Assembly: GCA_031285625.1 (NCBI GenBank)
Contig: JAITVV010000060.1
Span: 1-59,912 of the forward strand
Reading direction: 5' to 3'
DNA from: Prevotella sp.
GTDB lineage: Bacteria; Bacteroidota; Bacteroidia; Bacteroidales; Dysgonomonadaceae
DNA length: 59,912 nt
Shown: piece after piece, positions 1 through 59,912 of the stretch
How positions within the stretch are numbered: the stretch's first letter is position 1
How the letters are laid out: each line of letters starts with the position of its first letter
Made by a program: the position numbers and the translations under genes
The notes under the pieces: generated by a model
Seen by the model: the letters and a program-made list of their open reading frames with translations, nothing else
Told to the model about the DNA's origin: nothing
Database searches by the model: none

Positions 1-315
1 CTGACTTAGCTTTACCTTTGGTCGGTCTTTAATCTTCGATTCAGATTCTATTATCTTATTTGCTCTCAGAATCCCGGGTTCGGAATACTCGGCCAGAATC
101 GTTTCCAGATTATACTTCTTCTTAATAGCATTAAGTGTCTTATCATTATCTATTTGACCTTTAATAGTGGAAATTGAAATTTCATACCCGCTCAATTCCA
201 ACATTACTTCACCTTTCTCATTCCTTAATCCCTGCATGCCGGTAAGATCATACGTCTGAGAAAATAATGATATAGAGAACAGAATAAAAAAGCCGAACGA
301 CAAGATGTGTTTCAT
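1..315 (-). CDS. Hypothetical secreted protein, partial (runs off the left edge)
   Basis: Hand-translated: ATG at 315, open to position 1, MKHILSFGFFILFSISLFSQTYDLTG... with a signal-peptide-like N-terminus. Not in the supplied ORF track. Confidence 0.7.
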   Translation of the reverse strand, partial: MKHILSFGFFILFSISLFSQTYDLTGMQGLRNEKGEVMLELSGYEISISTIKGQIDNDKTLNAIKKKYNLETILAEYSEPGILRANKIIESESKIKDRPKVKLSQ

Positions 316-426
316 ATTTATAGTTACTGGTTATACGTCAAATATAGGTTTTTTTATTAAAACTAAGTAATCTCTCTTTTATTGTCAGGGCAAATCCTTC
401 AAATCATTTATCTCTATCAAAAGTTT

Positions 427-448
427 GTAGAGACGTATTGCATACGTC
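427..448 (+). repeat. GTAG-type REP-like palindrome
   Basis: GTAG-A-GACGTAT-tgc-ATACGTC: a GTAG tetranucleotide followed by a 7-bp stem. Confidence 0.45.
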
Positions 449-594
449 CGGTTGTCTTATTTTGTTATACGCGGGCAAAATATATCTTTACATAAGCCTG
501 AAAAGCAGTTTCTATTTTTTTTATTCAGTGCGACATATATTTCGTAAGAGGCGGTAAATGAAGATAATATCTTTATGCCTGAAATTATCTTCCA

Positions 595-622
595 TAAAAA
601 CCTGACAAACTTGACACTTTTT
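595..622 (+). repeat. Degenerate right half of the dispersed 9-mer element
   Basis: taaaaacc-TGACAAACT-TGACACTTT-tt resembles taaaacc-TGTTACTTT-TGTCACTTT-tt at 52399-52425. Confidence 0.45.
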
Positions 623-796
623 GCACTATTTTTTATTCTGTCAATTTACCTTCGTCGATTGATAATTCTATTCGACTTTCACTTTTCCGCTTCCGGCTCT
701 TTGCTTTCGTCGATGAGCCTCGATTAAAATCCGTCGTAAATAACTATAGATAAAATTATAATGATAAGATAACAGATCAGAGGTGTAAAAAATATT

Positions 797-1468
797 TTAA
801 CGGGAACGCAGAATATTTATATCCCCGCCCCTTTTATATCTGATTCCATCAGAACCCAGAGCGTCTATTACATAGTAATAAACTCCGGTATTCACATATT
901 TTCCTTTATATGTCCCGTCCCACCCTTTAGCCGGGTCGGCAAATTCAAAAAGTTTTTGCCCCCAACGGTTGAAAATGGTACATTTAAATTTCACGATAGA
1001 CCTGTATGCAACCCGGAATTCATCATTTGCCCCCGGAGAGTCTCCCGTAGAGAAATAATTAGGTACTTCAAGCTTTGACTCAGAAATAGTAAATGAGAAT
1101 GTATCTTCAGACGTATTGGAATCATTGTCTGCAACTTCCAGTTTCATAACATATTCTCCGAATTCTTCGAAGGTATATCTGGTTATATCCTTATCCGAAT
1201 AGCGTGCGATAGGATTCTCCATATCTCCCTTCTTGTATAGAAACCATGTATAATAAACAGCCTCACTGCCTCCCGATCCATAAAAGCTGAATGTTGCCGG
1301 AGCTGAAAATATTTTATTTTTTATCTCCTCTTCGGTTATAGTTTCATTTGTCGCATTTCGCCTTTCCACTTCATAGTCTATATGCGCTTCAAGTTTTCCT
1401 TCCGTATCCTGAGCTGCCAGACGCAGTGATACGGCGACTATAAACAATAATAGAGTTATTTTTTTCAT
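797..1468 (-). CDS. T9SS type B sorting domain (gliding motility-associated C-terminal domain) protein with PKD-like domain
   Basis: Signal peptide; C-terminal VPNYFS..GANDEF..IFNRWGQKLF..GWDG..GVYYYVI..G.INILR signature. Confidence 0.85.
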   Translation of the reverse strand: MKKITLLLFIVAVSLRLAAQDTEGKLEAHIDYEVERRNATNETITEEEIKNKIFSAPATFSFYGSGGSEAVYYTWFLYKKGDMENPIARYSDKDITRYTFEEFGEYVMKLEVADNDSNTSEDTFSFTISESKLEVPNYFSTGDSPGANDEFRVAYRSIVKFKCTIFNRWGQKLFEFADPAKGWDGTYKGKYVNTGVYYYVIDALGSDGIRYKRGGDINILRSR

Positions 1469-1642
1469 AAGCAACTGCTTTGGTCAAGAAAGTATTAAAA
1501 GCAACATTATTCCTTCGTAACCGGCTATTGATATTGCAGATACAAAGATAATAAGCTTGCGGCCTTAAACAATAAACCCCCTATCTTTTAACGGACAGAG
1601 GGTTATCTTATTTTGTAATACAGTTATATAAGGTCGCTCTGC

Positions 1643-2851
1643 CTATCGGGCATTAGCTTCCAGAGATATTCCTGCTTTTTTGAATACTCTTTCTATTTTC
1701 TCAAACGCTATATCAACCTGTTCTTTGGTGTGTGTAGCCATCAGAGAGAAACGAATCAATGTATCTGCCGGAGCAACAGCCGGAGACACTACCGGATTAA
1801 CAAATATGCCTTCTTCGAAAAGCCATTTTGTTATCATAAATGTTTTTTCATTATCGCGGATAAATAGCGGTATGATAGGAGTAGCGGTATGTCCTATTTC
1901 AAAACCACGGCTACGGAAACCATCTAATGCATAATGAGTAATATCCCACAAATGCTTAATACGCTCAGGTTCCGAAATAATGATATCTAATGCTGCACTG
2001 GCTGCCGCTGTAGCTGCAGGTGTAGCGCTGGCTGTAAATATATAAGCGCGGGAATTGTGTCGCAGATAGTCGAGAATCGTTTCGCTTCCGGCGATAAATC
2101 CGCCAAGCGAAGCTAAAGATTTACTGAATGTTCCCATTATAAGTTCCACATCGTCAACTAAACCTGTTTGTTCCACAAGCCCTTTTCCACTGTAATCTTT
2201 ACCGAGAACCCCTAAGCTATGAGCCTCGTCTACCATTACACTGGCGTTATATTGTTTGGCGAGTTTCACTATTTCAGGAAGGTTTGCTATATCGCCCTCC
2301 ATACTGAATACCCCGTCAACTACAATAAGTTTCACCTTGTCAGGTTCACATCTTTGCAGCTGTTTTTCGAGAGATTCCATATCATTGTGACGGAATTTCA
2401 ACTTTGTAGAATAAGAAACCCTTGCTCCTTCAATAATGGAAGCATGGTCCAGCTCATCCCACAATATGTAATCTTCACGTCCTGTAATACAAGATATTAC
2501 ACCTTGATTCACATTGAAGCCTGTCGAATAAACGATAGCATCTTCTTTGCCTACAAATTTTGCAAGCTTTTTTTCCAGTTCGATATGGATATCAAGAGTA
2601 CCATTCAGGAAACGGGAACCGGCCATCCCTGTCCCATACTTACGGGTAGCTTCTATGGCTGCTTCTTTTACTTTCGGGTGATTGGTTAATCCCAGATAGG
2701 CATTTGATCCGAACATTAACACTTTTTTTCCGTTGATAACGACTTCGGTATCCTGATCGCTTTGGATTTCTCTAAAGTATGGATAAATACCGGCAGCACG
2801 GGTATTTCTTGCTGCATCGTACCGATATAACTTATCAGTTAATAAACTCAT
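1643..2851 (-). CDS. spt: Serine palmitoyltransferase (alpha-oxoamine synthase family, PLP-dependent)
   Basis: GSNAYLGL, GSRFLNGT, DGVFSMEGD, DEAH and GTFSKS motifs; N-terminus typical of Bacteroidales SPT. Confidence 0.8.
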   Translation of the reverse strand: MSLLTDKLYRYDAARNTRAAGIYPYFREIQSDQDTEVVINGKKVLMFGSNAYLGLTNHPKVKEAAIEATRKYGTGMAGSRFLNGTLDIHIELEKKLAKFVGKEDAIVYSTGFNVNQGVISCITGREDYILWDELDHASIIEGARVSYSTKLKFRHNDMESLEKQLQRCEPDKVKLIVVDGVFSMEGDIANLPEIVKLAKQYNASVMVDEAHSLGVLGKDYSGKGLVEQTGLVDDVELIMGTFSKSLASLGGFIAGSETILDYLRHNSRAYIFTASATPAATAAASAALDIIISEPERIKHLWDITHYALDGFRSRGFEIGHTATPIIPLFIRDNEKTFMITKWLFEEGIFVNPVVSPAVAPADTLIRFSLMATHTKEQVDIAFEKIERVFKKAGISLEANAR

Positions 2852-2925
2852 ATTCAACTTATAACAAATGTGGATTATTATAGCTGCTTTTTGTAAATCT
2901 CGTTATCTCACAAAAATGCAGGCTG

Positions 2926-2933
2926 CAAAAATA
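2926..2933 (-). promoter_or_regulatory. Bacteroidetes -7 promoter box for spt
   Basis: TATTTTTG on the minus strand (consensus TAnnTTTG). Confidence 0.5.
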
Positions 2934-3038
2934 GCTAAAAAAAATAAGAAAGACAGCATTTTGGAATAAATATTTATAAAAAGGATATTTTAATAGAATC
3001 TTATACAGCTTCTAACAAAGGTATATTGCTTTTTTTCT

Positions 3039-3046
3039 TAAATTTG
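3039..3046 (+). promoter_or_regulatory. Bacteroidetes -7 promoter box for the M23-dxr-rseP-metF operon
   Basis: TAAATTTG about 60 nt upstream of the start codon. Confidence 0.5.
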
Positions 3047-3104
3047 TAACTTGGTCTGATATGCACAGAAATATATGAGTGATTGGCATATGACCAACAG
3101 ATAA

Positions 3105-3974
3105 ATGGGTAAAAAGAAGAAAAACAAACATAATTTCTGGAAGCGGTTGCATTTTAAATACCGTCTTTCGGTAATGAACGAGAATACATTAGAGGAAGTA
3201 TGGAATATAAGAGCATCCATGTTTTCAGGAGCTGTGTTACTCACCATTTTCGCTGTTTTTCTGGTATCTATCACCTCCATCATTATTATTGCAACCCCAA
3301 TTCGCTACTACCTGCCGGGATATCTTGATGCCGAAGTCAGGGAAAAAGCATTGCGTTCTGCCATCAGGGTAGACTCTCTCCAACAACAGTTAAACTATCA
3401 GGAAGCATATATAAACAACTTGAAGAATGTCTTCAACGGCGTACTGGATATAGATTCTGTAAAAATTCCGGATACAATATCAATATCTGAAACAGATCCT
3501 TTGCTGAAACAAACGAAAAAAGAGAAATCTTTTGTGGAAAGATATGAAGAGGATGAAAGGTATAACCTGTCGGTAATATCACCCACCAGTGGACCGATGG
3601 AAGGGGTCGTATTTTTCAGACCTATTAAAGGTTTGATCGTAACTAAATTCAGCCCTATGAACAACCAATACGGAATCGTATTGAAAATAGCATCACAGGA
3701 GACGGTATCTGCGGTATTGGAAGGCACTGTAATCTTTTCAGGATATGATTTATATGCTGGCTATACTATGCAGATTCAACATAAAAACGGATTTATTTCA
3801 ATTTACAAAAACAATACAACCCTCTTAAAACAAATGGGAGACAAAGTCAGAACAGGAGAAGCCATAGCCGTTATTGGGAACAATAAGGATAAAACAATAA
3901 CAGACTTATATCCTGAATTCGAGCTTTGGTATAAAGGTAATCCTGTAAATCCGGAAGATTATATTTCTTTTTAA
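3105..3974 (+). CDS. M23/LytM-family membrane protein, probably catalytically inactive
   Basis: TM segment, coiled coil and C-terminal M23 fold (AVLEGTV, GDKVRTGEAIA, FELWYKGNPVNP); His/Asp zinc ligands not visible. Confidence 0.8.
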   Translation: MGKKKKNKHNFWKRLHFKYRLSVMNENTLEEVWNIRASMFSGAVLLTIFAVFLVSITSIIIIATPIRYYLPGYLDAEVREKALRSAIRVDSLQQQLNYQEAYINNLKNVFNGVLDIDSVKIPDTISISETDPLLKQTKKEKSFVERYEEDERYNLSVISPTSGPMEGVVFFRPIKGLIVTKFSPMNNQYGIVLKIASQETVSAVLEGTVIFSGYDLYAGYTMQIQHKNGFISIYKNNTTLLKQMGDKVRTGEAIAVIGNNKDKTITDLYPEFELWYKGNPVNPEDYISF

Positions 3975-3983
3975 CGAAAACTT

Positions 3984-5132
3984 ATGAAACGAAATATTGC
4001 TATACTAGGTTCTACAGGTTCTATCGGCACTCAGGCACTGGATGTTGTCAGAGAGCACCAAGACCAGTTTGAGATATATGCACTCACAGCCAACAATAAT
4101 GCGGAGCTGTTAATAAAACAAGCTAAGGAATTCCTTCCCGAAGTCGTTGTTATAGCCAATGAAGATAAATACAAATTGGTTAAAGATGCTTTACAGGCTT
4201 TACCAATCAAAGTATGGACAGGTAGTGATTCCATTGCTCAGGTTGTAGAAAGTGAACCTATCAATATAGTGCTGACAGCCATGGTTGGCTATTCAGGATT
4301 AAAACCAACTATAAATGCTATAAAAGTAGGAAAAGCAATTGCATTGGCCAACAAAGAAACCCTTGTTGTAGCGGGAGAACTGATAACGGCCTTGGCAATA
4401 GAAAATAAAGTACCGATTTTGCCTGTCGATTCAGAGCATTCGGCTATATTCCAATGTCTTACAGGCGAGCGTTCGCCTATAGAAAAGATTCTCCTGACGG
4501 CATCCGGCGGCCCATTTCGCAATCATACAAAGGAACAACTTCAGAAAGTCACTAAAAAAGAAGCCCTTAAGCACCCTAATTGGGATATGGGGGCCAAAGT
4601 AACTATAGATTCCGCCTCATTGATGAATAAAGGCTTGGAAATGATAGAAGCCAAATGGTTGTTCGAAGTCAATCCTGATCAGATAGAGGTAGTTGTTCAT
4701 CCACAATCTATCATCCACTCGATGGTACAATTCGAAGATTCATCTATCATTGCTCAATTAGGGCTACCGGATATGCATCTGCCTATACAATATGCATTAG
4801 CATACCCTAACAGGTTAAAGTCCAGCTTTGAGAGACTTGATTTTTTCAAATTGAAATCAATGACCTTCGAAAAGCCGGACACTGATCGTTTCCGTAATTT
4901 GGCATTTGCATTCGAAGCGGCACGTACCAGAGGAAATATGGCATGTATAATGAATGCTGCCAACGAAATAGCAGTATCAGCCTTCCTTCAGGATAAAGTC
5001 GGTTTTCTGGAAATGAGCGACGTGATAGAAAAAACAATGCAAAAAACCTGCTTTGTTCACACTCCTACTTATGAAGATTATGTACAAACAGATATGGAAG
5101 CAAGACACATTGCACTGGAGTTTATAAAATAA
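3984..5132 (+). CDS. dxr: 1-deoxy-D-xylulose-5-phosphate reductoisomerase
   Basis: LGSTGSIG, LANKE, PVDSEHSAI and TASGGPF motifs. Confidence 0.97.
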   Translation: MKRNIAILGSTGSIGTQALDVVREHQDQFEIYALTANNNAELLIKQAKEFLPEVVVIANEDKYKLVKDALQALPIKVWTGSDSIAQVVESEPINIVLTAMVGYSGLKPTINAIKVGKAIALANKETLVVAGELITALAIENKVPILPVDSEHSAIFQCLTGERSPIEKILLTASGGPFRNHTKEQLQKVTKKEALKHPNWDMGAKVTIDSASLMNKGLEMIEAKWLFEVNPDQIEVVVHPQSIIHSMVQFEDSSIIAQLGLPDMHLPIQYALAYPNRLKSSFERLDFFKLKSMTFEKPDTDRFRNLAFAFEAARTRGNMACIMNAANEIAVSAFLQDKVGFLEMSDVIEKTMQKTCFVHTPTYEDYVQTDMEARHIALEFIK

Positions 5133-5150
5133 CACTATATAAAATTTTGA

Positions 5151-6488
5151 ATGGAAACTATTTTAATAAAAGCGTTACAATTAATATTAAGTTTATCGAT
5201 ACTGGTTATTATTCATGAGTTCGGACATTTCCTTTTTGCCCGCCTCTTCAAGATAAGGGTCGAAAAATTTTATCTTTTCTTTAATCCCTGGTTCTCACTT
5301 TTCAAATTCAAACCTAAAAACAGCGATACCGAATATGGTATTGGGTGGGTACCACTGGGTGGATACGTGAAAATATCGGGAATGATAGACGAATCGATGG
5401 ATAAAGAACAAATGAACCAACCTGCACAACCGTGGGAGTTCCGCACCAAACCGGCGTGGCAACGTTTATTGGTGATGGTCGGAGGTGTTCTCTTCAATTT
5501 CATCCTCGCCATTATTATCTACGGAGTAATACTATTTGCTTGGGGAGATTCATATATACCTGTAAAGTCAGTTAAGGATGGAATGACATTCTCCGAAACT
5601 GTGAAAAAACTTGGCGGCTATCAGGAACATGACATTATTCTTAGTGTAGATGGTAAGGACATGAATAACCGTAGTGGCGTTCTTAACATGAATACTTTCA
5701 TGCAGTTTCTTGACGCAAAAGAGGTACTGGTAGAACGCGAAGGGAAACAAATGACACTTACCATGCCTGAGAATTTTGCTGATGAAGTAATTGCTGCGGA
5801 AGACCCTACACCACCCTATTATTACTGGATGCCTACCGTTCTGGACTCTGTATTTGATGCGGCAAAAGCGGCAGGTTTACAAAAAGGGGACAGTATTCTT
5901 TCTATCAATGGAAAAGAAGTTACATCATGGATACAAGTTGTGGCCGAAGTATCAAAGAAAGAAAATATAGGAACAAAAATCAAAATTGCATACCAACGCG
6001 ATACGATCACATCCGATCTTGAAGTATTAGTGAACGACGAGAGCAAAATCGGTATTGCAGGAGTAAATCCTACATTTGAGGTTAAAAACGACAAATACAG
6101 CCTGATCTATGCTGTTCCGGCCGGAGCGGTTTTGGGTGTGGAAACATTGAAAGGGTATATCGCACAAATGCGTTTTGTATTTTCTTCAAAAGGAGTACAG
6201 AATCTAAGTGGATTTGCCGGTATCGGAAATCTGTTTCCTCCATCATGGGACTGGCATGCATTTTGGTCAATGACTGCATTCTTGTCAATCGTACTGGCAT
6301 TTATGAACATACTGCCTATTCCTGCACTGGATGGTGGGCACATTATGTTCCTTCTATATGAAGTAATAACAAGGCGACAGCCAAACGAGAAATTTATGGA
6401 ATATGCTCAGATGGGAGGAATGATATTCTTATTGCTATTACTTCTCGTCGCTAATGGAAATGATATTATCAGAATCTTTTTTAAGTAA
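5151..6488 (+). CDS. rseP: RIP metalloprotease RseP (M50 with PDZ domain)
   Basis: HEFGH, PLGGYVKI and NILPIPALDGGH motifs. Confidence 0.95.
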   Translation: METILIKALQLILSLSILVIIHEFGHFLFARLFKIRVEKFYLFFNPWFSLFKFKPKNSDTEYGIGWVPLGGYVKISGMIDESMDKEQMNQPAQPWEFRTKPAWQRLLVMVGGVLFNFILAIIIYGVILFAWGDSYIPVKSVKDGMTFSETVKKLGGYQEHDIILSVDGKDMNNRSGVLNMNTFMQFLDAKEVLVEREGKQMTLTMPENFADEVIAAEDPTPPYYYWMPTVLDSVFDAAKAAGLQKGDSILSINGKEVTSWIQVVAEVSKKENIGTKIKIAYQRDTITSDLEVLVNDESKIGIAGVNPTFEVKNDKYSLIYAVPAGAVLGVETLKGYIAQMRFVFSSKGVQNLSGFAGIGNLFPPSWDWHAFWSMTAFLSIVLAFMNILPIPALDGGHIMFLLYEVITRRQPNEKFMEYAQMGGMIFLLLLLLVANGNDIIRIFFK

Positions 6489-6497
6489 ACTACTGCT

Positions 6498-7448
6498 ATG
6501 ACTGTAACAGAACTAATTAATAAAAACAACAAAACCGCTTTTTCATTCGAAATACTTCCTCCAATGAAGGGGAATAACATTGAAAAAGTATACAACATTA
6601 TAGATAAACTGATTGAGTTTGATCCTCAATATATCAACATAACAACCCATCATAGTGAATATCTTGATCAGGAGATGCCTGATGGAACGGTAAAGAGGAT
6701 CAATATACGCAAACGTCCGGGCTCTGTAGCTATTGCAGCATCCATCCAACATAAGTATAATGTGATGGCTGTTCCGCATATGATATGTAAGGGTTTCTCA
6801 CAAGACGAAACGGAGTATGCGCTTATTGATCTGAATTTCCTGCATGTACATAACCTGCTACTGCTTCGTGGCGACACAAAACGCCTTGCACCCGAACAGA
6901 TGTATCCGAACAAAAATGAATATGCTACAGATCTTCAGAAACAAGTAAATAACTTCAATGAAGGCATTGCTGTAGATGGTACCACATTCGAAAAGAATCT
7001 CACTCCTTTCTCATACGGAATGGCTTGTTATCCGGAAATACATGAGGATGCTCCAAGTATGGAATCGGATATACACTATATGAAGCAAAAAGCAGACAAT
7101 GGTGCCGAATATTTTGTAACCCAGATGTTCTTCGATAATCAGAAATATTTCTCATTTGTGGATAAATGCCGCAAAGAAGGAATTACGCAACCAATAATAC
7201 CGGGGGTTAAACCCATTGTCTTAATGAGTCAGCTGGAAGTATTACCAAGAATATTCAGATCGAGTATTCCTGATGAACTGGCTGTAGAGCTCCGTAAATG
7301 TAAGACTGATGAGGAAGCCAAAGAAGTGGGCGTAGAATGGGGAATCAAACAATGCAAAGAATTGATGGCGCACGGAGTTCCCAGTCTGCATTTTTACTCT
7401 TTGCTAGCGACAGATAGTGTAAGAAGAATAGCAAAAGAGATATATTAA
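6498..7448 (+). CDS. metF: 5,10-methylenetetrahydrofolate reductase
   Basis: FSFEILPP, LRGD, YPEIH, TQMFFD and HFYSL motifs. Confidence 0.93.
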   Translation: MTVTELINKNNKTAFSFEILPPMKGNNIEKVYNIIDKLIEFDPQYINITTHHSEYLDQEMPDGTVKRINIRKRPGSVAIAASIQHKYNVMAVPHMICKGFSQDETEYALIDLNFLHVHNLLLLRGDTKRLAPEQMYPNKNEYATDLQKQVNNFNEGIAVDGTTFEKNLTPFSYGMACYPEIHEDAPSMESDIHYMKQKADNGAEYFVTQMFFDNQKYFSFVDKCRKEGITQPIIPGVKPIVLMSQLEVLPRIFRSSIPDELAVELRKCKTDEEAKEVGVEWGIKQCKELMAHGVPSLHFYSLLATDSVRRIAKEIY

Positions 7449-7465
7449 GTAAATAACAAACACTC

Positions 7466-7538
7466 TTGTCATGCTGAGGCAACGAAGCATCTTGTATCTT
7501 TTGAGTCAAGAGATTTTTCACTCCGTTCAAAATGACAA
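7466..7538. repeat. Palindromic interspersed element, copy 1 (TTGTCAT...ATGACAA)
   Basis: TTGTCATGCTGAGGCAACGAAGCATCT...AGATTTTTCACTCCGTTCAAAATGACAA; similar to 45541-45618. Confidence 0.75.
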
Positions 7539-7554
7539 AGACGATAAATATAAA

Positions 7555-8676
7555 ATGTTTTTTAAAGATATCATAGGACAACAAGAAGTAAAAGAGCGGC
7601 TGATAAGAACAGTCAGAGAGGGATTTGTTCCCCATGCACAACTCTTTTGCGGACCGGAAGGAATTGGTAAATTCCCTCTGGCACTTGCCTATGCACAATA
7701 TCTTAATTGTGAAAACCCAACAGAAAGTGACTCATGTGGTAGATGCGCTTCCTGTACTAAATATAATCATCTGGCACACCCTGACCTTCATTTTGTCTTC
7801 CCGATAGTAAAGAAAGCGAAGAAAAAAGAAGTCTGTGACGACTATATTACCGAATGGAGAGAGTTTGTAAACAAGAATAGCTACTTCAACCTAAACCAAT
7901 GGCTGGATCATATTGATGCTGAAAACTCACAAGGACTGATCTATGCAAAAGAGAGCGAAGAAATTTTGCGCAAGCTGAGCCTCCGTATCTACGAAGCCAA
8001 GTATAAGGTTATGATTATCTGGCTTCCCGAAAAGATGCATGAATCTTGTGCCAACAAATTATTAAAAATAATAGAAGAGCCGACAGATAATACAATATTC
8101 TTATTGGTATCTGATACTCCCGACAATATTATTACAACTATTCTATCGCGTTGTCAGCGGATAAATATACACAGTATAGCAGAAAATGATATCACTTTCG
8201 CGCTGGAATCTGAGTATAATATAACACCCGAAGATGCTATCAATGTAGCTCACTTATCTAAAGGTAGCTACCTGAAAGCAATCGAGACAATCAGCCTGAA
8301 CGAAGAGCATAAAATGTTTTTCAACCTGTTTGTGCAAATGATGCGAGCCTCGTATGCCCGCAATATAAAAGATATAAAAGCAATAGGGAATGGATTAGCC
8401 GCCATAGGCCGCGAAAATCAGAAAAGTTTCCTTATCTACTGTCAGCGGATGGTCAGGGAATACTTCATTAGTAATCTCAGCCAGCCACAAATAACATATT
8501 TGGCTCAGGATGAAGCCAATTTTGGAATACGTTTTGCTCCATTCATCAATGAACGCAATATCATTGGTTTTATGGATGAATTGGCTCTTGCCGAACGTCA
8601 TATAGAGCAAAATGTAAACGCAAAAATGGTATTTTTCGACCTTTGTTTAAAAATAACAATGCTAATTAAACAATAA
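7555..8676 (+). CDS. holB: DNA polymerase III subunit delta'
   Basis: MFFKDIIGQ start, GPEGIGK Walker A, CGRCASC zinc finger, HPDLHF, TILSRCQ. Start moved from 7471, which lies inside a repeat. Confidence 0.93.
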   Translation: MFFKDIIGQQEVKERLIRTVREGFVPHAQLFCGPEGIGKFPLALAYAQYLNCENPTESDSCGRCASCTKYNHLAHPDLHFVFPIVKKAKKKEVCDDYITEWREFVNKNSYFNLNQWLDHIDAENSQGLIYAKESEEILRKLSLRIYEAKYKVMIIWLPEKMHESCANKLLKIIEEPTDNTIFLLVSDTPDNIITTILSRCQRINIHSIAENDITFALESEYNITPEDAINVAHLSKGSYLKAIETISLNEEHKMFFNLFVQMMRASYARNIKDIKAIGNGLAAIGRENQKSFLIYCQRMVREYFISNLSQPQITYLAQDEANFGIRFAPFINERNIIGFMDELALAERHIEQNVNAKMVFFDLCLKITMLIKQ

Positions 8677-8735
8677 ATATAAACCCACAAAGCCGTAAGA
8701 AGGGGCTTTGTTTTCATTAATTAAATTAATACATA

Positions 8736-10223
8736 ATGGATTCAAATCAAAATACATTTATACCTCCGATGGATTGCCAGGGAACCTGCAAAACTCCAAT
8801 CGGATGCACTTGTGCAAAAGCAAACAAGCAAGCCATAGAAATAGCAACAACAGATACTGCAACACCCACCAAAACATGTGGATGCGGTTCAGGAGGAAGT
8901 TGTTCATGCAAATCCGGCGGAGGATGCTCTACCAAATCTGGTGGATGCTGTTCAAAAGGTGGAGGATGCTGTAGCGGAACACATAAACTGGAAGTTTATA
9001 ATTGGCTCGAAGACCTACCTGAAATACTGGGTGAATCTCAGATGGTAGAAGTACAGTTTAAAAACACAAGGAAAGGATATTATTTAAACAGCAATAATAT
9101 TGAACTATTCAAAGGCGATATAGTTGCGGTAGAAGCCTCTCCCGGGCACGATATAGGAGAAGTAACCCTTACCGGTAAACTTGTACAGTTGCAAATGCTG
9201 AAGAATAATTACAGGGGAGAGACCAAACGCATTTATCGCATAGCCAAACAAAACGATATAGAAAAATGGGAAGAAGCTAAAAAGAAAGAACATAAAACAA
9301 TGCTTCGCTCCCGGGAAATAGCAGAAGAACTGAATCTGGCAATGAAGATCAGTGATGTGGAATATCAGGGGGATGGTAACAAAGCTATCTTTTATTATAT
9401 AGCTGATGAACGTGTCGACTTCCGCCAACTGATAAAAGTATATGCCTCCGAATTCCGTGTAAAGATAGAGATGAAACAGATCGGAGCACGTCAGGAAGCA
9501 GGACGCGTAGGAGGAATAGGGCCTTGCGGAAGAGAGCTTTGTTGTTCCAGCTCCATGTCTAATTTTATCTCTGTATCTACTTCGGCAGCCAGATTACAGG
9601 ATATCCCGTTGAATCCTCAAAAACTGGCAGGACAGTGCGGAAAACTGAAATGTTGCCTCAACTTTGAAGTAGACACATATGTAGAAGCACAAAGAACATT
9701 ACCATCCAGAGAGGTTATGCTGGAGACTAAAGACTCTTCTTACTATCACTTTAAGACAGATATCTTGTCCGGAACAATGACCTACTCTACCGATAAATAT
9801 TTTGCAGCTAACCTCATCTCCTTACCTAAAGACCGCGTGTATGAGATTATGCGAATGAATAAACGGGGAGAGAAACCGACTCATCTGACTATAGATAATC
9901 AGGAACAGAATGAAAAAACAACCTCACACGACATTCTGCAAGAAAATATAAACCGCTTCGATAATAACGGAAATAATAACCGCAATAACAAAAAGAAGAA
10001 GTTTGTAAAGAATAAAGGGGAAAATAATCAGAATCAAAACGGGAACAATCAAGGAAACGGTAAACAAGTTACTCTTGCTGCAAACAAGCCTCAACAACAG
10101 GCTGCCGGAAATAATCAGCAAAACCAGAATCCGAATCCAAATAAGAACAATAATAAAAACAGAAATAACAGAAACAGACCAAATAGGAATGGAAAGCCTG
10201 ATCAGAAAAAGCCTGATGCATAA
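8736..10223 (+). CDS. ricT: PSP1/YaaT family protein (RicT-like) with Cys-rich N-terminus and N/Q-rich C-terminus
   Basis: VDFRQLIK, GGIGPCGRELCC and KLAGQCGKLKCCL motifs; follows holB. Confidence 0.88.
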   Translation: MDSNQNTFIPPMDCQGTCKTPIGCTCAKANKQAIEIATTDTATPTKTCGCGSGGSCSCKSGGGCSTKSGGCCSKGGGCCSGTHKLEVYNWLEDLPEILGESQMVEVQFKNTRKGYYLNSNNIELFKGDIVAVEASPGHDIGEVTLTGKLVQLQMLKNNYRGETKRIYRIAKQNDIEKWEEAKKKEHKTMLRSREIAEELNLAMKISDVEYQGDGNKAIFYYIADERVDFRQLIKVYASEFRVKIEMKQIGARQEAGRVGGIGPCGRELCCSSSMSNFISVSTSAARLQDIPLNPQKLAGQCGKLKCCLNFEVDTYVEAQRTLPSREVMLETKDSSYYHFKTDILSGTMTYSTDKYFAANLISLPKDRVYEIMRMNKRGEKPTHLTIDNQEQNEKTTSHDILQENINRFDNNGNNNRNNKKKKFVKNKGENNQNQNGNNQGNGKQVTLAANKPQQQAAGNNQQNQNPNPNKNNNKNRNNRNRPNRNGKPDQKKPDA

Positions 10224-10692
10224 GGCACTCTTTGTTTTATGTAGTGTGCTGTTAATCCTTTTAAATATCTCCTGTGAAAAGCAGGAGATATACTATCATT
10301 TCAATGAACTTAAAAACGCTGAATGGCAACAAAAAGACACGCTCATATTTGATATAGATTCAACATTATTTGAATTAAACAAACCTTACAATTTATCCAT
10401 AGAAGTATCAAATAATGTAAATTATCCGTACCAGAATATATGGTTCTTTATGCAGTCGAATATAGATGCAGACTCAACATATACAGATACTTCAAAAGAA
10501 TTTCAACTGGCCGATGAGTTTGGCAAATGGAATGGCTCCGGATTTGGCTCCATATACCAGTCTTCCTTGTCATTCGGGAAGATTACTTTTAAAGAAAGAC
10601 GTAACCACCGCATCAAATTGGAGCATGGCATGAGAGATGAGCCGTTAAAAGGTATTGAAAAAGTAGGTGTCAGGATCTCTTTAACAGAATAG
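10189..10692 (+). CDS. gldH: GldH-family lipoprotein
   Basis: Lipobox LNISC, YPYQNIW, LADEFGKWNGSG, HGMRDEPLKGI.VGV. Alternative start at 10216. Confidence 0.85.
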   Translation: MESLIRKSLMHKALFVLCSVLLILLNISCEKQEIYYHFNELKNAEWQQKDTLIFDIDSTLFELNKPYNLSIEVSNNVNYPYQNIWFFMQSNIDADSTYTDTSKEFQLADEFGKWNGSGFGSIYQSSLSFGKITFKERRNHRIKLEHGMRDEPLKGIEKVGVRISLTE

Positions 10693-11292
10693 TCAAAAAT
10701 CCAGTTTTAATTGTCTCTCTGTCAGGTTAAAAGTCAATCTGTGATAAGGAGTTACACCATAGTCTTTTATTGCTGTACGATGTTTCTTTGTAGGATAACC
10801 CTTATTATGATCCCAGTCGTAAAGCGGATATTCTTCGTGTAGCTTTAGCATATAATCATCTCGGTATGTCTTCGCCAAAACAGATGCCGCCGCAATGGGT
10901 AATAGCTTACCATCCCCTTTGACAACACAAGTGTGTGGTATATCTTCATACTTCTTAAAACGATTGCCGTCTATCAGTAAGTGCTGAGGGCGTATCTTTA
11001 AAGCAGCCACAGCCCGTTGCATAGCCAGAAAAGAAGCATTGAGTATATTTACCTTATCTATCTCCTTATGATCTACAATACCTACTGCCCAGGCCACAGC
11101 CTTTTCTTCTATTATAGGACGCAGCAGATATCTTTCTTTCTCAGTTAATTGTTTCGAGTCGTTCAGTTCTTCACATTCAAAGTCCTTAGGCAATACAACA
11201 GCAGCAGCAAATACAGGACCAGCCAGACATCCTCTGCCGGCTTCATCGCAACCGGCTTCTATCAGCTCAGGGTATAAACAAAGTTCTAGCAT
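10693..11292 (-). CDS. rnhB: Ribonuclease HII
   Basis: [24 protein letters not shown] and AAASVLAK motifs. Confidence 0.96.
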
Positions 11293-12536
11293 CACTTAAA
11301 TTTAATATACAGATTATTATCAGCCGGATAGAAATCCAGTTCAATATCATTTAAATCCATAGGGCTATCCATCGATCTGGATAATTTCTCTATCGAGGCT
11401 TTTAGCTTATCATCAGCCTTCTCGTCCCCATAGGCATGCATTATAAATATTTGCCCCAATACATCGGCAAATTGCATAAGAGTTTCATTTGGCATATCAT
11501 ATCCCAATCCTTTCAGCTTTCCAACTGCCAACCGGGTAGACAATTCAAGCATCCGTTGCTTATCTTCTTCGGCCAAATTTGGTTTTGCAGGCACAGCTAC
11601 CACATTTTTCGTTTCTATACTCATTCCTTCCTTATCCACTTTTACAAAACGGTAAGAGAATGGGTAAGCCGATAATGTTCCGGTTTCTATATCATATATT
11701 ATGTTGCCGTTCTCTGATGTAAAAGCAGTTATATCATTTGAATGAAAGTGCCCGGTAAAAACAGATTTCATGCCTTTATCCGCAAACAGATTTGCAAGCC
11801 TCTTCCACTCATCTACCAGATAATTCTTAAAAATGACCGACTGATACATTATATGCTCTGTTAATCCCCAATGCATCATACCTATTACTTGTTTATTCTG
11901 CTTCTTTGCCTCATCTAAAACATCAACAATCCACTTTTCAGTTTCGGGTAATATCCTTCCTGCGGTTATACTGCCAGTTGTATATTCTTTATAACGTGCA
12001 GCATCTATTGCCAACAGCCATGTATCGTTATTCAATTCAGCCAGATAACTTAGTGATCCTGTGTCTCGCCTCAAAGCAGTTCCATAACCGCACTCTTTGT
12101 ACAAAGAAGTAAATTCATCAGGTGATATATTAGCTACAGGTAACTTCCTATCCTTTTTAAATTCAACTGCATTAGGCATATTTATATCATGATTCCCGGG
12201 AATGACATATACCTTTACTCCCTTATTTTGCAAAGATCTCAGTTTTTCCACAAAGTCCAGATGGCTTTGTTTCTCTCCATCCTTTGTAATATCCCCGCAG
12301 ACCAAAAGAATTTGTATCTCACTTTCCAGATAATCTTCCAGCACCTGATCAAGAACGGCAGGAGTATACTTTACATTTTTGCCACTTGTAAGTATATATT
12401 CATTCAGTGCAGACCCATCGTCCATCAATTTTTCAGACAGGTAGTGTGTATCTGTAATTACGCCTATTCTTAAAGGCTCATTTGCAAAAAGACAAGTCGA
12501 AATGAAAAAGAGTATGTTAAGTAATATGTATTTCAC
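11292..12536 (-). CDS. Secreted calcineurin-like metallophosphoesterase
   Basis: DTH, GDITKDG, PGNHD and GHFH motifs; signal peptide. Confidence 0.88.
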
Positions 12537-12624
12537 TATTTTTTCTTTTTGTTATCAACAAAAGTAAAGTATTTATTCTAGTTATTATTTCTATTTTTGC
12601 AGATACATATTAAATAATGTTACA

Positions 12625-14175
12625 ATGAAGAGGAACAAAGCCCATCTTTTATTTATAATTACAACTTTTATAATTCTTCTCTCATCCTGTGGTTCACAGA
12701 AACAGCGCGTCACTTTTTCCGATATAGCCCATCCCAAAAGGGAGTTTCGCGGAGCGTGGCTGAGTACTGCATGGCAATCAAGATATAAGACCATGAATTC
12801 ATCCCAGATGAAGTCATATTTTGTTAATATACTCGATCAGATGCAGGCTGACGGTATTAATGCTGTTATCTTTCAGGCACGGCCTTACGCAGATGCCTTC
12901 TACAAATCGGAACTCGAGCCTTGGAGCGCGTTCCTGACAGGGACACAGGGAAAAGCCCCGGACAACAGATTCGATCCCTTAGCATTTCTGGTTGAGGAAT
13001 GTCATAAAAGGAATATGGAACTACATGCATGGCTCAATCCTTACCGTGTATCGGCAAGTGCCAGTGATATATTTGCCCAAAACCACATCTATAGGAGATA
13101 TCCCGAACGTTTTTTAAAATATGATGGGAAAGTATATTTTGATCCCGGTATTCCTGCAAACAGACGATTTATCTGTGATGTAGTGAAAGATATAATTATA
13201 CGCTACAATGTAGATGCTATTCACATGGATGACTATTTCTACCCTTACCCTGTAGCGGGACAAGCGTTTCCTGATGACAGAAGCTTTAATACTTATGCAC
13301 AGCAACAGGGATTCTCACAAAATCAACGCGCCGACTGGCGCCGCAACAATGTAAACATGCTGATACAGGATATCAAGCATACTATATCGACAACTAAACC
13401 ATGGGTAAGATTCGGAATCAGCCCTTTTGGCATCTATCGTAACAAAAGAAGTACTCCTGATGGCTCGGGTAGTGAAACAAACGGATTACAGAACTATGAT
13501 GACCTGTATGCAGATGTAAAACTATGGGTAAAAAAAGGATGGATAGATTATAATATGCCACAGATATATTGGGAGATCGGGCATAAAGCAGCAGACTATA
13601 AAACACTGATAGAATGGTGGGCTAATAATAATTTTGAACAACCATTATATATTGGCCAGGATATAAAGCGAACAATGGATGCTACAACAAAACCATCCGG
13701 TGATAATCAGTTATCTGATAAAATGTTATTATCCCGGAGTTTTAATACTGTTCATGGAAACTGTTTCTGGCCGGCTTATGAACTTCTGGATAACTATAAA
13801 GGGATAGCTAATCGTCTGCAAACAAATTACCATAAATATCCTGCTCTGATCCCTGCATACACACATATGCATAAGAAAAGCCCGAAGAAAATTGATAACT
13901 TGCAGGAATCGTATACCTCTACTACCCATACATTACGCTGGGATAGTAAGTCTGATAAATATGATCCTGAAACTGCCCAGTATTATGTAGTGTACCGCTT
14001 TGCAAAAGGAGAAAAGGAAAATCTGGATAATGCCCAGAATATTGTTTCTATAACCAGAGAAAAAAGTATTAACCTACCTTATGAAGGCGGAGTAAAAGAG
14101 TATAAATATGTAGTTACAGCAGTAGATGCTTTCCATAATGAATCGAAAGGAAAATCGAAGAAAATAAAGTTATGA
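12625..14175 (+). CDS. Glycoside hydrolase-like family 10 (DUF187/YddW-like) lipoprotein
   Basis: Lipobox LLSSC; REFRGAW, HAWLNPYR, HMDDYFYPYP and GISPFGI motifs; FN3-like C-terminus. Confidence 0.88.
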   Translation: MKRNKAHLLFIITTFIILLSSCGSQKQRVTFSDIAHPKREFRGAWLSTAWQSRYKTMNSSQMKSYFVNILDQMQADGINAVIFQARPYADAFYKSELEPWSAFLTGTQGKAPDNRFDPLAFLVEECHKRNMELHAWLNPYRVSASASDIFAQNHIYRRYPERFLKYDGKVYFDPGIPANRRFICDVVKDIIIRYNVDAIHMDDYFYPYPVAGQAFPDDRSFNTYAQQQGFSQNQRADWRRNNVNMLIQDIKHTISTTKPWVRFGISPFGIYRNKRSTPDGSGSETNGLQNYDDLYADVKLWVKKGWIDYNMPQIYWEIGHKAADYKTLIEWWANNNFEQPLYIGQDIKRTMDATTKPSGDNQLSDKMLLSRSFNTVHGNCFWPAYELLDNYKGIANRLQTNYHKYPALIPAYTHMHKKSPKKIDNLQESYTSTTHTLRWDSKSDKYDPETAQYYVVYRFAKGEKENLDNAQNIVSITREKSINLPYEGGVKEYKYVVTAVDAFHNESKGKSKKIKL

Positions 14176-14224
14176 GAGGTAAAAATATTTATCTATTGTA
14201 GAGACAGTAAGTTGTAAGCATGAT

Positions 14225-14275
14225 AAAAGGTAACACAAAAAATGAATAGAAAAGCTGTCACCTTTGTCACTTTTT
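14225..14275 (+). repeat. Dispersed 9-mer element, copy A
   Basis: AAAAGGTAACA-N20-TGTCACCTT-TGTCACTTT-TT. Confidence 0.8.
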
Positions 14276-14294
14276 AGTTAAAATCGTATTTAGA

Positions 14295-14825
14295 ATGATT
14301 GTACCGGAATATATAAAACCATTGTTATCTGATATTCATACCGAACAGGAATGTCTGACTAAAGCAATATTGAATATAGGTGACTCCAACCGTTTTCATG
14401 TATTGCATAATGGTGTTGTGGAGCCCATTCTGGACGATCTTTATATTTGCCCTGAAGATAATGATTACCTGAGGGTACTTTTACAACCTGTAGATAATGA
14501 CTCTCTATATGAGGTTTATGATGGTAGGCTTTATGGATATGATAATATGTTCTGTGACGAATATCCTGAGTCACAGCTTCCTCTAAAACAACTGGAACTG
14601 AATGGTTCTACTGTGTTTTCGGGGGATATAACACTCGGATACAATATCGACTATGAGGATGAGAAGGATTATTTTCCTATTGATGAGAACGGTATGGTTG
14701 AGGTGATGAACCGGACTGAGAAAATTTCATGGGAGCAAGTAAAGGAAGAAGGTTATGACTATATTCATATCTCCTTTGTAAATGAAAAAGGAGATTCTGT
14801 ATTTGTAGATTTTGAACTGGCTTAG
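14295..14825 (+). CDS. Hypothetical acidic protein (possibly immunity-like)
   Basis: 176-aa ORF, very acidic, no recognised catalytic motif. Confidence 0.65.
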   Translation: MIVPEYIKPLLSDIHTEQECLTKAILNIGDSNRFHVLHNGVVEPILDDLYICPEDNDYLRVLLQPVDNDSLYEVYDGRLYGYDNMFCDEYPESQLPLKQLELNGSTVFSGDITLGYNIDYEDEKDYFPIDENGMVEVMNRTEKISWEQVKEEGYDYIHISFVNEKGDSVFVDFELA

Positions 14826-14855
14826 AAAATATATACATCAAATAAAATAGAGACA

Positions 14856-15560
14856 ATGAAAAATATAATCTTAACACTTCTGTTTATCGGACTGTTCGTT
14901 AGTTGTACCGAAAAAAAATCACCCATAATTCATGATGACGAACAAGCAAATAACCTGACAATGGATAGCCTGTTGGAAGATACAACGAAAGTCCTGAATG
15001 TAGATTTACCTACATTAATTGACTCAGTCAATCAGATTTTAGTTCATGAAATACGTATTTCAAGCGGAAAAGGGCGCGACTTGTCTTTCTCTTCGAAGAA
15101 ATCAGGAGACTATTACGGGGTAGGATCAGGTTTAATAAATTTAATTTTTGAAGACGTAAAAAATAATAAGTCATATCTACTCACGAATAATCAGCTGCAG
15201 ATATCATCATATGAAGTATGCAGCCGTTTAAAAGTAAAAATTGGAAAAGCTTACATTCTATTTCGTGTAATTGATAAGGATTACAATAATGATGGCGTTT
15301 TGGATGGTAGAGATACACAAGGCTTATATATAAGCAATCTTGACGGAACATCTTTCTCTAAGATAACAAAAGATAACGAGATGCTAAGAAATGGAGAATG
15401 GATGTATCCGTTAAACCGATATTATTTCAGGACTACCGAAGACTCTGATAAAAACGGATATTTTGACTTTAAAGACAAGATACATTATTACTATATACAA
15501 TTTGAAGAACAAGGCTATCAAGTGATGGAATATAATCCATTGGAAATGCTTAATAAATAA
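14856..15560 (+). CDS. Hypothetical lipoprotein with EF-hand-like loops
   Basis: Lipobox FVSC; DKDYNNDGVLD and EDSDKNGYFD loops. Confidence 0.75.
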   Translation: MKNIILTLLFIGLFVSCTEKKSPIIHDDEQANNLTMDSLLEDTTKVLNVDLPTLIDSVNQILVHEIRISSGKGRDLSFSSKKSGDYYGVGSGLINLIFEDVKNNKSYLLTNNQLQISSYEVCSRLKVKIGKAYILFRVIDKDYNNDGVLDGRDTQGLYISNLDGTSFSKITKDNEMLRNGEWMYPLNRYYFRTTEDSDKNGYFDFKDKIHYYYIQFEEQGYQVMEYNPLEMLNK

Positions 15561-15566
15561 GAAAGA

Positions 15567-16721
15567 ATGGCAAGAGAATTTAAGATGATAGCCAAGACAA
15601 TGGCCGGGTTAGAAGATGTTTTGGCAGAAGAACTGATAGGTTTAGGCGCAAATAATCTGGAACTCGGGAAACGCATGGTTTCTTTTGAAGGGGATCTGTC
15701 ATTAATGTATAAGGCAAATATACATTGTCGTACAGCCCTACGGATACTTCGTCCTGTTTATGAATTCAGAGCTAAAACTACTGACGAAATATATAAAAAG
15801 GTAAAGGCCATGAACTGGTTTGAGCATCTGAACGAAAATAGTACATTCGCCATAGATGCAATTACTTTTTCCGATTATTTTACCCATTCCAAATTCGTAG
15901 CATACAGGGTAAAAGATGCTATAGCGGACTACTTTATGCAAAAGACAGAAAAGCGACCATCTGTAGACACACAGAATCCTGACTTACTGATCAATTTCCA
16001 TATTGCCCACGACAAGTGTACATTGTCATTCGACAGTTCCGGAGAATCGTTGCACAAAAGAGGATACCGCATTGCACAAACCGAGGCTCCCCTAAACGAA
16101 GTACTGGCTGCCGGAATGATATTGAAAACCGGCTGGCGTGGAGGGTCTGGCTTCGTAGACCCCATGTGTGGTTCAGGAACACTACTGATAGAAGCTGCAA
16201 TGATAGCAATGAATGTGCCTCCAGGAATTTACAGGCAGAACTTTGCATTTGAGAAATGGGAAAACTTCAATGCAGACCTATTTGAAACCATATATAATGA
16301 CGATAGCGGAGAGCGTGAATTTACTCATAAGATATATGGCTCGGATATCTCATCCGAGGCTATTGATATAGCGGCAAAAAATATAAAAAATGCAGGATTG
16401 GAGAAATGTATTAATCTGAAAGTGATGCCTTTTGAGAAATACACAGAAGCCCCTGCCGAAAAAGGTATATTAGTGACAAATCCTCCATACGGCGAACGTA
16501 TAAAACCAGAAGATTTGATGGGTCTATACGAAAGTATAGGAGAACGGCTGAAACATGTATTTATGGGGTATTCTGCATGGATATTAAGCTATAAAAAGGA
16601 GTGCTTCGACAAGATAGGATTGAAACCATCCAAGAAGATACAGTTAGTTAACGGATCGCTACAATGCGAATTCCGTAAATATGATATATTCGCGGGGAAG
16701 AAGTACCCTAAAGAAAAATAG
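15567..16721 (+). CDS. THUMP-domain RNA methyltransferase (RlmL-like)
   Basis: LHKRGYR, APLNEVLAAG, DPMCGSGT and NPPYGER motifs. Confidence 0.9.
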   Translation: MAREFKMIAKTMAGLEDVLAEELIGLGANNLELGKRMVSFEGDLSLMYKANIHCRTALRILRPVYEFRAKTTDEIYKKVKAMNWFEHLNENSTFAIDAITFSDYFTHSKFVAYRVKDAIADYFMQKTEKRPSVDTQNPDLLINFHIAHDKCTLSFDSSGESLHKRGYRIAQTEAPLNEVLAAGMILKTGWRGGSGFVDPMCGSGTLLIEAAMIAMNVPPGIYRQNFAFEKWENFNADLFETIYNDDSGEREFTHKIYGSDISSEAIDIAAKNIKNAGLEKCINLKVMPFEKYTEAPAEKGILVTNPPYGERIKPEDLMGLYESIGERLKHVFMGYSAWILSYKKECFDKIGLKPSKKIQLVNGSLQCEFRKYDIFAGKKYPKEK

Positions 16722-16831
16722 AGACTACTAGCTCATATACAAAAAACTCATACAGCATGAATTATAATTCATAACTAATTCCTTATATTTGCTGTCTGTT
16801 TTGATTATTAATTTATTCTATATCAATAAAA

Positions 16832-17839
16832 ATGAGAATTGCTATTGTTGGCACAAGTGGTGCTGTAGGTCAGGAATTTCTTAGAGTTCTTGATGAACGA
16901 AATTTTCCTATTGAGGAATTAGTGTTATTCGGGTCTGCCAGAAGTGCAGGCAACGTATATACATTTCGTGATAAACAGTATACAGTCAAGGAATTGAAGC
17001 ATAACGACGATTTTAAAGATATAGATATCGCTTTTGCTTCTGCTGGGGGAAGTGTATCTGTCGAATTTGCCGATACCATTACAAAACATGGTGCAATAAT
17101 GATAGATAACTCAAGTGCATTTCGTATGGACAAGGACGTTCCTCTTGTAGTACCAGAAGTAAATGGAGAAGATGCAAAAATACGTCCCAAAGGCATTATT
17201 GCCAATCCCAACTGCTCTACAATACAAATGGTGGTAGCAATGGACGTGATCGAAAAAATATCGCATATTAAACGTGCTCATGTAGCTACTTATCAAGCTG
17301 CATCAGGAGCAGGAGCTGCCGGTATGGACGAGTTGATCAACCAGTTTAAGCAAATAGCATATAATAATGATGTGACTGTAGAAAAATTTGCATACCAACT
17401 GGCATATAATGTCATACCTCAGATTGATGTTTTCACAGATAACGGATATACAAAAGAGGAGCTGAAAATGTATAACGAAACACGTAAAATTATGCACTCT
17501 GATATCCAGGTTAGTGCAACGTGTATACGTGTGCCCGTTCTACGTTCACACTCGGAGGCTATCTGGGTAGAAACAGAAAGGCCTGTATTACCTCAAGAAG
17601 CACGTGAAGCTTTTGCTAAAGCAGATGGAATCGTTCTACAGGACAATCCGGCTGAAAAAGATTATCCTATGCCTCTGTTTGTTGCCGGTCATGATCCGGT
17701 ATATGTAGGTCGTATACGCGAAGATATTGCCAATCCGAACGGACTGACATTCTGGGTAGTTGCAGACCAAATCAAGAAGGGCGCCGCCTTGAATGCCGTA
17801 CAGATAGCGGAATATTTGATCAAAGAAAAAGCTATTTAA
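16832..17839 (+). CDS. asd: Aspartate-semialdehyde dehydrogenase
   Basis: [24 protein letters not shown] and [12 protein letters not shown] motifs. Confidence 0.97.
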
Positions 17840-17850
17840 TAGAGAAACTG

Positions 17851-17881
17851 TTTGTATAATCAAAACAAACAATTATATTTG
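17851..17881 (+). promoter_or_regulatory. Bacteroidetes promoter for tRNA-Ser
   Basis: TTTG (-33), 19 nt spacer, TATATTTG (-7). Confidence 0.65.
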
Positions 17882-17919
17882 CATCGCAATTGGCAAAACA
17901 TAGCCTTTTTGCGATTTCA

Positions 17920-18006
17920 GGAGGGATGGGTGAGTGGCTGAAACCACCAGTTTGCTAAACTGACGTACGGGTAACTGTACCGGGGGTTCGAATCCCCCTC
18001 CCTCCG
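17920..18006 (+). tRNA. tRNA-Ser(GCT)
   Basis: Acceptor stem GGAGGGA/TCCCTCC, D-loop GAGTGG, anticodon loop TTGCTAA, long variable arm, T-loop GTTCGAATC; CCA not encoded. Confidence 0.96.
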
Positions 18007-18017
18007 CGGAATAGTTT

Positions 18018-18053
18018 AAACGTTGAAAATCAAAAGATTTTCAACGTTTTTTT
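18018..18053 (+). terminator. Intrinsic terminator after tRNA-Ser
   Basis: AAACGTTGAAAATC-aaaa-GATTTTCAACGTTT followed by a T-tract. Confidence 0.8.
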
Positions 18054-18165
18054 GTGTCCAGATATGATTTAGTATCTGTTGGAACATCCTAAATTAATGT
18101 TAAAATCCTGCATTTTTTTTTCATAATTTTATCTATATATAGCAAAAACAAACTAACAAACGATT

Positions 18166-18906
18166 ATGAAAAATTTATTTTTATTTACTTTTCTGATATT
18201 CTTTGCTTTTTCCTGTAACAGTGACATAGAGGATATAAGCTCTGATAATGAGAGTATTGCCAGAACTGTAAACTTTATTTACAAAGGTAAAAGTTATGCA
18301 TCTGGCTGTAAAGAAGTAGGTTCTGAATTGTTTTTTACCAATGAAGAAGTTGGGAAACTTTATTTGGAACTTAAAACATTACCGGAGCTTATAGAATTTG
18401 TTCATGAAAATGGAGATATTGAATATTTTGATAATGATACCCATTTGGCTGCATCTATGAAAGTTGATATTGACCAAACCAAAGATACTAAAAGCGCCTA
18501 TCTTATTCAAGGGCATATTGTATTAAGAGAACATACTCTTGCTGATGTAAATAAGGGTACTGAATATAGATACTCTTTTCAATCGACTGCTTCTGTAGGC
18601 TGGTTTGATGTATTGAAAATACAAGATTTCAGATATATGCCAAGGTCAACAACTTCCTCTGTTGCAAATTTCAATGATAAACTTACTGGTATATATGCTC
18701 AAAGAAGCGCCAAAGGTACGCTTCGCGTAAGGATTTATCAGCATATAAACTATAAAGGAAAATCTAGAATATTTGACACTAACGGGGCTGTTATTAGTGT
18801 AAATAATCTGAAATCTTATAACATGTCCGGAACATTATTCTGGAAAGAAAACTGGAATGATGAAGTATCTTCTATAATTGTAAGCTTGTGGCATTCTCAA
18901 TATTAA
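18166..18906 (+). CDS. Lipoprotein with beta/gamma-crystallin-like C-terminal domain
   Basis: Lipobox AFSC; Greek-key signatures NFNDKLTG, IYQHINYKG and NWNDEVSS. Confidence 0.7.
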   Translation: MKNLFLFTFLIFFAFSCNSDIEDISSDNESIARTVNFIYKGKSYASGCKEVGSELFFTNEEVGKLYLELKTLPELIEFVHENGDIEYFDNDTHLAASMKVDIDQTKDTKSAYLIQGHIVLREHTLADVNKGTEYRYSFQSTASVGWFDVLKIQDFRYMPRSTTSSVANFNDKLTGIYAQRSAKGTLRVRIYQHINYKGKSRIFDTNGAVISVNNLKSYNMSGTLFWKENWNDEVSSIIVSLWHSQY

Positions 18907-18922
18907 TAAAATCATCCGAAAG

Positions 18923-18951
18923 AAAAAGGGGAAACTAAGTTTCCCCTTTTT
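18923..18951. terminator. Bidirectional terminator
   Basis: AAAAAGGGGAAACT-a-AGTTTCCCCTTTTT between convergent genes. Confidence 0.8.
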
Positions 18952-18973
18952 ATCCTATAATTATAGATATCGG

Positions 18974-20653
18974 TTATTTTTTATCTCCAACCAAGACACC
19001 TGATATGCACCAATAACTCAGACTTGAACCTTCAGGATCACCTATCGGTATGGCTACTTTTAGCTGATGTTCTCCAGCCTTAACATCGCCAATGTGGATA
19101 AATACAGGGTAACTCACTGTGCCCGGGCACCAACCCGAACGGCTTAGATCAGAGGATGATAACCCGTTTGCAAAATTACCTGAAGCAGGATTTAACTCCC
19201 TGTAGCTACCGCAGTCTTCGCGCCAAGGGGTGTACGCTATTAATCGTGTCCCATCCATAAATATCTCGTTCAGTTTAGGGTTAAATTCATCCCCTCCGCC
19301 CCAACCGCCATGGCCGGTAGATATATAACGGATATATGCATCTTTGAGGTCAATATCAGTTTTAAAGTTCACGATAAGTGAGTCGTTGCGGAACAATCCT
19401 GCAGGATATGCCTGACCCGCCATTTCCATAATATTCGTTGTTGTGAATAATGGATATACCTCTTTTTCTGATCTATCGCCCATTGGGTAATATTTAATCT
19501 TCAATGAGATATTATGCCCATCTTTGGCGTAGTTGCCAATCCATGCTCCTACCCATACTTCGTTTTTCAATAATTTTGCATAATCGGTAATTTCCTGTTT
19601 AAAGACTACCGAATCAGGCCAGTTGTAATCAGCCACCTGGATATGGTTATAGCCTTTTACTCCGAATGAAGTATAAAAACGCATTAGCTCCAAAGGAGGA
19701 AGATAATCTGGTGTAACTGTTATTCCTTCATACGAGTCCCCATTTTTATCTTTATATTGAGGCAGTGCTTCTTTCCCTTTTAACAATCCATCAAAGAAAG
19801 TTTGCTTTTTATCAGTAGGAATAATGAAAATACTTCCTGTACGATCATATGCATCACCTTCTGAGTGCTGTGCGAGTTCTGCAAAAATGGAGTATTTTTT
19901 ATTATCCTCCGGTAGTTTTACTTTTTTAAGAACAATAGAACCATTTGCAAACTGCATTACCTCAGTATTATTCAATTGTGTTACTTTAGGTATATCTCTG
20001 AAATAAATACTTTGGTTACTAAATACATTATATGAAAGTACCTGACTCTGTTGTATCCGATAATTAAATGCCGGTGCAGAAAGGGCATCTCCTGTCAGGC
20101 TGGGTTTAAGGTTATAAGATTCGTTTATCAGTTCTATTTTTATTGCTTTTTCTTCCGATTGTCCATTTCTTATTACCTTCAGAACAACTCCATCCGGTAT
20201 CGCAACGCCAGGTTGCATTGAGCCTTTTACTCCGAGATTTGTAGTATACCATATTTCCATTGTATTCGAGTTAATCACGGTTTTAGCCTTCTTGCATAAA
20301 TACCCTGCTATTGTTTCTGTTTCAGGCAGAAATTCTAACTTGTCATTGATTGTAAACGTACGTGATGTGTAGAATTCATTTCCATTCTTTAATCTGGCTG
20401 TTTTTATCTCTTCATTTTTATTGAAATCCAAATAAGTACATTGTAGAGGAGTATCCGGATTTTCTTTTACATATTGGCGGCTAATTTTCACCCAATTATC
20501 TGATATCTCCATAATAGAATTCACTCCTTCATGAGCTTTTCCATTTACACTTGTTTCATAGGTAATACGTACTGTCTTAAAGTCTGTTTTGAGTTGAGCA
20601 CTCAATACAAAAATGGGAACAAATAACAAAAACAGGAATAAGTTTTTCTTCAT
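18974..20653 (-). CDS. Peptide-N-glycosidase F-II-like protein (GLPGLI-like N-terminal domain plus PNGase F domains)
   Basis: ETIAGYLCKKA...IWYT N-terminal domain; DAYDRTG, GHGGWGGGDEF and RSGWCPG motifs; signal peptide. Confidence 0.85.
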   Translation of the reverse strand: MKKNLFLFLLFVPIFVLSAQLKTDFKTVRITYETSVNGKAHEGVNSIMEISDNWVKISRQYVKENPDTPLQCTYLDFNKNEEIKTARLKNGNEFYTSRTFTINDKLEFLPETETIAGYLCKKAKTVINSNTMEIWYTTNLGVKGSMQPGVAIPDGVVLKVIRNGQSEEKAIKIELINESYNLKPSLTGDALSAPAFNYRIQQSQVLSYNVFSNQSIYFRDIPKVTQLNNTEVMQFANGSIVLKKVKLPEDNKKYSIFAELAQHSEGDAYDRTGSIFIIPTDKKQTFFDGLLKGKEALPQYKDKNGDSYEGITVTPDYLPPLELMRFYTSFGVKGYNHIQVADYNWPDSVVFKQEITDYAKLLKNEVWVGAWIGNYAKDGHNISLKIKYYPMGDRSEKEVYPLFTTTNIMEMAGQAYPAGLFRNDSLIVNFKTDIDLKDAYIRYISTGHGGWGGGDEFNPKLNEIFMDGTRLIAYTPWREDCGSYRELNPASGNFANGLSSSDLSRSGWCPGTVSYPVFIHIGDVKAGEHQLKVAIPIGDPEGSSLSYWCISGVLVGDKK

Positions 20654-20838
20654 CGAAGTGACATTTTAAAATAAAGGAATTCAAGATTGACATGCAAAAA
20701 TAACATATTCATTAGTTTTACGAAAAAATTTCAAACATTTAATTACTATTTGCCAAACCCATTAATATTTTCTCATATAAAGGCTTTTATATATATTTGT
20801 TCTTAATAACCATATAGGATTACTAAATATCAGGAATT

Positions 20839-21225
20839 ATGAAACACGCAATGATTGAAAAAGTCAATACGCTTTTTGATGCTGTAACGAAAGACGAACG
20901 CTGGAACATCAATGATGGGACTCTATTTGATGCGTTCGGTATGTCTTTGTATGGTTATGCATTTGGTTTTGGACGACTCATCTGTTTTCTTGAAGCAGAA
21001 GATATAAATACTATTATAGAAGAGAAACTTATCAGTCTCGGAGCAGGAGAAAAATATGTAAAAGGATTAGTCGATTATGCGTTTTCTACTTTTCAAACAC
21101 CAACCGAAGGAATACTGTCACAATTAATCAGTATAGGACATTCACATTTTGCAGACTCAAATATAACAGACTTAAAAGAACTGATATTCAAAAATGCAGA
21201 AATCCTGAAGAAAAATTATCCCTAA
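20839..21225 (+). CDS. Hypothetical protein (possible immunity-type protein)
   Basis: 128-aa helical ORF; family assignment is from impression only. Confidence 0.6.
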   Translation: MKHAMIEKVNTLFDAVTKDERWNINDGTLFDAFGMSLYGYAFGFGRLICFLEAEDINTIIEEKLISLGAGEKYVKGLVDYAFSTFQTPTEGILSQLISIGHSHFADSNITDLKELIFKNAEILKKNYP

Positions 21226-21240
21226 ATTTAATCAATTAAA

Positions 21241-22131
21241 ATGTATAAGTTCCGTAAACTTGTGGCAATCGAACCAATAAGTTTGATTTCTTCAGCAGAA
21301 AAAGCTCTGCATTCTTTCGCAGAGGAAGTGGTTATGTACGATAATATACCGGCAGAAGATGAAGAGATAGCTGTCCGTATAGGGGATGCAGATGCTGTAT
21401 TATTGAGTTATACTTCCCGCATAAACAGGTTGGTTATGGAGAAATGTCCGAATATCAAATATATAGGCATGTGCTGTTCATTATATTCTCCCGAAAGTGC
21501 GAATGTAGATATCCGCTACGCTAATGAAAGAGGCATAGTTGTAACTGGTATACGTGACTATGGAGATGAAGGCGTCGTTGAATATGTTATAAGTGAATTG
21601 GTATGTTGTCTCCACGGATTTGGACAAGAGCCCTGGGATGGAATGCCACGTGAGATTACCGGGCTGAAGGCTGGAATTATCGGACTTGGAAAATCAGGAG
21701 GTATGATTGCAGATGCTTTGAAGTTTTTTGGCGCTGAAATTGCTTATTTTTCACGGACAGAGAAACAGGAAGCAAAAGTAAAAGGGTATCGTTTTATACC
21801 TTTAGACGAACTTCTTGCTCAAAGTGAGATTATCTGTTGTTGCCTAAATAAAAACACAAAATTATTACACGAAAAAGAATTTGCTCAACTTGGCAATAAT
21901 AAAATATTATTCAATACAGGCTTATCTCCTGCATGGGACGAACCAGCCTTTACTAGCTGGTTAGATAGCAATAATCTATGCTTCTGCGATACAATAGGAG
22001 CTCTAGGTGGAACACATCTTCTTAGCCATCCACATGTTCGCTGTATGCAGGTATCCACAGGCCGTACGCGCCAGGCTTTTGATCGCTTAAGCGAAAAAGT
22101 ACTCGCCAATCTGTCAGAATACAATGGGTGA
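21241..22131 (+). CDS. D-2-hydroxyacid dehydrogenase-like NAD(P)-binding protein
   Basis: GIIGLGKSG Rossmann motif, NVDIRYANERGIVV and LDELLAQSEII. Confidence 0.8.
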   Translation: MYKFRKLVAIEPISLISSAEKALHSFAEEVVMYDNIPAEDEEIAVRIGDADAVLLSYTSRINRLVMEKCPNIKYIGMCCSLYSPESANVDIRYANERGIVVTGIRDYGDEGVVEYVISELVCCLHGFGQEPWDGMPREITGLKAGIIGLGKSGGMIADALKFFGAEIAYFSRTEKQEAKVKGYRFIPLDELLAQSEIICCCLNKNTKLLHEKEFAQLGNNKILFNTGLSPAWDEPAFTSWLDSNNLCFCDTIGALGGTHLLSHPHVRCMQVSTGRTRQAFDRLSEKVLANLSEYNG

Positions 22132-22902
22132 AGCAATATTAATCAAGGTACTTACTACTGACCACCCTGCAATTTCTGGAGTAGCACTGTAGACATCTAC
22201 AACAGCATGAACCTGATCGTTTTTTATCTCAACCCTCTGAGTATCTCCCATAAAACCGGGTGTAGATTGCATAGTTACATGCATATCTTCAGGTCCGACG
22301 GATGCTAATGAGGCAGCTACTGATACATTTAGCCCGGTAGGGAATACGGCTATGGCTTCCCTTGCTGTTCCAGAAAATACAATACGCTTCTCAGTTTCCA
22401 ATATTGGGTCATATACTGCCGAACGTCTCAAACGATCATTTCCTTTCTCATTAAAAAATGCGGCAGATGCATTCCCCATCAATGTAGCTGTTCTCAACAC
22501 ATCAAAACCTCCTGTAGCGCCGGATGCGATATATACACGTGTACCATTCTCTTTAGCCATCTTTTTTACTTCCTCATAAAAGGGTGTATCGGCAAAAGCT
22601 CCTATCGACAATGTCACAATCGAGGTTCCATTCTTCAGTGTAGGCAGAGCCAATTCCTTCATAGCGGCAGGAGACGCAGTTTCCACCAGATAGTCAGGCT
22701 TCAGGGCTAATAAGCCATCTAAGGTTATACACGCTGCGCATTGTTTTCCGTATCGTTCCATCTTTGACACTATATATTCCATCTTTGAAGTTGTACGGGA
22801 ATAAACACCAACTAAATCATAATCAGGTAGCAACCCATTAATAACAGCATTCACAACAATGTCTGCAAGATGCCCGCATCCAAAAATCACTAACTTTTTC
22901 AT
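22114..22902 (-). CDS. Aspartate dehydrogenase-like (DUF108/NadX family) protein
   Basis: GCGHLA, ASGATGGFD and F.GTAREAI..FP...NVSVAASLA motifs. Confidence 0.8.
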   Translation of the reverse strand: MKKLVIFGCGHLADIVVNAVINGLLPDYDLVGVYSRTTSKMEYIVSKMERYGKQCAACITLDGLLALKPDYLVETASPAAMKELALPTLKNGTSIVTLSIGAFADTPFYEEVKKMAKENGTRVYIASGATGGFDVLRTATLMGNASAAFFNEKGNDRLRRSAVYDPILETEKRIVFSGTAREAIAVFPTGLNVSVAASLASVGPEDMHVTMQSTPGFMGDTQRVEIKNDQVHAVVDVYSATPEIAGWSVVSTLINIASPIVF

Positions 22903-22956
22903 ATTGGCAAAGATAGCCTTTATTATCAGATAAAATATTTAAACTTTCCCAACCAG

Positions 22957-23661
22957 TTACTTTATGCCTCCGAAGGCGCCAAAACACATATTCTTATGCA
23001 ATATCTCCACGTTTCTAAATCCAACCTTTTTCATCAGATCCAACTGGTAGTTTATCGACCTCGGTGTATCTTCTTTTTCAATATAATCCAAAACCTTATG
23101 CCTATACTCCTCACCTCCTATCTCTTGTAAATAATCACCATACTTCTCGCGGATATAATCATTCAGCATTTCAGTATCCTGTGCAACTAAGTCCGAAATC
23201 ATCAGACAACCTCCCAATCTCAGCAACCTAAAAAGTTTTCCAAATGTAGTTTTCCAATCCTTATCATCCCTCAAATGATGCAAAACTGCTCCTGCAAGTA
23301 TAATATCATACTGATTTTCCTCTAATTCAATATCTCTGATATCTCCTTGAAGAATAGTTACATTCCCTGTTTCTTTAATAACTCTTTGGTATGCCCTATC
23401 AAGCATTGGTTTACTAAGATCTACCAAGGTGCAGTTCAAATCCGGTATCTTAGTAAGCATCATCAATGAATAATTTCCAGCTCCACAACCTACATCCAAT
23501 AAATGAGTGGCATGAGGTATGATTCTTCTGGCTGACTCTGTTATAAGCTCCAAAGATATTTTGGCATCAATTGTAGAAACCTGCCCTGTATCCAAATTCG
23601 AAAACCGTTCTACATCATTATCAAATCTTTCCTTAATTTCCTCAACTGTTGATTTTTTCAT
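22957..23661 (-). CDS. Class I SAM-dependent methyltransferase
   Basis: LLDVGCGAG, VDLS and AVLHHL motifs. Confidence 0.88.
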   Translation of the reverse strand: MKKSTVEEIKERFDNDVERFSNLDTGQVSTIDAKISLELITESARRIIPHATHLLDVGCGAGNYSLMMLTKIPDLNCTLVDLSKPMLDRAYQRVIKETGNVTILQGDIRDIELEENQYDIILAGAVLHHLRDDKDWKTTFGKLFRLLRLGGCLMISDLVAQDTEMLNDYIREKYGDYLQEIGGEEYRHKVLDYIEKEDTPRSINYQLDLMKKVGFRNVEILHKNMCFGAFGGIK

Positions 23662-23916
23662 TTTGCATCAATTTACATTTTACGAAGCAAAGGTAGTAAT
23701 AGTCGCAAGAAATCTTCTCCGATCCATTTTATAGCTCTGTTTCATTCTGATAATAATATACTATTCGAACGTCATATCAGATAATACTCAAAACCAGATA
23801 TCTTTAAAAACTCTAAAGCGGGTTTACAATTCCGTTTTTCTTTGTACTTTTGCCAGCCAGAGATGCTTTTGATATAAAGCATCTTATACTTAATAACATA
23901 CTAAAAATATATTTCT

Positions 23917-25287
23917 ATGAACAACGAGCAAGGACTGGACTTTAAATCCACGACTTCAAACGAAGAGAAAAAACTGTTCATCGAAACCTATGGCTGTCAA
24001 ATGAATGTGGCAGACAGTGAGGTTGTTGCATCTGTAATGCAGATGGATGGTTACACCATGACAGATAAGCTGGAAGATGCCGATGCTGTTTTTGTAAACA
24101 CATGCTCGATACGTGATAATGCTGAACAACGTGTTATCCAACGTCTCGACTATTTTAATGCCATAAGAAAAAAGAAAAAACCGAATATGATCATCGGTGT
24201 TCTGGGGTGTATGGCCGAACGGGTGAAAGAAGAACTACATACAAAACATCAGGTAGATGTTGTAGTTGGTCCTGATGCTTACCTAGACTTACCAAATCTG
24301 GTAGGAGCAGCTGAAAGCGGCGAAAAGGCAATCAATGTACAATTATCAAAAACAGAAACTTATAAAGATGTAATTCCCCTGCGTATTGGAGGGAATCATA
24401 TCTCAGGTTTTATCTCCATTATGCGCGGTTGCGATAAGGTCTGTTCGTATTGTATTGTACCCTATACCAGAGGTCGTGAACGCAGCCGTATACCACAGAG
24501 TATTTTGAATGAAGTAGCCGATTTGAGAGATAAAGGCTTTAAAGAAGTGACTTTATTGGGACAGAATGTGAACTCGTATCGCTATGAGAACGAAGACGGT
24601 ACAATAGTTGATTTTCCTAAACTACTCGAAATTGTAGCACTTGAGGCCCCTAAAATGCGTGTGCGCTTCACCACATCATATCCTACAGATATGACAGACG
24701 AAACACTGAAAGTAATTGCTAAGTATGATAATCTATGCAAATTCATTCATTTGCCTGTACAGTCCGGAAGTAGCCGTATGCTCGGGGTTATGAAGCGTAA
24801 GTATGATAGGGAATGGTACCTGAATCGTATTGAGGCGATTAAACGTATTATTCCGGGCTGTGGGCTTTCGACCGATATTATGTGCGGCTTTCATTCCGAA
24901 ACAGAAGAAGACCAGGAAGAAACCCTTTCTCTTATGCGCGAGGTAGGATTTGATTCTGCTTTCATGTTTAAGTATTCCGAACGCCCTGGAACATATGCCG
25001 CAAGAAAATTGGAAGATGATATTCCTGATGATATAAAAGTAAAAAGGCTACAGGAAATTATTGAGTTACAGAATGAATGTTCATTGGAGAGCAATAAAAA
25101 AGATATTGGAAAAACCTTTGAAGTTCTTGTAGAAGGATTCTCAAAGCGTTCGAAAGAACAGCTCTTTGGACGTACATCACAAAATAAGGTTGTAATTTTT
25201 GATAAAGGTAGTCATAGGATTGGCGACTTTGTTACCGTCCGCATAACAGGAAATACATCTGCTACTTTATTTGGAGAAGCCATCTGA
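23917..25287 (+). CDS. miaB: tRNA-2-methylthio-N6-dimethylallyladenosine synthase
   Basis: TYGCQMNVADSE, radical SAM CDKVCSYC, C-terminal TRAM domain. Confidence 0.96.
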   Translation: MNNEQGLDFKSTTSNEEKKLFIETYGCQMNVADSEVVASVMQMDGYTMTDKLEDADAVFVNTCSIRDNAEQRVIQRLDYFNAIRKKKKPNMIIGVLGCMAERVKEELHTKHQVDVVVGPDAYLDLPNLVGAAESGEKAINVQLSKTETYKDVIPLRIGGNHISGFISIMRGCDKVCSYCIVPYTRGRERSRIPQSILNEVADLRDKGFKEVTLLGQNVNSYRYENEDGTIVDFPKLLEIVALEAPKMRVRFTTSYPTDMTDETLKVIAKYDNLCKFIHLPVQSGSSRMLGVMKRKYDREWYLNRIEAIKRIIPGCGLSTDIMCGFHSETEEDQEETLSLMREVGFDSAFMFKYSERPGTYAARKLEDDIPDDIKVKRLQEIIELQNECSLESNKKDIGKTFEVLVEGFSKRSKEQLFGRTSQNKVVIFDKGSHRIGDFVTVRITGNTSATLFGEAI

Positions 25288-25492
25288 TATATTTAGAGAT
25301 AGAATTTTGGATAAAATAATTCTTGATTTTTCAAAAAATAGCTATATTAGATGTCCATTTGAAGAAGCAAAAGTGTTAATTTAAGCCTTTACTAAGTGAT
25401 TTTAATTTAAAAAAAGATTTTTTGATAAATTTTAAGACAGCTTTGTGCGTTATAAGGAAAAGAAAAAGAATTAATCTATTAAAATAAACATT

Positions 25493-25696
25493 ATGAATAA
25501 AACTGGTTCGAACTTATTATTCTTGGCTATAGGTGCTGCGTTGGGAGCAGCTGTTGGCTATGTTGCTGCCTCTGATAAGAAAGAGGAGTGGTTGAAGGAT
25601 ATAAACAGTCTGGTAGACAAAGTAAAAGGAAATGTAAGACACGCAGCCGGAAAAGGAAGAGAAAGAATCGAAGAATTAAAGAATGATGTTGAATAA
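25493..25696 (+). CDS. YtxH-like small membrane protein
   Basis: LAIGAALGAAVGY hydrophobic N-terminus with a charged tail. Confidence 0.7.
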   Translation: MNKTGSNLLFLAIGAALGAAVGYVAASDKKEEWLKDINSLVDKVKGNVRHAAGKGRERIEELKNDVE

Positions 25697-26063
25697 TTCG
25701 GAAGAAGAAAAAGACTTAAATACTTTAATTGAAGAAATTAAGTTAGAGCTATTAAGCTATATCAACAGACGTGTCCGGTTATTTAAACTGGATGCTTTTG
25801 AGAAGGCGAGTATTTCTGCCTCCGGTCTGGGATATGTCTTAATAGTTCTGGCTATTGTAGCTGTTATTTTGTTCTTCTTGCTTATTGGTATGGCTTTCTT
25901 TGTTGGCGAGCTTTTAAACAGCCTGGCTGCGGGATTTGGAATCATGGCTCTATTTTCACTGTTTGTTTTATTGATAATTGTTTTATGCCGAAAGCTGATC
26001 AAGAGATCGATATTGCATACTACAATTAAATTTATCCGTAAAGTAGAAGCCGATGAAGACTAA
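25683..26063 (+). CDS. Two-TM holin-superfamily/YqjE-like membrane protein
   Basis: Two TM helices after LFKLDAFEK; overlaps both neighbours. Confidence 0.7.
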   Translation: MMLNNSEEEKDLNTLIEEIKLELLSYINRRVRLFKLDAFEKASISASGLGYVLIVLAIVAVILFFLLIGMAFFVGELLNSLAAGFGIMALFSLFVLLIIVLCRKLIKRSILHTTIKFIRKVEADED

Positions 26064-26415
26064 ATTAACTCCATTAGAAGAACTACGCCAGGAAAAAGAG
26101 ATTGTAAGGCGTGAATGTGCTGAAAGTGAAGAACGTTTAGCCGGACATTGGGTATATCTGTCCGATAATGCCGGGTCTCTTTTGTTTCAAAGTGCATTAA
26201 ATGCAGTATTAAAGAAATTTGGTTTTGGAGGAACGTCTTCTAAAAGTAAGAAAGAAGAGGAAGTATCAACTTCAAATAACCTGTTAGCCGGATTAACAGC
26301 TTACTATCCGGTAATATGGGATTTAGTTCAGCCACTCATCTGGCGATTTGTAGTAAAAAAAATAAAGTCAATCTTTTCGGGGAAGAAAAAGAAACGAAAA
26401 AATGACGATGATTAG
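26053..26415 (+). CDS. Hypothetical protein
   Basis: 120 aa; coiled N-terminus and basic C-terminus; translationally coupled to the upstream gene. Confidence 0.7.
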   Translation: MKTKLTPLEELRQEKEIVRRECAESEERLAGHWVYLSDNAGSLLFQSALNAVLKKFGFGGTSSKSKKEEEVSTSNNLLAGLTAYYPVIWDLVQPLIWRFVVKKIKSIFSGKKKKRKNDDD

Positions 26416-26424
26416 ATAAAGAAC

Positions 26425-26459
26425 AAAAACAAGAAAGTAATATGCTTTCTTGTTTTTTT
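26425..26459 (+). terminator. Intrinsic terminator
   Basis: AAAAACAAGAAAG-taatatg-CTTTCTTGTTTTT. Confidence 0.7.
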
Positions 26460-26472
26460 ATAGATTACTCAT

Positions 26473-27447
26473 ATGTATTTCGATAGCCCGCAAGAGATAC
26501 AATCCCGAATGAACCTCCATGGAAAAGAAGGGAAGCCATTCTTCTTTGCTCTGAATTTTGAAATGACTGAAGGTATTTTTATAGAAGATCCATTGAATCA
26601 GTCTGATATATTATTTCAGTTTGGTAATAAGTCTAATTCTAAAATATCTGTAAGAAATTTGGAGAGTATTAACTTTAGCTATACTCCACTTTCGTTATCT
26701 GAATATAAAGAGAAATTTGATATTGTACATGATGGCTTACGAAAAGGATACTCTTATTTAACAAATCTTACGGTGAAAACTCCGGTATATTCTGATATTT
26801 CACTCGAGGATATATTTTATCAAAGTAATGCATCTTATAAAATTTTATTACCTCAGCATTTCGTTTGTTTCTCTCCAGAACGTTTTGTAAAGATATCGGG
26901 TAAAACAATTTCGACAAATCCGATGAAGGGGACTATTGATGCTACCAAACCTAACGCAGAGGAGCAAATCCTGAATGATTTTAAAGAGACAGCAGAACAC
27001 AATACAATAGTAGATCTCCTTCGTAACGATCTAAGTATTATAGCCGATAGTGTGAGAGTAAACAGGTTCAGATATATAGATCGTATTACTACAAATAAAA
27101 CCGATATATTGCAGATTAGCTCTGAAATAACCGGTACATTGCGTAATAATTATCAGAACTTCGGAGATATTATCTTTGGGATGCTTCCCGCAGGTTCTGT
27201 GTCAGGGGCTCCGAAATGTGCTACTATGGATATTATCAGGCAGGCTGAAAACATTCCCAGAGGATATTATACCGGAGTTTGCGGATATTATGATGGAAAA
27301 GACCTGGATTCTGCCGTCATGATCCGGTATATAGAGCAGGAGAATAATCAATATTATTTTAGGAGCGGAGGTGGAATAACGGCCTATAGCAATTGTGAAA
27401 GTGAATATAGAGAAGTATTAGAAAAGATTTATTTGCCAATAAAATGA
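26473..27447 (+). CDS. pabB: Aminodeoxychorismate synthase component I
   Basis: SPERFV, PMKGT, IVDLLRNDLS, PAGSVSGAPK and GGGIT motifs. Confidence 0.9.
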   Translation: MYFDSPQEIQSRMNLHGKEGKPFFFALNFEMTEGIFIEDPLNQSDILFQFGNKSNSKISVRNLESINFSYTPLSLSEYKEKFDIVHDGLRKGYSYLTNLTVKTPVYSDISLEDIFYQSNASYKILLPQHFVCFSPERFVKISGKTISTNPMKGTIDATKPNAEEQILNDFKETAEHNTIVDLLRNDLSIIADSVRVNRFRYIDRITTNKTDILQISSEITGTLRNNYQNFGDIIFGMLPAGSVSGAPKCATMDIIRQAENIPRGYYTGVCGYYDGKDLDSAVMIRYIEQENNQYYFRSGGGITAYSNCESEYREVLEKIYLPIK

Positions 27448-28040
27448 AACCATATTTTACAGAAGCAATTAAAGTGTATGATGGTGTGTTTATTAATCCA
27501 TCACCACATATTGACAGGATGAACCACACTATGCAAACCTTCTTTGATGTGACCTATCCAATTAGTTTGCAGAATGAGGATATTCCAATAGAATACAAGA
27601 TCGGATTGGTAAAATGCCGCATTATTTATTCCAGTGAGTATATCAAATTTGAATATCAGAAGTATACGTTCAGGCAGATAAATAATCTGAAACTAGTATA
27701 TAACGATATGCTCGATTACTCCTTTAAATATGCAGACAGAACAGAATGGAATGCTTTACTAGAACAAAAAACCGGATGCGATGATATATTAATTGTGAAA
27801 AATGGATATATAACTGATACTTCATTCAGCAATGTTGTTTTCGAAAATGAGACAGGACTCTTTACCCCTTCTACATATTTATTAGCTGGCACTAAACGGC
27901 AGTCTTTATTACAAAAGGGCATTATTAAAGAAGCTGAAATCAGTATAGAAAATATCGGGCTTTATTCGAAGCTTTATTTAATTAATACGATGATCGATAT
28001 AGAGGATAATCTTTGTATTGATACATCATTACTGATTTAG
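27444..28040 (+). CDS. pabC: 4-amino-4-deoxychorismate lyase (class IV aminotransferase-like)
   Basis: HIDRM, ITDTSFSNV and LLAGTKR motifs; coupled to pabB. Confidence 0.8.
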   Translation: MKPYFTEAIKVYDGVFINPSPHIDRMNHTMQTFFDVTYPISLQNEDIPIEYKIGLVKCRIIYSSEYIKFEYQKYTFRQINNLKLVYNDMLDYSFKYADRTEWNALLEQKTGCDDILIVKNGYITDTSFSNVVFENETGLFTPSTYLLAGTKRQSLLQKGIIKEAEISIENIGLYSKLYLINTMIDIEDNLCIDTSLLI

Positions 28041-28071
28041 GATTTTCATTTTAGCAGATACAAGACAAAAC

Positions 28072-28103
28072 AAGGGCGATTGACATAAAGCCCAATCACC
28101 CTT
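28072..28103. terminator. Hairpin terminator between convergent pabC and clpB
   Basis: AAGGGCGATTG...CAATCACCCTT. Confidence 0.55.
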
Positions 28104-28124
28104 AATATATTATTTCACAGACCT

Positions 28125-30716
28125 TTAATTCTTAAATTCCAATTCTCCATCTTTCATATCAATGATAATAGGAGTGGATTTATCTATAGTTCCTGCAAGC
28201 AACTGTCTTGAAAGCGGATCCAAGACCATACGTTGTATAACCCTTTTTACAGGGCGAGCCCCAAACTCAGGATCAAATCCCATTTGTGCGATCCAAACAA
28301 TAGCCTCATCTGTAAATTCAAGTTGTACACCATTTCCTTTCAGCATTTTCACAACACCATTTAGCTGAATCCGTACTACCTGTTCAATTTCTTTCAGGTT
28401 CAATGGTTCAAACATAATGGTTTCATCAATACGATTCAGGAATTCAGGGCGAACAGTAGCTTTCAGTATATCCAATACCTCATTTTTTGTTTTTTCAACC
28501 ACCTCATCATGATTCTTTGGAGTAATACCTGCAAAATTCTCACGGATAAGAGGTGAGCCTATGTTAGAGGTCATTATAATGATTGTATTCTTAAAGTTAA
28601 CCACACGTCCTTTGTTATCAGTTAACCGTCCATCATCTAATACCTGCAATAATATATTGAATACGTCCGGATGCGCCTTTTCTATTTCATCAAAAAGGAT
28701 AACTGAATATGGCTTGCGGCGAATAGCTTCCGTTAATTGTCCACCTTCATCATAACCGACATATCCCGGAGGCGCTCCGATAAGACGGGTAGCACTGAAT
28801 TTTTCCTGATACTCGCTCATATCAATACGGGTTATCATATTCTCATCATCAAACAGGAATTCAGCCAATGCTTTACCTAATTCGGTTTTACCTACACCGG
28901 TAGTTCCCAGAAAGATAAACGAGCCAATCGGACGCTTCGGATCTTGTAATCCCGCACGGCTACGACGAATAGCATTGGATACAGCATTGATTGCTTCATC
29001 CTGTCCCACAATACGCTTGTGCAATTCATCTTCGAGATTAAGTAGCTTATCTCTCTCACTTTGCAGCATTTTATTAACAGGAATACCTGTCCAACGTGAA
29101 ACGACATCAGCTATATCATAAGAGTCAACCTCTTCTTTTACCATTGCCTGGTTGCCCTGCATTTCATGCAACTGAAGTTGCAGTTGCTCTATACCTGTTT
29201 CCAGTTCCTTTATTTTGCCATAACGCAATTCTGCTACTTTTCCATAATCGCCCTCACGTTCAGCCTTTTCAGCTTCGAATTTAGCCTCTTCAATATCAAT
29301 TTTATTCTGCTGAATCTTATTGATAACTTCTTTTTCAGATTGCCATTTCGCTTTAAGTTCAGTTTCTTCTTCTTTCAGCTTGCTGATCTCTTTGGTTAAT
29401 TCGGCTTCTTTATGAGTATCATTCTCACGACGTATTGCTTCGCGTTCGATCTCCAATTGTTTTATACGACGGCTCTTCTCATCCAGTTCCTCCGGTACGG
29501 AGTCTACCTCCATACGAAGTTTTGCAGCTGCTTCATCCATAAGGTCAATTGCCTTGTCCGGCAAAAAACGATCTGTTATGTAACGGCTCGATAACTGAAC
29601 AGCAGCAATAATCGCCTCATCTTTGATACGTACTTTATGATGGTTTTCATATTTCTCTTTTAACCCACGTAGAATAGAAATTGTATCAGCCTCTGTAGGT
29701 TCATCTACTATTACAGTCTGGAAACGGCGTTCAAGAGCTTTGTCTTTTTCAAAATATTTTTGATATTCATCTAAGGTTGTAGCACCTATAGAACGTAGTT
29801 CTCCACGTGCAAGAGCGGGTTTTAAGATATTGGCTGCATCCATTGCCCCCTCACTCTTACCTGCACCTACCAGAGTATGTATCTCATCAATGAAAAGTAT
29901 AATTTCACCTTCCGCTTTAACGACCTCGTTTACTACAGATTTCAAACGCTCTTCAAATTCTCCTTTATATTTCGCCCCGGCAATCAACGCTCCCATATCC
30001 AGAGAGTATATTTGCTTACTTTTTAGGTTTTCTGGAACATCACCACGGATAATACGATGAGCAAGTCCCTCAGCAATGGCTGTTTTACCTGTTCCCGGTT
30101 CACCTATCAGTATCGGATTGTTCTTTGTTCTGCGACTTAATATCTGGAGCACACGACGAATTTCATCATCTCTGCCAATAACAGGATCGAGTTTACCATC
30201 TTTAGCTCTCTGAGTTAGGTTTATCGCATATTTTTCCAATGACTGATAAGTATCCTCTGCAGTTTCACTAGTTACTTTATTTCCTTTTCGGAGTTCATTG
30301 ATAGCTTGTTGTAAATCCTTTTCGGAAATGCCCGCGTCTTTCAATATCCTTGCAGCTGAGCTATTACCTGATAACAAGCCTAGCAACAGGTGCTCTATAG
30401 ATATGAACTGGTCTCCCATTTTTTTAGCATAATCCATAGCCTTATCTATAACAGCATTGCTTTCCCTGCTCAGATATGCTTCACCCCCACCCGATACTTT
30501 CGGGTAAGAATCAATTTCATGACTAAGCACCGATGTAAGGTGCCCCGGATTAGCCCCAAGTTTTTGAAAAAGGAAATTAACAACATTCTCTCCTGTCATA
30601 ATCACTCCGAGGAGTATATGAGCAGGTTCGATAGCCTGTTGTCCTTTTTCTTTTGTAATCTCGATAGCCTTTTGTAAGGCTTCGCGAGATTTAATTGTAT
30701 AATCATTTAAATTCAT
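28125..30716 (-). CDS. clpB: ATP-dependent chaperone ClpB
   Basis: Two AAA+ domains ([16 protein letters not shown]) with a long middle coiled coil. Confidence 0.97.
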
Positions 30717-30759
30717 ATATTCAGTATTTATTTTTATTATTGTGTTTGATTTTAATCGT

Positions 30760-30800
30760 TCAAAATACTTGCCAAACGATAAATTATGACAAAATGACAG
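30760..30800 (-). promoter_or_regulatory. Sigma54-like -24/-12 element plus adjacent direct repeat upstream of clpB
   Basis: Minus strand TGGCAA-GTATT-TTGA (consensus TGGCAC-N5-TTGC), preceded by CTGTCAT-TT-TGTCAT. Confidence 0.45.
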
Positions 30801-30860
30801 ATCAATATTATGTAACTATACAAAGAGAATAAATCATCTGAATTTAAACAATTTACTCAA

Positions 30861-30910
30861 AAAAGGTGACAAAAGTAACACCTTTTTAGTTGTTTTTCAT
30901 GTTACTTTTT
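30861..30910 (-). repeat. Dispersed 9-mer element, copy B
   Basis: Minus strand AAAAAGTAACA-N19-TGTTACTTT-TGTCACCTT-TT. Confidence 0.85.
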
Positions 30911-30972
30911 ATAATGTATCTCTTACCTATATTAGACATTTTACCTGTAGCTTTATTCGCTATTGGAATAAC

Positions 30973-31003
30973 AAAAAAGAGACTATTTCATATAGCCTCT
31001 TTT
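30973..31003 (-). terminator. Probable obgE terminator
   Basis: AAAAGAGACTAT...ATAGCCTCTTTT hairpin with a T-tract on the minus strand. Confidence 0.6.
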
Positions 31004-31024
31004 CTCTAAATCTCTAATATTTAT

Positions 31025-32194
31025 TTAATTCTTTTCTTCCTCATCTTCTCCATAATAAAAATCAGGATCAAAATCTTCCTCATCTTCGTCCCAGTCTTCT
31101 TCTATATAATCATCTTCAGGAATATCTTCCTCCTCTTCAAATTCTACAGTCTTTATATCCAGGTTGCGATGAGTGATTTTTTCAAATGATTTACGGTATT
31201 CACCATCAGCATTCAATTCGCGCCATAACAGGTCTTTGAGTTCCGTTATTCCAAATCCAGTAATAGAGGATATAAAAATATGAGGAATCTCCGGTAGGTC
31301 TGCACTTAAGGCCTCTATCAGCTCTTCATCGAGCATATCCGATTTAGAAATAGCAAGGATTCTCCTTTTATCAAGTAGTTCAGGATTGTATTGAGCCAAT
31401 TCATTCAACAATATTCGGTATTCCTGATGTATATCATCAGCATCTGCCGGCACCATAAATAGTAAGAGTGAATTACGTTCTATGTGTCGAAGGAATCTTA
31501 GTCCAAGCCCTTTTCCTTCGCTGGCACCCTCTATGATTCCGGGAATGTCGGCCATAACAAACGATTTGAAATCACGATAACTCACGATCCCGATTTTGGG
31601 TTCAAGTGTTGTAAAAGGATAATTTGCAATTTTGGGTTTGGCAGCACTTACTACTGACAATAGTGTCGATTTTCCCGCATTAGGGAAACCAACGAGCCCT
31701 ACATCTGCCAGAACCTTCAGTTCCATGATCACCCTACGTTCCTGATATGGTTCTCCGGGTTGTGCATAACGTGGAGCCTGATTTGTAGATGTCTTAAAGT
31801 GATTATTACCACGGCCGCCTCTACCACCTTTCAACAGTATGACCTCCTGCCCATCCTCAGTCACATCACACAAATATTCTCCGGTTTCGGCATCATAGGC
31901 AACAGTCCCACATGGAACATCTATTATTTTCGATTCCCCACTTTTCCCGCTACTCAAACGGCCCGATCCGCTCTCTCCGTGTCCGGCAAGGATATGTCGT
32001 TGAAATTTGAGGTGAAGTAATGTCCATAGGTTGCGATTACCCCGAAGGATTACATCGCCTCCGTTACCCCCATCACCGCCATCAGGCCCTCCTTTTGGAA
32101 TATATTTTTCTCTACGGAAGTGAGTTGAACCTCTTCCTCCTTTACCTGAACGACAATATATCTTGACGTAATCTATGAAATTTGAATCTGCCAT
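31025..32194 (-). CDS. obgE: GTPase ObgE/CgtA
   Basis: Gly-rich Obg domain; [15 protein letters not shown] and DIPG motifs. Confidence 0.97.
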
Positions 32195-32280
32195 ACTTTT
32201 ATTTAAAGGTAATATTTAGATAACAAAGGAAGCTATAAGACCGTTTACGGTTTATAACTTCCCCGAATATAAATATTGTA

Positions 32281-32853
32281 TTATTTCACTTTTTCAACAG
32301 CCTCTGCTATAAGACTGAAAATTTGATCTACTGTTCCTATTCCTTTTATAGTAGATAGTTTTCCTGATTTTTCGTAATGCTCTTTCAGTGGTGATGTCTG
32401 ATTTTTATATACATCCAGACGCGATTTTATTGTCTCCAGATTGTCATCCGAACGTCCTGATTGCTGTCCGCGTTTGATCAATCTTTCTATAAGTTCGGGT
32501 TCTTCAACATCAAGATTTACAACAATGGATACTTTCTCTCCACGTTCTTCCAATATCTTTTCTAAAGCTTCGCTTTGTGCTATTGTACGTGGAAATCCGT
32601 CAAAGACAACACCTGCAACATCCTTCTTGCTATCAAGTACATTAGCCAGCATACCAATAACTACATCATCGGGAACTAATTGTCCCTTCGAAATGTATCC
32701 TTCTGCTAATTTACCCAGTTCCGTACCATTCTTCATTTCAGCACGTAAAACATCTCCTGTAGAGATATGTGCTAGGTTATACTTTTTGATAAGGTTTTCG
32801 CTTTGAGTACCTTTACCAGAGCCGGGAGCTCCAAAAATTATAATATTCAGCAT
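32281..32853 (-). CDS. adk: Adenylate kinase
   Basis: GAPGSGKGTQ, DGFPRT and RSDD motifs. Confidence 0.96.
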   Translation of the reverse strand: MLNIIIFGAPGSGKGTQSENLIKKYNLAHISTGDVLRAEMKNGTELGKLAEGYISKGQLVPDDVVIGMLANVLDSKKDVAGVVFDGFPRTIAQSEALEKILEERGEKVSIVVNLDVEEPELIERLIKRGQQSGRSDDNLETIKSRLDVYKNQTSPLKEHYEKSGKLSTIKGIGTVDQIFSLIAEAVEKVK

Positions 32854-32893
32854 GTTATATAGAATTACAATACAGATTTATTAATCTGTAGTA

Positions 32894-33433
32894 TTATGAA
32901 TTTTTAATTTTGTAAATATCAGGAAGATTACGGCCATATCCGTCATAGTCGAGTCCGTATCCTACAATGAAATCACTAGGGATTTTCAATGCAACATAGT
33001 CTAGTTGGACCGGGACTTTCAAGGCCTTAGGTTTCAGGAGCATTGTAGACACAAATATTTCTTTGGGTTCATCACAAACCAATTGTTCAAGCATTAGCGA
33101 CATTGTGTAACCTGTATCTACTATATCTTCTACAATTACAATTGTACGTCCTTTTATATCCTCTTCCAGCCCATATATTTCCTTCAGTTTTTCGGTAGAA
33201 GTAGTTCCTTTATATGAGGATACTTTTACAAAAGAAACTTCACAAGGAATATTAACACGCTTCATCAGTTCCGAAGCATACATGAACGATCCGTTCAAAA
33301 CACAGATAAACAAAGGATCTTTATCAGCCAGGTCTTTATTTAGCTTTTCAGCTATTTCTCCAATAGCCTTTTCGATCGTATCTTGTGTCAGGAATAATTC
33401 AAATTCCTTATCTTTAATTTTCACCGTTTTCAT
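32894..33433 (-). CDS. hpt: Hypoxanthine phosphoribosyltransferase
   Basis: VEDIVDTGYT and VGYGLDY motifs. Confidence 0.95.
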   Translation of the reverse strand: MKTVKIKDKEFELFLTQDTIEKAIGEIAEKLNKDLADKDPLFICVLNGSFMYASELMKRVNIPCEVSFVKVSSYKGTTSTEKLKEIYGLEEDIKGRTIVIVEDIVDTGYTMSLMLEQLVCDEPKEIFVSTMLLKPKALKVPVQLDYVALKIPSDFIVGYGLDYDGYGRNLPDIYKIKNS

Positions 33434-33592
33434 AATGACCTGCTCTTATATAATGAAAATGCAAAAGTAGTACAATTCGGCTAATGTCTGTTATTATATT
33501 TACTTTTTAATTTGATAAAACTGGAAAAAGTTTAGAAAAATAAGAAAAGCAGAGAATAATTACCCTCTGCTTTTTATAGTGTGAATCGTAAA

Positions 33593-34285
33593 TTATTGAG
33601 GTGCCCCGTACACTTCTTCGCAAGGTTGTATTATTACCCAACCATCGCCTTCAAACATCATCTGGAAGCTTTCTCCACTACCACGTCCGATAAATGTTTT
33701 CAAAGAAATATCGGTTTTCATAGTTGGAGTAAGATTACCTGACCATGCTACTGTTGCATTCGGATCTGTAAACACAGGTTGTCCCGGTTTAACGATAAGC
33801 GTCATTGGATTTCCATGTGTTGTAATAGCAATATGGCCTGTTCCGCTAAGGCGGGCCTGGAACAATCCGCCACCCATGATTCCTGCTACACTCTTCATCA
33901 TTTTCACCTCTGATTGTACAGAATCTTCATGAGCCAGAATGTCATTACCATTTACATTGATAGATTCATTTTCAAGATACAAGATGCGAACTCTTTTTTC
34001 GAAATCGGCAGCATAAACTCTACCGGTTCCGGTTGTTTTCATCATTGTTGTCCCTTCACCGGACATTGTCTTCTTTAGCAAGTTGCCAATACCCTTGCTT
34101 AACATTCCTTCTCTCTCAAATTTAACATTTCCGGTGTAAGCTACCATCGCACCTTTTTTCAACATCACTGTCTGGTTGTTGATGTTAAGTTCTAACATAT
34201 ACGGGCTTTCTAACTGGAAAAAATCTTTTTTTGATTCATCCTGAGCTGTTTCATCGATAAATGCCTGAATGGAATACTTGTTCAT
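33593..34285 (-). CDS. AIM24 family protein
   Basis: GAMVAY, GGGLF, GSGESFQM.F.G.G.V..QP motifs. Confidence 0.88.
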   Translation of the reverse strand: MNKYSIQAFIDETAQDESKKDFFQLESPYMLELNINNQTVMLKKGAMVAYTGNVKFEREGMLSKGIGNLLKKTMSGEGTTMMKTTGTGRVYAADFEKRVRILYLENESINVNGNDILAHEDSVQSEVKMMKSVAGIMGGGLFQARLSGTGHIAITTHGNPMTLIVKPGQPVFTDPNATVAWSGNLTPTMKTDISLKTFIGRGSGESFQMMFEGDGWVIIQPCEEVYGAPQ

Positions 34286-34413
34286 TGTAGTTTTATTTAA
34301 ATTAGTATTAATAATTATTATATGTGAATATTTAATTTTTGCTAGAAACGACTAAAATAATGAAAAAATATTTAAAATACAAAATATAAACGATTGAAAT
34401 ACACGGATAAAGC

Positions 34414-34445
34414 AATGAGCCTGATGGCATTCCATCAGGCTCATT
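34414..34445 (-). terminator. Hairpin immediately after the rnr stop codon
   Basis: AATGAGCCTGATGG-catt-CCATCAGGCTCATT, a perfect 14-bp stem. Confidence 0.7.
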
Positions 34446-34446
34446 A

Positions 34447-36603
34447 TTAATCTTCTATCAGAGCAAAATCCAATTGTTTCCGTTCGAGATTAGCCCTTGC
34501 TACTTTTATCTTTATCGGGTCTCCAAGACTGTAGGTACGTTTGTTGCGACGCCCTCGTAGGCAGTAGTTCTTCTCATCAAATTCGTAAAAATCATCATCG
34601 AGATCGCGGATAGGCACCATCCCTTCACATTTGTTCTCATTGATTTCAGCATACAGTCCCCATTCTGTTATTCCCGAGATAACAGCATCAAATACCTGCC
34701 CTAATTTATCAGACATGTATTCCACTTGCTTGTATTTGATAGATGCTCTTTCGGCATTTGCAGCCAGTTGTTCCATGTTTGAACTATGCTCGCATTTACT
34801 TTCGTATAATTGCTTGCTTACGCTGCGTCCTCCATCCAGGTATCTGGTCAATAAACGGTGTACCATCATATCCGGATAACGACGGATGGGAGAGGTAAAG
34901 TGTGTGTAATATTCAAAGGCCAAACCATAGTGTCCAATGTTGGCTGTTGAATAAATTGCCTTGGCCATAGCCCGGATAGCAATTGTAGAAATCAGATTTT
35001 CTTCCGGCTTTCCATTTACCTCATCTAACAGATGATTAATAGATTTAGATACACTTGTCTTGGTACCATCTACTTTTATTTTGTAACCGAAACGGCGAAT
35101 AAATTCAGATAGATTCTCCATTTTTTCGCTATTAGGTATATCATGGATACGATAAACGAATGTTTTTGCATTTTTATTTTTAGGAACATTTCCAACAAAT
35201 TCTGCAACCGTCCTGTTTGCTAGCAACATGAATTCTTCGATCAGTTTGTTTGAATCCTTTGCATATTTGAAGTACACGCTCAATGGCTTTCCATGTTCAT
35301 CTATTTCAAATCTGACCTCATGACGGTCGAAAGCAATAGCTCCATTATCGAACCTTTTTGCCCTGAGTTTTTTCGCAAGATCGTTTAACTTTAATACTTC
35401 TTCGCTGTAATCCCCTTTTCCGGTTTCTATGATATCTTGCGCTTCCTCGTATGTAAAACGCCTATCGGAGTGAATAACGGTACGGGTGATACGATGCTTC
35501 TTTATGTTAGCTTCTTCATCCAATTCGAAAATGACAGAATAACATAGTTTGTCTTCATGCGGACGAAGGGAACATAAGCCATTACTTAACCGCTCAGGCA
35601 ACATTGGTATAGTCCTGTCTACAAGATAAATTGATGTGGCACGGCTTTCTCCTTCTTTATCTATAATATCGCCTTCCTGCACATAGTGCGTTACGTCGGC
35701 AATATGTACGCCGACTTCCCAGCGACCATTCTTAAGCTGCTTGATTGACAAAGCATCATCAAAATCCTTAGCATCACGAGGGTCAATTGTGAACGTGAGA
35801 GTATTTCTCATGTCTTCACGCTTGGCTATTTCTTCAGGGGTAATATCTTCAGGGATCTTATTAGCTGCAGCCTCCACTTTTTCAGGATATTTGTACGGCA
35901 ATCCGAATTCGGCAAGAATGGCATTCATTTCTGTATTATTTTGTCCCGCCTGTCCTAATATATCTATTACCTTCCCTATTGGATTTTTTGCTTTTTTAGG
36001 CCATTCCACAACTTCAACAAGCGCTTTATCTCCATCTTTACCCCCCTTTAAGTTTTCTTTTGGGATAAAAATATCGTTAGCCAGTATTTTGCTGTCCATT
36101 ACCAGAAATGCAAATTGCTTTTGCACATCCAGTGTGCCAACAAATGTAAGTTGCTTGCGTTCCAGTATCTCTACAACTTCACCTTCCGGATCACGTCCTT
36201 TCCTTTTGGCTAGCATTTGTATTTTTACATGGTCTCCGTTCATTGCATGAGCAGAGTTGCGTTCTGCTATAAATACGTGAGAGCTTTCATCATCACCATC
36301 AACAACAAAGAAGTTTTTGCCATTGCTTCGTCTTTCAAAAGTACCCTCAAGAAATATACCTCTGTTGTTTGATTTATATTTTCCTCTGGCTGTTTCAATA
36401 ATAAAAGCATCTTCTTGCAAATCGAAGAGTATATTATTAATCAATTGTTTTTCGGCCGGTTTTTTATATCCCAGTTTTTCGGCTACTTGTTTAAAACTAA
36501 ATGATTCTGTCGAATTCCTATTGAAAAAGTTTACAATAGCATTTATTATATCGGACTTTGTTTTTCTTTTGTCAGTCTTATGCGGCATTTTGTTTTTGCT
36601 CAT
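34447..36603 (-). CDS. rnr: Ribonuclease R
   Basis: TIDPRDAKDFDDA and HFTSPIRRYPD motifs; C-terminal S1 domain. Confidence 0.96.
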   Translation of the reverse strand: MSKNKMPHKTDKRKTKSDIINAIVNFFNRNSTESFSFKQVAEKLGYKKPAEKQLINNILFDLQEDAFIIETARGKYKSNNRGIFLEGTFERRSNGKNFFVVDGDDESSHVFIAERNSAHAMNGDHVKIQMLAKRKGRDPEGEVVEILERKQLTFVGTLDVQKQFAFLVMDSKILANDIFIPKENLKGGKDGDKALVEVVEWPKKAKNPIGKVIDILGQAGQNNTEMNAILAEFGLPYKYPEKVEAAANKIPEDITPEEIAKREDMRNTLTFTIDPRDAKDFDDALSIKQLKNGRWEVGVHIADVTHYVQEGDIIDKEGESRATSIYLVDRTIPMLPERLSNGLCSLRPHEDKLCYSVIFELDEEANIKKHRITRTVIHSDRRFTYEEAQDIIETGKGDYSEEVLKLNDLAKKLRAKRFDNGAIAFDRHEVRFEIDEHGKPLSVYFKYAKDSNKLIEEFMLLANRTVAEFVGNVPKNKNAKTFVYRIHDIPNSEKMENLSEFIRRFGYKIKVDGTKTSVSKSINHLLDEVNGKPEENLISTIAIRAMAKAIYSTANIGHYGLAFEYYTHFTSPIRRYPDMMVHRLLTRYLDGGRSVSKQLYESKCEHSSNMEQLAANAERASIKYKQVEYMSDKLGQVFDAVISGITEWGLYAEINENKCEGMVPIRDLDDDFYEFDEKNYCLRGRRNKRTYSLGDPIKIKVARANLERKQLDFALIED

Positions 36604-36990
36604 AGTTTATTTCTTAGTTTAATATTCAATTACATTAGTCGTTTTGCGAGACTTGGCATAACTTCAATCTAGTTTTGATTCTACACTCGCTACTTTAACG
36701 TTTCTTTATGTACAACAGTTTTTCTATTGTAGATGTTTTGTATTTGCAAAGGATTAGACGATTCAAATATACAAAAAAGAATGAAAGTTATACATTATAA
36801 GCAGGCAGTAATTAATGATATATCTTTCTTTACCATAAGAAAATAACAGATAAAAATACAGAATTCAATTTAAAATGAACCATAATATTACAGTTATGAT
36901 TAATAAGTTATTTTTTTCTAATTTAAAGAAGAAACTGAAACTTATTTAGAAATAAAAAGTGTAATTTTGCATCGTCAAAAACAGAGTATA

Positions 36991-37686
36991 ATGTCTTGTA
37001 TATTGAATATAGAAACTGCAACCGAGGTATGTTCTGTAGCTGTTTCATCAGAAAGGAAAATCATTTTTCAAAAAGAAGAAACGAAAGGACCGTCCCATGC
37101 GGTACTGCTCGGGCAATTTGTAAATGAAGCCGTCGAATATTTGCGTGCAGAAAATATAAAACTCGATGCCGTAGCTGTTAGTTGTGGCCCCGGTTCATAT
37201 ACAGGACTTCGTATAGGTGTGTCAGAGGCTAAAGGACTTTGCTATGGACTGGATATACCTTTGATTTCCGTTCCTACTCTTAAGTTGATGGCCTACTCTG
37301 TTTCAAATCTGGTTGAAAAATCAATTCTACTTTGTCCTATGATCGATGCCCGAAGGATGGAAGTATATGATGCATTATTTGATACTGAATTAAATGAATT
37401 GCAGTCTGTTTCAGCGGATATTATTGATGAAAATTCTTTTGCCGATTTCTTAACCAAAGATAAAATTGCCTTCTTTGGTAACGGATCAGAAAAGTGTAAA
37501 GCTGTGCTGCAGCGCCCAAATGCAGTATTCCTGGATAACATTTATCCAAGAGCAATTGATATGGTGAAGCTTGCTGATGAAGCATTTGAAAGCAGATCTT
37601 TTGTTGATGTAGCTTACTTCGAACCCTTTTATCTCAAAGAATTCGTAGCAACAACGCCAAAGAATAAGGTGTTGTCTGGGATGTAA
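36991..37686 (+). CDS. tsaB: tRNA threonylcarbamoyladenosine biosynthesis protein TsaB
   Basis: ILNIETAT, GPGSYTGLRIG and DARRMEVY motifs; ATG at 36991 follows a TAATTTTG box. Confidence 0.95.
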   Translation: MSCILNIETATEVCSVAVSSERKIIFQKEETKGPSHAVLLGQFVNEAVEYLRAENIKLDAVAVSCGPGSYTGLRIGVSEAKGLCYGLDIPLISVPTLKLMAYSVSNLVEKSILLCPMIDARRMEVYDALFDTELNELQSVSADIIDENSFADFLTKDKIAFFGNGSEKCKAVLQRPNAVFLDNIYPRAIDMVKLADEAFESRSFVDVAYFEPFYLKEFVATTPKNKVLSGM

Positions 37687-37689
37687 AGA

Positions 37690-37746
37690 TTATTGTGAAT
37701 AGATCTTGTACTTAAGACTTTATAGTCTTAAGTATCTTATTGTGAA
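37690..37746. repeat. Perfect hairpin flanked by 10-bp direct repeats
   Basis: TTATTGTGAA ... TACTTAAGACT-ttat-AGTCTTAAGTA ... TTATTGTGAA. Confidence 0.7.
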
Positions 37747-37844
37747 ATTATTGTAAGGCATTTTACTATACCTTACAAGGTTAAGCTGTTGATATCTACA
37801 ATAGTGATATTGTTATTTTTTTACTTTATCCAATATTTTACATT

Positions 37845-38384
37845 ATGAGAATGTTAGTCTTGTCTTTTTTATTGTTAGTTCCTTTATTCAGCGTCTCTCA
37901 ATCAAAAAGAACTATCCCCCCAATGCCGGATAAGATAAATAATATCTCGGCACGAATTGCTGAAAGTGTTAGTTATAATTCATATTATGGAAGATCTGAT
38001 GATACAGATGATTGGTTTTCCCGGGAAGATGTAGGTTCGTCTGTATATATATCTGATAATAGGATATGTTTTGATATTAAAAATACTAAAGGAAAGCTTT
38101 TCTCATTTATTAGATATATTAGACGCAGCAATAATTTATACTTTCTAGACCATAGCAAAGAAGACTATTGGAAATCAGAAGAGCAAGATGAGGAGAAAGG
38201 AGTATTTGGATTTACAGCGAAGTATGGTAATGATATGGAATTTCTCATCAAAATAATTCCTGAAGCTACCTCTGACGGAGAAGAACTCAATTATAATTAC
38301 CATACAGGTAAAACCGAAATAGCCATAAAAAAAAGAGGAAAATTTTTATGGATGCTTTATTGCAAAAACTATTATAAACAATAG
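37845..38384 (+). CDS. Hypothetical secreted protein
   Basis: Signal peptide ending VSQ; no recognised domain. Confidence 0.7.
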   Translation: MRMLVLSFLLLVPLFSVSQSKRTIPPMPDKINNISARIAESVSYNSYYGRSDDTDDWFSREDVGSSVYISDNRICFDIKNTKGKLFSFIRYIRRSNNLYFLDHSKEDYWKSEEQDEEKGVFGFTAKYGNDMEFLIKIIPEATSDGEELNYNYHTGKTEIAIKKRGKFLWMLYCKNYYKQ

Positions 38385-38387
38385 AAT

Positions 38388-38720
38388 TTATATAAATATA
38401 TAGTACAGAAATATAACATAGCATGTGATTGCAATAATCATATGCAAACTAAGGATTTTAATAGCTGAGGATTTTGTCAGTTTACCAAAACTCATTATAA
38501 GTCCCAAAACAACAATAATTGTAGCTAATATAATATTTGTCCATAATCGTGTGTCACCCATAAATGCTGCGATAACAACAATAGAAGCCCCTATGATAGT
38601 CCCTATACCATGTATTGCTTTGTAAAGCGTAGGCACAGGTTCTTTCTTTTTTCGTTTTGATACCATAAGGAATCCGACTATAATAACAATTCCGATAGCA
38701 AGTGCAGAGATCCAAAGCAT
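38388..38720 (-). CDS. Small four-TM membrane protein
   Basis: MLWISALAIG start; four hydrophobic segments with two intramembrane His (AIHG, SLHM). Confidence 0.7.
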   Translation of the reverse strand: MLWISALAIGIVIIVGFLMVSKRKKKEPVPTLYKAIHGIGTIIGASIVVIAAFMGDTRLWTNIILATIIVVLGLIMSFGKLTKSSAIKILSLHMIIAITCYVIFLYYIFI

Positions 38721-38918
38721 GTTAAAGTTTGCGAGATAAAACATAAATAGTTTTTTATTGATCAGAGCCGACAAAGATAATTCTTTTATGTAAAAGTTAA
38801 ATACTTCTCTTAAATTCAATTATTATTATTTTCATAAAATGTTTGCTAAATATTTGGTATATAAAAAATAAGATATATCTTTACGAAAAGTTAGTAGATT
38901 TACGTAAATTAAAATACA

Positions 38919-39281
38919 ATGGAAAAACTTACTCATCAGGAAGAAACAATAATGCTCCATATCTGGCAGTTGAAAGAATGTGTAGTGAAAGATATCGTTA
39001 ATGAAATGGATAATCCCAAACCTCCTTATACGACAGTCGCTTCAGTTGTTCGCAACCTGGAACAGAAAGGATACCTGAATGCGAAGAAATATGGAAACGT
39101 ATGGGTGTATAGCCCTAAAATAAATGAGGATGATTATAAAAAAGTCTTTATGTCGAATGTCGTAAAAAGCTATTTTGAGAATTCTTATAAGGAGTTGGTT
39201 TCATTCTTTGTAAAAGAGGAAAAGATCTCTCCTGAAGAACTACAGGAGATCATGAAAATGATCGAAAAAGGAAAGAGCTAA
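38919..39281 (+). CDS. BlaI/MecI/CopY family transcriptional repressor
   Basis: LTHQEETIM..IW, PPYTTVASVVRNLEQKGY, YFENSYKELVSFF. Confidence 0.93.
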   Translation: MEKLTHQEETIMLHIWQLKECVVKDIVNEMDNPKPPYTTVASVVRNLEQKGYLNAKKYGNVWVYSPKINEDDYKKVFMSNVVKSYFENSYKELVSFFVKEEKISPEELQEIMKMIEKGKS

Positions 39282-39300
39282 TCATCTAAACACAATTACC

Positions 39301-40953
39301 ATGGATAACGTAATCATTTCTTACCTGATAAAGGTATCCGTCTCTTTGGCTCTATTCTATGGCTTATATATGTTATGCCTGAGAACAGATACATTCTTCC
39401 GCTTGAGAAGGGGATACTTCCTTTTTGCCATATTTTTCTCTTTAATATTTCCGGTTTTTATATTAGAAATTCCGGTTAAAGAGGAAATACCTGCACAGAT
39501 GCCTGCATATTGGCTTTCACAGATAGACGCTGTCGCAGAGGCCGGACAGCAAGTACCTACTATCAATATATGGTCTATTATGCTTATTATCTTGGGAATA
39601 ATCTCACTATTGTATGCAGTTAGGTTTATTATACAATTATACAGCGTGGTAAGGCTACGGATAAACAATGAATCCGAGATCCATCCTACTTGTAGAATAA
39701 TTAAGATGAAGGATAAAAACGCATCTCCTTTCTCATTCTTCAAATGGATTTTTATAGATCCGGATACCCGTACAGAAAGAGATATGGCTGAAATTATAGC
39801 CCATGAGCAAGTGCATGTAAATCAGTATCATTCCATAGATGTATTGTTATCCGAAATTTTATGTGTGTGTTTTTGGTGGAATCCATTTGTATGGCTGTTG
39901 AAAAAGGAAATAAAAATTAATCTTGAATATCTGGCTGATGAAGGCGTCTTAAAAGCTGGATTTAATTTGAAAGAATATCAATATATATTGTTACAAACAA
40001 CAAATAAGAATACCGGTATACCATTAATCAATAATTTCAATGTATCACAATTAAAAAAACGGATTATCATGATGAATAAAAATAAGACATCCATAGGTAA
40101 GGCTGCTAAATACTTGCTGGCTATTCCGGTTGTATTTGCTTTACTGCTGGGAAATGCAGTACAAGCCTCACCCGATATAATGAGCATACCTTTTATAGAC
40201 GGAGAACAAGTTCCGCAAAAGAAAGGAGATGTATATGTTACTGTTGAAGATATGCCTATGTTTCCCGGAGGATATGACGCTCAAGCCAGTTTTATTTCAA
40301 CAAATTTGAAATATCCTGTTTCAGCTTTCGAGAAAGGTATAGAAGGCCGGGTAACAGTACGTTACATAGTCAGAAGCACTGGGGAAATCACAAATATTGA
40401 AGTGATAAGGGGTATTGATCCGTCATTGGATAAGGAAGCTATCCGTATGGTAGAGGCTATGCCAAAATGGAATCCGGGAAAGCTAGGAGGAAAAGCTGTT
40501 GATGTATACTACACTCTACCTGTTGTATTCAAGCTTACAAAGAATAAGAGGGTAGCTGACGAACCGAAAAAAGGTGGACCAAGAGCAGATTTTGATATTC
40601 CTCAGGATGGGAAGCCTTATAATACCGTAGATAAGATGCCCGGCTATCCGGGAGGAGAGTCTGCCATGCAGAAATATATAAGTGATAATTTGAAATATCC
40701 GGAAAGTGCGCAGAAAGCAGGAATACAGGGACGAGCAACTATTCGTTTTGTTGTAGAAAAAACCGGTAAAATTACAGATGTCACTGTTATCCGGGGAATC
40801 GATCCTGCCTGCGATGCAGAAGCAGTACGTGTTGTAAAGGCAATGCCGGACTGGACGCCAGGTGAGATGAAGGGTAAAGCTGTATCAGTGTACTATACAT
40901 TACCAATTGTGTTTAGATTAACTAAAAAAGCTGCAGGGAATGCAGCGAAATAA
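39301..40953 (+). CDS. M56 (BlaR1-type) metallopeptidase fused to two TonB C-terminal domains
   Basis: HEQVH, WWNPFVW, EYLAD and LKKRIIMM motifs; two PxFPGG...YP..A...GI.GR...W.PG repeats. Confidence 0.92.
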   Translation: MDNVIISYLIKVSVSLALFYGLYMLCLRTDTFFRLRRGYFLFAIFFSLIFPVFILEIPVKEEIPAQMPAYWLSQIDAVAEAGQQVPTINIWSIMLIILGIISLLYAVRFIIQLYSVVRLRINNESEIHPTCRIIKMKDKNASPFSFFKWIFIDPDTRTERDMAEIIAHEQVHVNQYHSIDVLLSEILCVCFWWNPFVWLLKKEIKINLEYLADEGVLKAGFNLKEYQYILLQTTNKNTGIPLINNFNVSQLKKRIIMMNKNKTSIGKAAKYLLAIPVVFALLLGNAVQASPDIMSIPFIDGEQVPQKKGDVYVTVEDMPMFPGGYDAQASFISTNLKYPVSAFEKGIEGRVTVRYIVRSTGEITNIEVIRGIDPSLDKEAIRMVEAMPKWNPGKLGGKAVDVYYTLPVVFKLTKNKRVADEPKKGGPRADFDIPQDGKPYNTVDKMPGYPGGESAMQKYISDNLKYPESAQKAGIQGRATIRFVVEKTGKITDVTVIRGIDPACDAEAVRVVKAMPDWTPGEMKGKAVSVYYTLPIVFRLTKKAAGNAAK

Positions 40954-41047
40954 AAAGTTTTTTTCTCAGGAAGTGAGACAGGTAAATATCTGTCTCTTTC
41001 TTTTTAAACAATAATAAATATGCCTGAGACCTTAATTTTGTTTGGCT

Positions 41048-42343
41048 ATGAAAATATATATAACAACCATACTTCTGATCTTTTATTCAATTGCTTACTC
41101 ACAGAACAAAGAAAACCCTCTGGATAATTATATACTTAATTTCCAGTATCAGAAAGCTTTGGAATACATTTCCACACAAGAGCCAACCAAGGAATTGCTA
41201 CTTCAGCAGGCAATGTGCTACAAAGCATTGGGTAGTTATCAAAAAGCTGTTGAAATCTTGGAGATGTTATCAACAGAATACACTGAAAATATCCGCGTAA
41301 AATCTGAATTGGCAAACTGCTACACCGTACTGGGTCGCAGGCAAGCAGGAATAGATTGCTATAATGATCTGATCCTTATCGATTCTACAAATTTATATTA
41401 TCAGATACAAAAGGCCGAGCTTTTATACCAAGGGGGAAAATATGATATGGCATTAGATCTGTTTTATACAGTATACAACCATAACCAGTCGCCTAATACT
41501 TTAACACAAATAGCACAATGCTATGAGAAAATGAACCAGATAGACAGCGCTATGGTGTATTATAAAAGTGCCTGGGAAGTAAATCCACATGATGGTTTTT
41601 CTGCAGCCAGCCTGGTAAACCTATGTCTTAAGGATAAGCGTATACCAGAGGCATTAGCCTATTCTACCCGATATATGGAAAGTGATACAACAAATCAGCA
41701 AATGAATTTACTAAATGCTCTTACATATTATGTAATGGACAATTATGAAGAAGCAGTGACAAGATTCAGAAAATGCTACGAAGCCGGAGACTCATCACTT
41801 GTAGTAAATCGCAGTCTAGGTATTTCATACTATTCATTGAAAGATAATTATGAGGCGGAAATATATCTGGATAAAGCTTTCAGGCAGGATACAACGAACA
41901 ACAATGTCCTCTATTGTCTCGCGGTGGCTTCTAATGAATTAGCCGACCATAAAAAAGCAATTCCCTTATTCGAAAAGTTATTAAGCAGGACTGTTCCCAC
42001 AGATTTGACATTGTATCTCTATTATAAAGGATTGGCTTCAGCTTATGACAAAGGTTCGCATTTTGACAATGCGGTAGATTCTTACCTGAAAGCATTGGAA
42101 TATGCCGGTACAAATCAAAAGATGACTGTTTATTATACAATAGGACAGTTGTATGAGAATCAGATGCAGGATACGGATAATGCTTTAGTGTATTACAGAT
42201 ATTACAGGGGTGCACTTAATGAATATCTGGAAAAGCAGATAAAGAAAGACAAACCTGACGAGGAACATATTCTTGATACTAAAAAACGGCTAGGGCATCT
42301 GGATGAACATATAAAAAGCTTACAGAAGAAAACAAAAACATAA
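41048..42343 (+). CDS. Secreted tetratricopeptide repeat protein
   Basis: Signal peptide; repeated TPR-like helical motifs. Confidence 0.85.
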   Translation: MKIYITTILLIFYSIAYSQNKENPLDNYILNFQYQKALEYISTQEPTKELLLQQAMCYKALGSYQKAVEILEMLSTEYTENIRVKSELANCYTVLGRRQAGIDCYNDLILIDSTNLYYQIQKAELLYQGGKYDMALDLFYTVYNHNQSPNTLTQIAQCYEKMNQIDSAMVYYKSAWEVNPHDGFSAASLVNLCLKDKRIPEALAYSTRYMESDTTNQQMNLLNALTYYVMDNYEEAVTRFRKCYEAGDSSLVVNRSLGISYYSLKDNYEAEIYLDKAFRQDTTNNNVLYCLAVASNELADHKKAIPLFEKLLSRTVPTDLTLYLYYKGLASAYDKGSHFDNAVDSYLKALEYAGTNQKMTVYYTIGQLYENQMQDTDNALVYYRYYRGALNEYLEKQIKKDKPDEEHILDTKKRLGHLDEHIKSLQKKTKT

Positions 42344-42412
42344 CCAGTTTTCTTTTACCTGTGAAACATACCATTAGAGAATTAATGTATGACGAACTAA
42401 AATCTAATAAAG

Positions 42413-43315
42413 ATGAGAAATTTCAAAAACACAATCATTCTTTCGTTGATTGTATTGGTTACAGCATGTAGTGGTCACACATCGAAAGAGCAGCAAAATT
42501 CTGCTTCTGAAAGACAAAATGAAGAGCAAAACTCAACAGGCAATACCGAAACACTGTCAGACTCTCTCATAACAAATATTTCACAACAAGAACCCGTAAA
42601 AGATGTTCATATTTTTAGAGAAGGAGGAACTCTACCGGAGTATTCATCAGGCAATGTATGGCAATATATAAATGATAATGTGCATTTTCCGACAGGGATA
42701 GCATTAAACAGAAGTAACAATAGTGTTATTGTGCATTTTATAGTAGAAAAGGATGGTTCTTTGAATAGTTTCAGTCTTTATGCCGGAAGTTATCCGGTTT
42801 TAGATGCTGAAGTATTGCGTGTAGCAAAAACAATGACAAAATGGCGTCCCGGAAAACGCGCTAACGGAGAAATAGTACGCACTACTTATTTGCTTGGAGG
42901 TGTTTATCAATTGGAGAATGGTAAATTTAAATTGTATCCTTTACCATCACGGCAACCGGAACAGTATCAGGGTGAAGTTTTAGCTTTTGCTGAAAAGATT
43001 CCTCAATTCCCTGGAGGAATACGCGCTATGCGAAAATTCATATCTGATAATATGCACTATCCTGCTGAGGCTATAGAATACAAAGAGGAAGGGAATGTAG
43101 TGGTGCAATTTATCATATCGCCAACAGGAGAAATTTCTGATATATTCGGTGTCGTCCGTTGCCGCTTTAATGAAGAATGTACTTCTACGTCTTTAGTTTT
43201 AGCAAAAGAAGCAGAACGAATTGTAGGATTGATGCCCAATTGGATTCCAGGCGAGAACAAAGGAGAAAAAGTTGCTGTGAGATACGCTTTGCCGATTAGC
43301 TTTAAATTACCTTAG
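42413..43315 (+). CDS. Lipoprotein with two TonB C-terminal domains
   Basis: Lipobox VTAC; V.VHFIVEKDG..W.PG and PQFPGG..YP.EA..EG.V.VQF..W.PG. Confidence 0.82.
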   Translation: MRNFKNTIILSLIVLVTACSGHTSKEQQNSASERQNEEQNSTGNTETLSDSLITNISQQEPVKDVHIFREGGTLPEYSSGNVWQYINDNVHFPTGIALNRSNNSVIVHFIVEKDGSLNSFSLYAGSYPVLDAEVLRVAKTMTKWRPGKRANGEIVRTTYLLGGVYQLENGKFKLYPLPSRQPEQYQGEVLAFAEKIPQFPGGIRAMRKFISDNMHYPAEAIEYKEEGNVVVQFIISPTGEISDIFGVVRCRFNEECTSTSLVLAKEAERIVGLMPNWIPGENKGEKVAVRYALPISFKLP

Positions 43316-43380
43316 TTTTTTAGCATATTCGTGATATTGAGAAACAACTGTAATATCTGGGTGAATATACAAAAACACAC

Positions 43381-45477
43381 CTAACTGATTAATCCCCAGT
43401 TGTATTTATTGCCGCCTAGTTTTCGCAGTTGCCTTCTTAGAAGGAGACTGTCAGGTCTTTCCAACTGTGGATCTTCATCCAGTACTTTTTGGGCTATTTC
43501 CCTGGCAAACTGCAAAATCTCGCTATCACGCACGATGTTGGCAATCCTCAAATTGAACGGAATGCCACTTTGTTGTGTTCCTTCCAGATCTCCCGGTCCT
43601 CTTAGTTTCAGATCAGCTTCTGCAATTTCAAATCCATCGTTGCTTTCCACCATGATATCAATACGTTTTTTTGTATCAGCAGAAAGCTCATAAGGTGTAA
43701 CCAGAATACAGTAAGACTGATCGGCACCGCGACCTACACGTCCCCTCAACTGGTGCAGTTGGGATAATCCGAATCGTTGAGCAGATTCGATTACCATTAC
43801 AGAAGCATTTGGTACATTCACGCCCACTTCAATCACGGTTGTTGCTACCATTATTTGTGCCTCATTGGCTATAAAACGTTGCATCTCTGCATCTTTTTCT
43901 TTTGGCTTCATTTTCCCGTGAACCTTACATACCGTATATTCCGGAAAGACTTCCTGTATATGCTTAAAACCATCTTCCAGATTCTTTAAATCCAGCTTTT
44001 CACTTTCTTCTATCAGTGGGTAAACAATATATACCTGTCTGCCTTCTTGTAGCTGTTTTCTGATAGATTCATACAAAGCACCTCTTTTCTTATCATACTG
44101 ATGAATTGTCTGAATCGGTTTACGTCCGGGAGGCAATTCATCTATTACCGATACATCGAGGTCACCATATACAGTCATGGCTAATGTCCGGGGTATGGGG
44201 GTAGCCGTCATCACCAGTATATGCGGAGGATTTATATTTTTAGACCAGAGCTTTGCCCTTTGTGCGACTCCAAAGCGGTGTTGTTCGTCTATTATGACCA
44301 GTCCCAGATTAGAGAATTGGACTGTATCTTCAATCAGTGCATGTGTTCCGATTAATATTTGCAGATCTCCTGTTAAGAGCGCTTTGTGAATCCTCTCGCG
44401 ATCTGCTTTTTTTGTCGATCCGGTTAGTAGTTCAACATTCACATTCATTCCTTTCAAAGATTCGGTCACTGTATGATAATGTTGAGTAGCTAATATTTCT
44501 GTAGGAGCCATCATTGCTGCCTGAAAACCATTATCGAGGGCTATCAGCATCAGCATTAGTGCAACCAGTGTTTTGCCGCTACCCACATCACCTTGTAGCA
44601 AACGGTTCATTTGTTCTCCAGTAGCCATGTCCTGCCGGATTTCTTTTATTATCCGTTTCTGGGCATTCGTCAAAGGGAAAGGCAAGTTTTCTTCATAAAA
44701 CCGATTCAGATTATCCCCTACCCGTGTAAAAACAAACCCTTTCAGTTTTGATTTTCGTTCGGCAGTATATCTGAGTATATTGAGTTGTATATAGAATAAC
44801 TCTTCAAACTTCAGGCGAAACTGGGCATCCCGTAACAGCGCAGTATTTTCAGGAAAATGTACATTACGCATTGCATCCTTTAAGCCCATCAGGTGTGCAT
44901 CCCTTATCACGTTGTCCGGCAAGGTTTCCGGCATATTTTTCACTACCGAACTAAATGCTGAGGCCATTATCTTCTGAATCGCTTTAGAATTCAGATAATG
45001 GTTTTTCATCTTTTCTGTAGTGTTGTAATAAGGCATCAAACCCGTTTGGCGCTCTTCTTCATTTATGTATGGATCGATATCAGGGTGTGCAATATTGAAT
45101 TTATCACCGAATAGAGCAGGTTTCCCAAAAATGATATAAGGAAAGCCCACTTTGTATTTATCTGTAATGAATTTACCTCCCTGGAACCATACCAAATCAA
45201 TAAACCCTGTTCCATCAGTAAAATGTGCGACCAGACGTTTCTTCCGGCCTTCACCAAATGTTTCAAAGGCAGTAATACGACCTTTGAGCTGTATATAAGG
45301 CATATTGCCATCTACTTCGTGAATGAAATAGATCCGGCTCCTGTCTATATATTTATATGGAAAATAGTAAAGCAGGTCTTCAACCGAAAACACATTAATT
45401 TCTTTATTTAATATTTCGGCTTTTTTAGGCCCTACTCCTGCTAAATATTTTATATCTGTCTGCGAAAAATCACTCAT
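43381..45477 (-). CDS. recG: ATP-dependent DNA helicase RecG
   Basis: QGDVGSGKT, DEQHRFG, TATPIPRT and HQLRGRVGRG motifs. Confidence 0.97.
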   Translation of the reverse strand: MSDFSQTDIKYLAGVGPKKAEILNKEINVFSVEDLLYYFPYKYIDRSRIYFIHEVDGNMPYIQLKGRITAFETFGEGRKKRLVAHFTDGTGFIDLVWFQGGKFITDKYKVGFPYIIFGKPALFGDKFNIAHPDIDPYINEEERQTGLMPYYNTTEKMKNHYLNSKAIQKIMASAFSSVVKNMPETLPDNVIRDAHLMGLKDAMRNVHFPENTALLRDAQFRLKFEELFYIQLNILRYTAERKSKLKGFVFTRVGDNLNRFYEENLPFPLTNAQKRIIKEIRQDMATGEQMNRLLQGDVGSGKTLVALMLMLIALDNGFQAAMMAPTEILATQHYHTVTESLKGMNVNVELLTGSTKKADRERIHKALLTGDLQILIGTHALIEDTVQFSNLGLVIIDEQHRFGVAQRAKLWSKNINPPHILVMTATPIPRTLAMTVYGDLDVSVIDELPPGRKPIQTIHQYDKKRGALYESIRKQLQEGRQVYIVYPLIEESEKLDLKNLEDGFKHIQEVFPEYTVCKVHGKMKPKEKDAEMQRFIANEAQIMVATTVIEVGVNVPNASVMVIESAQRFGLSQLHQLRGRVGRGADQSYCILVTPYELSADTKKRIDIMVESNDGFEIAEADLKLRGPGDLEGTQQSGIPFNLRIANIVRDSEILQFAREIAQKVLDEDPQLERPDSLLLRRQLRKLGGNKYNWGLIS

Positions 45478-45540
45478 TTTATTACAATAGTCATTTATCT
45501 TATATAATTCTTTAGAATATTGCGTTTCTCTAACTGTTGG

Positions 45541-45618
45541 TTGTCATCCTGAGGCACGAAGGATATTTCTTCTCTCCTTGACAAATGGGCCGAGATGCTT
45601 CCTTAGTCAGCATGACAA
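45541..45618. repeat. Palindromic interspersed element, copy 2
   Basis: TTGTCATCCTGAGGCACGAAGGAT...AGATGCTTCCTTAGTCAGCATGACAA. Confidence 0.75.
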
Positions 45619-45629
45619 AATACAATAAT

Positions 45630-47198
45630 TCAATTGGTATCTATCACTTTTATCTTTATTTCGTTAATAGGGATAATTTCCATACCATAATATTCACCAC
45701 TGTATATGTTATTTTTATCCATTGCTATATTTTGGTTGATTATCTTTAAGGTAGTAAAATCGACATTACGCTCTATCGAATTTTTAAATACCATATACTT
45801 GCCTTTTTTAGCATCCTCTATTATTTTAGTTTCGTCAAATGACTCGCTATGTAACAATACTTTGCCATCTGTAAAAAAATAGGTATCGATGCCTCCTTTT
45901 TTAATCTGATACAGTTTGTCTGTATCAATGTCTTCTACAATGGGAATACAATCATAAGAATAGATACGTTTTTTATAAATATAAACCTTATTGGTAAGAT
46001 AGCGAAATTTATCAACTTCTAATGGTTCATACTGGCGAATATCATAGTTGTATATCATTACATTGTCAAGTTTTTTGCCTGCCATATAAAAACCATCGGG
46101 GGTATGTATCAGCTTATGCGCAAATCCACTGAGCGAAGGCTTCTCATCCGTTGGAAAATAGTGAATTCTACCCTCGCCGACTATCTGGGCCATTGCATGA
46201 CCCGGATTATACACTCCTTCAGCCAGTATTTTCCATTCTGTAAGATTGGTTTTCAGCCCGTATCTTCTTTCAATATTGGCTTCATCAACTTCCCTGAAGT
46301 AATTATCATAAGTCTTATTGTATACAGTGTCGCCGTCCGTCACATAGGTTTCTTCAAAAGACAGAGGCAGCTCTACACATTTAGACCCTTTCAGATTAAG
46401 CCTCGCAGGCAAAAAATCCGACTTGGTTGTATATACTGCATCGCCATATATAAAATACCCATCCATTAACATCGGATGCACATTTCCACCTCGGCTGGGT
46501 TCAAGTAAGCCTGAAGGATTGACCGTCTTTGATACTCCACCGGATGATTGAGTAATTTCCCATCCAAACCAATACAGACCGTTTTTATCCATGTAATAGT
46601 TACTTGCAATATGCTTGAGCGATTCTATATCTAAACCTTCGATATGAGGAACTTCTATTAGCCCGTAATTTGTATAGGGATAAAAATAGAGCTTACCAGT
46701 CTTGTCTCTGAATATACCTTCCTTAAGATATTCCAAATGAGATATGTCTATCACAGTCGGATCGTTATCATCAGCATATACGATAAGGTACATATTCTCT
46801 ATGTCTTTGCCAATTATATATCCTTTTCCATTTATATTGTAACGGAGTACTTGAAAGTCGTTGCTATAGAATTTCGGATTACAGAATTCCTTAAATGTCA
46901 TTTTGTGGCCAATCGCAACAAGAGCAGTACTGTTATACTTAATTCCCTTTATCTGTACAGTTCGTGTACCATCCCAATGGTATGTATTGCCATTATCGTC
47001 CACATCGGTTCCGCCAATCATCTCCTCACCATATATTGCCTTCTTTGCAGGGCAGATGCCCATACGACCCAATTTATATATTCTTTTGCCTTTCTTTTGT
47101 TTTTGAGCCATGCTACTTGTGCAGAAAAATATATTCGCAACGAAGAGAAGAAACATTATTTTAGAAACTCCTGATATAAATGATATAGAGTGCTTCAT
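45630..47198 (-). CDS. Secreted protein with DKNYY-like repeats
   Basis: Signal peptide; repeated FRDKTGKLY, YMDKNGLY, TDGDTVY and MDKNNIY motifs. Confidence 0.7.
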   Translation of the reverse strand: MKHSISFISGVSKIMFLLFVANIFFCTSSMAQKQKKGKRIYKLGRMGICPAKKAIYGEEMIGGTDVDDNGNTYHWDGTRTVQIKGIKYNSTALVAIGHKMTFKEFCNPKFYSNDFQVLRYNINGKGYIIGKDIENMYLIVYADDNDPTVIDISHLEYLKEGIFRDKTGKLYFYPYTNYGLIEVPHIEGLDIESLKHIASNYYMDKNGLYWFGWEITQSSGGVSKTVNPSGLLEPSRGGNVHPMLMDGYFIYGDAVYTTKSDFLPARLNLKGSKCVELPLSFEETYVTDGDTVYNKTYDNYFREVDEANIERRYGLKTNLTEWKILAEGVYNPGHAMAQIVGEGRIHYFPTDEKPSLSGFAHKLIHTPDGFYMAGKKLDNVMIYNYDIRQYEPLEVDKFRYLTNKVYIYKKRIYSYDCIPIVEDIDTDKLYQIKKGGIDTYFFTDGKVLLHSESFDETKIIEDAKKGKYMVFKNSIERNVDFTTLKIINQNIAMDKNNIYSGEYYGMEIIPINEIKIKVIDTN

Positions 47199-47305
47199 GT
47201 GCGATTTTGAAATAAATAATAACTTACGAAGATAATAATTAAAAGAATATTTAAATAGATAAATTATTATAACTAAGTTTCAATTTTTGATCACATAATT
47301 ATTAA

Positions 47306-47357
47306 ATGTTAATTAACATCTGGTTTTGCTATATTCATATAATGCTGTGTATATTTG
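47306..47357 (+). promoter_or_regulatory. Promoter of the ROK-nagB operon with an upstream 14-bp palindrome
   Basis: ATGTTAATTAACAT (47306-47319), TTTG (47325-47328), 21 nt spacer, TATATTTG (47350-47357). Confidence 0.6.
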
Positions 47358-47468
47358 TATTACCTTAAATTAAGGACAGAAAACATGTGTTTAAAGATAC
47401 TTCAGCAATGAACATTAATAGTGTAATTGCATTATATATAGTGAAATAACGGATATCATACTCTTATT

Positions 47469-48293
47469 ATGAGAATAGGTATAGACATAGGCGGTACAAA
47501 AATTCGAATGGGTATAGTCGATGGTGGCATGATTTTAAGAAAAACAGAAGCTTTAACTAATGCTCAGGCTTCTGAAGATCTTATACTTGATAATCTGTGT
47601 AACATGATTCGTCAAATAATGAATACTAATATCAGGGGTATTGGTATCGGTGTACCTTCAGTTGTTAATGCAGAGCAAGGAATTGTTTATAATACAGTAA
47701 ATATTCCGTCATGGAAGAAGGTATATCTGAAAGATATCCTTGAAAAAGAATTCAGAGTTCCCGTATTTGTTAATAATGAATCAAACTGTTTTGCCTTTGG
47801 AGAACGTTATTATGGTGAAGGTACTTCGTTCCGCAATATTGTATGCGTTACTTTAGGTACCGGGGTTGGAGCAGGTATTATTATCAATGATGAATTATAT
47901 AATGGCAATAACACCGGAGCCGGTGAAATAGGTAGTTTACCCTATCTGGATGCTGATTACGAATATTATTGTAGCCGGAAATTCTTTGACCGGAATAATG
48001 TTTCGGGACGCGATGCGTTAAATCTGGCCTTGATGGGCGATACGGATATGATATCCCTCTGGGAAGAACTGGGTGGGCATATTGGATATCTGATAAAAGC
48101 AATTTTATTTACCTACGATCCTCAGGCAATTATATTAGGTGGAGGTCTGTCTGCCGGCTACCAGCTATTTTCTGAAAAAATGTTTGAGGTAGTTAGTACA
48201 TTTCCATATCCTGAAACGTTAAAGAGAGTAAGGGTGTTATTATCTCAAAAAGAAGATATATACTTATTGGGCACTGCCGCCCTTGTTGTTTGA
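47469..48293 (+). CDS. ROK family sugar kinase
   Basis: IGIDIGGTK, TLGTGVGAG and AGEIG motifs; no N-terminal HTH. Confidence 0.9.
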   Translation: MRIGIDIGGTKIRMGIVDGGMILRKTEALTNAQASEDLILDNLCNMIRQIMNTNIRGIGIGVPSVVNAEQGIVYNTVNIPSWKKVYLKDILEKEFRVPVFVNNESNCFAFGERYYGEGTSFRNIVCVTLGTGVGAGIIINDELYNGNNTGAGEIGSLPYLDADYEYYCSRKFFDRNNVSGRDALNLALMGDTDMISLWEELGGHIGYLIKAILFTYDPQAIILGGGLSAGYQLFSEKMFEVVSTFPYPETLKRVRVLLSQKEDIYLLGTAALVV

Positions 48294-48339
48294 TCCATAT
48301 AACCAACAATATACATTAAATCGTAAATAAATTTTTAAT

Positions 48340-50322
48340 ATGAGATTAGATTTAAGTTCACAAATCGTACTGGATAGAGTGTCTCAGCGCTACTATCGTC
48401 CTGAAAACGAATTCGAGTTATCTGCTCTTATCCGCTTCGAAAAAGTGCCCACACAGATTTATGAATCATCGGTGGAAGCCTCTCTTAATATTGCAAAAGA
48501 TATTGCAAAAAAAATAAAGATAAAAGAAACTGAAGGTGCTAAATTTGTCCTGGCTCTTCCCGGAGGACATTCTCCTCAGACAATTTATCAGGAACTTATC
48601 CGTATTCATAAAGAAGAGGGACTGAGTTTCAAAAATGTGATTGTATTTAATATTTATGAGTTCTATCCTTTAGCTCCTCAATCTAATAGCAATCTGAAAC
48701 TATTGAAAGAATCTTTCTTAGATCATGTAGACATCGATTTGAAGAACGTATACTCGCCTGATGGTTCAGTACCTAAAGAAGAAATTCTAAACTATTGCAG
48801 GGCTTATGAACAAACAATACAGAGTGTAGGCGGCATAGACTACCTACTGTTAGGATTAGGACGCGCAGGTAATATCGGCATCAACATTGCAGGTTCGAGT
48901 ATGAGTTCTCAAACCCGTTTGGTACTACTTGACCAACAATCACGTAAAGAGGCTATCAATACGTTTGGCTCGCTGGAGCAAGTGCCTCCGAGTGCTGTTA
49001 CAATGGGTATTTCTACAATAATGAAAGCAAAAGAAATTGCATTGATTGCCTGGGGTGAAGATAAAGCAAAAGGGATAAGAGATGTTGTTGAAGGTACTAT
49101 TTCGGACGCAGTTCCCGCTTCATGCCTGCAAGCTCATCCAAATGCATTTGTACATATCGATCTGAATGCAGCTTTTGAATTGACCCGCATCAATCACCCT
49201 TGGCTGGTAACAAGTTGTGACTGGACCAGTAAATTGATCCGCAGGGCTATTGTTTGGTTATGTTTCAAAGTAAACAAACCGATTCTTAAATTAACAAATA
49301 AGGACTATCAGGATAACAGCCTTGAAGAATTATTAGCACTGTATGGTTCAGCATACAATGTGAATATCAAGATATTTAATGACCTGCAACATACTATAAC
49401 CGGTTGGCCGGGAGGAAAACCAAATGCCGATGATACCAATCGCCCTGAAAGAGCAAAACCTTATCCGAAAAAGGTGATTATTTTCAGCCCTCACCCTGAC
49501 GATGATGTGATCTCCATGGGTGGAACATTCAAACGCCTTGTAGATCAAAAACATGATGTGCATGTAGCATATCAGACTTCGGGTAATATTGCTGTAGGAG
49601 ATGAAGAAGTTATCCGTTACGTTTCTTTCCTCGAAGATATAAGAAGCAAATATGATGCAGGCAATGATGCCTTAAAAAAGAAATATGCAGAGATTCTCCA
49701 ATATCTGCTACATGATAAGAAAGAAGGTGATATTGATACAGCTGACGTGCTCTTCATGAAAGGCCGTATCCGCCGTCAGGAAGCTACAACAGCCTGCCGC
49801 TATGTAGGAATGGATACCAATAATGTGAAATTTCTGGATCTGCCATTCTACGAAACTGGACGTGTAAAGAAGAATCCTATTTCAGAAGCTGATGTGGAAA
49901 TTGTAAAAAATTATCTGGAAACAGTAAAACCACACGAAGTATTCGTTGCAGGAGACTTAGCCGATCCGCATGGCACCCACAAAGTTTGTCTGGATGCCAT
50001 ACTTGCAGCAGTGGACGAACTGAAAGGCGCAGAATGGCTTAAGGATTGCCGTTTCTGGATGTATCGTGGAGCATGGGCTGAGTGGGAAATTGACCATATT
50101 GAAATGGCTGTACCTATCTCCCCGGAAGAACTTCGGAAGAAAAGAAATGCAATATTGAAACATCAGTCGCAAATGGAAAGTGCGCCGTTCCTGGGTAATG
50201 ATGAACGTCTGTTCTGGCAACGCTCTGAAGACAGAAACCGTGCAACGGCTGAACTGTATAGACAATTGGGTATGGCCTCATATGAAGCTATTGAAGCATT
50301 TGTAGAATACCATCCTCTATAA
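48340..50322 (+). CDS. NagB-like domain fused to a PIG-L/LmbE deacetylase domain
   Basis: N-terminal deaminase fold; C-terminal SPHPDDD and DPHGTH motifs. Confidence 0.88.
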   Translation: MRLDLSSQIVLDRVSQRYYRPENEFELSALIRFEKVPTQIYESSVEASLNIAKDIAKKIKIKETEGAKFVLALPGGHSPQTIYQELIRIHKEEGLSFKNVIVFNIYEFYPLAPQSNSNLKLLKESFLDHVDIDLKNVYSPDGSVPKEEILNYCRAYEQTIQSVGGIDYLLLGLGRAGNIGINIAGSSMSSQTRLVLLDQQSRKEAINTFGSLEQVPPSAVTMGISTIMKAKEIALIAWGEDKAKGIRDVVEGTISDAVPASCLQAHPNAFVHIDLNAAFELTRINHPWLVTSCDWTSKLIRRAIVWLCFKVNKPILKLTNKDYQDNSLEELLALYGSAYNVNIKIFNDLQHTITGWPGGKPNADDTNRPERAKPYPKKVIIFSPHPDDDVISMGGTFKRLVDQKHDVHVAYQTSGNIAVGDEEVIRYVSFLEDIRSKYDAGNDALKKKYAEILQYLLHDKKEGDIDTADVLFMKGRIRRQEATTACRYVGMDTNNVKFLDLPFYETGRVKKNPISEADVEIVKNYLETVKPHEVFVAGDLADPHGTHKVCLDAILAAVDELKGAEWLKDCRFWMYRGAWAEWEIDHIEMAVPISPEELRKKRNAILKHQSQMESAPFLGNDERLFWQRSEDRNRATAELYRQLGMASYEAIEAFVEYHPL

Positions 50323-50406
50323 TTGTATAATTAAGACAAACCTTTTAGTATATTTGTACTAGAAGGTTTGCTTTATTTTTTATGAACTAACATATTAAGA
50401 TATATC

Positions 50407-51216
50407 ATGAGATTAATTATTCAACCGAATTACGAATTGCTTTCCCAATGGGCTGCAAATTATGTAGTGTCAAAGATCAATGCTGCAAATCCGACAACAG
50501 AAAAACCTTTCGTTCTCGGATTGCCAACAGGCTCATCACCAATGGGCATGTACAAAGCACTGATTAAACATTATCAGGAGAAGAAGGTTTCATTTCGTCA
50601 TGTGATTACCTTTAATATGGATGAATATGTAGGGTTACCTCAGGATCATCCTCAAAGTTATCATACTTTCATGTGGAATAATTTCTTTAGCCATATAGAT
50701 ATCGATGCTGCTAATGTAAATATTCTGAATGGGAATGCTCCTGATCTGGATGCCGAATGCGCTGCTTATGAAGATAAAATGAAAACAGTGGGTGGTATTG
50801 ACCTATTCTTAGGCGGTATTGGTCCTGATGGTCATATTGCGTTTAACGAGCCCGGATCATCTCTATCTTCCCGTACCCGTATCAAAACTTTGACACAGGA
50901 TACTATAATTGCAAATTCCAGATTCTTTGATAATGATGTAAATAAAGTACCGAAGACTTCTGTAACAGTCGGCGTGGGTACTATCCTTGATGCAAAAGAA
51001 GTTCTTATCATGGTGAATGGACACAACAAAGCAAGAGCTCTAGCTCAGGCAGTAGAAGGTTCTATCAACCAGATGTGGACAATCACTGCTTTGCAGCTGC
51101 ATCCTAAAGGAATCATTGTCTGTGACGAAATAGCAACTTATGAATTGAAAGTTGGTACATATAATTATTTCAAGGACATTGAAGGTAAAAATCTGAATCC
51201 GGATAGTTTATTATAA
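50407..51216 (+). CDS. nagB: Glucosamine-6-phosphate deaminase
   Basis: [15 protein letters not shown] and [15 protein letters not shown] motifs. Confidence 0.97.
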
Positions 51217-51242
51217 TTTGAATTTGATAGATACAGAATAGG

Positions 51243-51272
51243 GCTGTGTACAAAGTGTACACAGCTTTTTTT
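51243..51272 (+). terminator. nagB terminator
   Basis: GCTGTGTACA-aag-TGTACACAGC followed by a T-tract. Confidence 0.8.
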
Positions 51273-51288
51273 GTTGTTCACAATTCTC

Positions 51289-52278
51289 TCAATCATATCC
51301 TATTATATTCTCTTCCTCCAATTCAAAATTATAACAACTCCCATAAGTCTCTGAGCGTATAGCATTTCCTTTTTCATTATAATATAGCCACTTACCGCAC
51401 TTATAAATATCGCTTTCACCAAATGATTTTACTTTTTCTATCGCCTTAATCTTACCATTCGGATAATACTGTTTTGTTGTGGCTATACTAAAGGTATGAT
51501 TATAACTAGTACCCCAATCAGGCATCAGATGTTCGTATGTTGCATGTTCTGTTTTGTGTCCTAAAGAATCGTAGCAAATAGTTTCTACAGATACACCACC
51601 GGCATACATATCCCCTTGTATGTGATATTCTTTCAGTTGACCGTTATTATAATAACTTTTATATGCTTTTCTAGGGTTTCCATAGCCTTGTCCATCTAAT
51701 GGCATTTGCCATTCTATAAGGGTGCCGTTAGCATTATAAGTACTCCATTCGCCATAATAGCCTTTATACATTTTGCCTTTCAGGTAGCTATCTTCGTCGG
51801 TATATGTTATATTCCCTATTTCTGTTTCCAGTCCATCTTTGCTATACATCACCAGAGAGTCTGTTCTTTTAAAGGTATCGGGCTCATCAGCAAACAGAGG
51901 GTCAATACGCCGGGTGTAAACTTTTGCCTTCAATTTACCGGACTCAAAGAAAGATTGATAACGCATTACGCCATATAAGGTCGAATCAACGTTATACACA
52001 ATATTCTCTAATTCCCCCGTAGGATAATATGTTTTATAGAAAGGTTGTCCTAACCCGATTCCTGATGTATATTTTATTGATTCGAGCTTATTATCTGATA
52101 TTCTAAAATAATAAATAGAATCATTCCCATAATGTAATTCTTTGTAATCATATGTAAGATGATGATAGTTTGAGAATACTACTTTGGGTAATATCTTTAA
52201 TATTTCATCCTCTTCCGTTTGATTACATGCTGTCAAAATAAATAGTAGAAGTACAGCGTATTTTATCCAGCTTTTCAT
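51289..52278 (-). CDS. Lipoprotein with MORN-variant repeats (YwqK-like)
   Basis: Lipobox LTAC; repeated YYPTGEL, FFESGKLK, YYNNGQLK, YYPNGKIK and GKWLYYNEKG. Confidence 0.75.
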   Translation of the reverse strand: MKSWIKYAVLLLFILTACNQTEEDEILKILPKVVFSNYHHLTYDYKELHYGNDSIYYFRISDNKLESIKYTSGIGLGQPFYKTYYPTGELENIVYNVDSTLYGVMRYQSFFESGKLKAKVYTRRIDPLFADEPDTFKRTDSLVMYSKDGLETEIGNITYTDEDSYLKGKMYKGYYGEWSTYNANGTLIEWQMPLDGQGYGNPRKAYKSYYNNGQLKEYHIQGDMYAGGVSVETICYDSLGHKTEHATYEHLMPDWGTSYNHTFSIATTKQYYPNGKIKAIEKVKSFGESDIYKCGKWLYYNEKGNAIRSETYGSCYNFELEEENIIGYD

Positions 52279-52374
52279 ATTTGCAAGTTTGTATATCCAA
52301 AGATGAATAATTTAATCAGAAAATGAAAATATTTTTATCAATATATAGGTAATTCGGAAATACTTTATTACATA

Positions 52375-52425
52375 AAAAAGTAACAAAAGAAAATAGGATA
52401 AAACCTGTTACTTTTGTCACTTTTT
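52375..52425 (+). repeat. Dispersed 9-mer element, copy C
   Basis: AAAAAGTAACA-N20-TGTTACTTT-TGTCACTTT-TT. Confidence 0.85.
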
Positions 52426-52444
52426 ACAATTTATATCTTTAGTA

Positions 52445-55270
52445 TTACTTTGTTACTTCATCTATCAGATAGAATATGGATTTAAAGTTGATGTCACTAT
52501 ACTCACTCATGCCTATTTCGCAAGTACGGCTTGTAGAATATCCATCTTTGCAATCGGCGGGGATCTGTTCATTCAGATGTCTTTGTCCGTGTGCATTCAA
52601 TTCGGGATATGTAAACCCTCTGTCACCTGCAAAACCGCAACAATTAGAGTCTACCAGAGCGACTTCTTTTGAGCACAGGTGAGCCAATTGCAATAATTTC
52701 TGTTCCATACCTATTTTCTTCACAGAACATACAGGGAATATGGTTACTATATCGCGAGGGTGTTTTACCTGAAGCTTTGGCATTACAAAATCAAGCATAA
52801 ACTCTATAGGGTCGTATATCCTTAAGGCCTGGTTTTGGTTAGCTTCATGGAAAGTATAGAAACACGGACTCATATCAAAAAGTATAGGATACTTCCCATT
52901 ATCGGAGGCCTTTAGCAATGCTTCTTCCAATTCCTTCGATTTGCGTGCTCCCTCTTCTTTTAAGCCTTTACTACTAAAAGCCATACCACAGCAAAGACTG
53001 TTGATACCTTCAGGATAAATTATTGTAAATCCGGCACGTTGCAGTAGTTCTTGCGTTTTCTTAGTTAGCTCCACATCATCTTTTTCATATCCTTTCGATT
53101 TTCCCATCGAACGGTTGATACACGAAGGAAAATAAACAACCCTATCTATCTGTCCCTCATTTATAATGCCTTCCTTAATTTTATGGGCGCCCTGAGGCAT
53201 ATCTTTATTCCATTTGGGAATAGTTTTAAATGAGGCTGTACGCATAGCTGATGCAATCCCTCCCATAAGAGTATCACCCAGGAGAGAATGGAAGAAATGT
53301 ACAAAGTTGAGACCACCCCTCAATACTGAAGTCGTGCCTGCCATACGGTTACCTATATAAGAAGCTACGCTTTTCGCCGTATCCGAAGACTGATCATGGC
53401 GCCAATCTTTTATAAACTTACCGGTATCTATCTTTACAGGACAAACAAGGCCACACAATCCGTCTGTAGCACAGGTCTCATCCGAATAGTACTTGGCATC
53501 ATGCAACATTTGCTTCAGGCGTGCAGGATCTTCTCCCAATGCTTTGAGCCGCGAGATTTCACGAGCTATAACTATACGCTGACGAGGAGATAAAGTAAGC
53601 CCTTCTGCCACGCAATTAGGTTCACAGAAGCCACATTCCATACATTTATCTATAATCTCATTTGCAGCTGGCAGCGGTTTAAGATTCTCCAAGTGTATCT
53701 TCGGATTTTGATTAATTATTACTCCCGGATTAATCAATTTATGCGGGTCAAATATATCTTTAATCCGAAGCATGATCTTATATGCAGCTTCTCCCCATTC
53801 TTTTTCTACAAACGGCGCCATATTGCGTCCTGTTCCATGTTCGGCTTTGAGTGAGCCATCAAACCTGTTGACAACAATATCTGCCAGTTCATCCATCATA
53901 TCCGCATATTTCTGTACTTCGCTAGGGCTGTTAAAATCCTGGGAAAATACAAGATGGAAATTTCCATCAAGGGCATGCCCGTATAGTACAGCATCAGCAT
54001 ATCCCGAACGTTTAAACAAGTCTTTCAAAGCTACACAGGCCTCGCCAATACGCTGTATAGGAAAAGCGACATCCTCAATCAGGCATGTAGTACCTGTTTT
54101 ACGTAGTCCCCCGATTGTCGAGAGAAGTCCTTTCCGGGCTTTCCAGTTGAAGTTATATTCTTTAGGATTGGAAGTAAATTTATAAGGCTGAATAGTCGAA
54201 ATAGACTCAATTGCTTTACGGATCACAGTCTCTTTTTCATCCATATCTTCTTGCTCATTTGCCTGTATCTCAACTAAAAGCAGACAGGCTGTTTCGGGCA
54301 ATGTACGGAAGTAATCAGGAGCATCGGGATCATCTTCAATGGAGCGGATAGAATCCCTATCGAGTAATTCTACTGCCGATACCGGAGTTTGTTTCAGCAT
54401 AGGGACAACATCACAGGCTTTCTCTATAGTATCATATATCATCAGGGTGCATGCCTTATATTTCTCATCCACCACAGTATGATAGGTTATATCTGAAGTG
54501 AAGGCCAGTGTTCCTTCCGAACCGATCATAAGATGTTTTATGATTTCGAACGGATCTTCGTAATCTACCAATGCATTGATACTGTATCCTGTAGTATTCT
54601 TTATTTTATATTTCTGTTTGATCCGTTCTGTTAATACAGCATCGGATTTTATATCATCCCTTAATTGCTCTATCTCTCGTATTATTTCGGGATGCTTCTC
54701 CCTGAAAGCTTTCTTACTCTGCTCATCCGATGTATCCAGTATTGTTCCGTCATACAGCACGATACGTATATCAGCTATAGTCTTATATGAATTCTGATCG
54801 GTACCGCAACACATACCGCTGGCATTATTTGCAGCTATCCCCCCTATCATTGCAGCATTAATCGAAGCCGGGTCGGGCCCGATTTTCCGACCGAAAGGTT
54901 GCAGGTGTATATTAGCCCGGACACCCGTAATACCGGGTTGCAGTTTTATTTTTAATGCTTCATCGTCGAGAATGGTATATTTTCTCCATTCATGGGTAGC
55001 CACCATCAGTACAGAATCGGTTATAGCTTGCCCCGACAAGCTTGTACCAGCTGCACGGTATGTCACCGGAATATTCAATTGTCCTGTTTGACGTATCACT
55101 TCTACTGCCTCCTCTTCGGTGTGTATCTGCACCACTATTTTAGGAATCAGGCGATAGAAACTTGCATCAGTTCCGTATGCCAGTAGCTGTAAAGGATTTG
55201 TAATAATACGTTTCGCAGGGATCGTCTTCGACAATCTTTCTTTTAATTGCTGATAATTAGCCGGTAGCAT
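52445..55270 (-). CDS. FAD- and Fe-S-containing D-lactate dehydrogenase (Dld-II type)
   Basis: RAAGTSLSGQ, GSEGTL, KAEHGTGRNM, CMECGFCEPNC and CCG domains. Confidence 0.88.
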   Translation of the reverse strand: MLPANYQQLKERLSKTIPAKRIITNPLQLLAYGTDASFYRLIPKIVVQIHTEEEAVEVIRQTGQLNIPVTYRAAGTSLSGQAITDSVLMVATHEWRKYTILDDEALKIKLQPGITGVRANIHLQPFGRKIGPDPASINAAMIGGIAANNASGMCCGTDQNSYKTIADIRIVLYDGTILDTSDEQSKKAFREKHPEIIREIEQLRDDIKSDAVLTERIKQKYKIKNTTGYSINALVDYEDPFEIIKHLMIGSEGTLAFTSDITYHTVVDEKYKACTLMIYDTIEKACDVVPMLKQTPVSAVELLDRDSIRSIEDDPDAPDYFRTLPETACLLLVEIQANEQEDMDEKETVIRKAIESISTIQPYKFTSNPKEYNFNWKARKGLLSTIGGLRKTGTTCLIEDVAFPIQRIGEACVALKDLFKRSGYADAVLYGHALDGNFHLVFSQDFNSPSEVQKYADMMDELADIVVNRFDGSLKAEHGTGRNMAPFVEKEWGEAAYKIMLRIKDIFDPHKLINPGVIINQNPKIHLENLKPLPAANEIIDKCMECGFCEPNCVAEGLTLSPRQRIVIAREISRLKALGEDPARLKQMLHDAKYYSDETCATDGLCGLVCPVKIDTGKFIKDWRHDQSSDTAKSVASYIGNRMAGTTSVLRGGLNFVHFFHSLLGDTLMGGIASAMRTASFKTIPKWNKDMPQGAHKIKEGIINEGQIDRVVYFPSCINRSMGKSKGYEKDDVELTKKTQELLQRAGFTIIYPEGINSLCCGMAFSSKGLKEEGARKSKELEEALLKASDNGKYPILFDMSPCFYTFHEANQNQALRIYDPIEFMLDFVMPKLQVKHPRDIVTIFPVCSVKKIGMEQKLLQLAHLCSKEVALVDSNCCGFAGDRGFTYPELNAHGQRHLNEQIPADCKDGYSTSRTCEIGMSEYSDINFKSIFYLIDEVTK

Positions 55271-55442
55271 GATATTTAGTTTTTTTATTTATCTATATAG
55301 GAAACAGCTTGCATAAAACCAATGCAAGGTATAAAATAAAGTGAAAAGTAGAAAGAGAAAAGGCATAACTAGATTGGTATGCTAATTAAAATTCGTAAAA
55401 ATCACCTAATATATTAAGAGCTCTTTGGTATATTTGGAATAT

Positions 55443-55508
55443 AAATAGTAAGAGGGAATACTAATAAAGAAATGTTACTTTTGCTACTTTTGCTACTTTT
55501 GTTACTTT
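55443..55508 (+). repeat. Dispersed 9-mer element, copy E, with four tandem units
   Basis: AAATAGTAAGA-N19-TGTTACTTT-TGCTACTTT-TGCTACTTT-TGTTACTTT. Confidence 0.8.
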
Positions 55509-55528
55509 CTGATTTTACTGGTTAAATT

Positions 55529-56377
55529 ATGGAACATTTAAAAATAAAAACATTAGAAAGCATAAGCACAACAGATATACTGGGATGCTTCAATGCAGCA
55601 TTCTCAGATTATCAAACACCGACACATCTGGCTTTACACCAGCTTGAAAATAAAATGAAGAGTGAAAATGTTCTTGGCGAATATTCCATTGGCGTCTTCG
55701 ACAATGAACGTTTAGTCGGTTTTATCCTTCACGGATATGATATAATTAAAGATAAAAAAGTCTTATATAACGCGGCTACAGGGGTTATCCCCGAGTACAG
55801 AGGGCAGAAATTGACAGGAAGGATGTACTCTTTCGGGCTACCTGAATTCAAAAGAGCAGGAATAGAGAGCATCCGGCTGGAAGTAATAACTGAAAACCTA
55901 CGTGCACACAAAGTATACAAACGTATAGGATTTGAGGAAAGACGCACATTATGCTGTTATAAAGGTACCGTACATGCCTCTCCAACGCAAACAGAGAAAT
56001 CTATCAAAAGAGTAAAATCATGTAATTGGGATAAACTGAAAAGCTTTTGCATATCAGAACCCACATGGCAAAACTCTACTGAATCGATATCCCGTAGCGC
56101 AGGAGACACTGAAATATGGGGTATTTATGATAATGATAAACTTATAGCATACCTGGCGTGTATTCCTGAAAGAAAAAGGATTCTGTTATTCGCTGTAAAA
56201 CCGGAGTACAGGAAACAAGGGCTGGGATCTTCCCTTTTTGGATATATCGCCTCGCTCTATGGCCCGGAACTCAGTGTAGTGAATGTGGATATAAATGATA
56301 CGGTTACGAATAGTTTTCTCGGTTCTATTGGTTTATCCGAATTTCTCAGGCAATATGATATGTGTCTGGTACTCTGA
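55529..56377 (+). CDS. Tandem GNAT acetyltransferase
   Basis: Two acetyl-CoA binding motifs: VIPEYRGQKL and VKPEYRKQGLG. Confidence 0.88.
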   Translation: MEHLKIKTLESISTTDILGCFNAAFSDYQTPTHLALHQLENKMKSENVLGEYSIGVFDNERLVGFILHGYDIIKDKKVLYNAATGVIPEYRGQKLTGRMYSFGLPEFKRAGIESIRLEVITENLRAHKVYKRIGFEERRTLCCYKGTVHASPTQTEKSIKRVKSCNWDKLKSFCISEPTWQNSTESISRSAGDTEIWGIYDNDKLIAYLACIPERKRILLFAVKPEYRKQGLGSSLFGYIASLYGPELSVVNVDINDTVTNSFLGSIGLSEFLRQYDMCLVL

Positions 56378-56425
56378 TAATACACCTACATTATACTTTA
56401 CAAATACAAAATTATAAAAGCTATT

Positions 56426-57007
56426 ATGGATTTTCTACAATGTATGGACAACTTTCCATGGAACAGGTTTGCAACAGTTTACGAAACGAGTTCCAAATGT
56501 TTAAAAGACCCTTTTATTAAGATATTTAAGGGAGATGGCGAAGCTTCAGATTACAAATTTATTATTGACAGGCTCGAACATCAGGAAACCCTATATAGAA
56601 TCACCCCTTGGGGATTGAAGTTCTATATTTGTTTACTTGAAGAAGGAGATGCAGATAGAAATTCTATATTACAAAATATAAAGATACTTTTTGAAGCAGC
56701 TAACTATGATTGCCAGGTGAATACAGCAATGGCATATAAGCCGACAAAAGGCAATCTGGCAAAAGCTGAAATAATAAAACAAAAACTATTCGATGATGAT
56801 TTCGATGGGAAGATGGACACTGATTTTCTGAAAATATTCAAATCCATAGACCGCAATTTTATGCAGATATTTATAATGGAGTTTATACAGCAAAAGAAAC
56901 AATTATTGGAGGAATACACTAGTTCAACAAATAGTAATATTTCAGCAAATGCAACAGCCTTAATAAATTCTATTAACAATCCAAAAGAATATAAATTTGG
57001 AAAATAA
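56426..57007 (+). CDS. Hypothetical helical protein
   Basis: 193-aa ORF containing PWNRFATVY and EHQETLYRITP; function unknown. Confidence 0.7.
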   Translation: MDFLQCMDNFPWNRFATVYETSSKCLKDPFIKIFKGDGEASDYKFIIDRLEHQETLYRITPWGLKFYICLLEEGDADRNSILQNIKILFEAANYDCQVNTAMAYKPTKGNLAKAEIIKQKLFDDDFDGKMDTDFLKIFKSIDRNFMQIFIMEFIQQKKQLLEEYTSSTNSNISANATALINSINNPKEYKFGK

Positions 57008-57192
57008 AGACGGCTAGATAGAAAACGAAAACAAAGATTGATGGATAAATACTCAGGTATTAAAATATTTGTTTCAATCACGAAATTATTAAATTAAATA
57101 AACTATGTGAAATTCAAGATATAGAGATTATATTTCCGCTATTTTATTTATTAAATACAAGAAAAAAGACTAATTTTGTTGGTCAAATTTAA

Positions 57193-58536
<1,344 letters not shown>

Positions 58537-58563
58537 GAAGTATATTTCTTAATATATGAAAAA

Positions 58564-58597
58564 ACCGATACTCATATGAGTATCGGTATTTTATTTT
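58564..58597 (+). terminator. eno terminator
   Basis: ACCGATACTCATATGAGTATCGGT palindrome followed by a T-rich tract. Confidence 0.75.
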
Positions 58598-58672
58598 CTC
58601 ATAAATCTGCTTATATTTGTGCTACTACAAACAATTTGTCAAATTACCACTCATTGGTAATTAATGTAGCTT

Positions 58673-59707
58673 ATGAAATATATTCGTATTATCCTTTTTC
58701 TATTATTTATCTTAACCAGTATCCCTGGCTATTCTCAGAACAATAAAGACACTCCACGCAACGGTGAGGGAGTCCGCGCCTTTCTCCAACGAAATAAGCG
58801 CACTCAAGAAGGTCACTATACAGAATTCCTAAAATTAAACAAAGGTAAATTTGGGAAGGGTAATACACTATTAAAAGGCGTAAAGTATACTTTGCCCCCT
58901 ATATCGAAAATAAAGGAAGATAAGACAGATAATATAAAAGAGACAGCTAAAGCACAAACTGGGAAAAAGCGGAAGAACAAGCTTTTCGGAAAAAAATATG
59001 AAGATTACACTATAAAGTCTGACCGTCTAAAAGGCGCCTGTTTTTTTCTTTCAAGCGGACATGGCGGACCGGACTGTGGTGCCATCGGGAGAGTAGACGG
59101 ACGGGTGCTTCACGAAGACGAATATGCATACGATATAACATTACGTCTGGCCCGTGCCTTAATGGAAGAGGGTGCCACTGTACATATGATCATCCAGGAT
59201 GCAAAAGACGGCATCAGAGATGACAGATATCTGGCGAATAGTAATCGTGAAACTTGTATGGGAGCCGCCATCCCCCTCAATCAGGTAAAAAGGTTAAAGC
59301 AAAGAAGCGATAAGATAAACAGTCTAAGTAAAAAATCAAAAGAAAGATATAAACGGGCAGTCTTTATACATCTGGACAGCCGTAGTAAGAAGCAACAGTT
59401 AGATGTGTTTTTCTATCATGCTGAAAAAAGTGTAGAAGGCAAAAGACTAGCAAATACAATGAGGGAAACATTTAACGATCAATATAACAAACATCAGCCA
59501 AGCCGGGGATTTACAGGAACAGTGACTTCACGTAGCCTCTATGTTTTAAATAACTCTACACCTGTTGGTATCTTTGCTGAACTTGGGAACATTCAGAACA
59601 CCTTTGATCAACGTCGTTTTTTAGAATATGATAACAGGCAGGCATTAGCAAACTGGATGTGCAGAGGATTTATAAGGGATTATGAGAATTCGAAAAAGAA
59701 AAAATAA
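58673..59707 (+). CDS. N-acetylmuramoyl-L-alanine amidase (Amidase_3)
   Basis: Signal peptide; SGHGG, HEDE, FIHLD and AELGN motifs. Confidence 0.88.
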   Translation: MKYIRIILFLLFILTSIPGYSQNNKDTPRNGEGVRAFLQRNKRTQEGHYTEFLKLNKGKFGKGNTLLKGVKYTLPPISKIKEDKTDNIKETAKAQTGKKRKNKLFGKKYEDYTIKSDRLKGACFFLSSGHGGPDCGAIGRVDGRVLHEDEYAYDITLRLARALMEEGATVHMIIQDAKDGIRDDRYLANSNRETCMGAAIPLNQVKRLKQRSDKINSLSKKSKERYKRAVFIHLDSRSKKQQLDVFFYHAEKSVEGKRLANTMRETFNDQYNKHQPSRGFTGTVTSRSLYVLNNSTPVGIFAELGNIQNTFDQRRFLEYDNRQALANWMCRGFIRDYENSKKKK

Positions 59708-59767
59708 CAGAGTTAGTCTTTTCTTAGAAAATTATCTATACTATATGCGATATATCTTTGTCAAAAT

Positions 59768-59815
59768 AAAAAGTAACAATAAAAACGGTAAAGAAGCTGT
59801 TACTTTTGACAAGTT
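59768..59815 (+). repeat. Dispersed 9-mer element, copy D
   Basis: AAAAAGTAACA-N19-TGTTACTTT-TGACAAGTT. Confidence 0.8.
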
Positions 59816-59912
59816 TCTTTAATTTTCATCCGACTGATTACTAACATATTAATCCGGCTATAACATTCCTGTACTACAACGTATACTACACAGGGGGCAA
59901 TTATTATAAAAA

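Follow-up and report, generated by a model that had tools for sequence, protein, structure and literature searches.

The repeat module and its copies in the window

The window, that is, the whole stretch of DNA analysed, comprises 59,912 nt of contig JAITVV010000060.1 (assembly GCA_031285625.1) and contains five copies (A to E) of a repeat module of 50-100 bases, which lies between genes and is present in about 200 copies in this Bacteroidales genome (designated G000). The closest named relative of this genome was Dysgonomonas sp. ZJ279. The features in the window were:

14189..14196, plus strand: TTATCTAT box upstream of copy A, 14 nt past the stop codon of the ORF at 12625-14175
14225..14275, plus strand: core of copy A, with left arm 14225-14235, a 20-nt spacer, 9-mers 14256-14264 and 14265-14273, and a T-tail
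30859..30910, minus strand: core of copy B, with left arm 30910-30900, a 19-nt spacer, and 9-mers 30880-30872 and 30871-30863
52374..52425, plus strand: core of copy C, with left arm 52374-52385, a 20-nt spacer, and 9-mers 52406-52414 and 52415-52423
55443..55508, plus strand: core of copy D, with degenerate left arm 55443-55453, a 19-nt spacer and four tandem 9-mers 55473-55508
59730..59808, plus strand: copy E, with box 59730-59739, left arm 59768-59778, a 19-nt spacer, and the first 9-mer plus TG 59798-59808
59809..59912, plus strand: left end of a mobile element, joined exactly behind TGTYACYTTTG and running off the contig

The ATG of an orphan ORF (14295) follows copy A and that of a GNAT gene (55529) follows copy D. 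Copy B lies 145 nt upstream of the clpB ATG (30716), has a box-like AATGTCTAAT at 30940-30931, and is absent from the clpB upstream region of Dysgonomonas sp. ZJ279. Copy C, with a box-like stretch at 52333-52349, is oriented against both neighbour genes. Seventeen nucleotides at 55473 in copy D are missing in the related strain of RNA run X1; the RNA runs found consist of assembled contigs from strains about 90-97% identical. The second 9-mer of copy E is not degenerate; it is replaced from 59809 by the mobile-element end.

A preliminary description of this DNA had reported five full copies with spacers of 20, 19, 20, 19 and 19 nt; their positions and spacer lengths were confirmed, as was the occurrence of TACTTTTG in the right arm of four of the five (copy A has CACCTTTG instead). 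A degenerate right half proposed at 595-622 failed the search pattern and was not counted.

Both right-arm 9-mers together read TG-T-[T/C]AC[T/C]TTTG-T[C/T]AC[C/T]TTTT. Among the 204 right-arm sites of the genome, the tandem 9-mers numbered two in 172, three in 17, four in one and one in 14. The left arm was found at an 18-21-nt spacer in 160 sites (18 nt in 6, 19 nt in 37, 20 nt in 85 and 21 nt in 32), and spacer length is thus constrained genome-wide. The idea of a free spacer was half right, as two A-tracts inside it are conserved in the genome-wide position matrix. Spacers ending in two G/C bases had been described, and this holds for four of the five window copies; genome-wide only the last base is consistently C (0.43) or G (0.39), and the preceding one is A (0.40) or G (0.31).

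The element had been delimited too narrowly. An AAAWTT(A/G)TCTWWTATA box, referred to below as the TTATCT box, is located upstream of the right arm in 134 of 204 sites, at 57-62 nt in 40 copies and 67-71 nt in 48. Downstream of 201 elements, 43 extra same-strand 9-mers were detected, 26 of them at +63 to +67. The core 9-mer recurs at +64 and, inverted, at -26.

Abundance and distribution

The repeat is strongly enriched over shuffled DNA. The pattern GTAASA-N18-21-TGTYACYTTTG had five matches in the window and none in each of 100 dinucleotide-preserving shuffles, and the right-arm pattern with at most one mismatch had six window matches vs. a shuffle mean of 0.08. The exact 15-mer TGTTACTTTTGTCAC occurred 81 times in 4.84 Mb, where about 0.02 occurrences are expected from base composition. 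The 204 right-arm sites are scattered over 96 contigs and not arrayed. Copy number ranged from 0 to 514 among 24 genomes of the same genus, and no family copies were detected in 16 other genera of the order; the family is genus-restricted among the genomes searched. A search of the window against Rfam at the gathering threshold returned one tRNA only and left the element unmatched.

Orientation and neighbouring genes

Genes were called with a crude ORF caller (first ATG, at least 90 aa), so that distances may be off and small genes missed. With these calls, 175 copies have a gene start and 15 have a gene end as their downstream neighbour, nine copies being intragenic and five without a neighbour; hence 175 of the 190 copies with a called downstream gene face a gene start. 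Co-directional gaps held 115 copies oriented with the genes and four against them, and 48 copies were in divergent gaps. Density per kb of intergenic DNA was 0.362 with genes, 0.351 in divergent, 0.181 in convergent gaps and 0.013 against genes. Only four copies are oriented against both neighbour genes, and copy C, already remarked on as pointing into a convergent gene, is one of these true exceptions. Solitary intergenic 9-mers also face gene starts (50 vs. 17). Replichore bias was 58% for copies and 60% for genes, none beyond that of the genes.

Sixty randomly chosen downstream genes included functions in cell division, repair and tRNA modification, glycoside hydrolases, peptidases and transporters, and 13 lacked a Pfam match. 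A shared function was not found among these 60, in agreement with the preliminary description of unrelated neighbours, which argues against a regulon.

It is very improbable that the inverted arms form a transcription terminator or RNA hairpin, or that the element is a replication origin of iteron type. A T-run follows the inverted arms of 9-11 nt, many copies lie directly past a stop codon (the TTATCT box begins 0-7 nt behind the upstream stop in 27 of 96 copies), and the mean folding energy was -6.3 kcal/mol vs. -3.0 kcal/mol for shuffled sequences, all of which fit a terminator or hairpin. However, the centres of the left arm and first right arm were complementary in 61 of 160 copies vs. 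70.4 expected if independent, and this lack of covariation upholds the earlier judgement that the element is not an RNA hairpin; nor is it a DNA hairpin. In addition, the loop would be 20 nt, the 48 copies in divergent gaps have nothing there to terminate, and Rfam gave no match. The suggested analogy with SaPI/P4 iteron origins did not hold: such origins occur in one or few copies per replicon beside an initiator or primase gene, whereas here there are 204 sites and no replication or primase neighbour among the 60 genes. A replication origin was excluded given the roughly 200 gene-oriented copies per genome and no replichore bias of their own. Most likely, the element would be a movable promoter cassette and not an origin.

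A predicted promoter at the core of the element

The first right-arm 9-mer with the TG of the second spells TG-n-TAnnTTTG, which is the -7 box of the Bacteroidetes primary sigma factor. A Y-A dinucleotide lies 2-3 nt behind the box and is followed by a T-tract. Of 144 in-register copies, 94 have an exact TAnnTTTG and 143 an nAnnTTTR, in each case at one fixed position within the first 9-mer. In the position matrix A13 is invariant and position 12 is C (0.76) or T (0.23). In a second family found in the relative G004, variation within the first 9-mer falls on the "n" positions of the box, with A2 and TTTG mostly kept.

The published account of Bacteroidetes primary-sigma promoters (-7 TAnnTTTG and -33 TTTG in B. 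fragilis and B. thetaiotaomicron; PMC7366714) allows a comparison: the element shares with them TAnnTTTG, the orientation toward the downstream gene and, at trmD, the position of the ordinary box. According to that account, most 5' UTRs of B. thetaiotaomicron are 23 nt long, the median is 32 nt, and the -7/-33 motif precedes 81% of primary start sites (PMC7366714). The distance from array end to ATG was less than 40 nt in 49 of 175 copies (15-29 nt in 33), and for these proximal copies the box-to-ATG distance matches that of primary-sigma promoters. Among upstream regions free of the element, 1,073 of 2,145 have a canonical box, with a peak of box-to-ATG distance at 20-29 nt. The median distance from array end to ATG was 93 nt, and half of the copies are far from the ATG.

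Unlike the primary-sigma promoter, the element lacks TTTG at -33 (19-21 bp upstream of the box), where the position matrix has an A-tract, and an additional TG precedes the box by one base. The ordinary promoters of this genome likewise have a weak -33 motif. In our reading, the left arm is about 6 bp too far upstream to serve as -33. None of the upstream features of the element was found in 643 ordinary promoter boxes of the same genome; unlike these, the element has about 40 further conserved positions (the second 9-mer, A-tracts, inverted arm and TTATCT box), and the core is conserved far beyond the needs of a -7 box.

In all five relatives TAYCTTTG precedes the trmD ATG by about 27 nt. In G000 this position is taken by the core, at a distance of 36 nt from the ATG, and no further promoter-like box is present. 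Where the gap was at least 60 nt, other TAnnTTTG motifs occurred between element and ATG as often as in controls (15/42 vs. 15.1, 21/34 vs. 16.1, and 20/30 vs. 15.3). A promoter-like box distinct from the element is conserved between the element and the gene at clpB, mfd, dfp and cca.

A portable promoter, as the preliminary description had suggested, is the best-supported reading because of the orientation, the geometry of the -7 box and the replacement at trmD. We give about an even chance to the full form of this reading, judged from sequence, in which the repeat would be a genus-restricted, modular promoter cassette whose invariant heart is an outward-facing predicted promoter. RNA polymerase would then start at or beside the A of the Y-A dinucleotide, giving 5' leaders of about 20-35 nt for copies near a start codon, and distal copies may provide a second promoter further upstream. 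The upstream parts (left arm, two phased A-tracts and TTATCT box) may have accessory roles, as bent or UP-like DNA or as sites for a factor. These accessory parts appear specific to this species group, since the core is combined with different upstream modules in other species of the genus. Counting against a promoter are the 15 copies that point into gene ends, copy C included, and the 120-bp tandem arrays in which the core occurs in the relative G011, an arrangement not usual for promoters.

The regular layout could also reflect an array of binding sites, the 9-mers, for a DNA-binding protein particular to the lineage, for example a nucleoid-associated protein or global regulator, or else for the primary sigma factor or RNA polymerase held at several near-consensus boxes, with promoter activity secondary or regulated by the protein. 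We regard this as unlikely, though it accounts for several features: the positions of the 9-mer are fixed (an inverted copy near -26, tandem copies at 0 and +9 and, for 26 of the 43 downstream 9-mers, a further copy at +63 to +67), the alternative spacings are about one helical turn apart (box at 57-62 or 67-71 nt; fourth 9-mer at +64 or +74), spacer length is constrained and spacer sequence is not, and hairpin covariation is absent. The conservation of the element upstream of separate proximal promoters at mfd and cca and the bias of the solitary 9-mers toward gene starts also fit a binding array. However, no candidate protein was found, the 60 downstream genes are functionally incoherent, and the layout is not conserved in the genus, since the left arm and A-tract spacer are missing in the G011 versions and in the second family of G004. 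Descent from a common ancestor copy can also explain the fixed spacings.

Orthologous loci and mobility

Orthologous positions carry the module at mfd in G000, G019 and G022, at cca in G000, G043, G022 and G019, and at the copy A locus in G000 and G043; in each case the arms are conserved and the spacers differ. The box upstream of copy A is also present directly past the orthologous stop codon in G043, G004, G024 and G013, and different cargo genes lie behind this same box in five species. Such orthologous copies persist between species whose flanking coding DNA is about 75-80% identical. The module is shown to be kept under selection at these sites (mfd, cca and the copy A locus).

The module is likewise shown to have been gained at other sites, even inside an operon junction. 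Presence/absence at orthologous gaps was variable, with a core of the same family in the same gap in only 8 of 25 relative-by-locus comparisons. At ftsW/rodA, a 184-nt insertion consisting of the box and two tandem units separates a gene pair that in five of five relatives is about 5-30 nt apart; these short gaps do not align, and no target duplication could be defined. Neighbouring copy pairs were direct in 21 of 22 cases, and in G000, G004 and G013 direct copies of the core lie on both sides of inserted units. New copies of the predicted promoter cassette may arise by insertion or recombination at promoters.

Mobility was inferred here from presence/absence, as it was for the putative mobile promoters (PMPs) of Nijveen, Matus-Garcia and van Passel (PMC3575422). 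The element shares with PMPs, Correia elements and ERIC the occurrence of similar non-coding DNA before unrelated genes in many copies. The definition of PMPs required at least 80% identity across a minimum of 50 nt, whereas the element keeps only arms, A-tracts and spacing and leaves the spacers free (PMC3575422). Unlike Correia elements, the repeat has no terminal inverted repeats at its outer ends, and, unlike this comparison set as a whole, it is confined to a single genus among the genomes searched.

A selfish non-coding mobile repeat of MITE or REP type, with no host function and an orientation bias due only to the purging of copies that fire or block the wrong way, is a doubtful alternative. 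Consistent with it are the range of 0 to 514 copies within one genus, the sequence variants of individual species, the tandem arrays and common direct pairs, the insertion within an operon junction, the few shared gaps, and the location of copies among other small repeats. As in REP/BIME/REPIN, the repeat is short and extragenic, has hundreds of copies and species-specific variants, and is often paired; unlike them it has no selected hairpin, direct rather than inverted pairs, and a strong gene-start bias. In a MITE the inverted repeats would be terminal, but here the inverted arms are internal, with the box lying beyond the left arm on one side and the second 9-mer beyond the first on the other. 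The PF01797 (Y1/RAYT) profile had no matches in G000 (94% complete), G007 and G014, three in G011 and one in G017. Also against a selfish repeat, arms, A-tracts and spacing are kept in orthologous copies across species while spacers differ, a target duplication could not be defined, and the core is the sole promoter-like box at trmD.

A mobile element joined at the -7 box

The mobile element that interrupts copy E is present in five copies. Its left junctions were exactly behind TGTYACYTTTG in five of five cases, each in a different copy of the repeat family, and junctions identical to that of copy E were found on contigs C74, C23, C10 and C64. Right ends were found on C12, C58, C83, C49 and C46, and at all five right junctions the element's own TGTCACYTTTG is followed by TCAC of the target. 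None of the ten ends is more than 815 nt from the end of a contig, leaving the body of the element unassembled, and the one ORF that could be read gave a weak match to RVT_3 (E 0.005). The base after TTTG at the junctions is T or A, not C. This mobile element was absent from five relatives searched. The earlier proposal of a recombination site stands in the narrow sense that the five-copy element attaches at the first 9-mer.

For CTnDOT, a conserved TTTGC is reported, cleaved between T and G and followed by 5 bp that may differ (PMC2034462). As at the attDOT and attB sites of CTnDOT, a multi-copy mobile element is joined exactly at TTTG with the same short core at both junctions, and the sequences are homologous left of the junction and unrelated right of it (PMC2034462). 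The likeness is that of the mobile element using the core, and not of the core's own function.

It is quite improbable that the core is chiefly an attachment site for IntDOT-like tyrosine recombinases that integrate non-coding units or gene cassettes, its promoter likeness arising because such recombinases target -7 boxes. The left and right junctions and their CTnDOT-like layout point in this direction, as do the inserts flanked by direct core copies and the varied cargo behind one box at the copy A locus. Against it, T rather than C stands behind TTTG, no integrase gene was linked within the assembled ends, whose only ORF is the weak RVT_3 match, and the five-copy element is absent from the relatives searched. 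Moreover, paired copies lack homology in their left-arm and spacer parts, so that the pairs did not arise by recent integration of one circle. This reading would also leave the TTATCT box, A-tracts and +64 copy unexplained.

Within the portable promoter reading, the -7 box may serve as attachment site for at least one integrative element, which would bring its own copy of the box. A broader version, in which the site has a dual use, as a strong promoter and, through its -7 box, as the place where IntDOT-like recombinases attach, is speculative and rather unlikely. If it were true, non-coding units and perhaps gene cassettes would be integrated or exchanged precisely at promoters across the genus, and each event would leave or bring a working promoter copy, making a promoter-anchored cassette system. 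Such dual use would explain the direct core pairs around inserts, the tandem arrays of G011, the cargo at the copy A locus and the spread of the promoter.

Compared by eye with the core consensus of integron attC sites, the arms have only AAC...GTT in common. Insertion-sequence ends in Bacteroides can carry outward promoters, so that mobile DNA delivers a TAnnTTTG promoter to the adjoining gene. The dispersed family differs from these in being attached to no IS body; like them, the five-copy mobile element carries a copy of the core at its right end.

Occurrence of the repeat in the window and the genome

Five full copies of an intergenic repeat, with spacers of 20, 19, 20, 19, and 19 nt, had been reported for the window in a preliminary description. 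The pattern GTAASA-N18-21-TGTYACYTTTG matched exactly those five places with the same spacer lengths, and gave no match in 100 dinucleotide-preserving shuffles of the window. The lowest coordinate of each copy is as follows:

Copy A, 14225
Copy B, 30861, at clpB
Copy C, 52375
Copy D, 55443
Copy E, 59768

The right-arm pattern was likewise enriched over shuffled DNA (six matches in the window against a shuffle mean of 0.08). A degenerate half proposed at 595-622 failed the search patterns and was not counted as a copy.

The repeat is a large family in this Prevotella sp. assembly (G000; 4.84 Mb, 96 contigs, 37% G+C). The exact 15-mer TGTTACTTTTGTCAC occurred 81 times, compared with about 0.02 expected from base composition, and a degenerate search for the right arm, here called the core, detected 204 sites. 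A left arm was present 18-21 nt away in 160 of them (18 nt, 6; 19 nt, 37; 20 nt, 85; 21 nt, 32), and the core consisted of two tandem 9-mers at 172 sites, three at 17 and four at one. The number of 9-mers at 55473-55508 differs by strain, with four in the window and a contig assembled from an RNA run of a related strain (X1) being 17 nt shorter. At copy C, contigs assembled from such runs (X1-X4) are interrupted or branched, the behavior expected of a repeat.

Of 24 further genomes in the genus, 19 contained an exact 19-mer pattern, with per-genome counts of 0 to 514; it was absent from all 16 genomes of other genera of the order, and the reversed pattern, used as a control, gave 0-1 matches. 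The nearest named relative of the ClpB encoded in the window was that of Dysgonomonas sp. ZJ279 (86% identity). No account of the family turned up in the openly accessible literature, where queries on Dysgonomonas promoters, TAnnTTTG repeats, Bacteroidetes repeats or MITEs and the family 15-mers returned nothing relevant. Presence on phages was considered with a 20-mer pattern, which matched 97 stretches of viral contigs, and the 80 fetched (L230-L309) contained 82 matches. Only three of these had a left-arm-like word and none had the full layout, so the viral matches give no evidence for the family on phages. Judged by eye, most were either unrelated GTTACC repeats or coding sequence for collagen-like Gly-X-Y repeats; the latter, read on the reverse strand, make up most of the viral matches and are a trap for motif scans.

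Structure of the module

The consensus of the aligned copies was A5-GTAACA, N3, A5, N6, A4, S, TGT[T/C]AC[T/C]TTTGT[C/T]AC[C/T]TTTT. The spacer, described earlier as free, does vary in sequence between copies, but two A-tracts within it are conserved at 0.7-0.9 and to that extent it is not free. The module also extends beyond the boundaries first given to it. An AAAWTT(A/G)TCTWWTATA box (the TTATCT box) stands 5' of the right arm in 134 of the 204 copies, at a distance of 57-62 nt in 40 copies and 67-71 nt in 48, a difference of one helical turn. The box starts 0-7 nt after the stop codon in 27 of the 96 copies with an upstream gene end and within 27 nt in 55. A stricter box pattern had 175 intergenic matches, with the core following in 72; the core-less matches are unoriented and were therefore attributed to chance. 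Downstream of 201 elements, 43 extra 9-mers were detected on the same strand, 26 of them at +63 to +67 (15 exactly at +64) and seven at +72 to +75, compared with only nine on the opposite strand. Solitary intergenic 9-mers outside elements also face gene starts (50 vs. 17).

The conclusion that the element is not an RNA hairpin was upheld. A hairpin or terminator was rejected; the variable center bases of the left arm and the first right arm were Watson-Crick complementary in 61 of 160 copies, against 70.4 expected under independence. The mean fold was weak (-6.3 kcal/mol; shuffles, -3.0 kcal/mol). As an RNA family the repeat failed as well, since Rfam returned no match to the elements (window at the gathering threshold; two ends of the mobile element with an E cutoff of 0.01).

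A separate palindromic repeat with GTCATCCTGAGG...-type arms, of which 47 arm matches occur genome-wide, has a copy in the window next to a core-less box:

45494-45510, core-less TTATCT box on the strand opposite both neighboring genes, directly before the palindromic repeat
45541-45617, copy of the palindromic repeat

The RNA-run contigs break at this palindromic repeat as well, and the repeat stands between two direct element copies in five places. It was considered as a carrier of the core and rejected; the core lies within 90 nt after only 9 of the 47 arms, an association that is enriched and not obligatory.

Orientation and neighboring genes

All gene distances rest on crude calls (first ATG, at least 90 amino acids, greedy by length). 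The downstream neighbor of the 204 sites was a gene start in 175 cases and a gene end in 15; nine sites were intragenic and five had no neighbor. In co-directional gaps, 115 copies pointed with the genes and four against them. Normalized to intergenic length, copies numbered 0.362 per kb in the direction of the genes and 0.013 per kb opposite to them, with 0.351 per kb for divergent and 0.181 per kb for convergent gaps. Copy C, singled out earlier as pointing into a gene end, is one of the fifteen such copies. A replichore strand bias, which had been put forward as a check, did not exceed that of the genes (91 of 156 elements vs. 1,624 of 2,714 genes) in a rough test based on the local GC skew of a draft assembly. 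Left arms were considered as promoters of divergent genes and rejected, as ATG distances ranged from 54 to 663 nt with no cluster, two overlapping ORF calls aside.

The genes neighboring the window copies had been said to share no function, and this held for a random sample of 60 out of the 119 downstream genes lying no more than 150 nt from an element. They included FtsW/RodA, Mfd, TrmD, the CCA-adding enzyme, Dfp and a MutS-like protein, besides several glycoside hydrolases, SusD-like proteins, peptidases and transporters, and 13 had no Pfam match. A regulon was rejected because these genes are functionally unrelated. Two elements (C13:14321 and C69:17946) lie directly 5' of SusD-like genes and have a GATAGCTTTTAGCCATTAGCT stretch upstream in common, by which the module appears to be positioned within susC/susD-type pairs.

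Evidence for and against a promoter

The suggestion that the element is a portable promoter was favored by a -7 box, by the ATG spacing of proximal copies and by a replacement at trmD, and opposed by distal copies and separate proximal boxes. Among 144 in-register copies, the first 9-mer and the TG of the second together spell TAnnTTTG in 94 and nAnnTTTR in 143. The former is the Bacteroidetes -7 box, which belongs to the primary sigma factor (PMC7366714). Two to three bases after the box stands a pyrimidine (C 0.76, T 0.23) followed by an invariant A, which is a plausible candidate for the transcription start. One base 5' of the box is a TG, which we take to resemble the extended -10 of other bacteria. 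TAnnTTTG was found in 1,073 of 2,145 element-free upstream regions, with a peak box-to-ATG distance of 20-29 nt. In 49 of 175 copies fewer than 40 nt separate the array end from the ATG, and in 33 the distance is 15-29 nt. Such proximal copies would have predicted leaders of about 20-35 nt; in Bacteroides thetaiotaomicron, most leaders are 23 nt long and the median is 32 nt (PMC7366714). At trmD, TAYCTTTG precedes the ATG by about 27 nt in each of the five relatives compared; in G000 the core occupies that place and there is no other box.

The median element-to-ATG distance was 93 nt. Where the gap was at least 60 nt, an intervening TAnnTTTG was as frequent as in controls, and clpB, mfd, dfp, and cca each have a separate, conserved proximal box 3' of the element. 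The -33 TTTG, the canonical partner of the -7 box, is absent from the element, and the element's upstream features are absent from 643 ordinary promoters of G000. A second positioned -7 box downstream was not found in general, nAnnTTTR occurring at +42 in only 9 of 144 copies. With the distal copies, the other proximal boxes, the missing -33, the copies that face gene ends and the core arrays of a relative (G011) set against it, we hold the reading of the element as a promoter, which is drawn from sequence, to be about evenly balanced. Distal copies would then be second, upstream promoters, and an accessory role would fall to the left arm, the A-tracts, the TTATCT box and the +64 copy.

A further motif, TTGGCAAGTATTTTGAA, lies on the minus strand at 30775-30759, about 45 nt 5' of clpB, and Dysgonomonas sp. 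ZJ279 keeps TTGGCAAATTATTTGAA (locus L001, about 1431-1447). Its GG-to-TTG spacing is reminiscent of sigma-54 promoters, and TTGGCAAGTATTTTGAA may be clpB's own heat-shock promoter.

A mobile element joined at the core

Copy E is cut at 59808/59809, and the remainder of the window (59809-59912) is foreign sequence. This foreign end recurs in four more elements, all different (contigs C74, C23, C10, and C64), and is again joined precisely after TGTYACYTTTG. Five further contig ends (C12, C58, C83, C49, and C46) carry the other end of a repeat, which closes on its own TGTCACYTTTG, next to TCAC of the target. No contig joins the two sets; from the equal counts of five and the complementary junctions, we infer that they are the two ends of one five-copy mobile element, which seems to bring a first 9-mer of its own at the far end. 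On C10, 815 nt of the element can be read and look, by eye, richer in G+C; the single readable ORF matched only RVT_3, and weakly, and the element had no match in the five relatives searched.

CTnDOT sites have a conserved TTTGC with T/G cleavage, and the next 5 bp may differ (PMC2034462). The junctions here have the same kind of layout, but the base after TTTG is not C, and no recombinase was found in the readable part of the element, whose body is unassembled. The proposal of a recombination site is supported in a limited sense, in that the five-copy element joins exactly at the core. On a bolder reading, by analogy and suggested by these junctions, promoters and attachment sites would coincide in this genus. 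The -7 box as an exact integration point would tie promoter structure to mobile-DNA targeting.

Comparison with known systems

In its workings the family comes closest to dispersed repeats that bear promoters and to 'putative mobile promoters' (PMC3575422). Unlike these, it lacks inverted repeats at its outer ends, its spacing is fixed while its spacers are free, it repeats a -7-like 9-mer at set positions, and its modules are combined differently in other species of the genus. A REP/RAYT element was rejected, as no selected hairpin and no Y1/RAYT transposase were found in G000. The analogy to iteron origins of the SaPI/P4 type did not survive, the family failing the origin test.

If the promoter reading is true, about one transcription unit in ten of G000 would be driven or preceded by the same intergenic cassette, ready-made and insertable even between two operon genes. 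Bacteroidetes promoters are unusual and have been little studied beyond Bacteroides and Flavobacterium. The family would be a concrete, testable case of promoter propagation in this phylum and a compact candidate promoter part for the genetics of Dysgonomonas-like gut bacteria.

Conservation and gain among relatives

The full module stands at the orthologous place upstream of mfd in G000 and two other genomes of the genus (G019 and G022), and of cca in G000, G043, G022, and G019; copy A is retained between G000 and G043. In these orthologs the arms and the box are conserved and the spacers differ. A core of the same family occupied the same gap in 8 of 25 relative-by-locus comparisons. One conserved gene pair is roughly 5-30 nt apart in five of five relatives (by eye, frames unchecked) and separated by 184 nt in G000, the gap consisting of a box directly after the stop codon and two tandem left-arm/spacer/right-arm units. 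Of 22 element pairs within 1 kb, 21 were direct. At the copy A locus, the next conserved (THUMP-like) gene follows the stop of ORF 12625-14175 by 25-35 nt in seven genomes of the genus; in G000, G043, G004, G024, and G013 a TTATCT box follows the stop codon, and then differing genes or repeats. The stretch 14176-15566 and the fetched loci L082-L092 form a variable region.

A second core family of G004 (63 copies) reads TGTnAnnTTTGTCAGGTTTT, with mostly the A and TTTG of the box kept and the 'n' positions varying, which counts toward the promoter reading. This family, TGTnAnnTTTGTCAGGTTTTAGTTAAAAT (L155-L174), has no left arm and lies amid other small repeats, including ACTAG-rich units and GC-rich palindromes, in units that have direct core copies on either side. 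In G011, a stretch of 79.5 kb was sampled and contained 11 cores, without a left arm and largely in 120-bp tandem arrays. In the arrays at L194 7054-7696 and L198 169-518, the core ends every 120-bp unit. The G011 assembly (2.5 Mb, 74% complete) has 514 pattern matches and three Y1-transposase genes.
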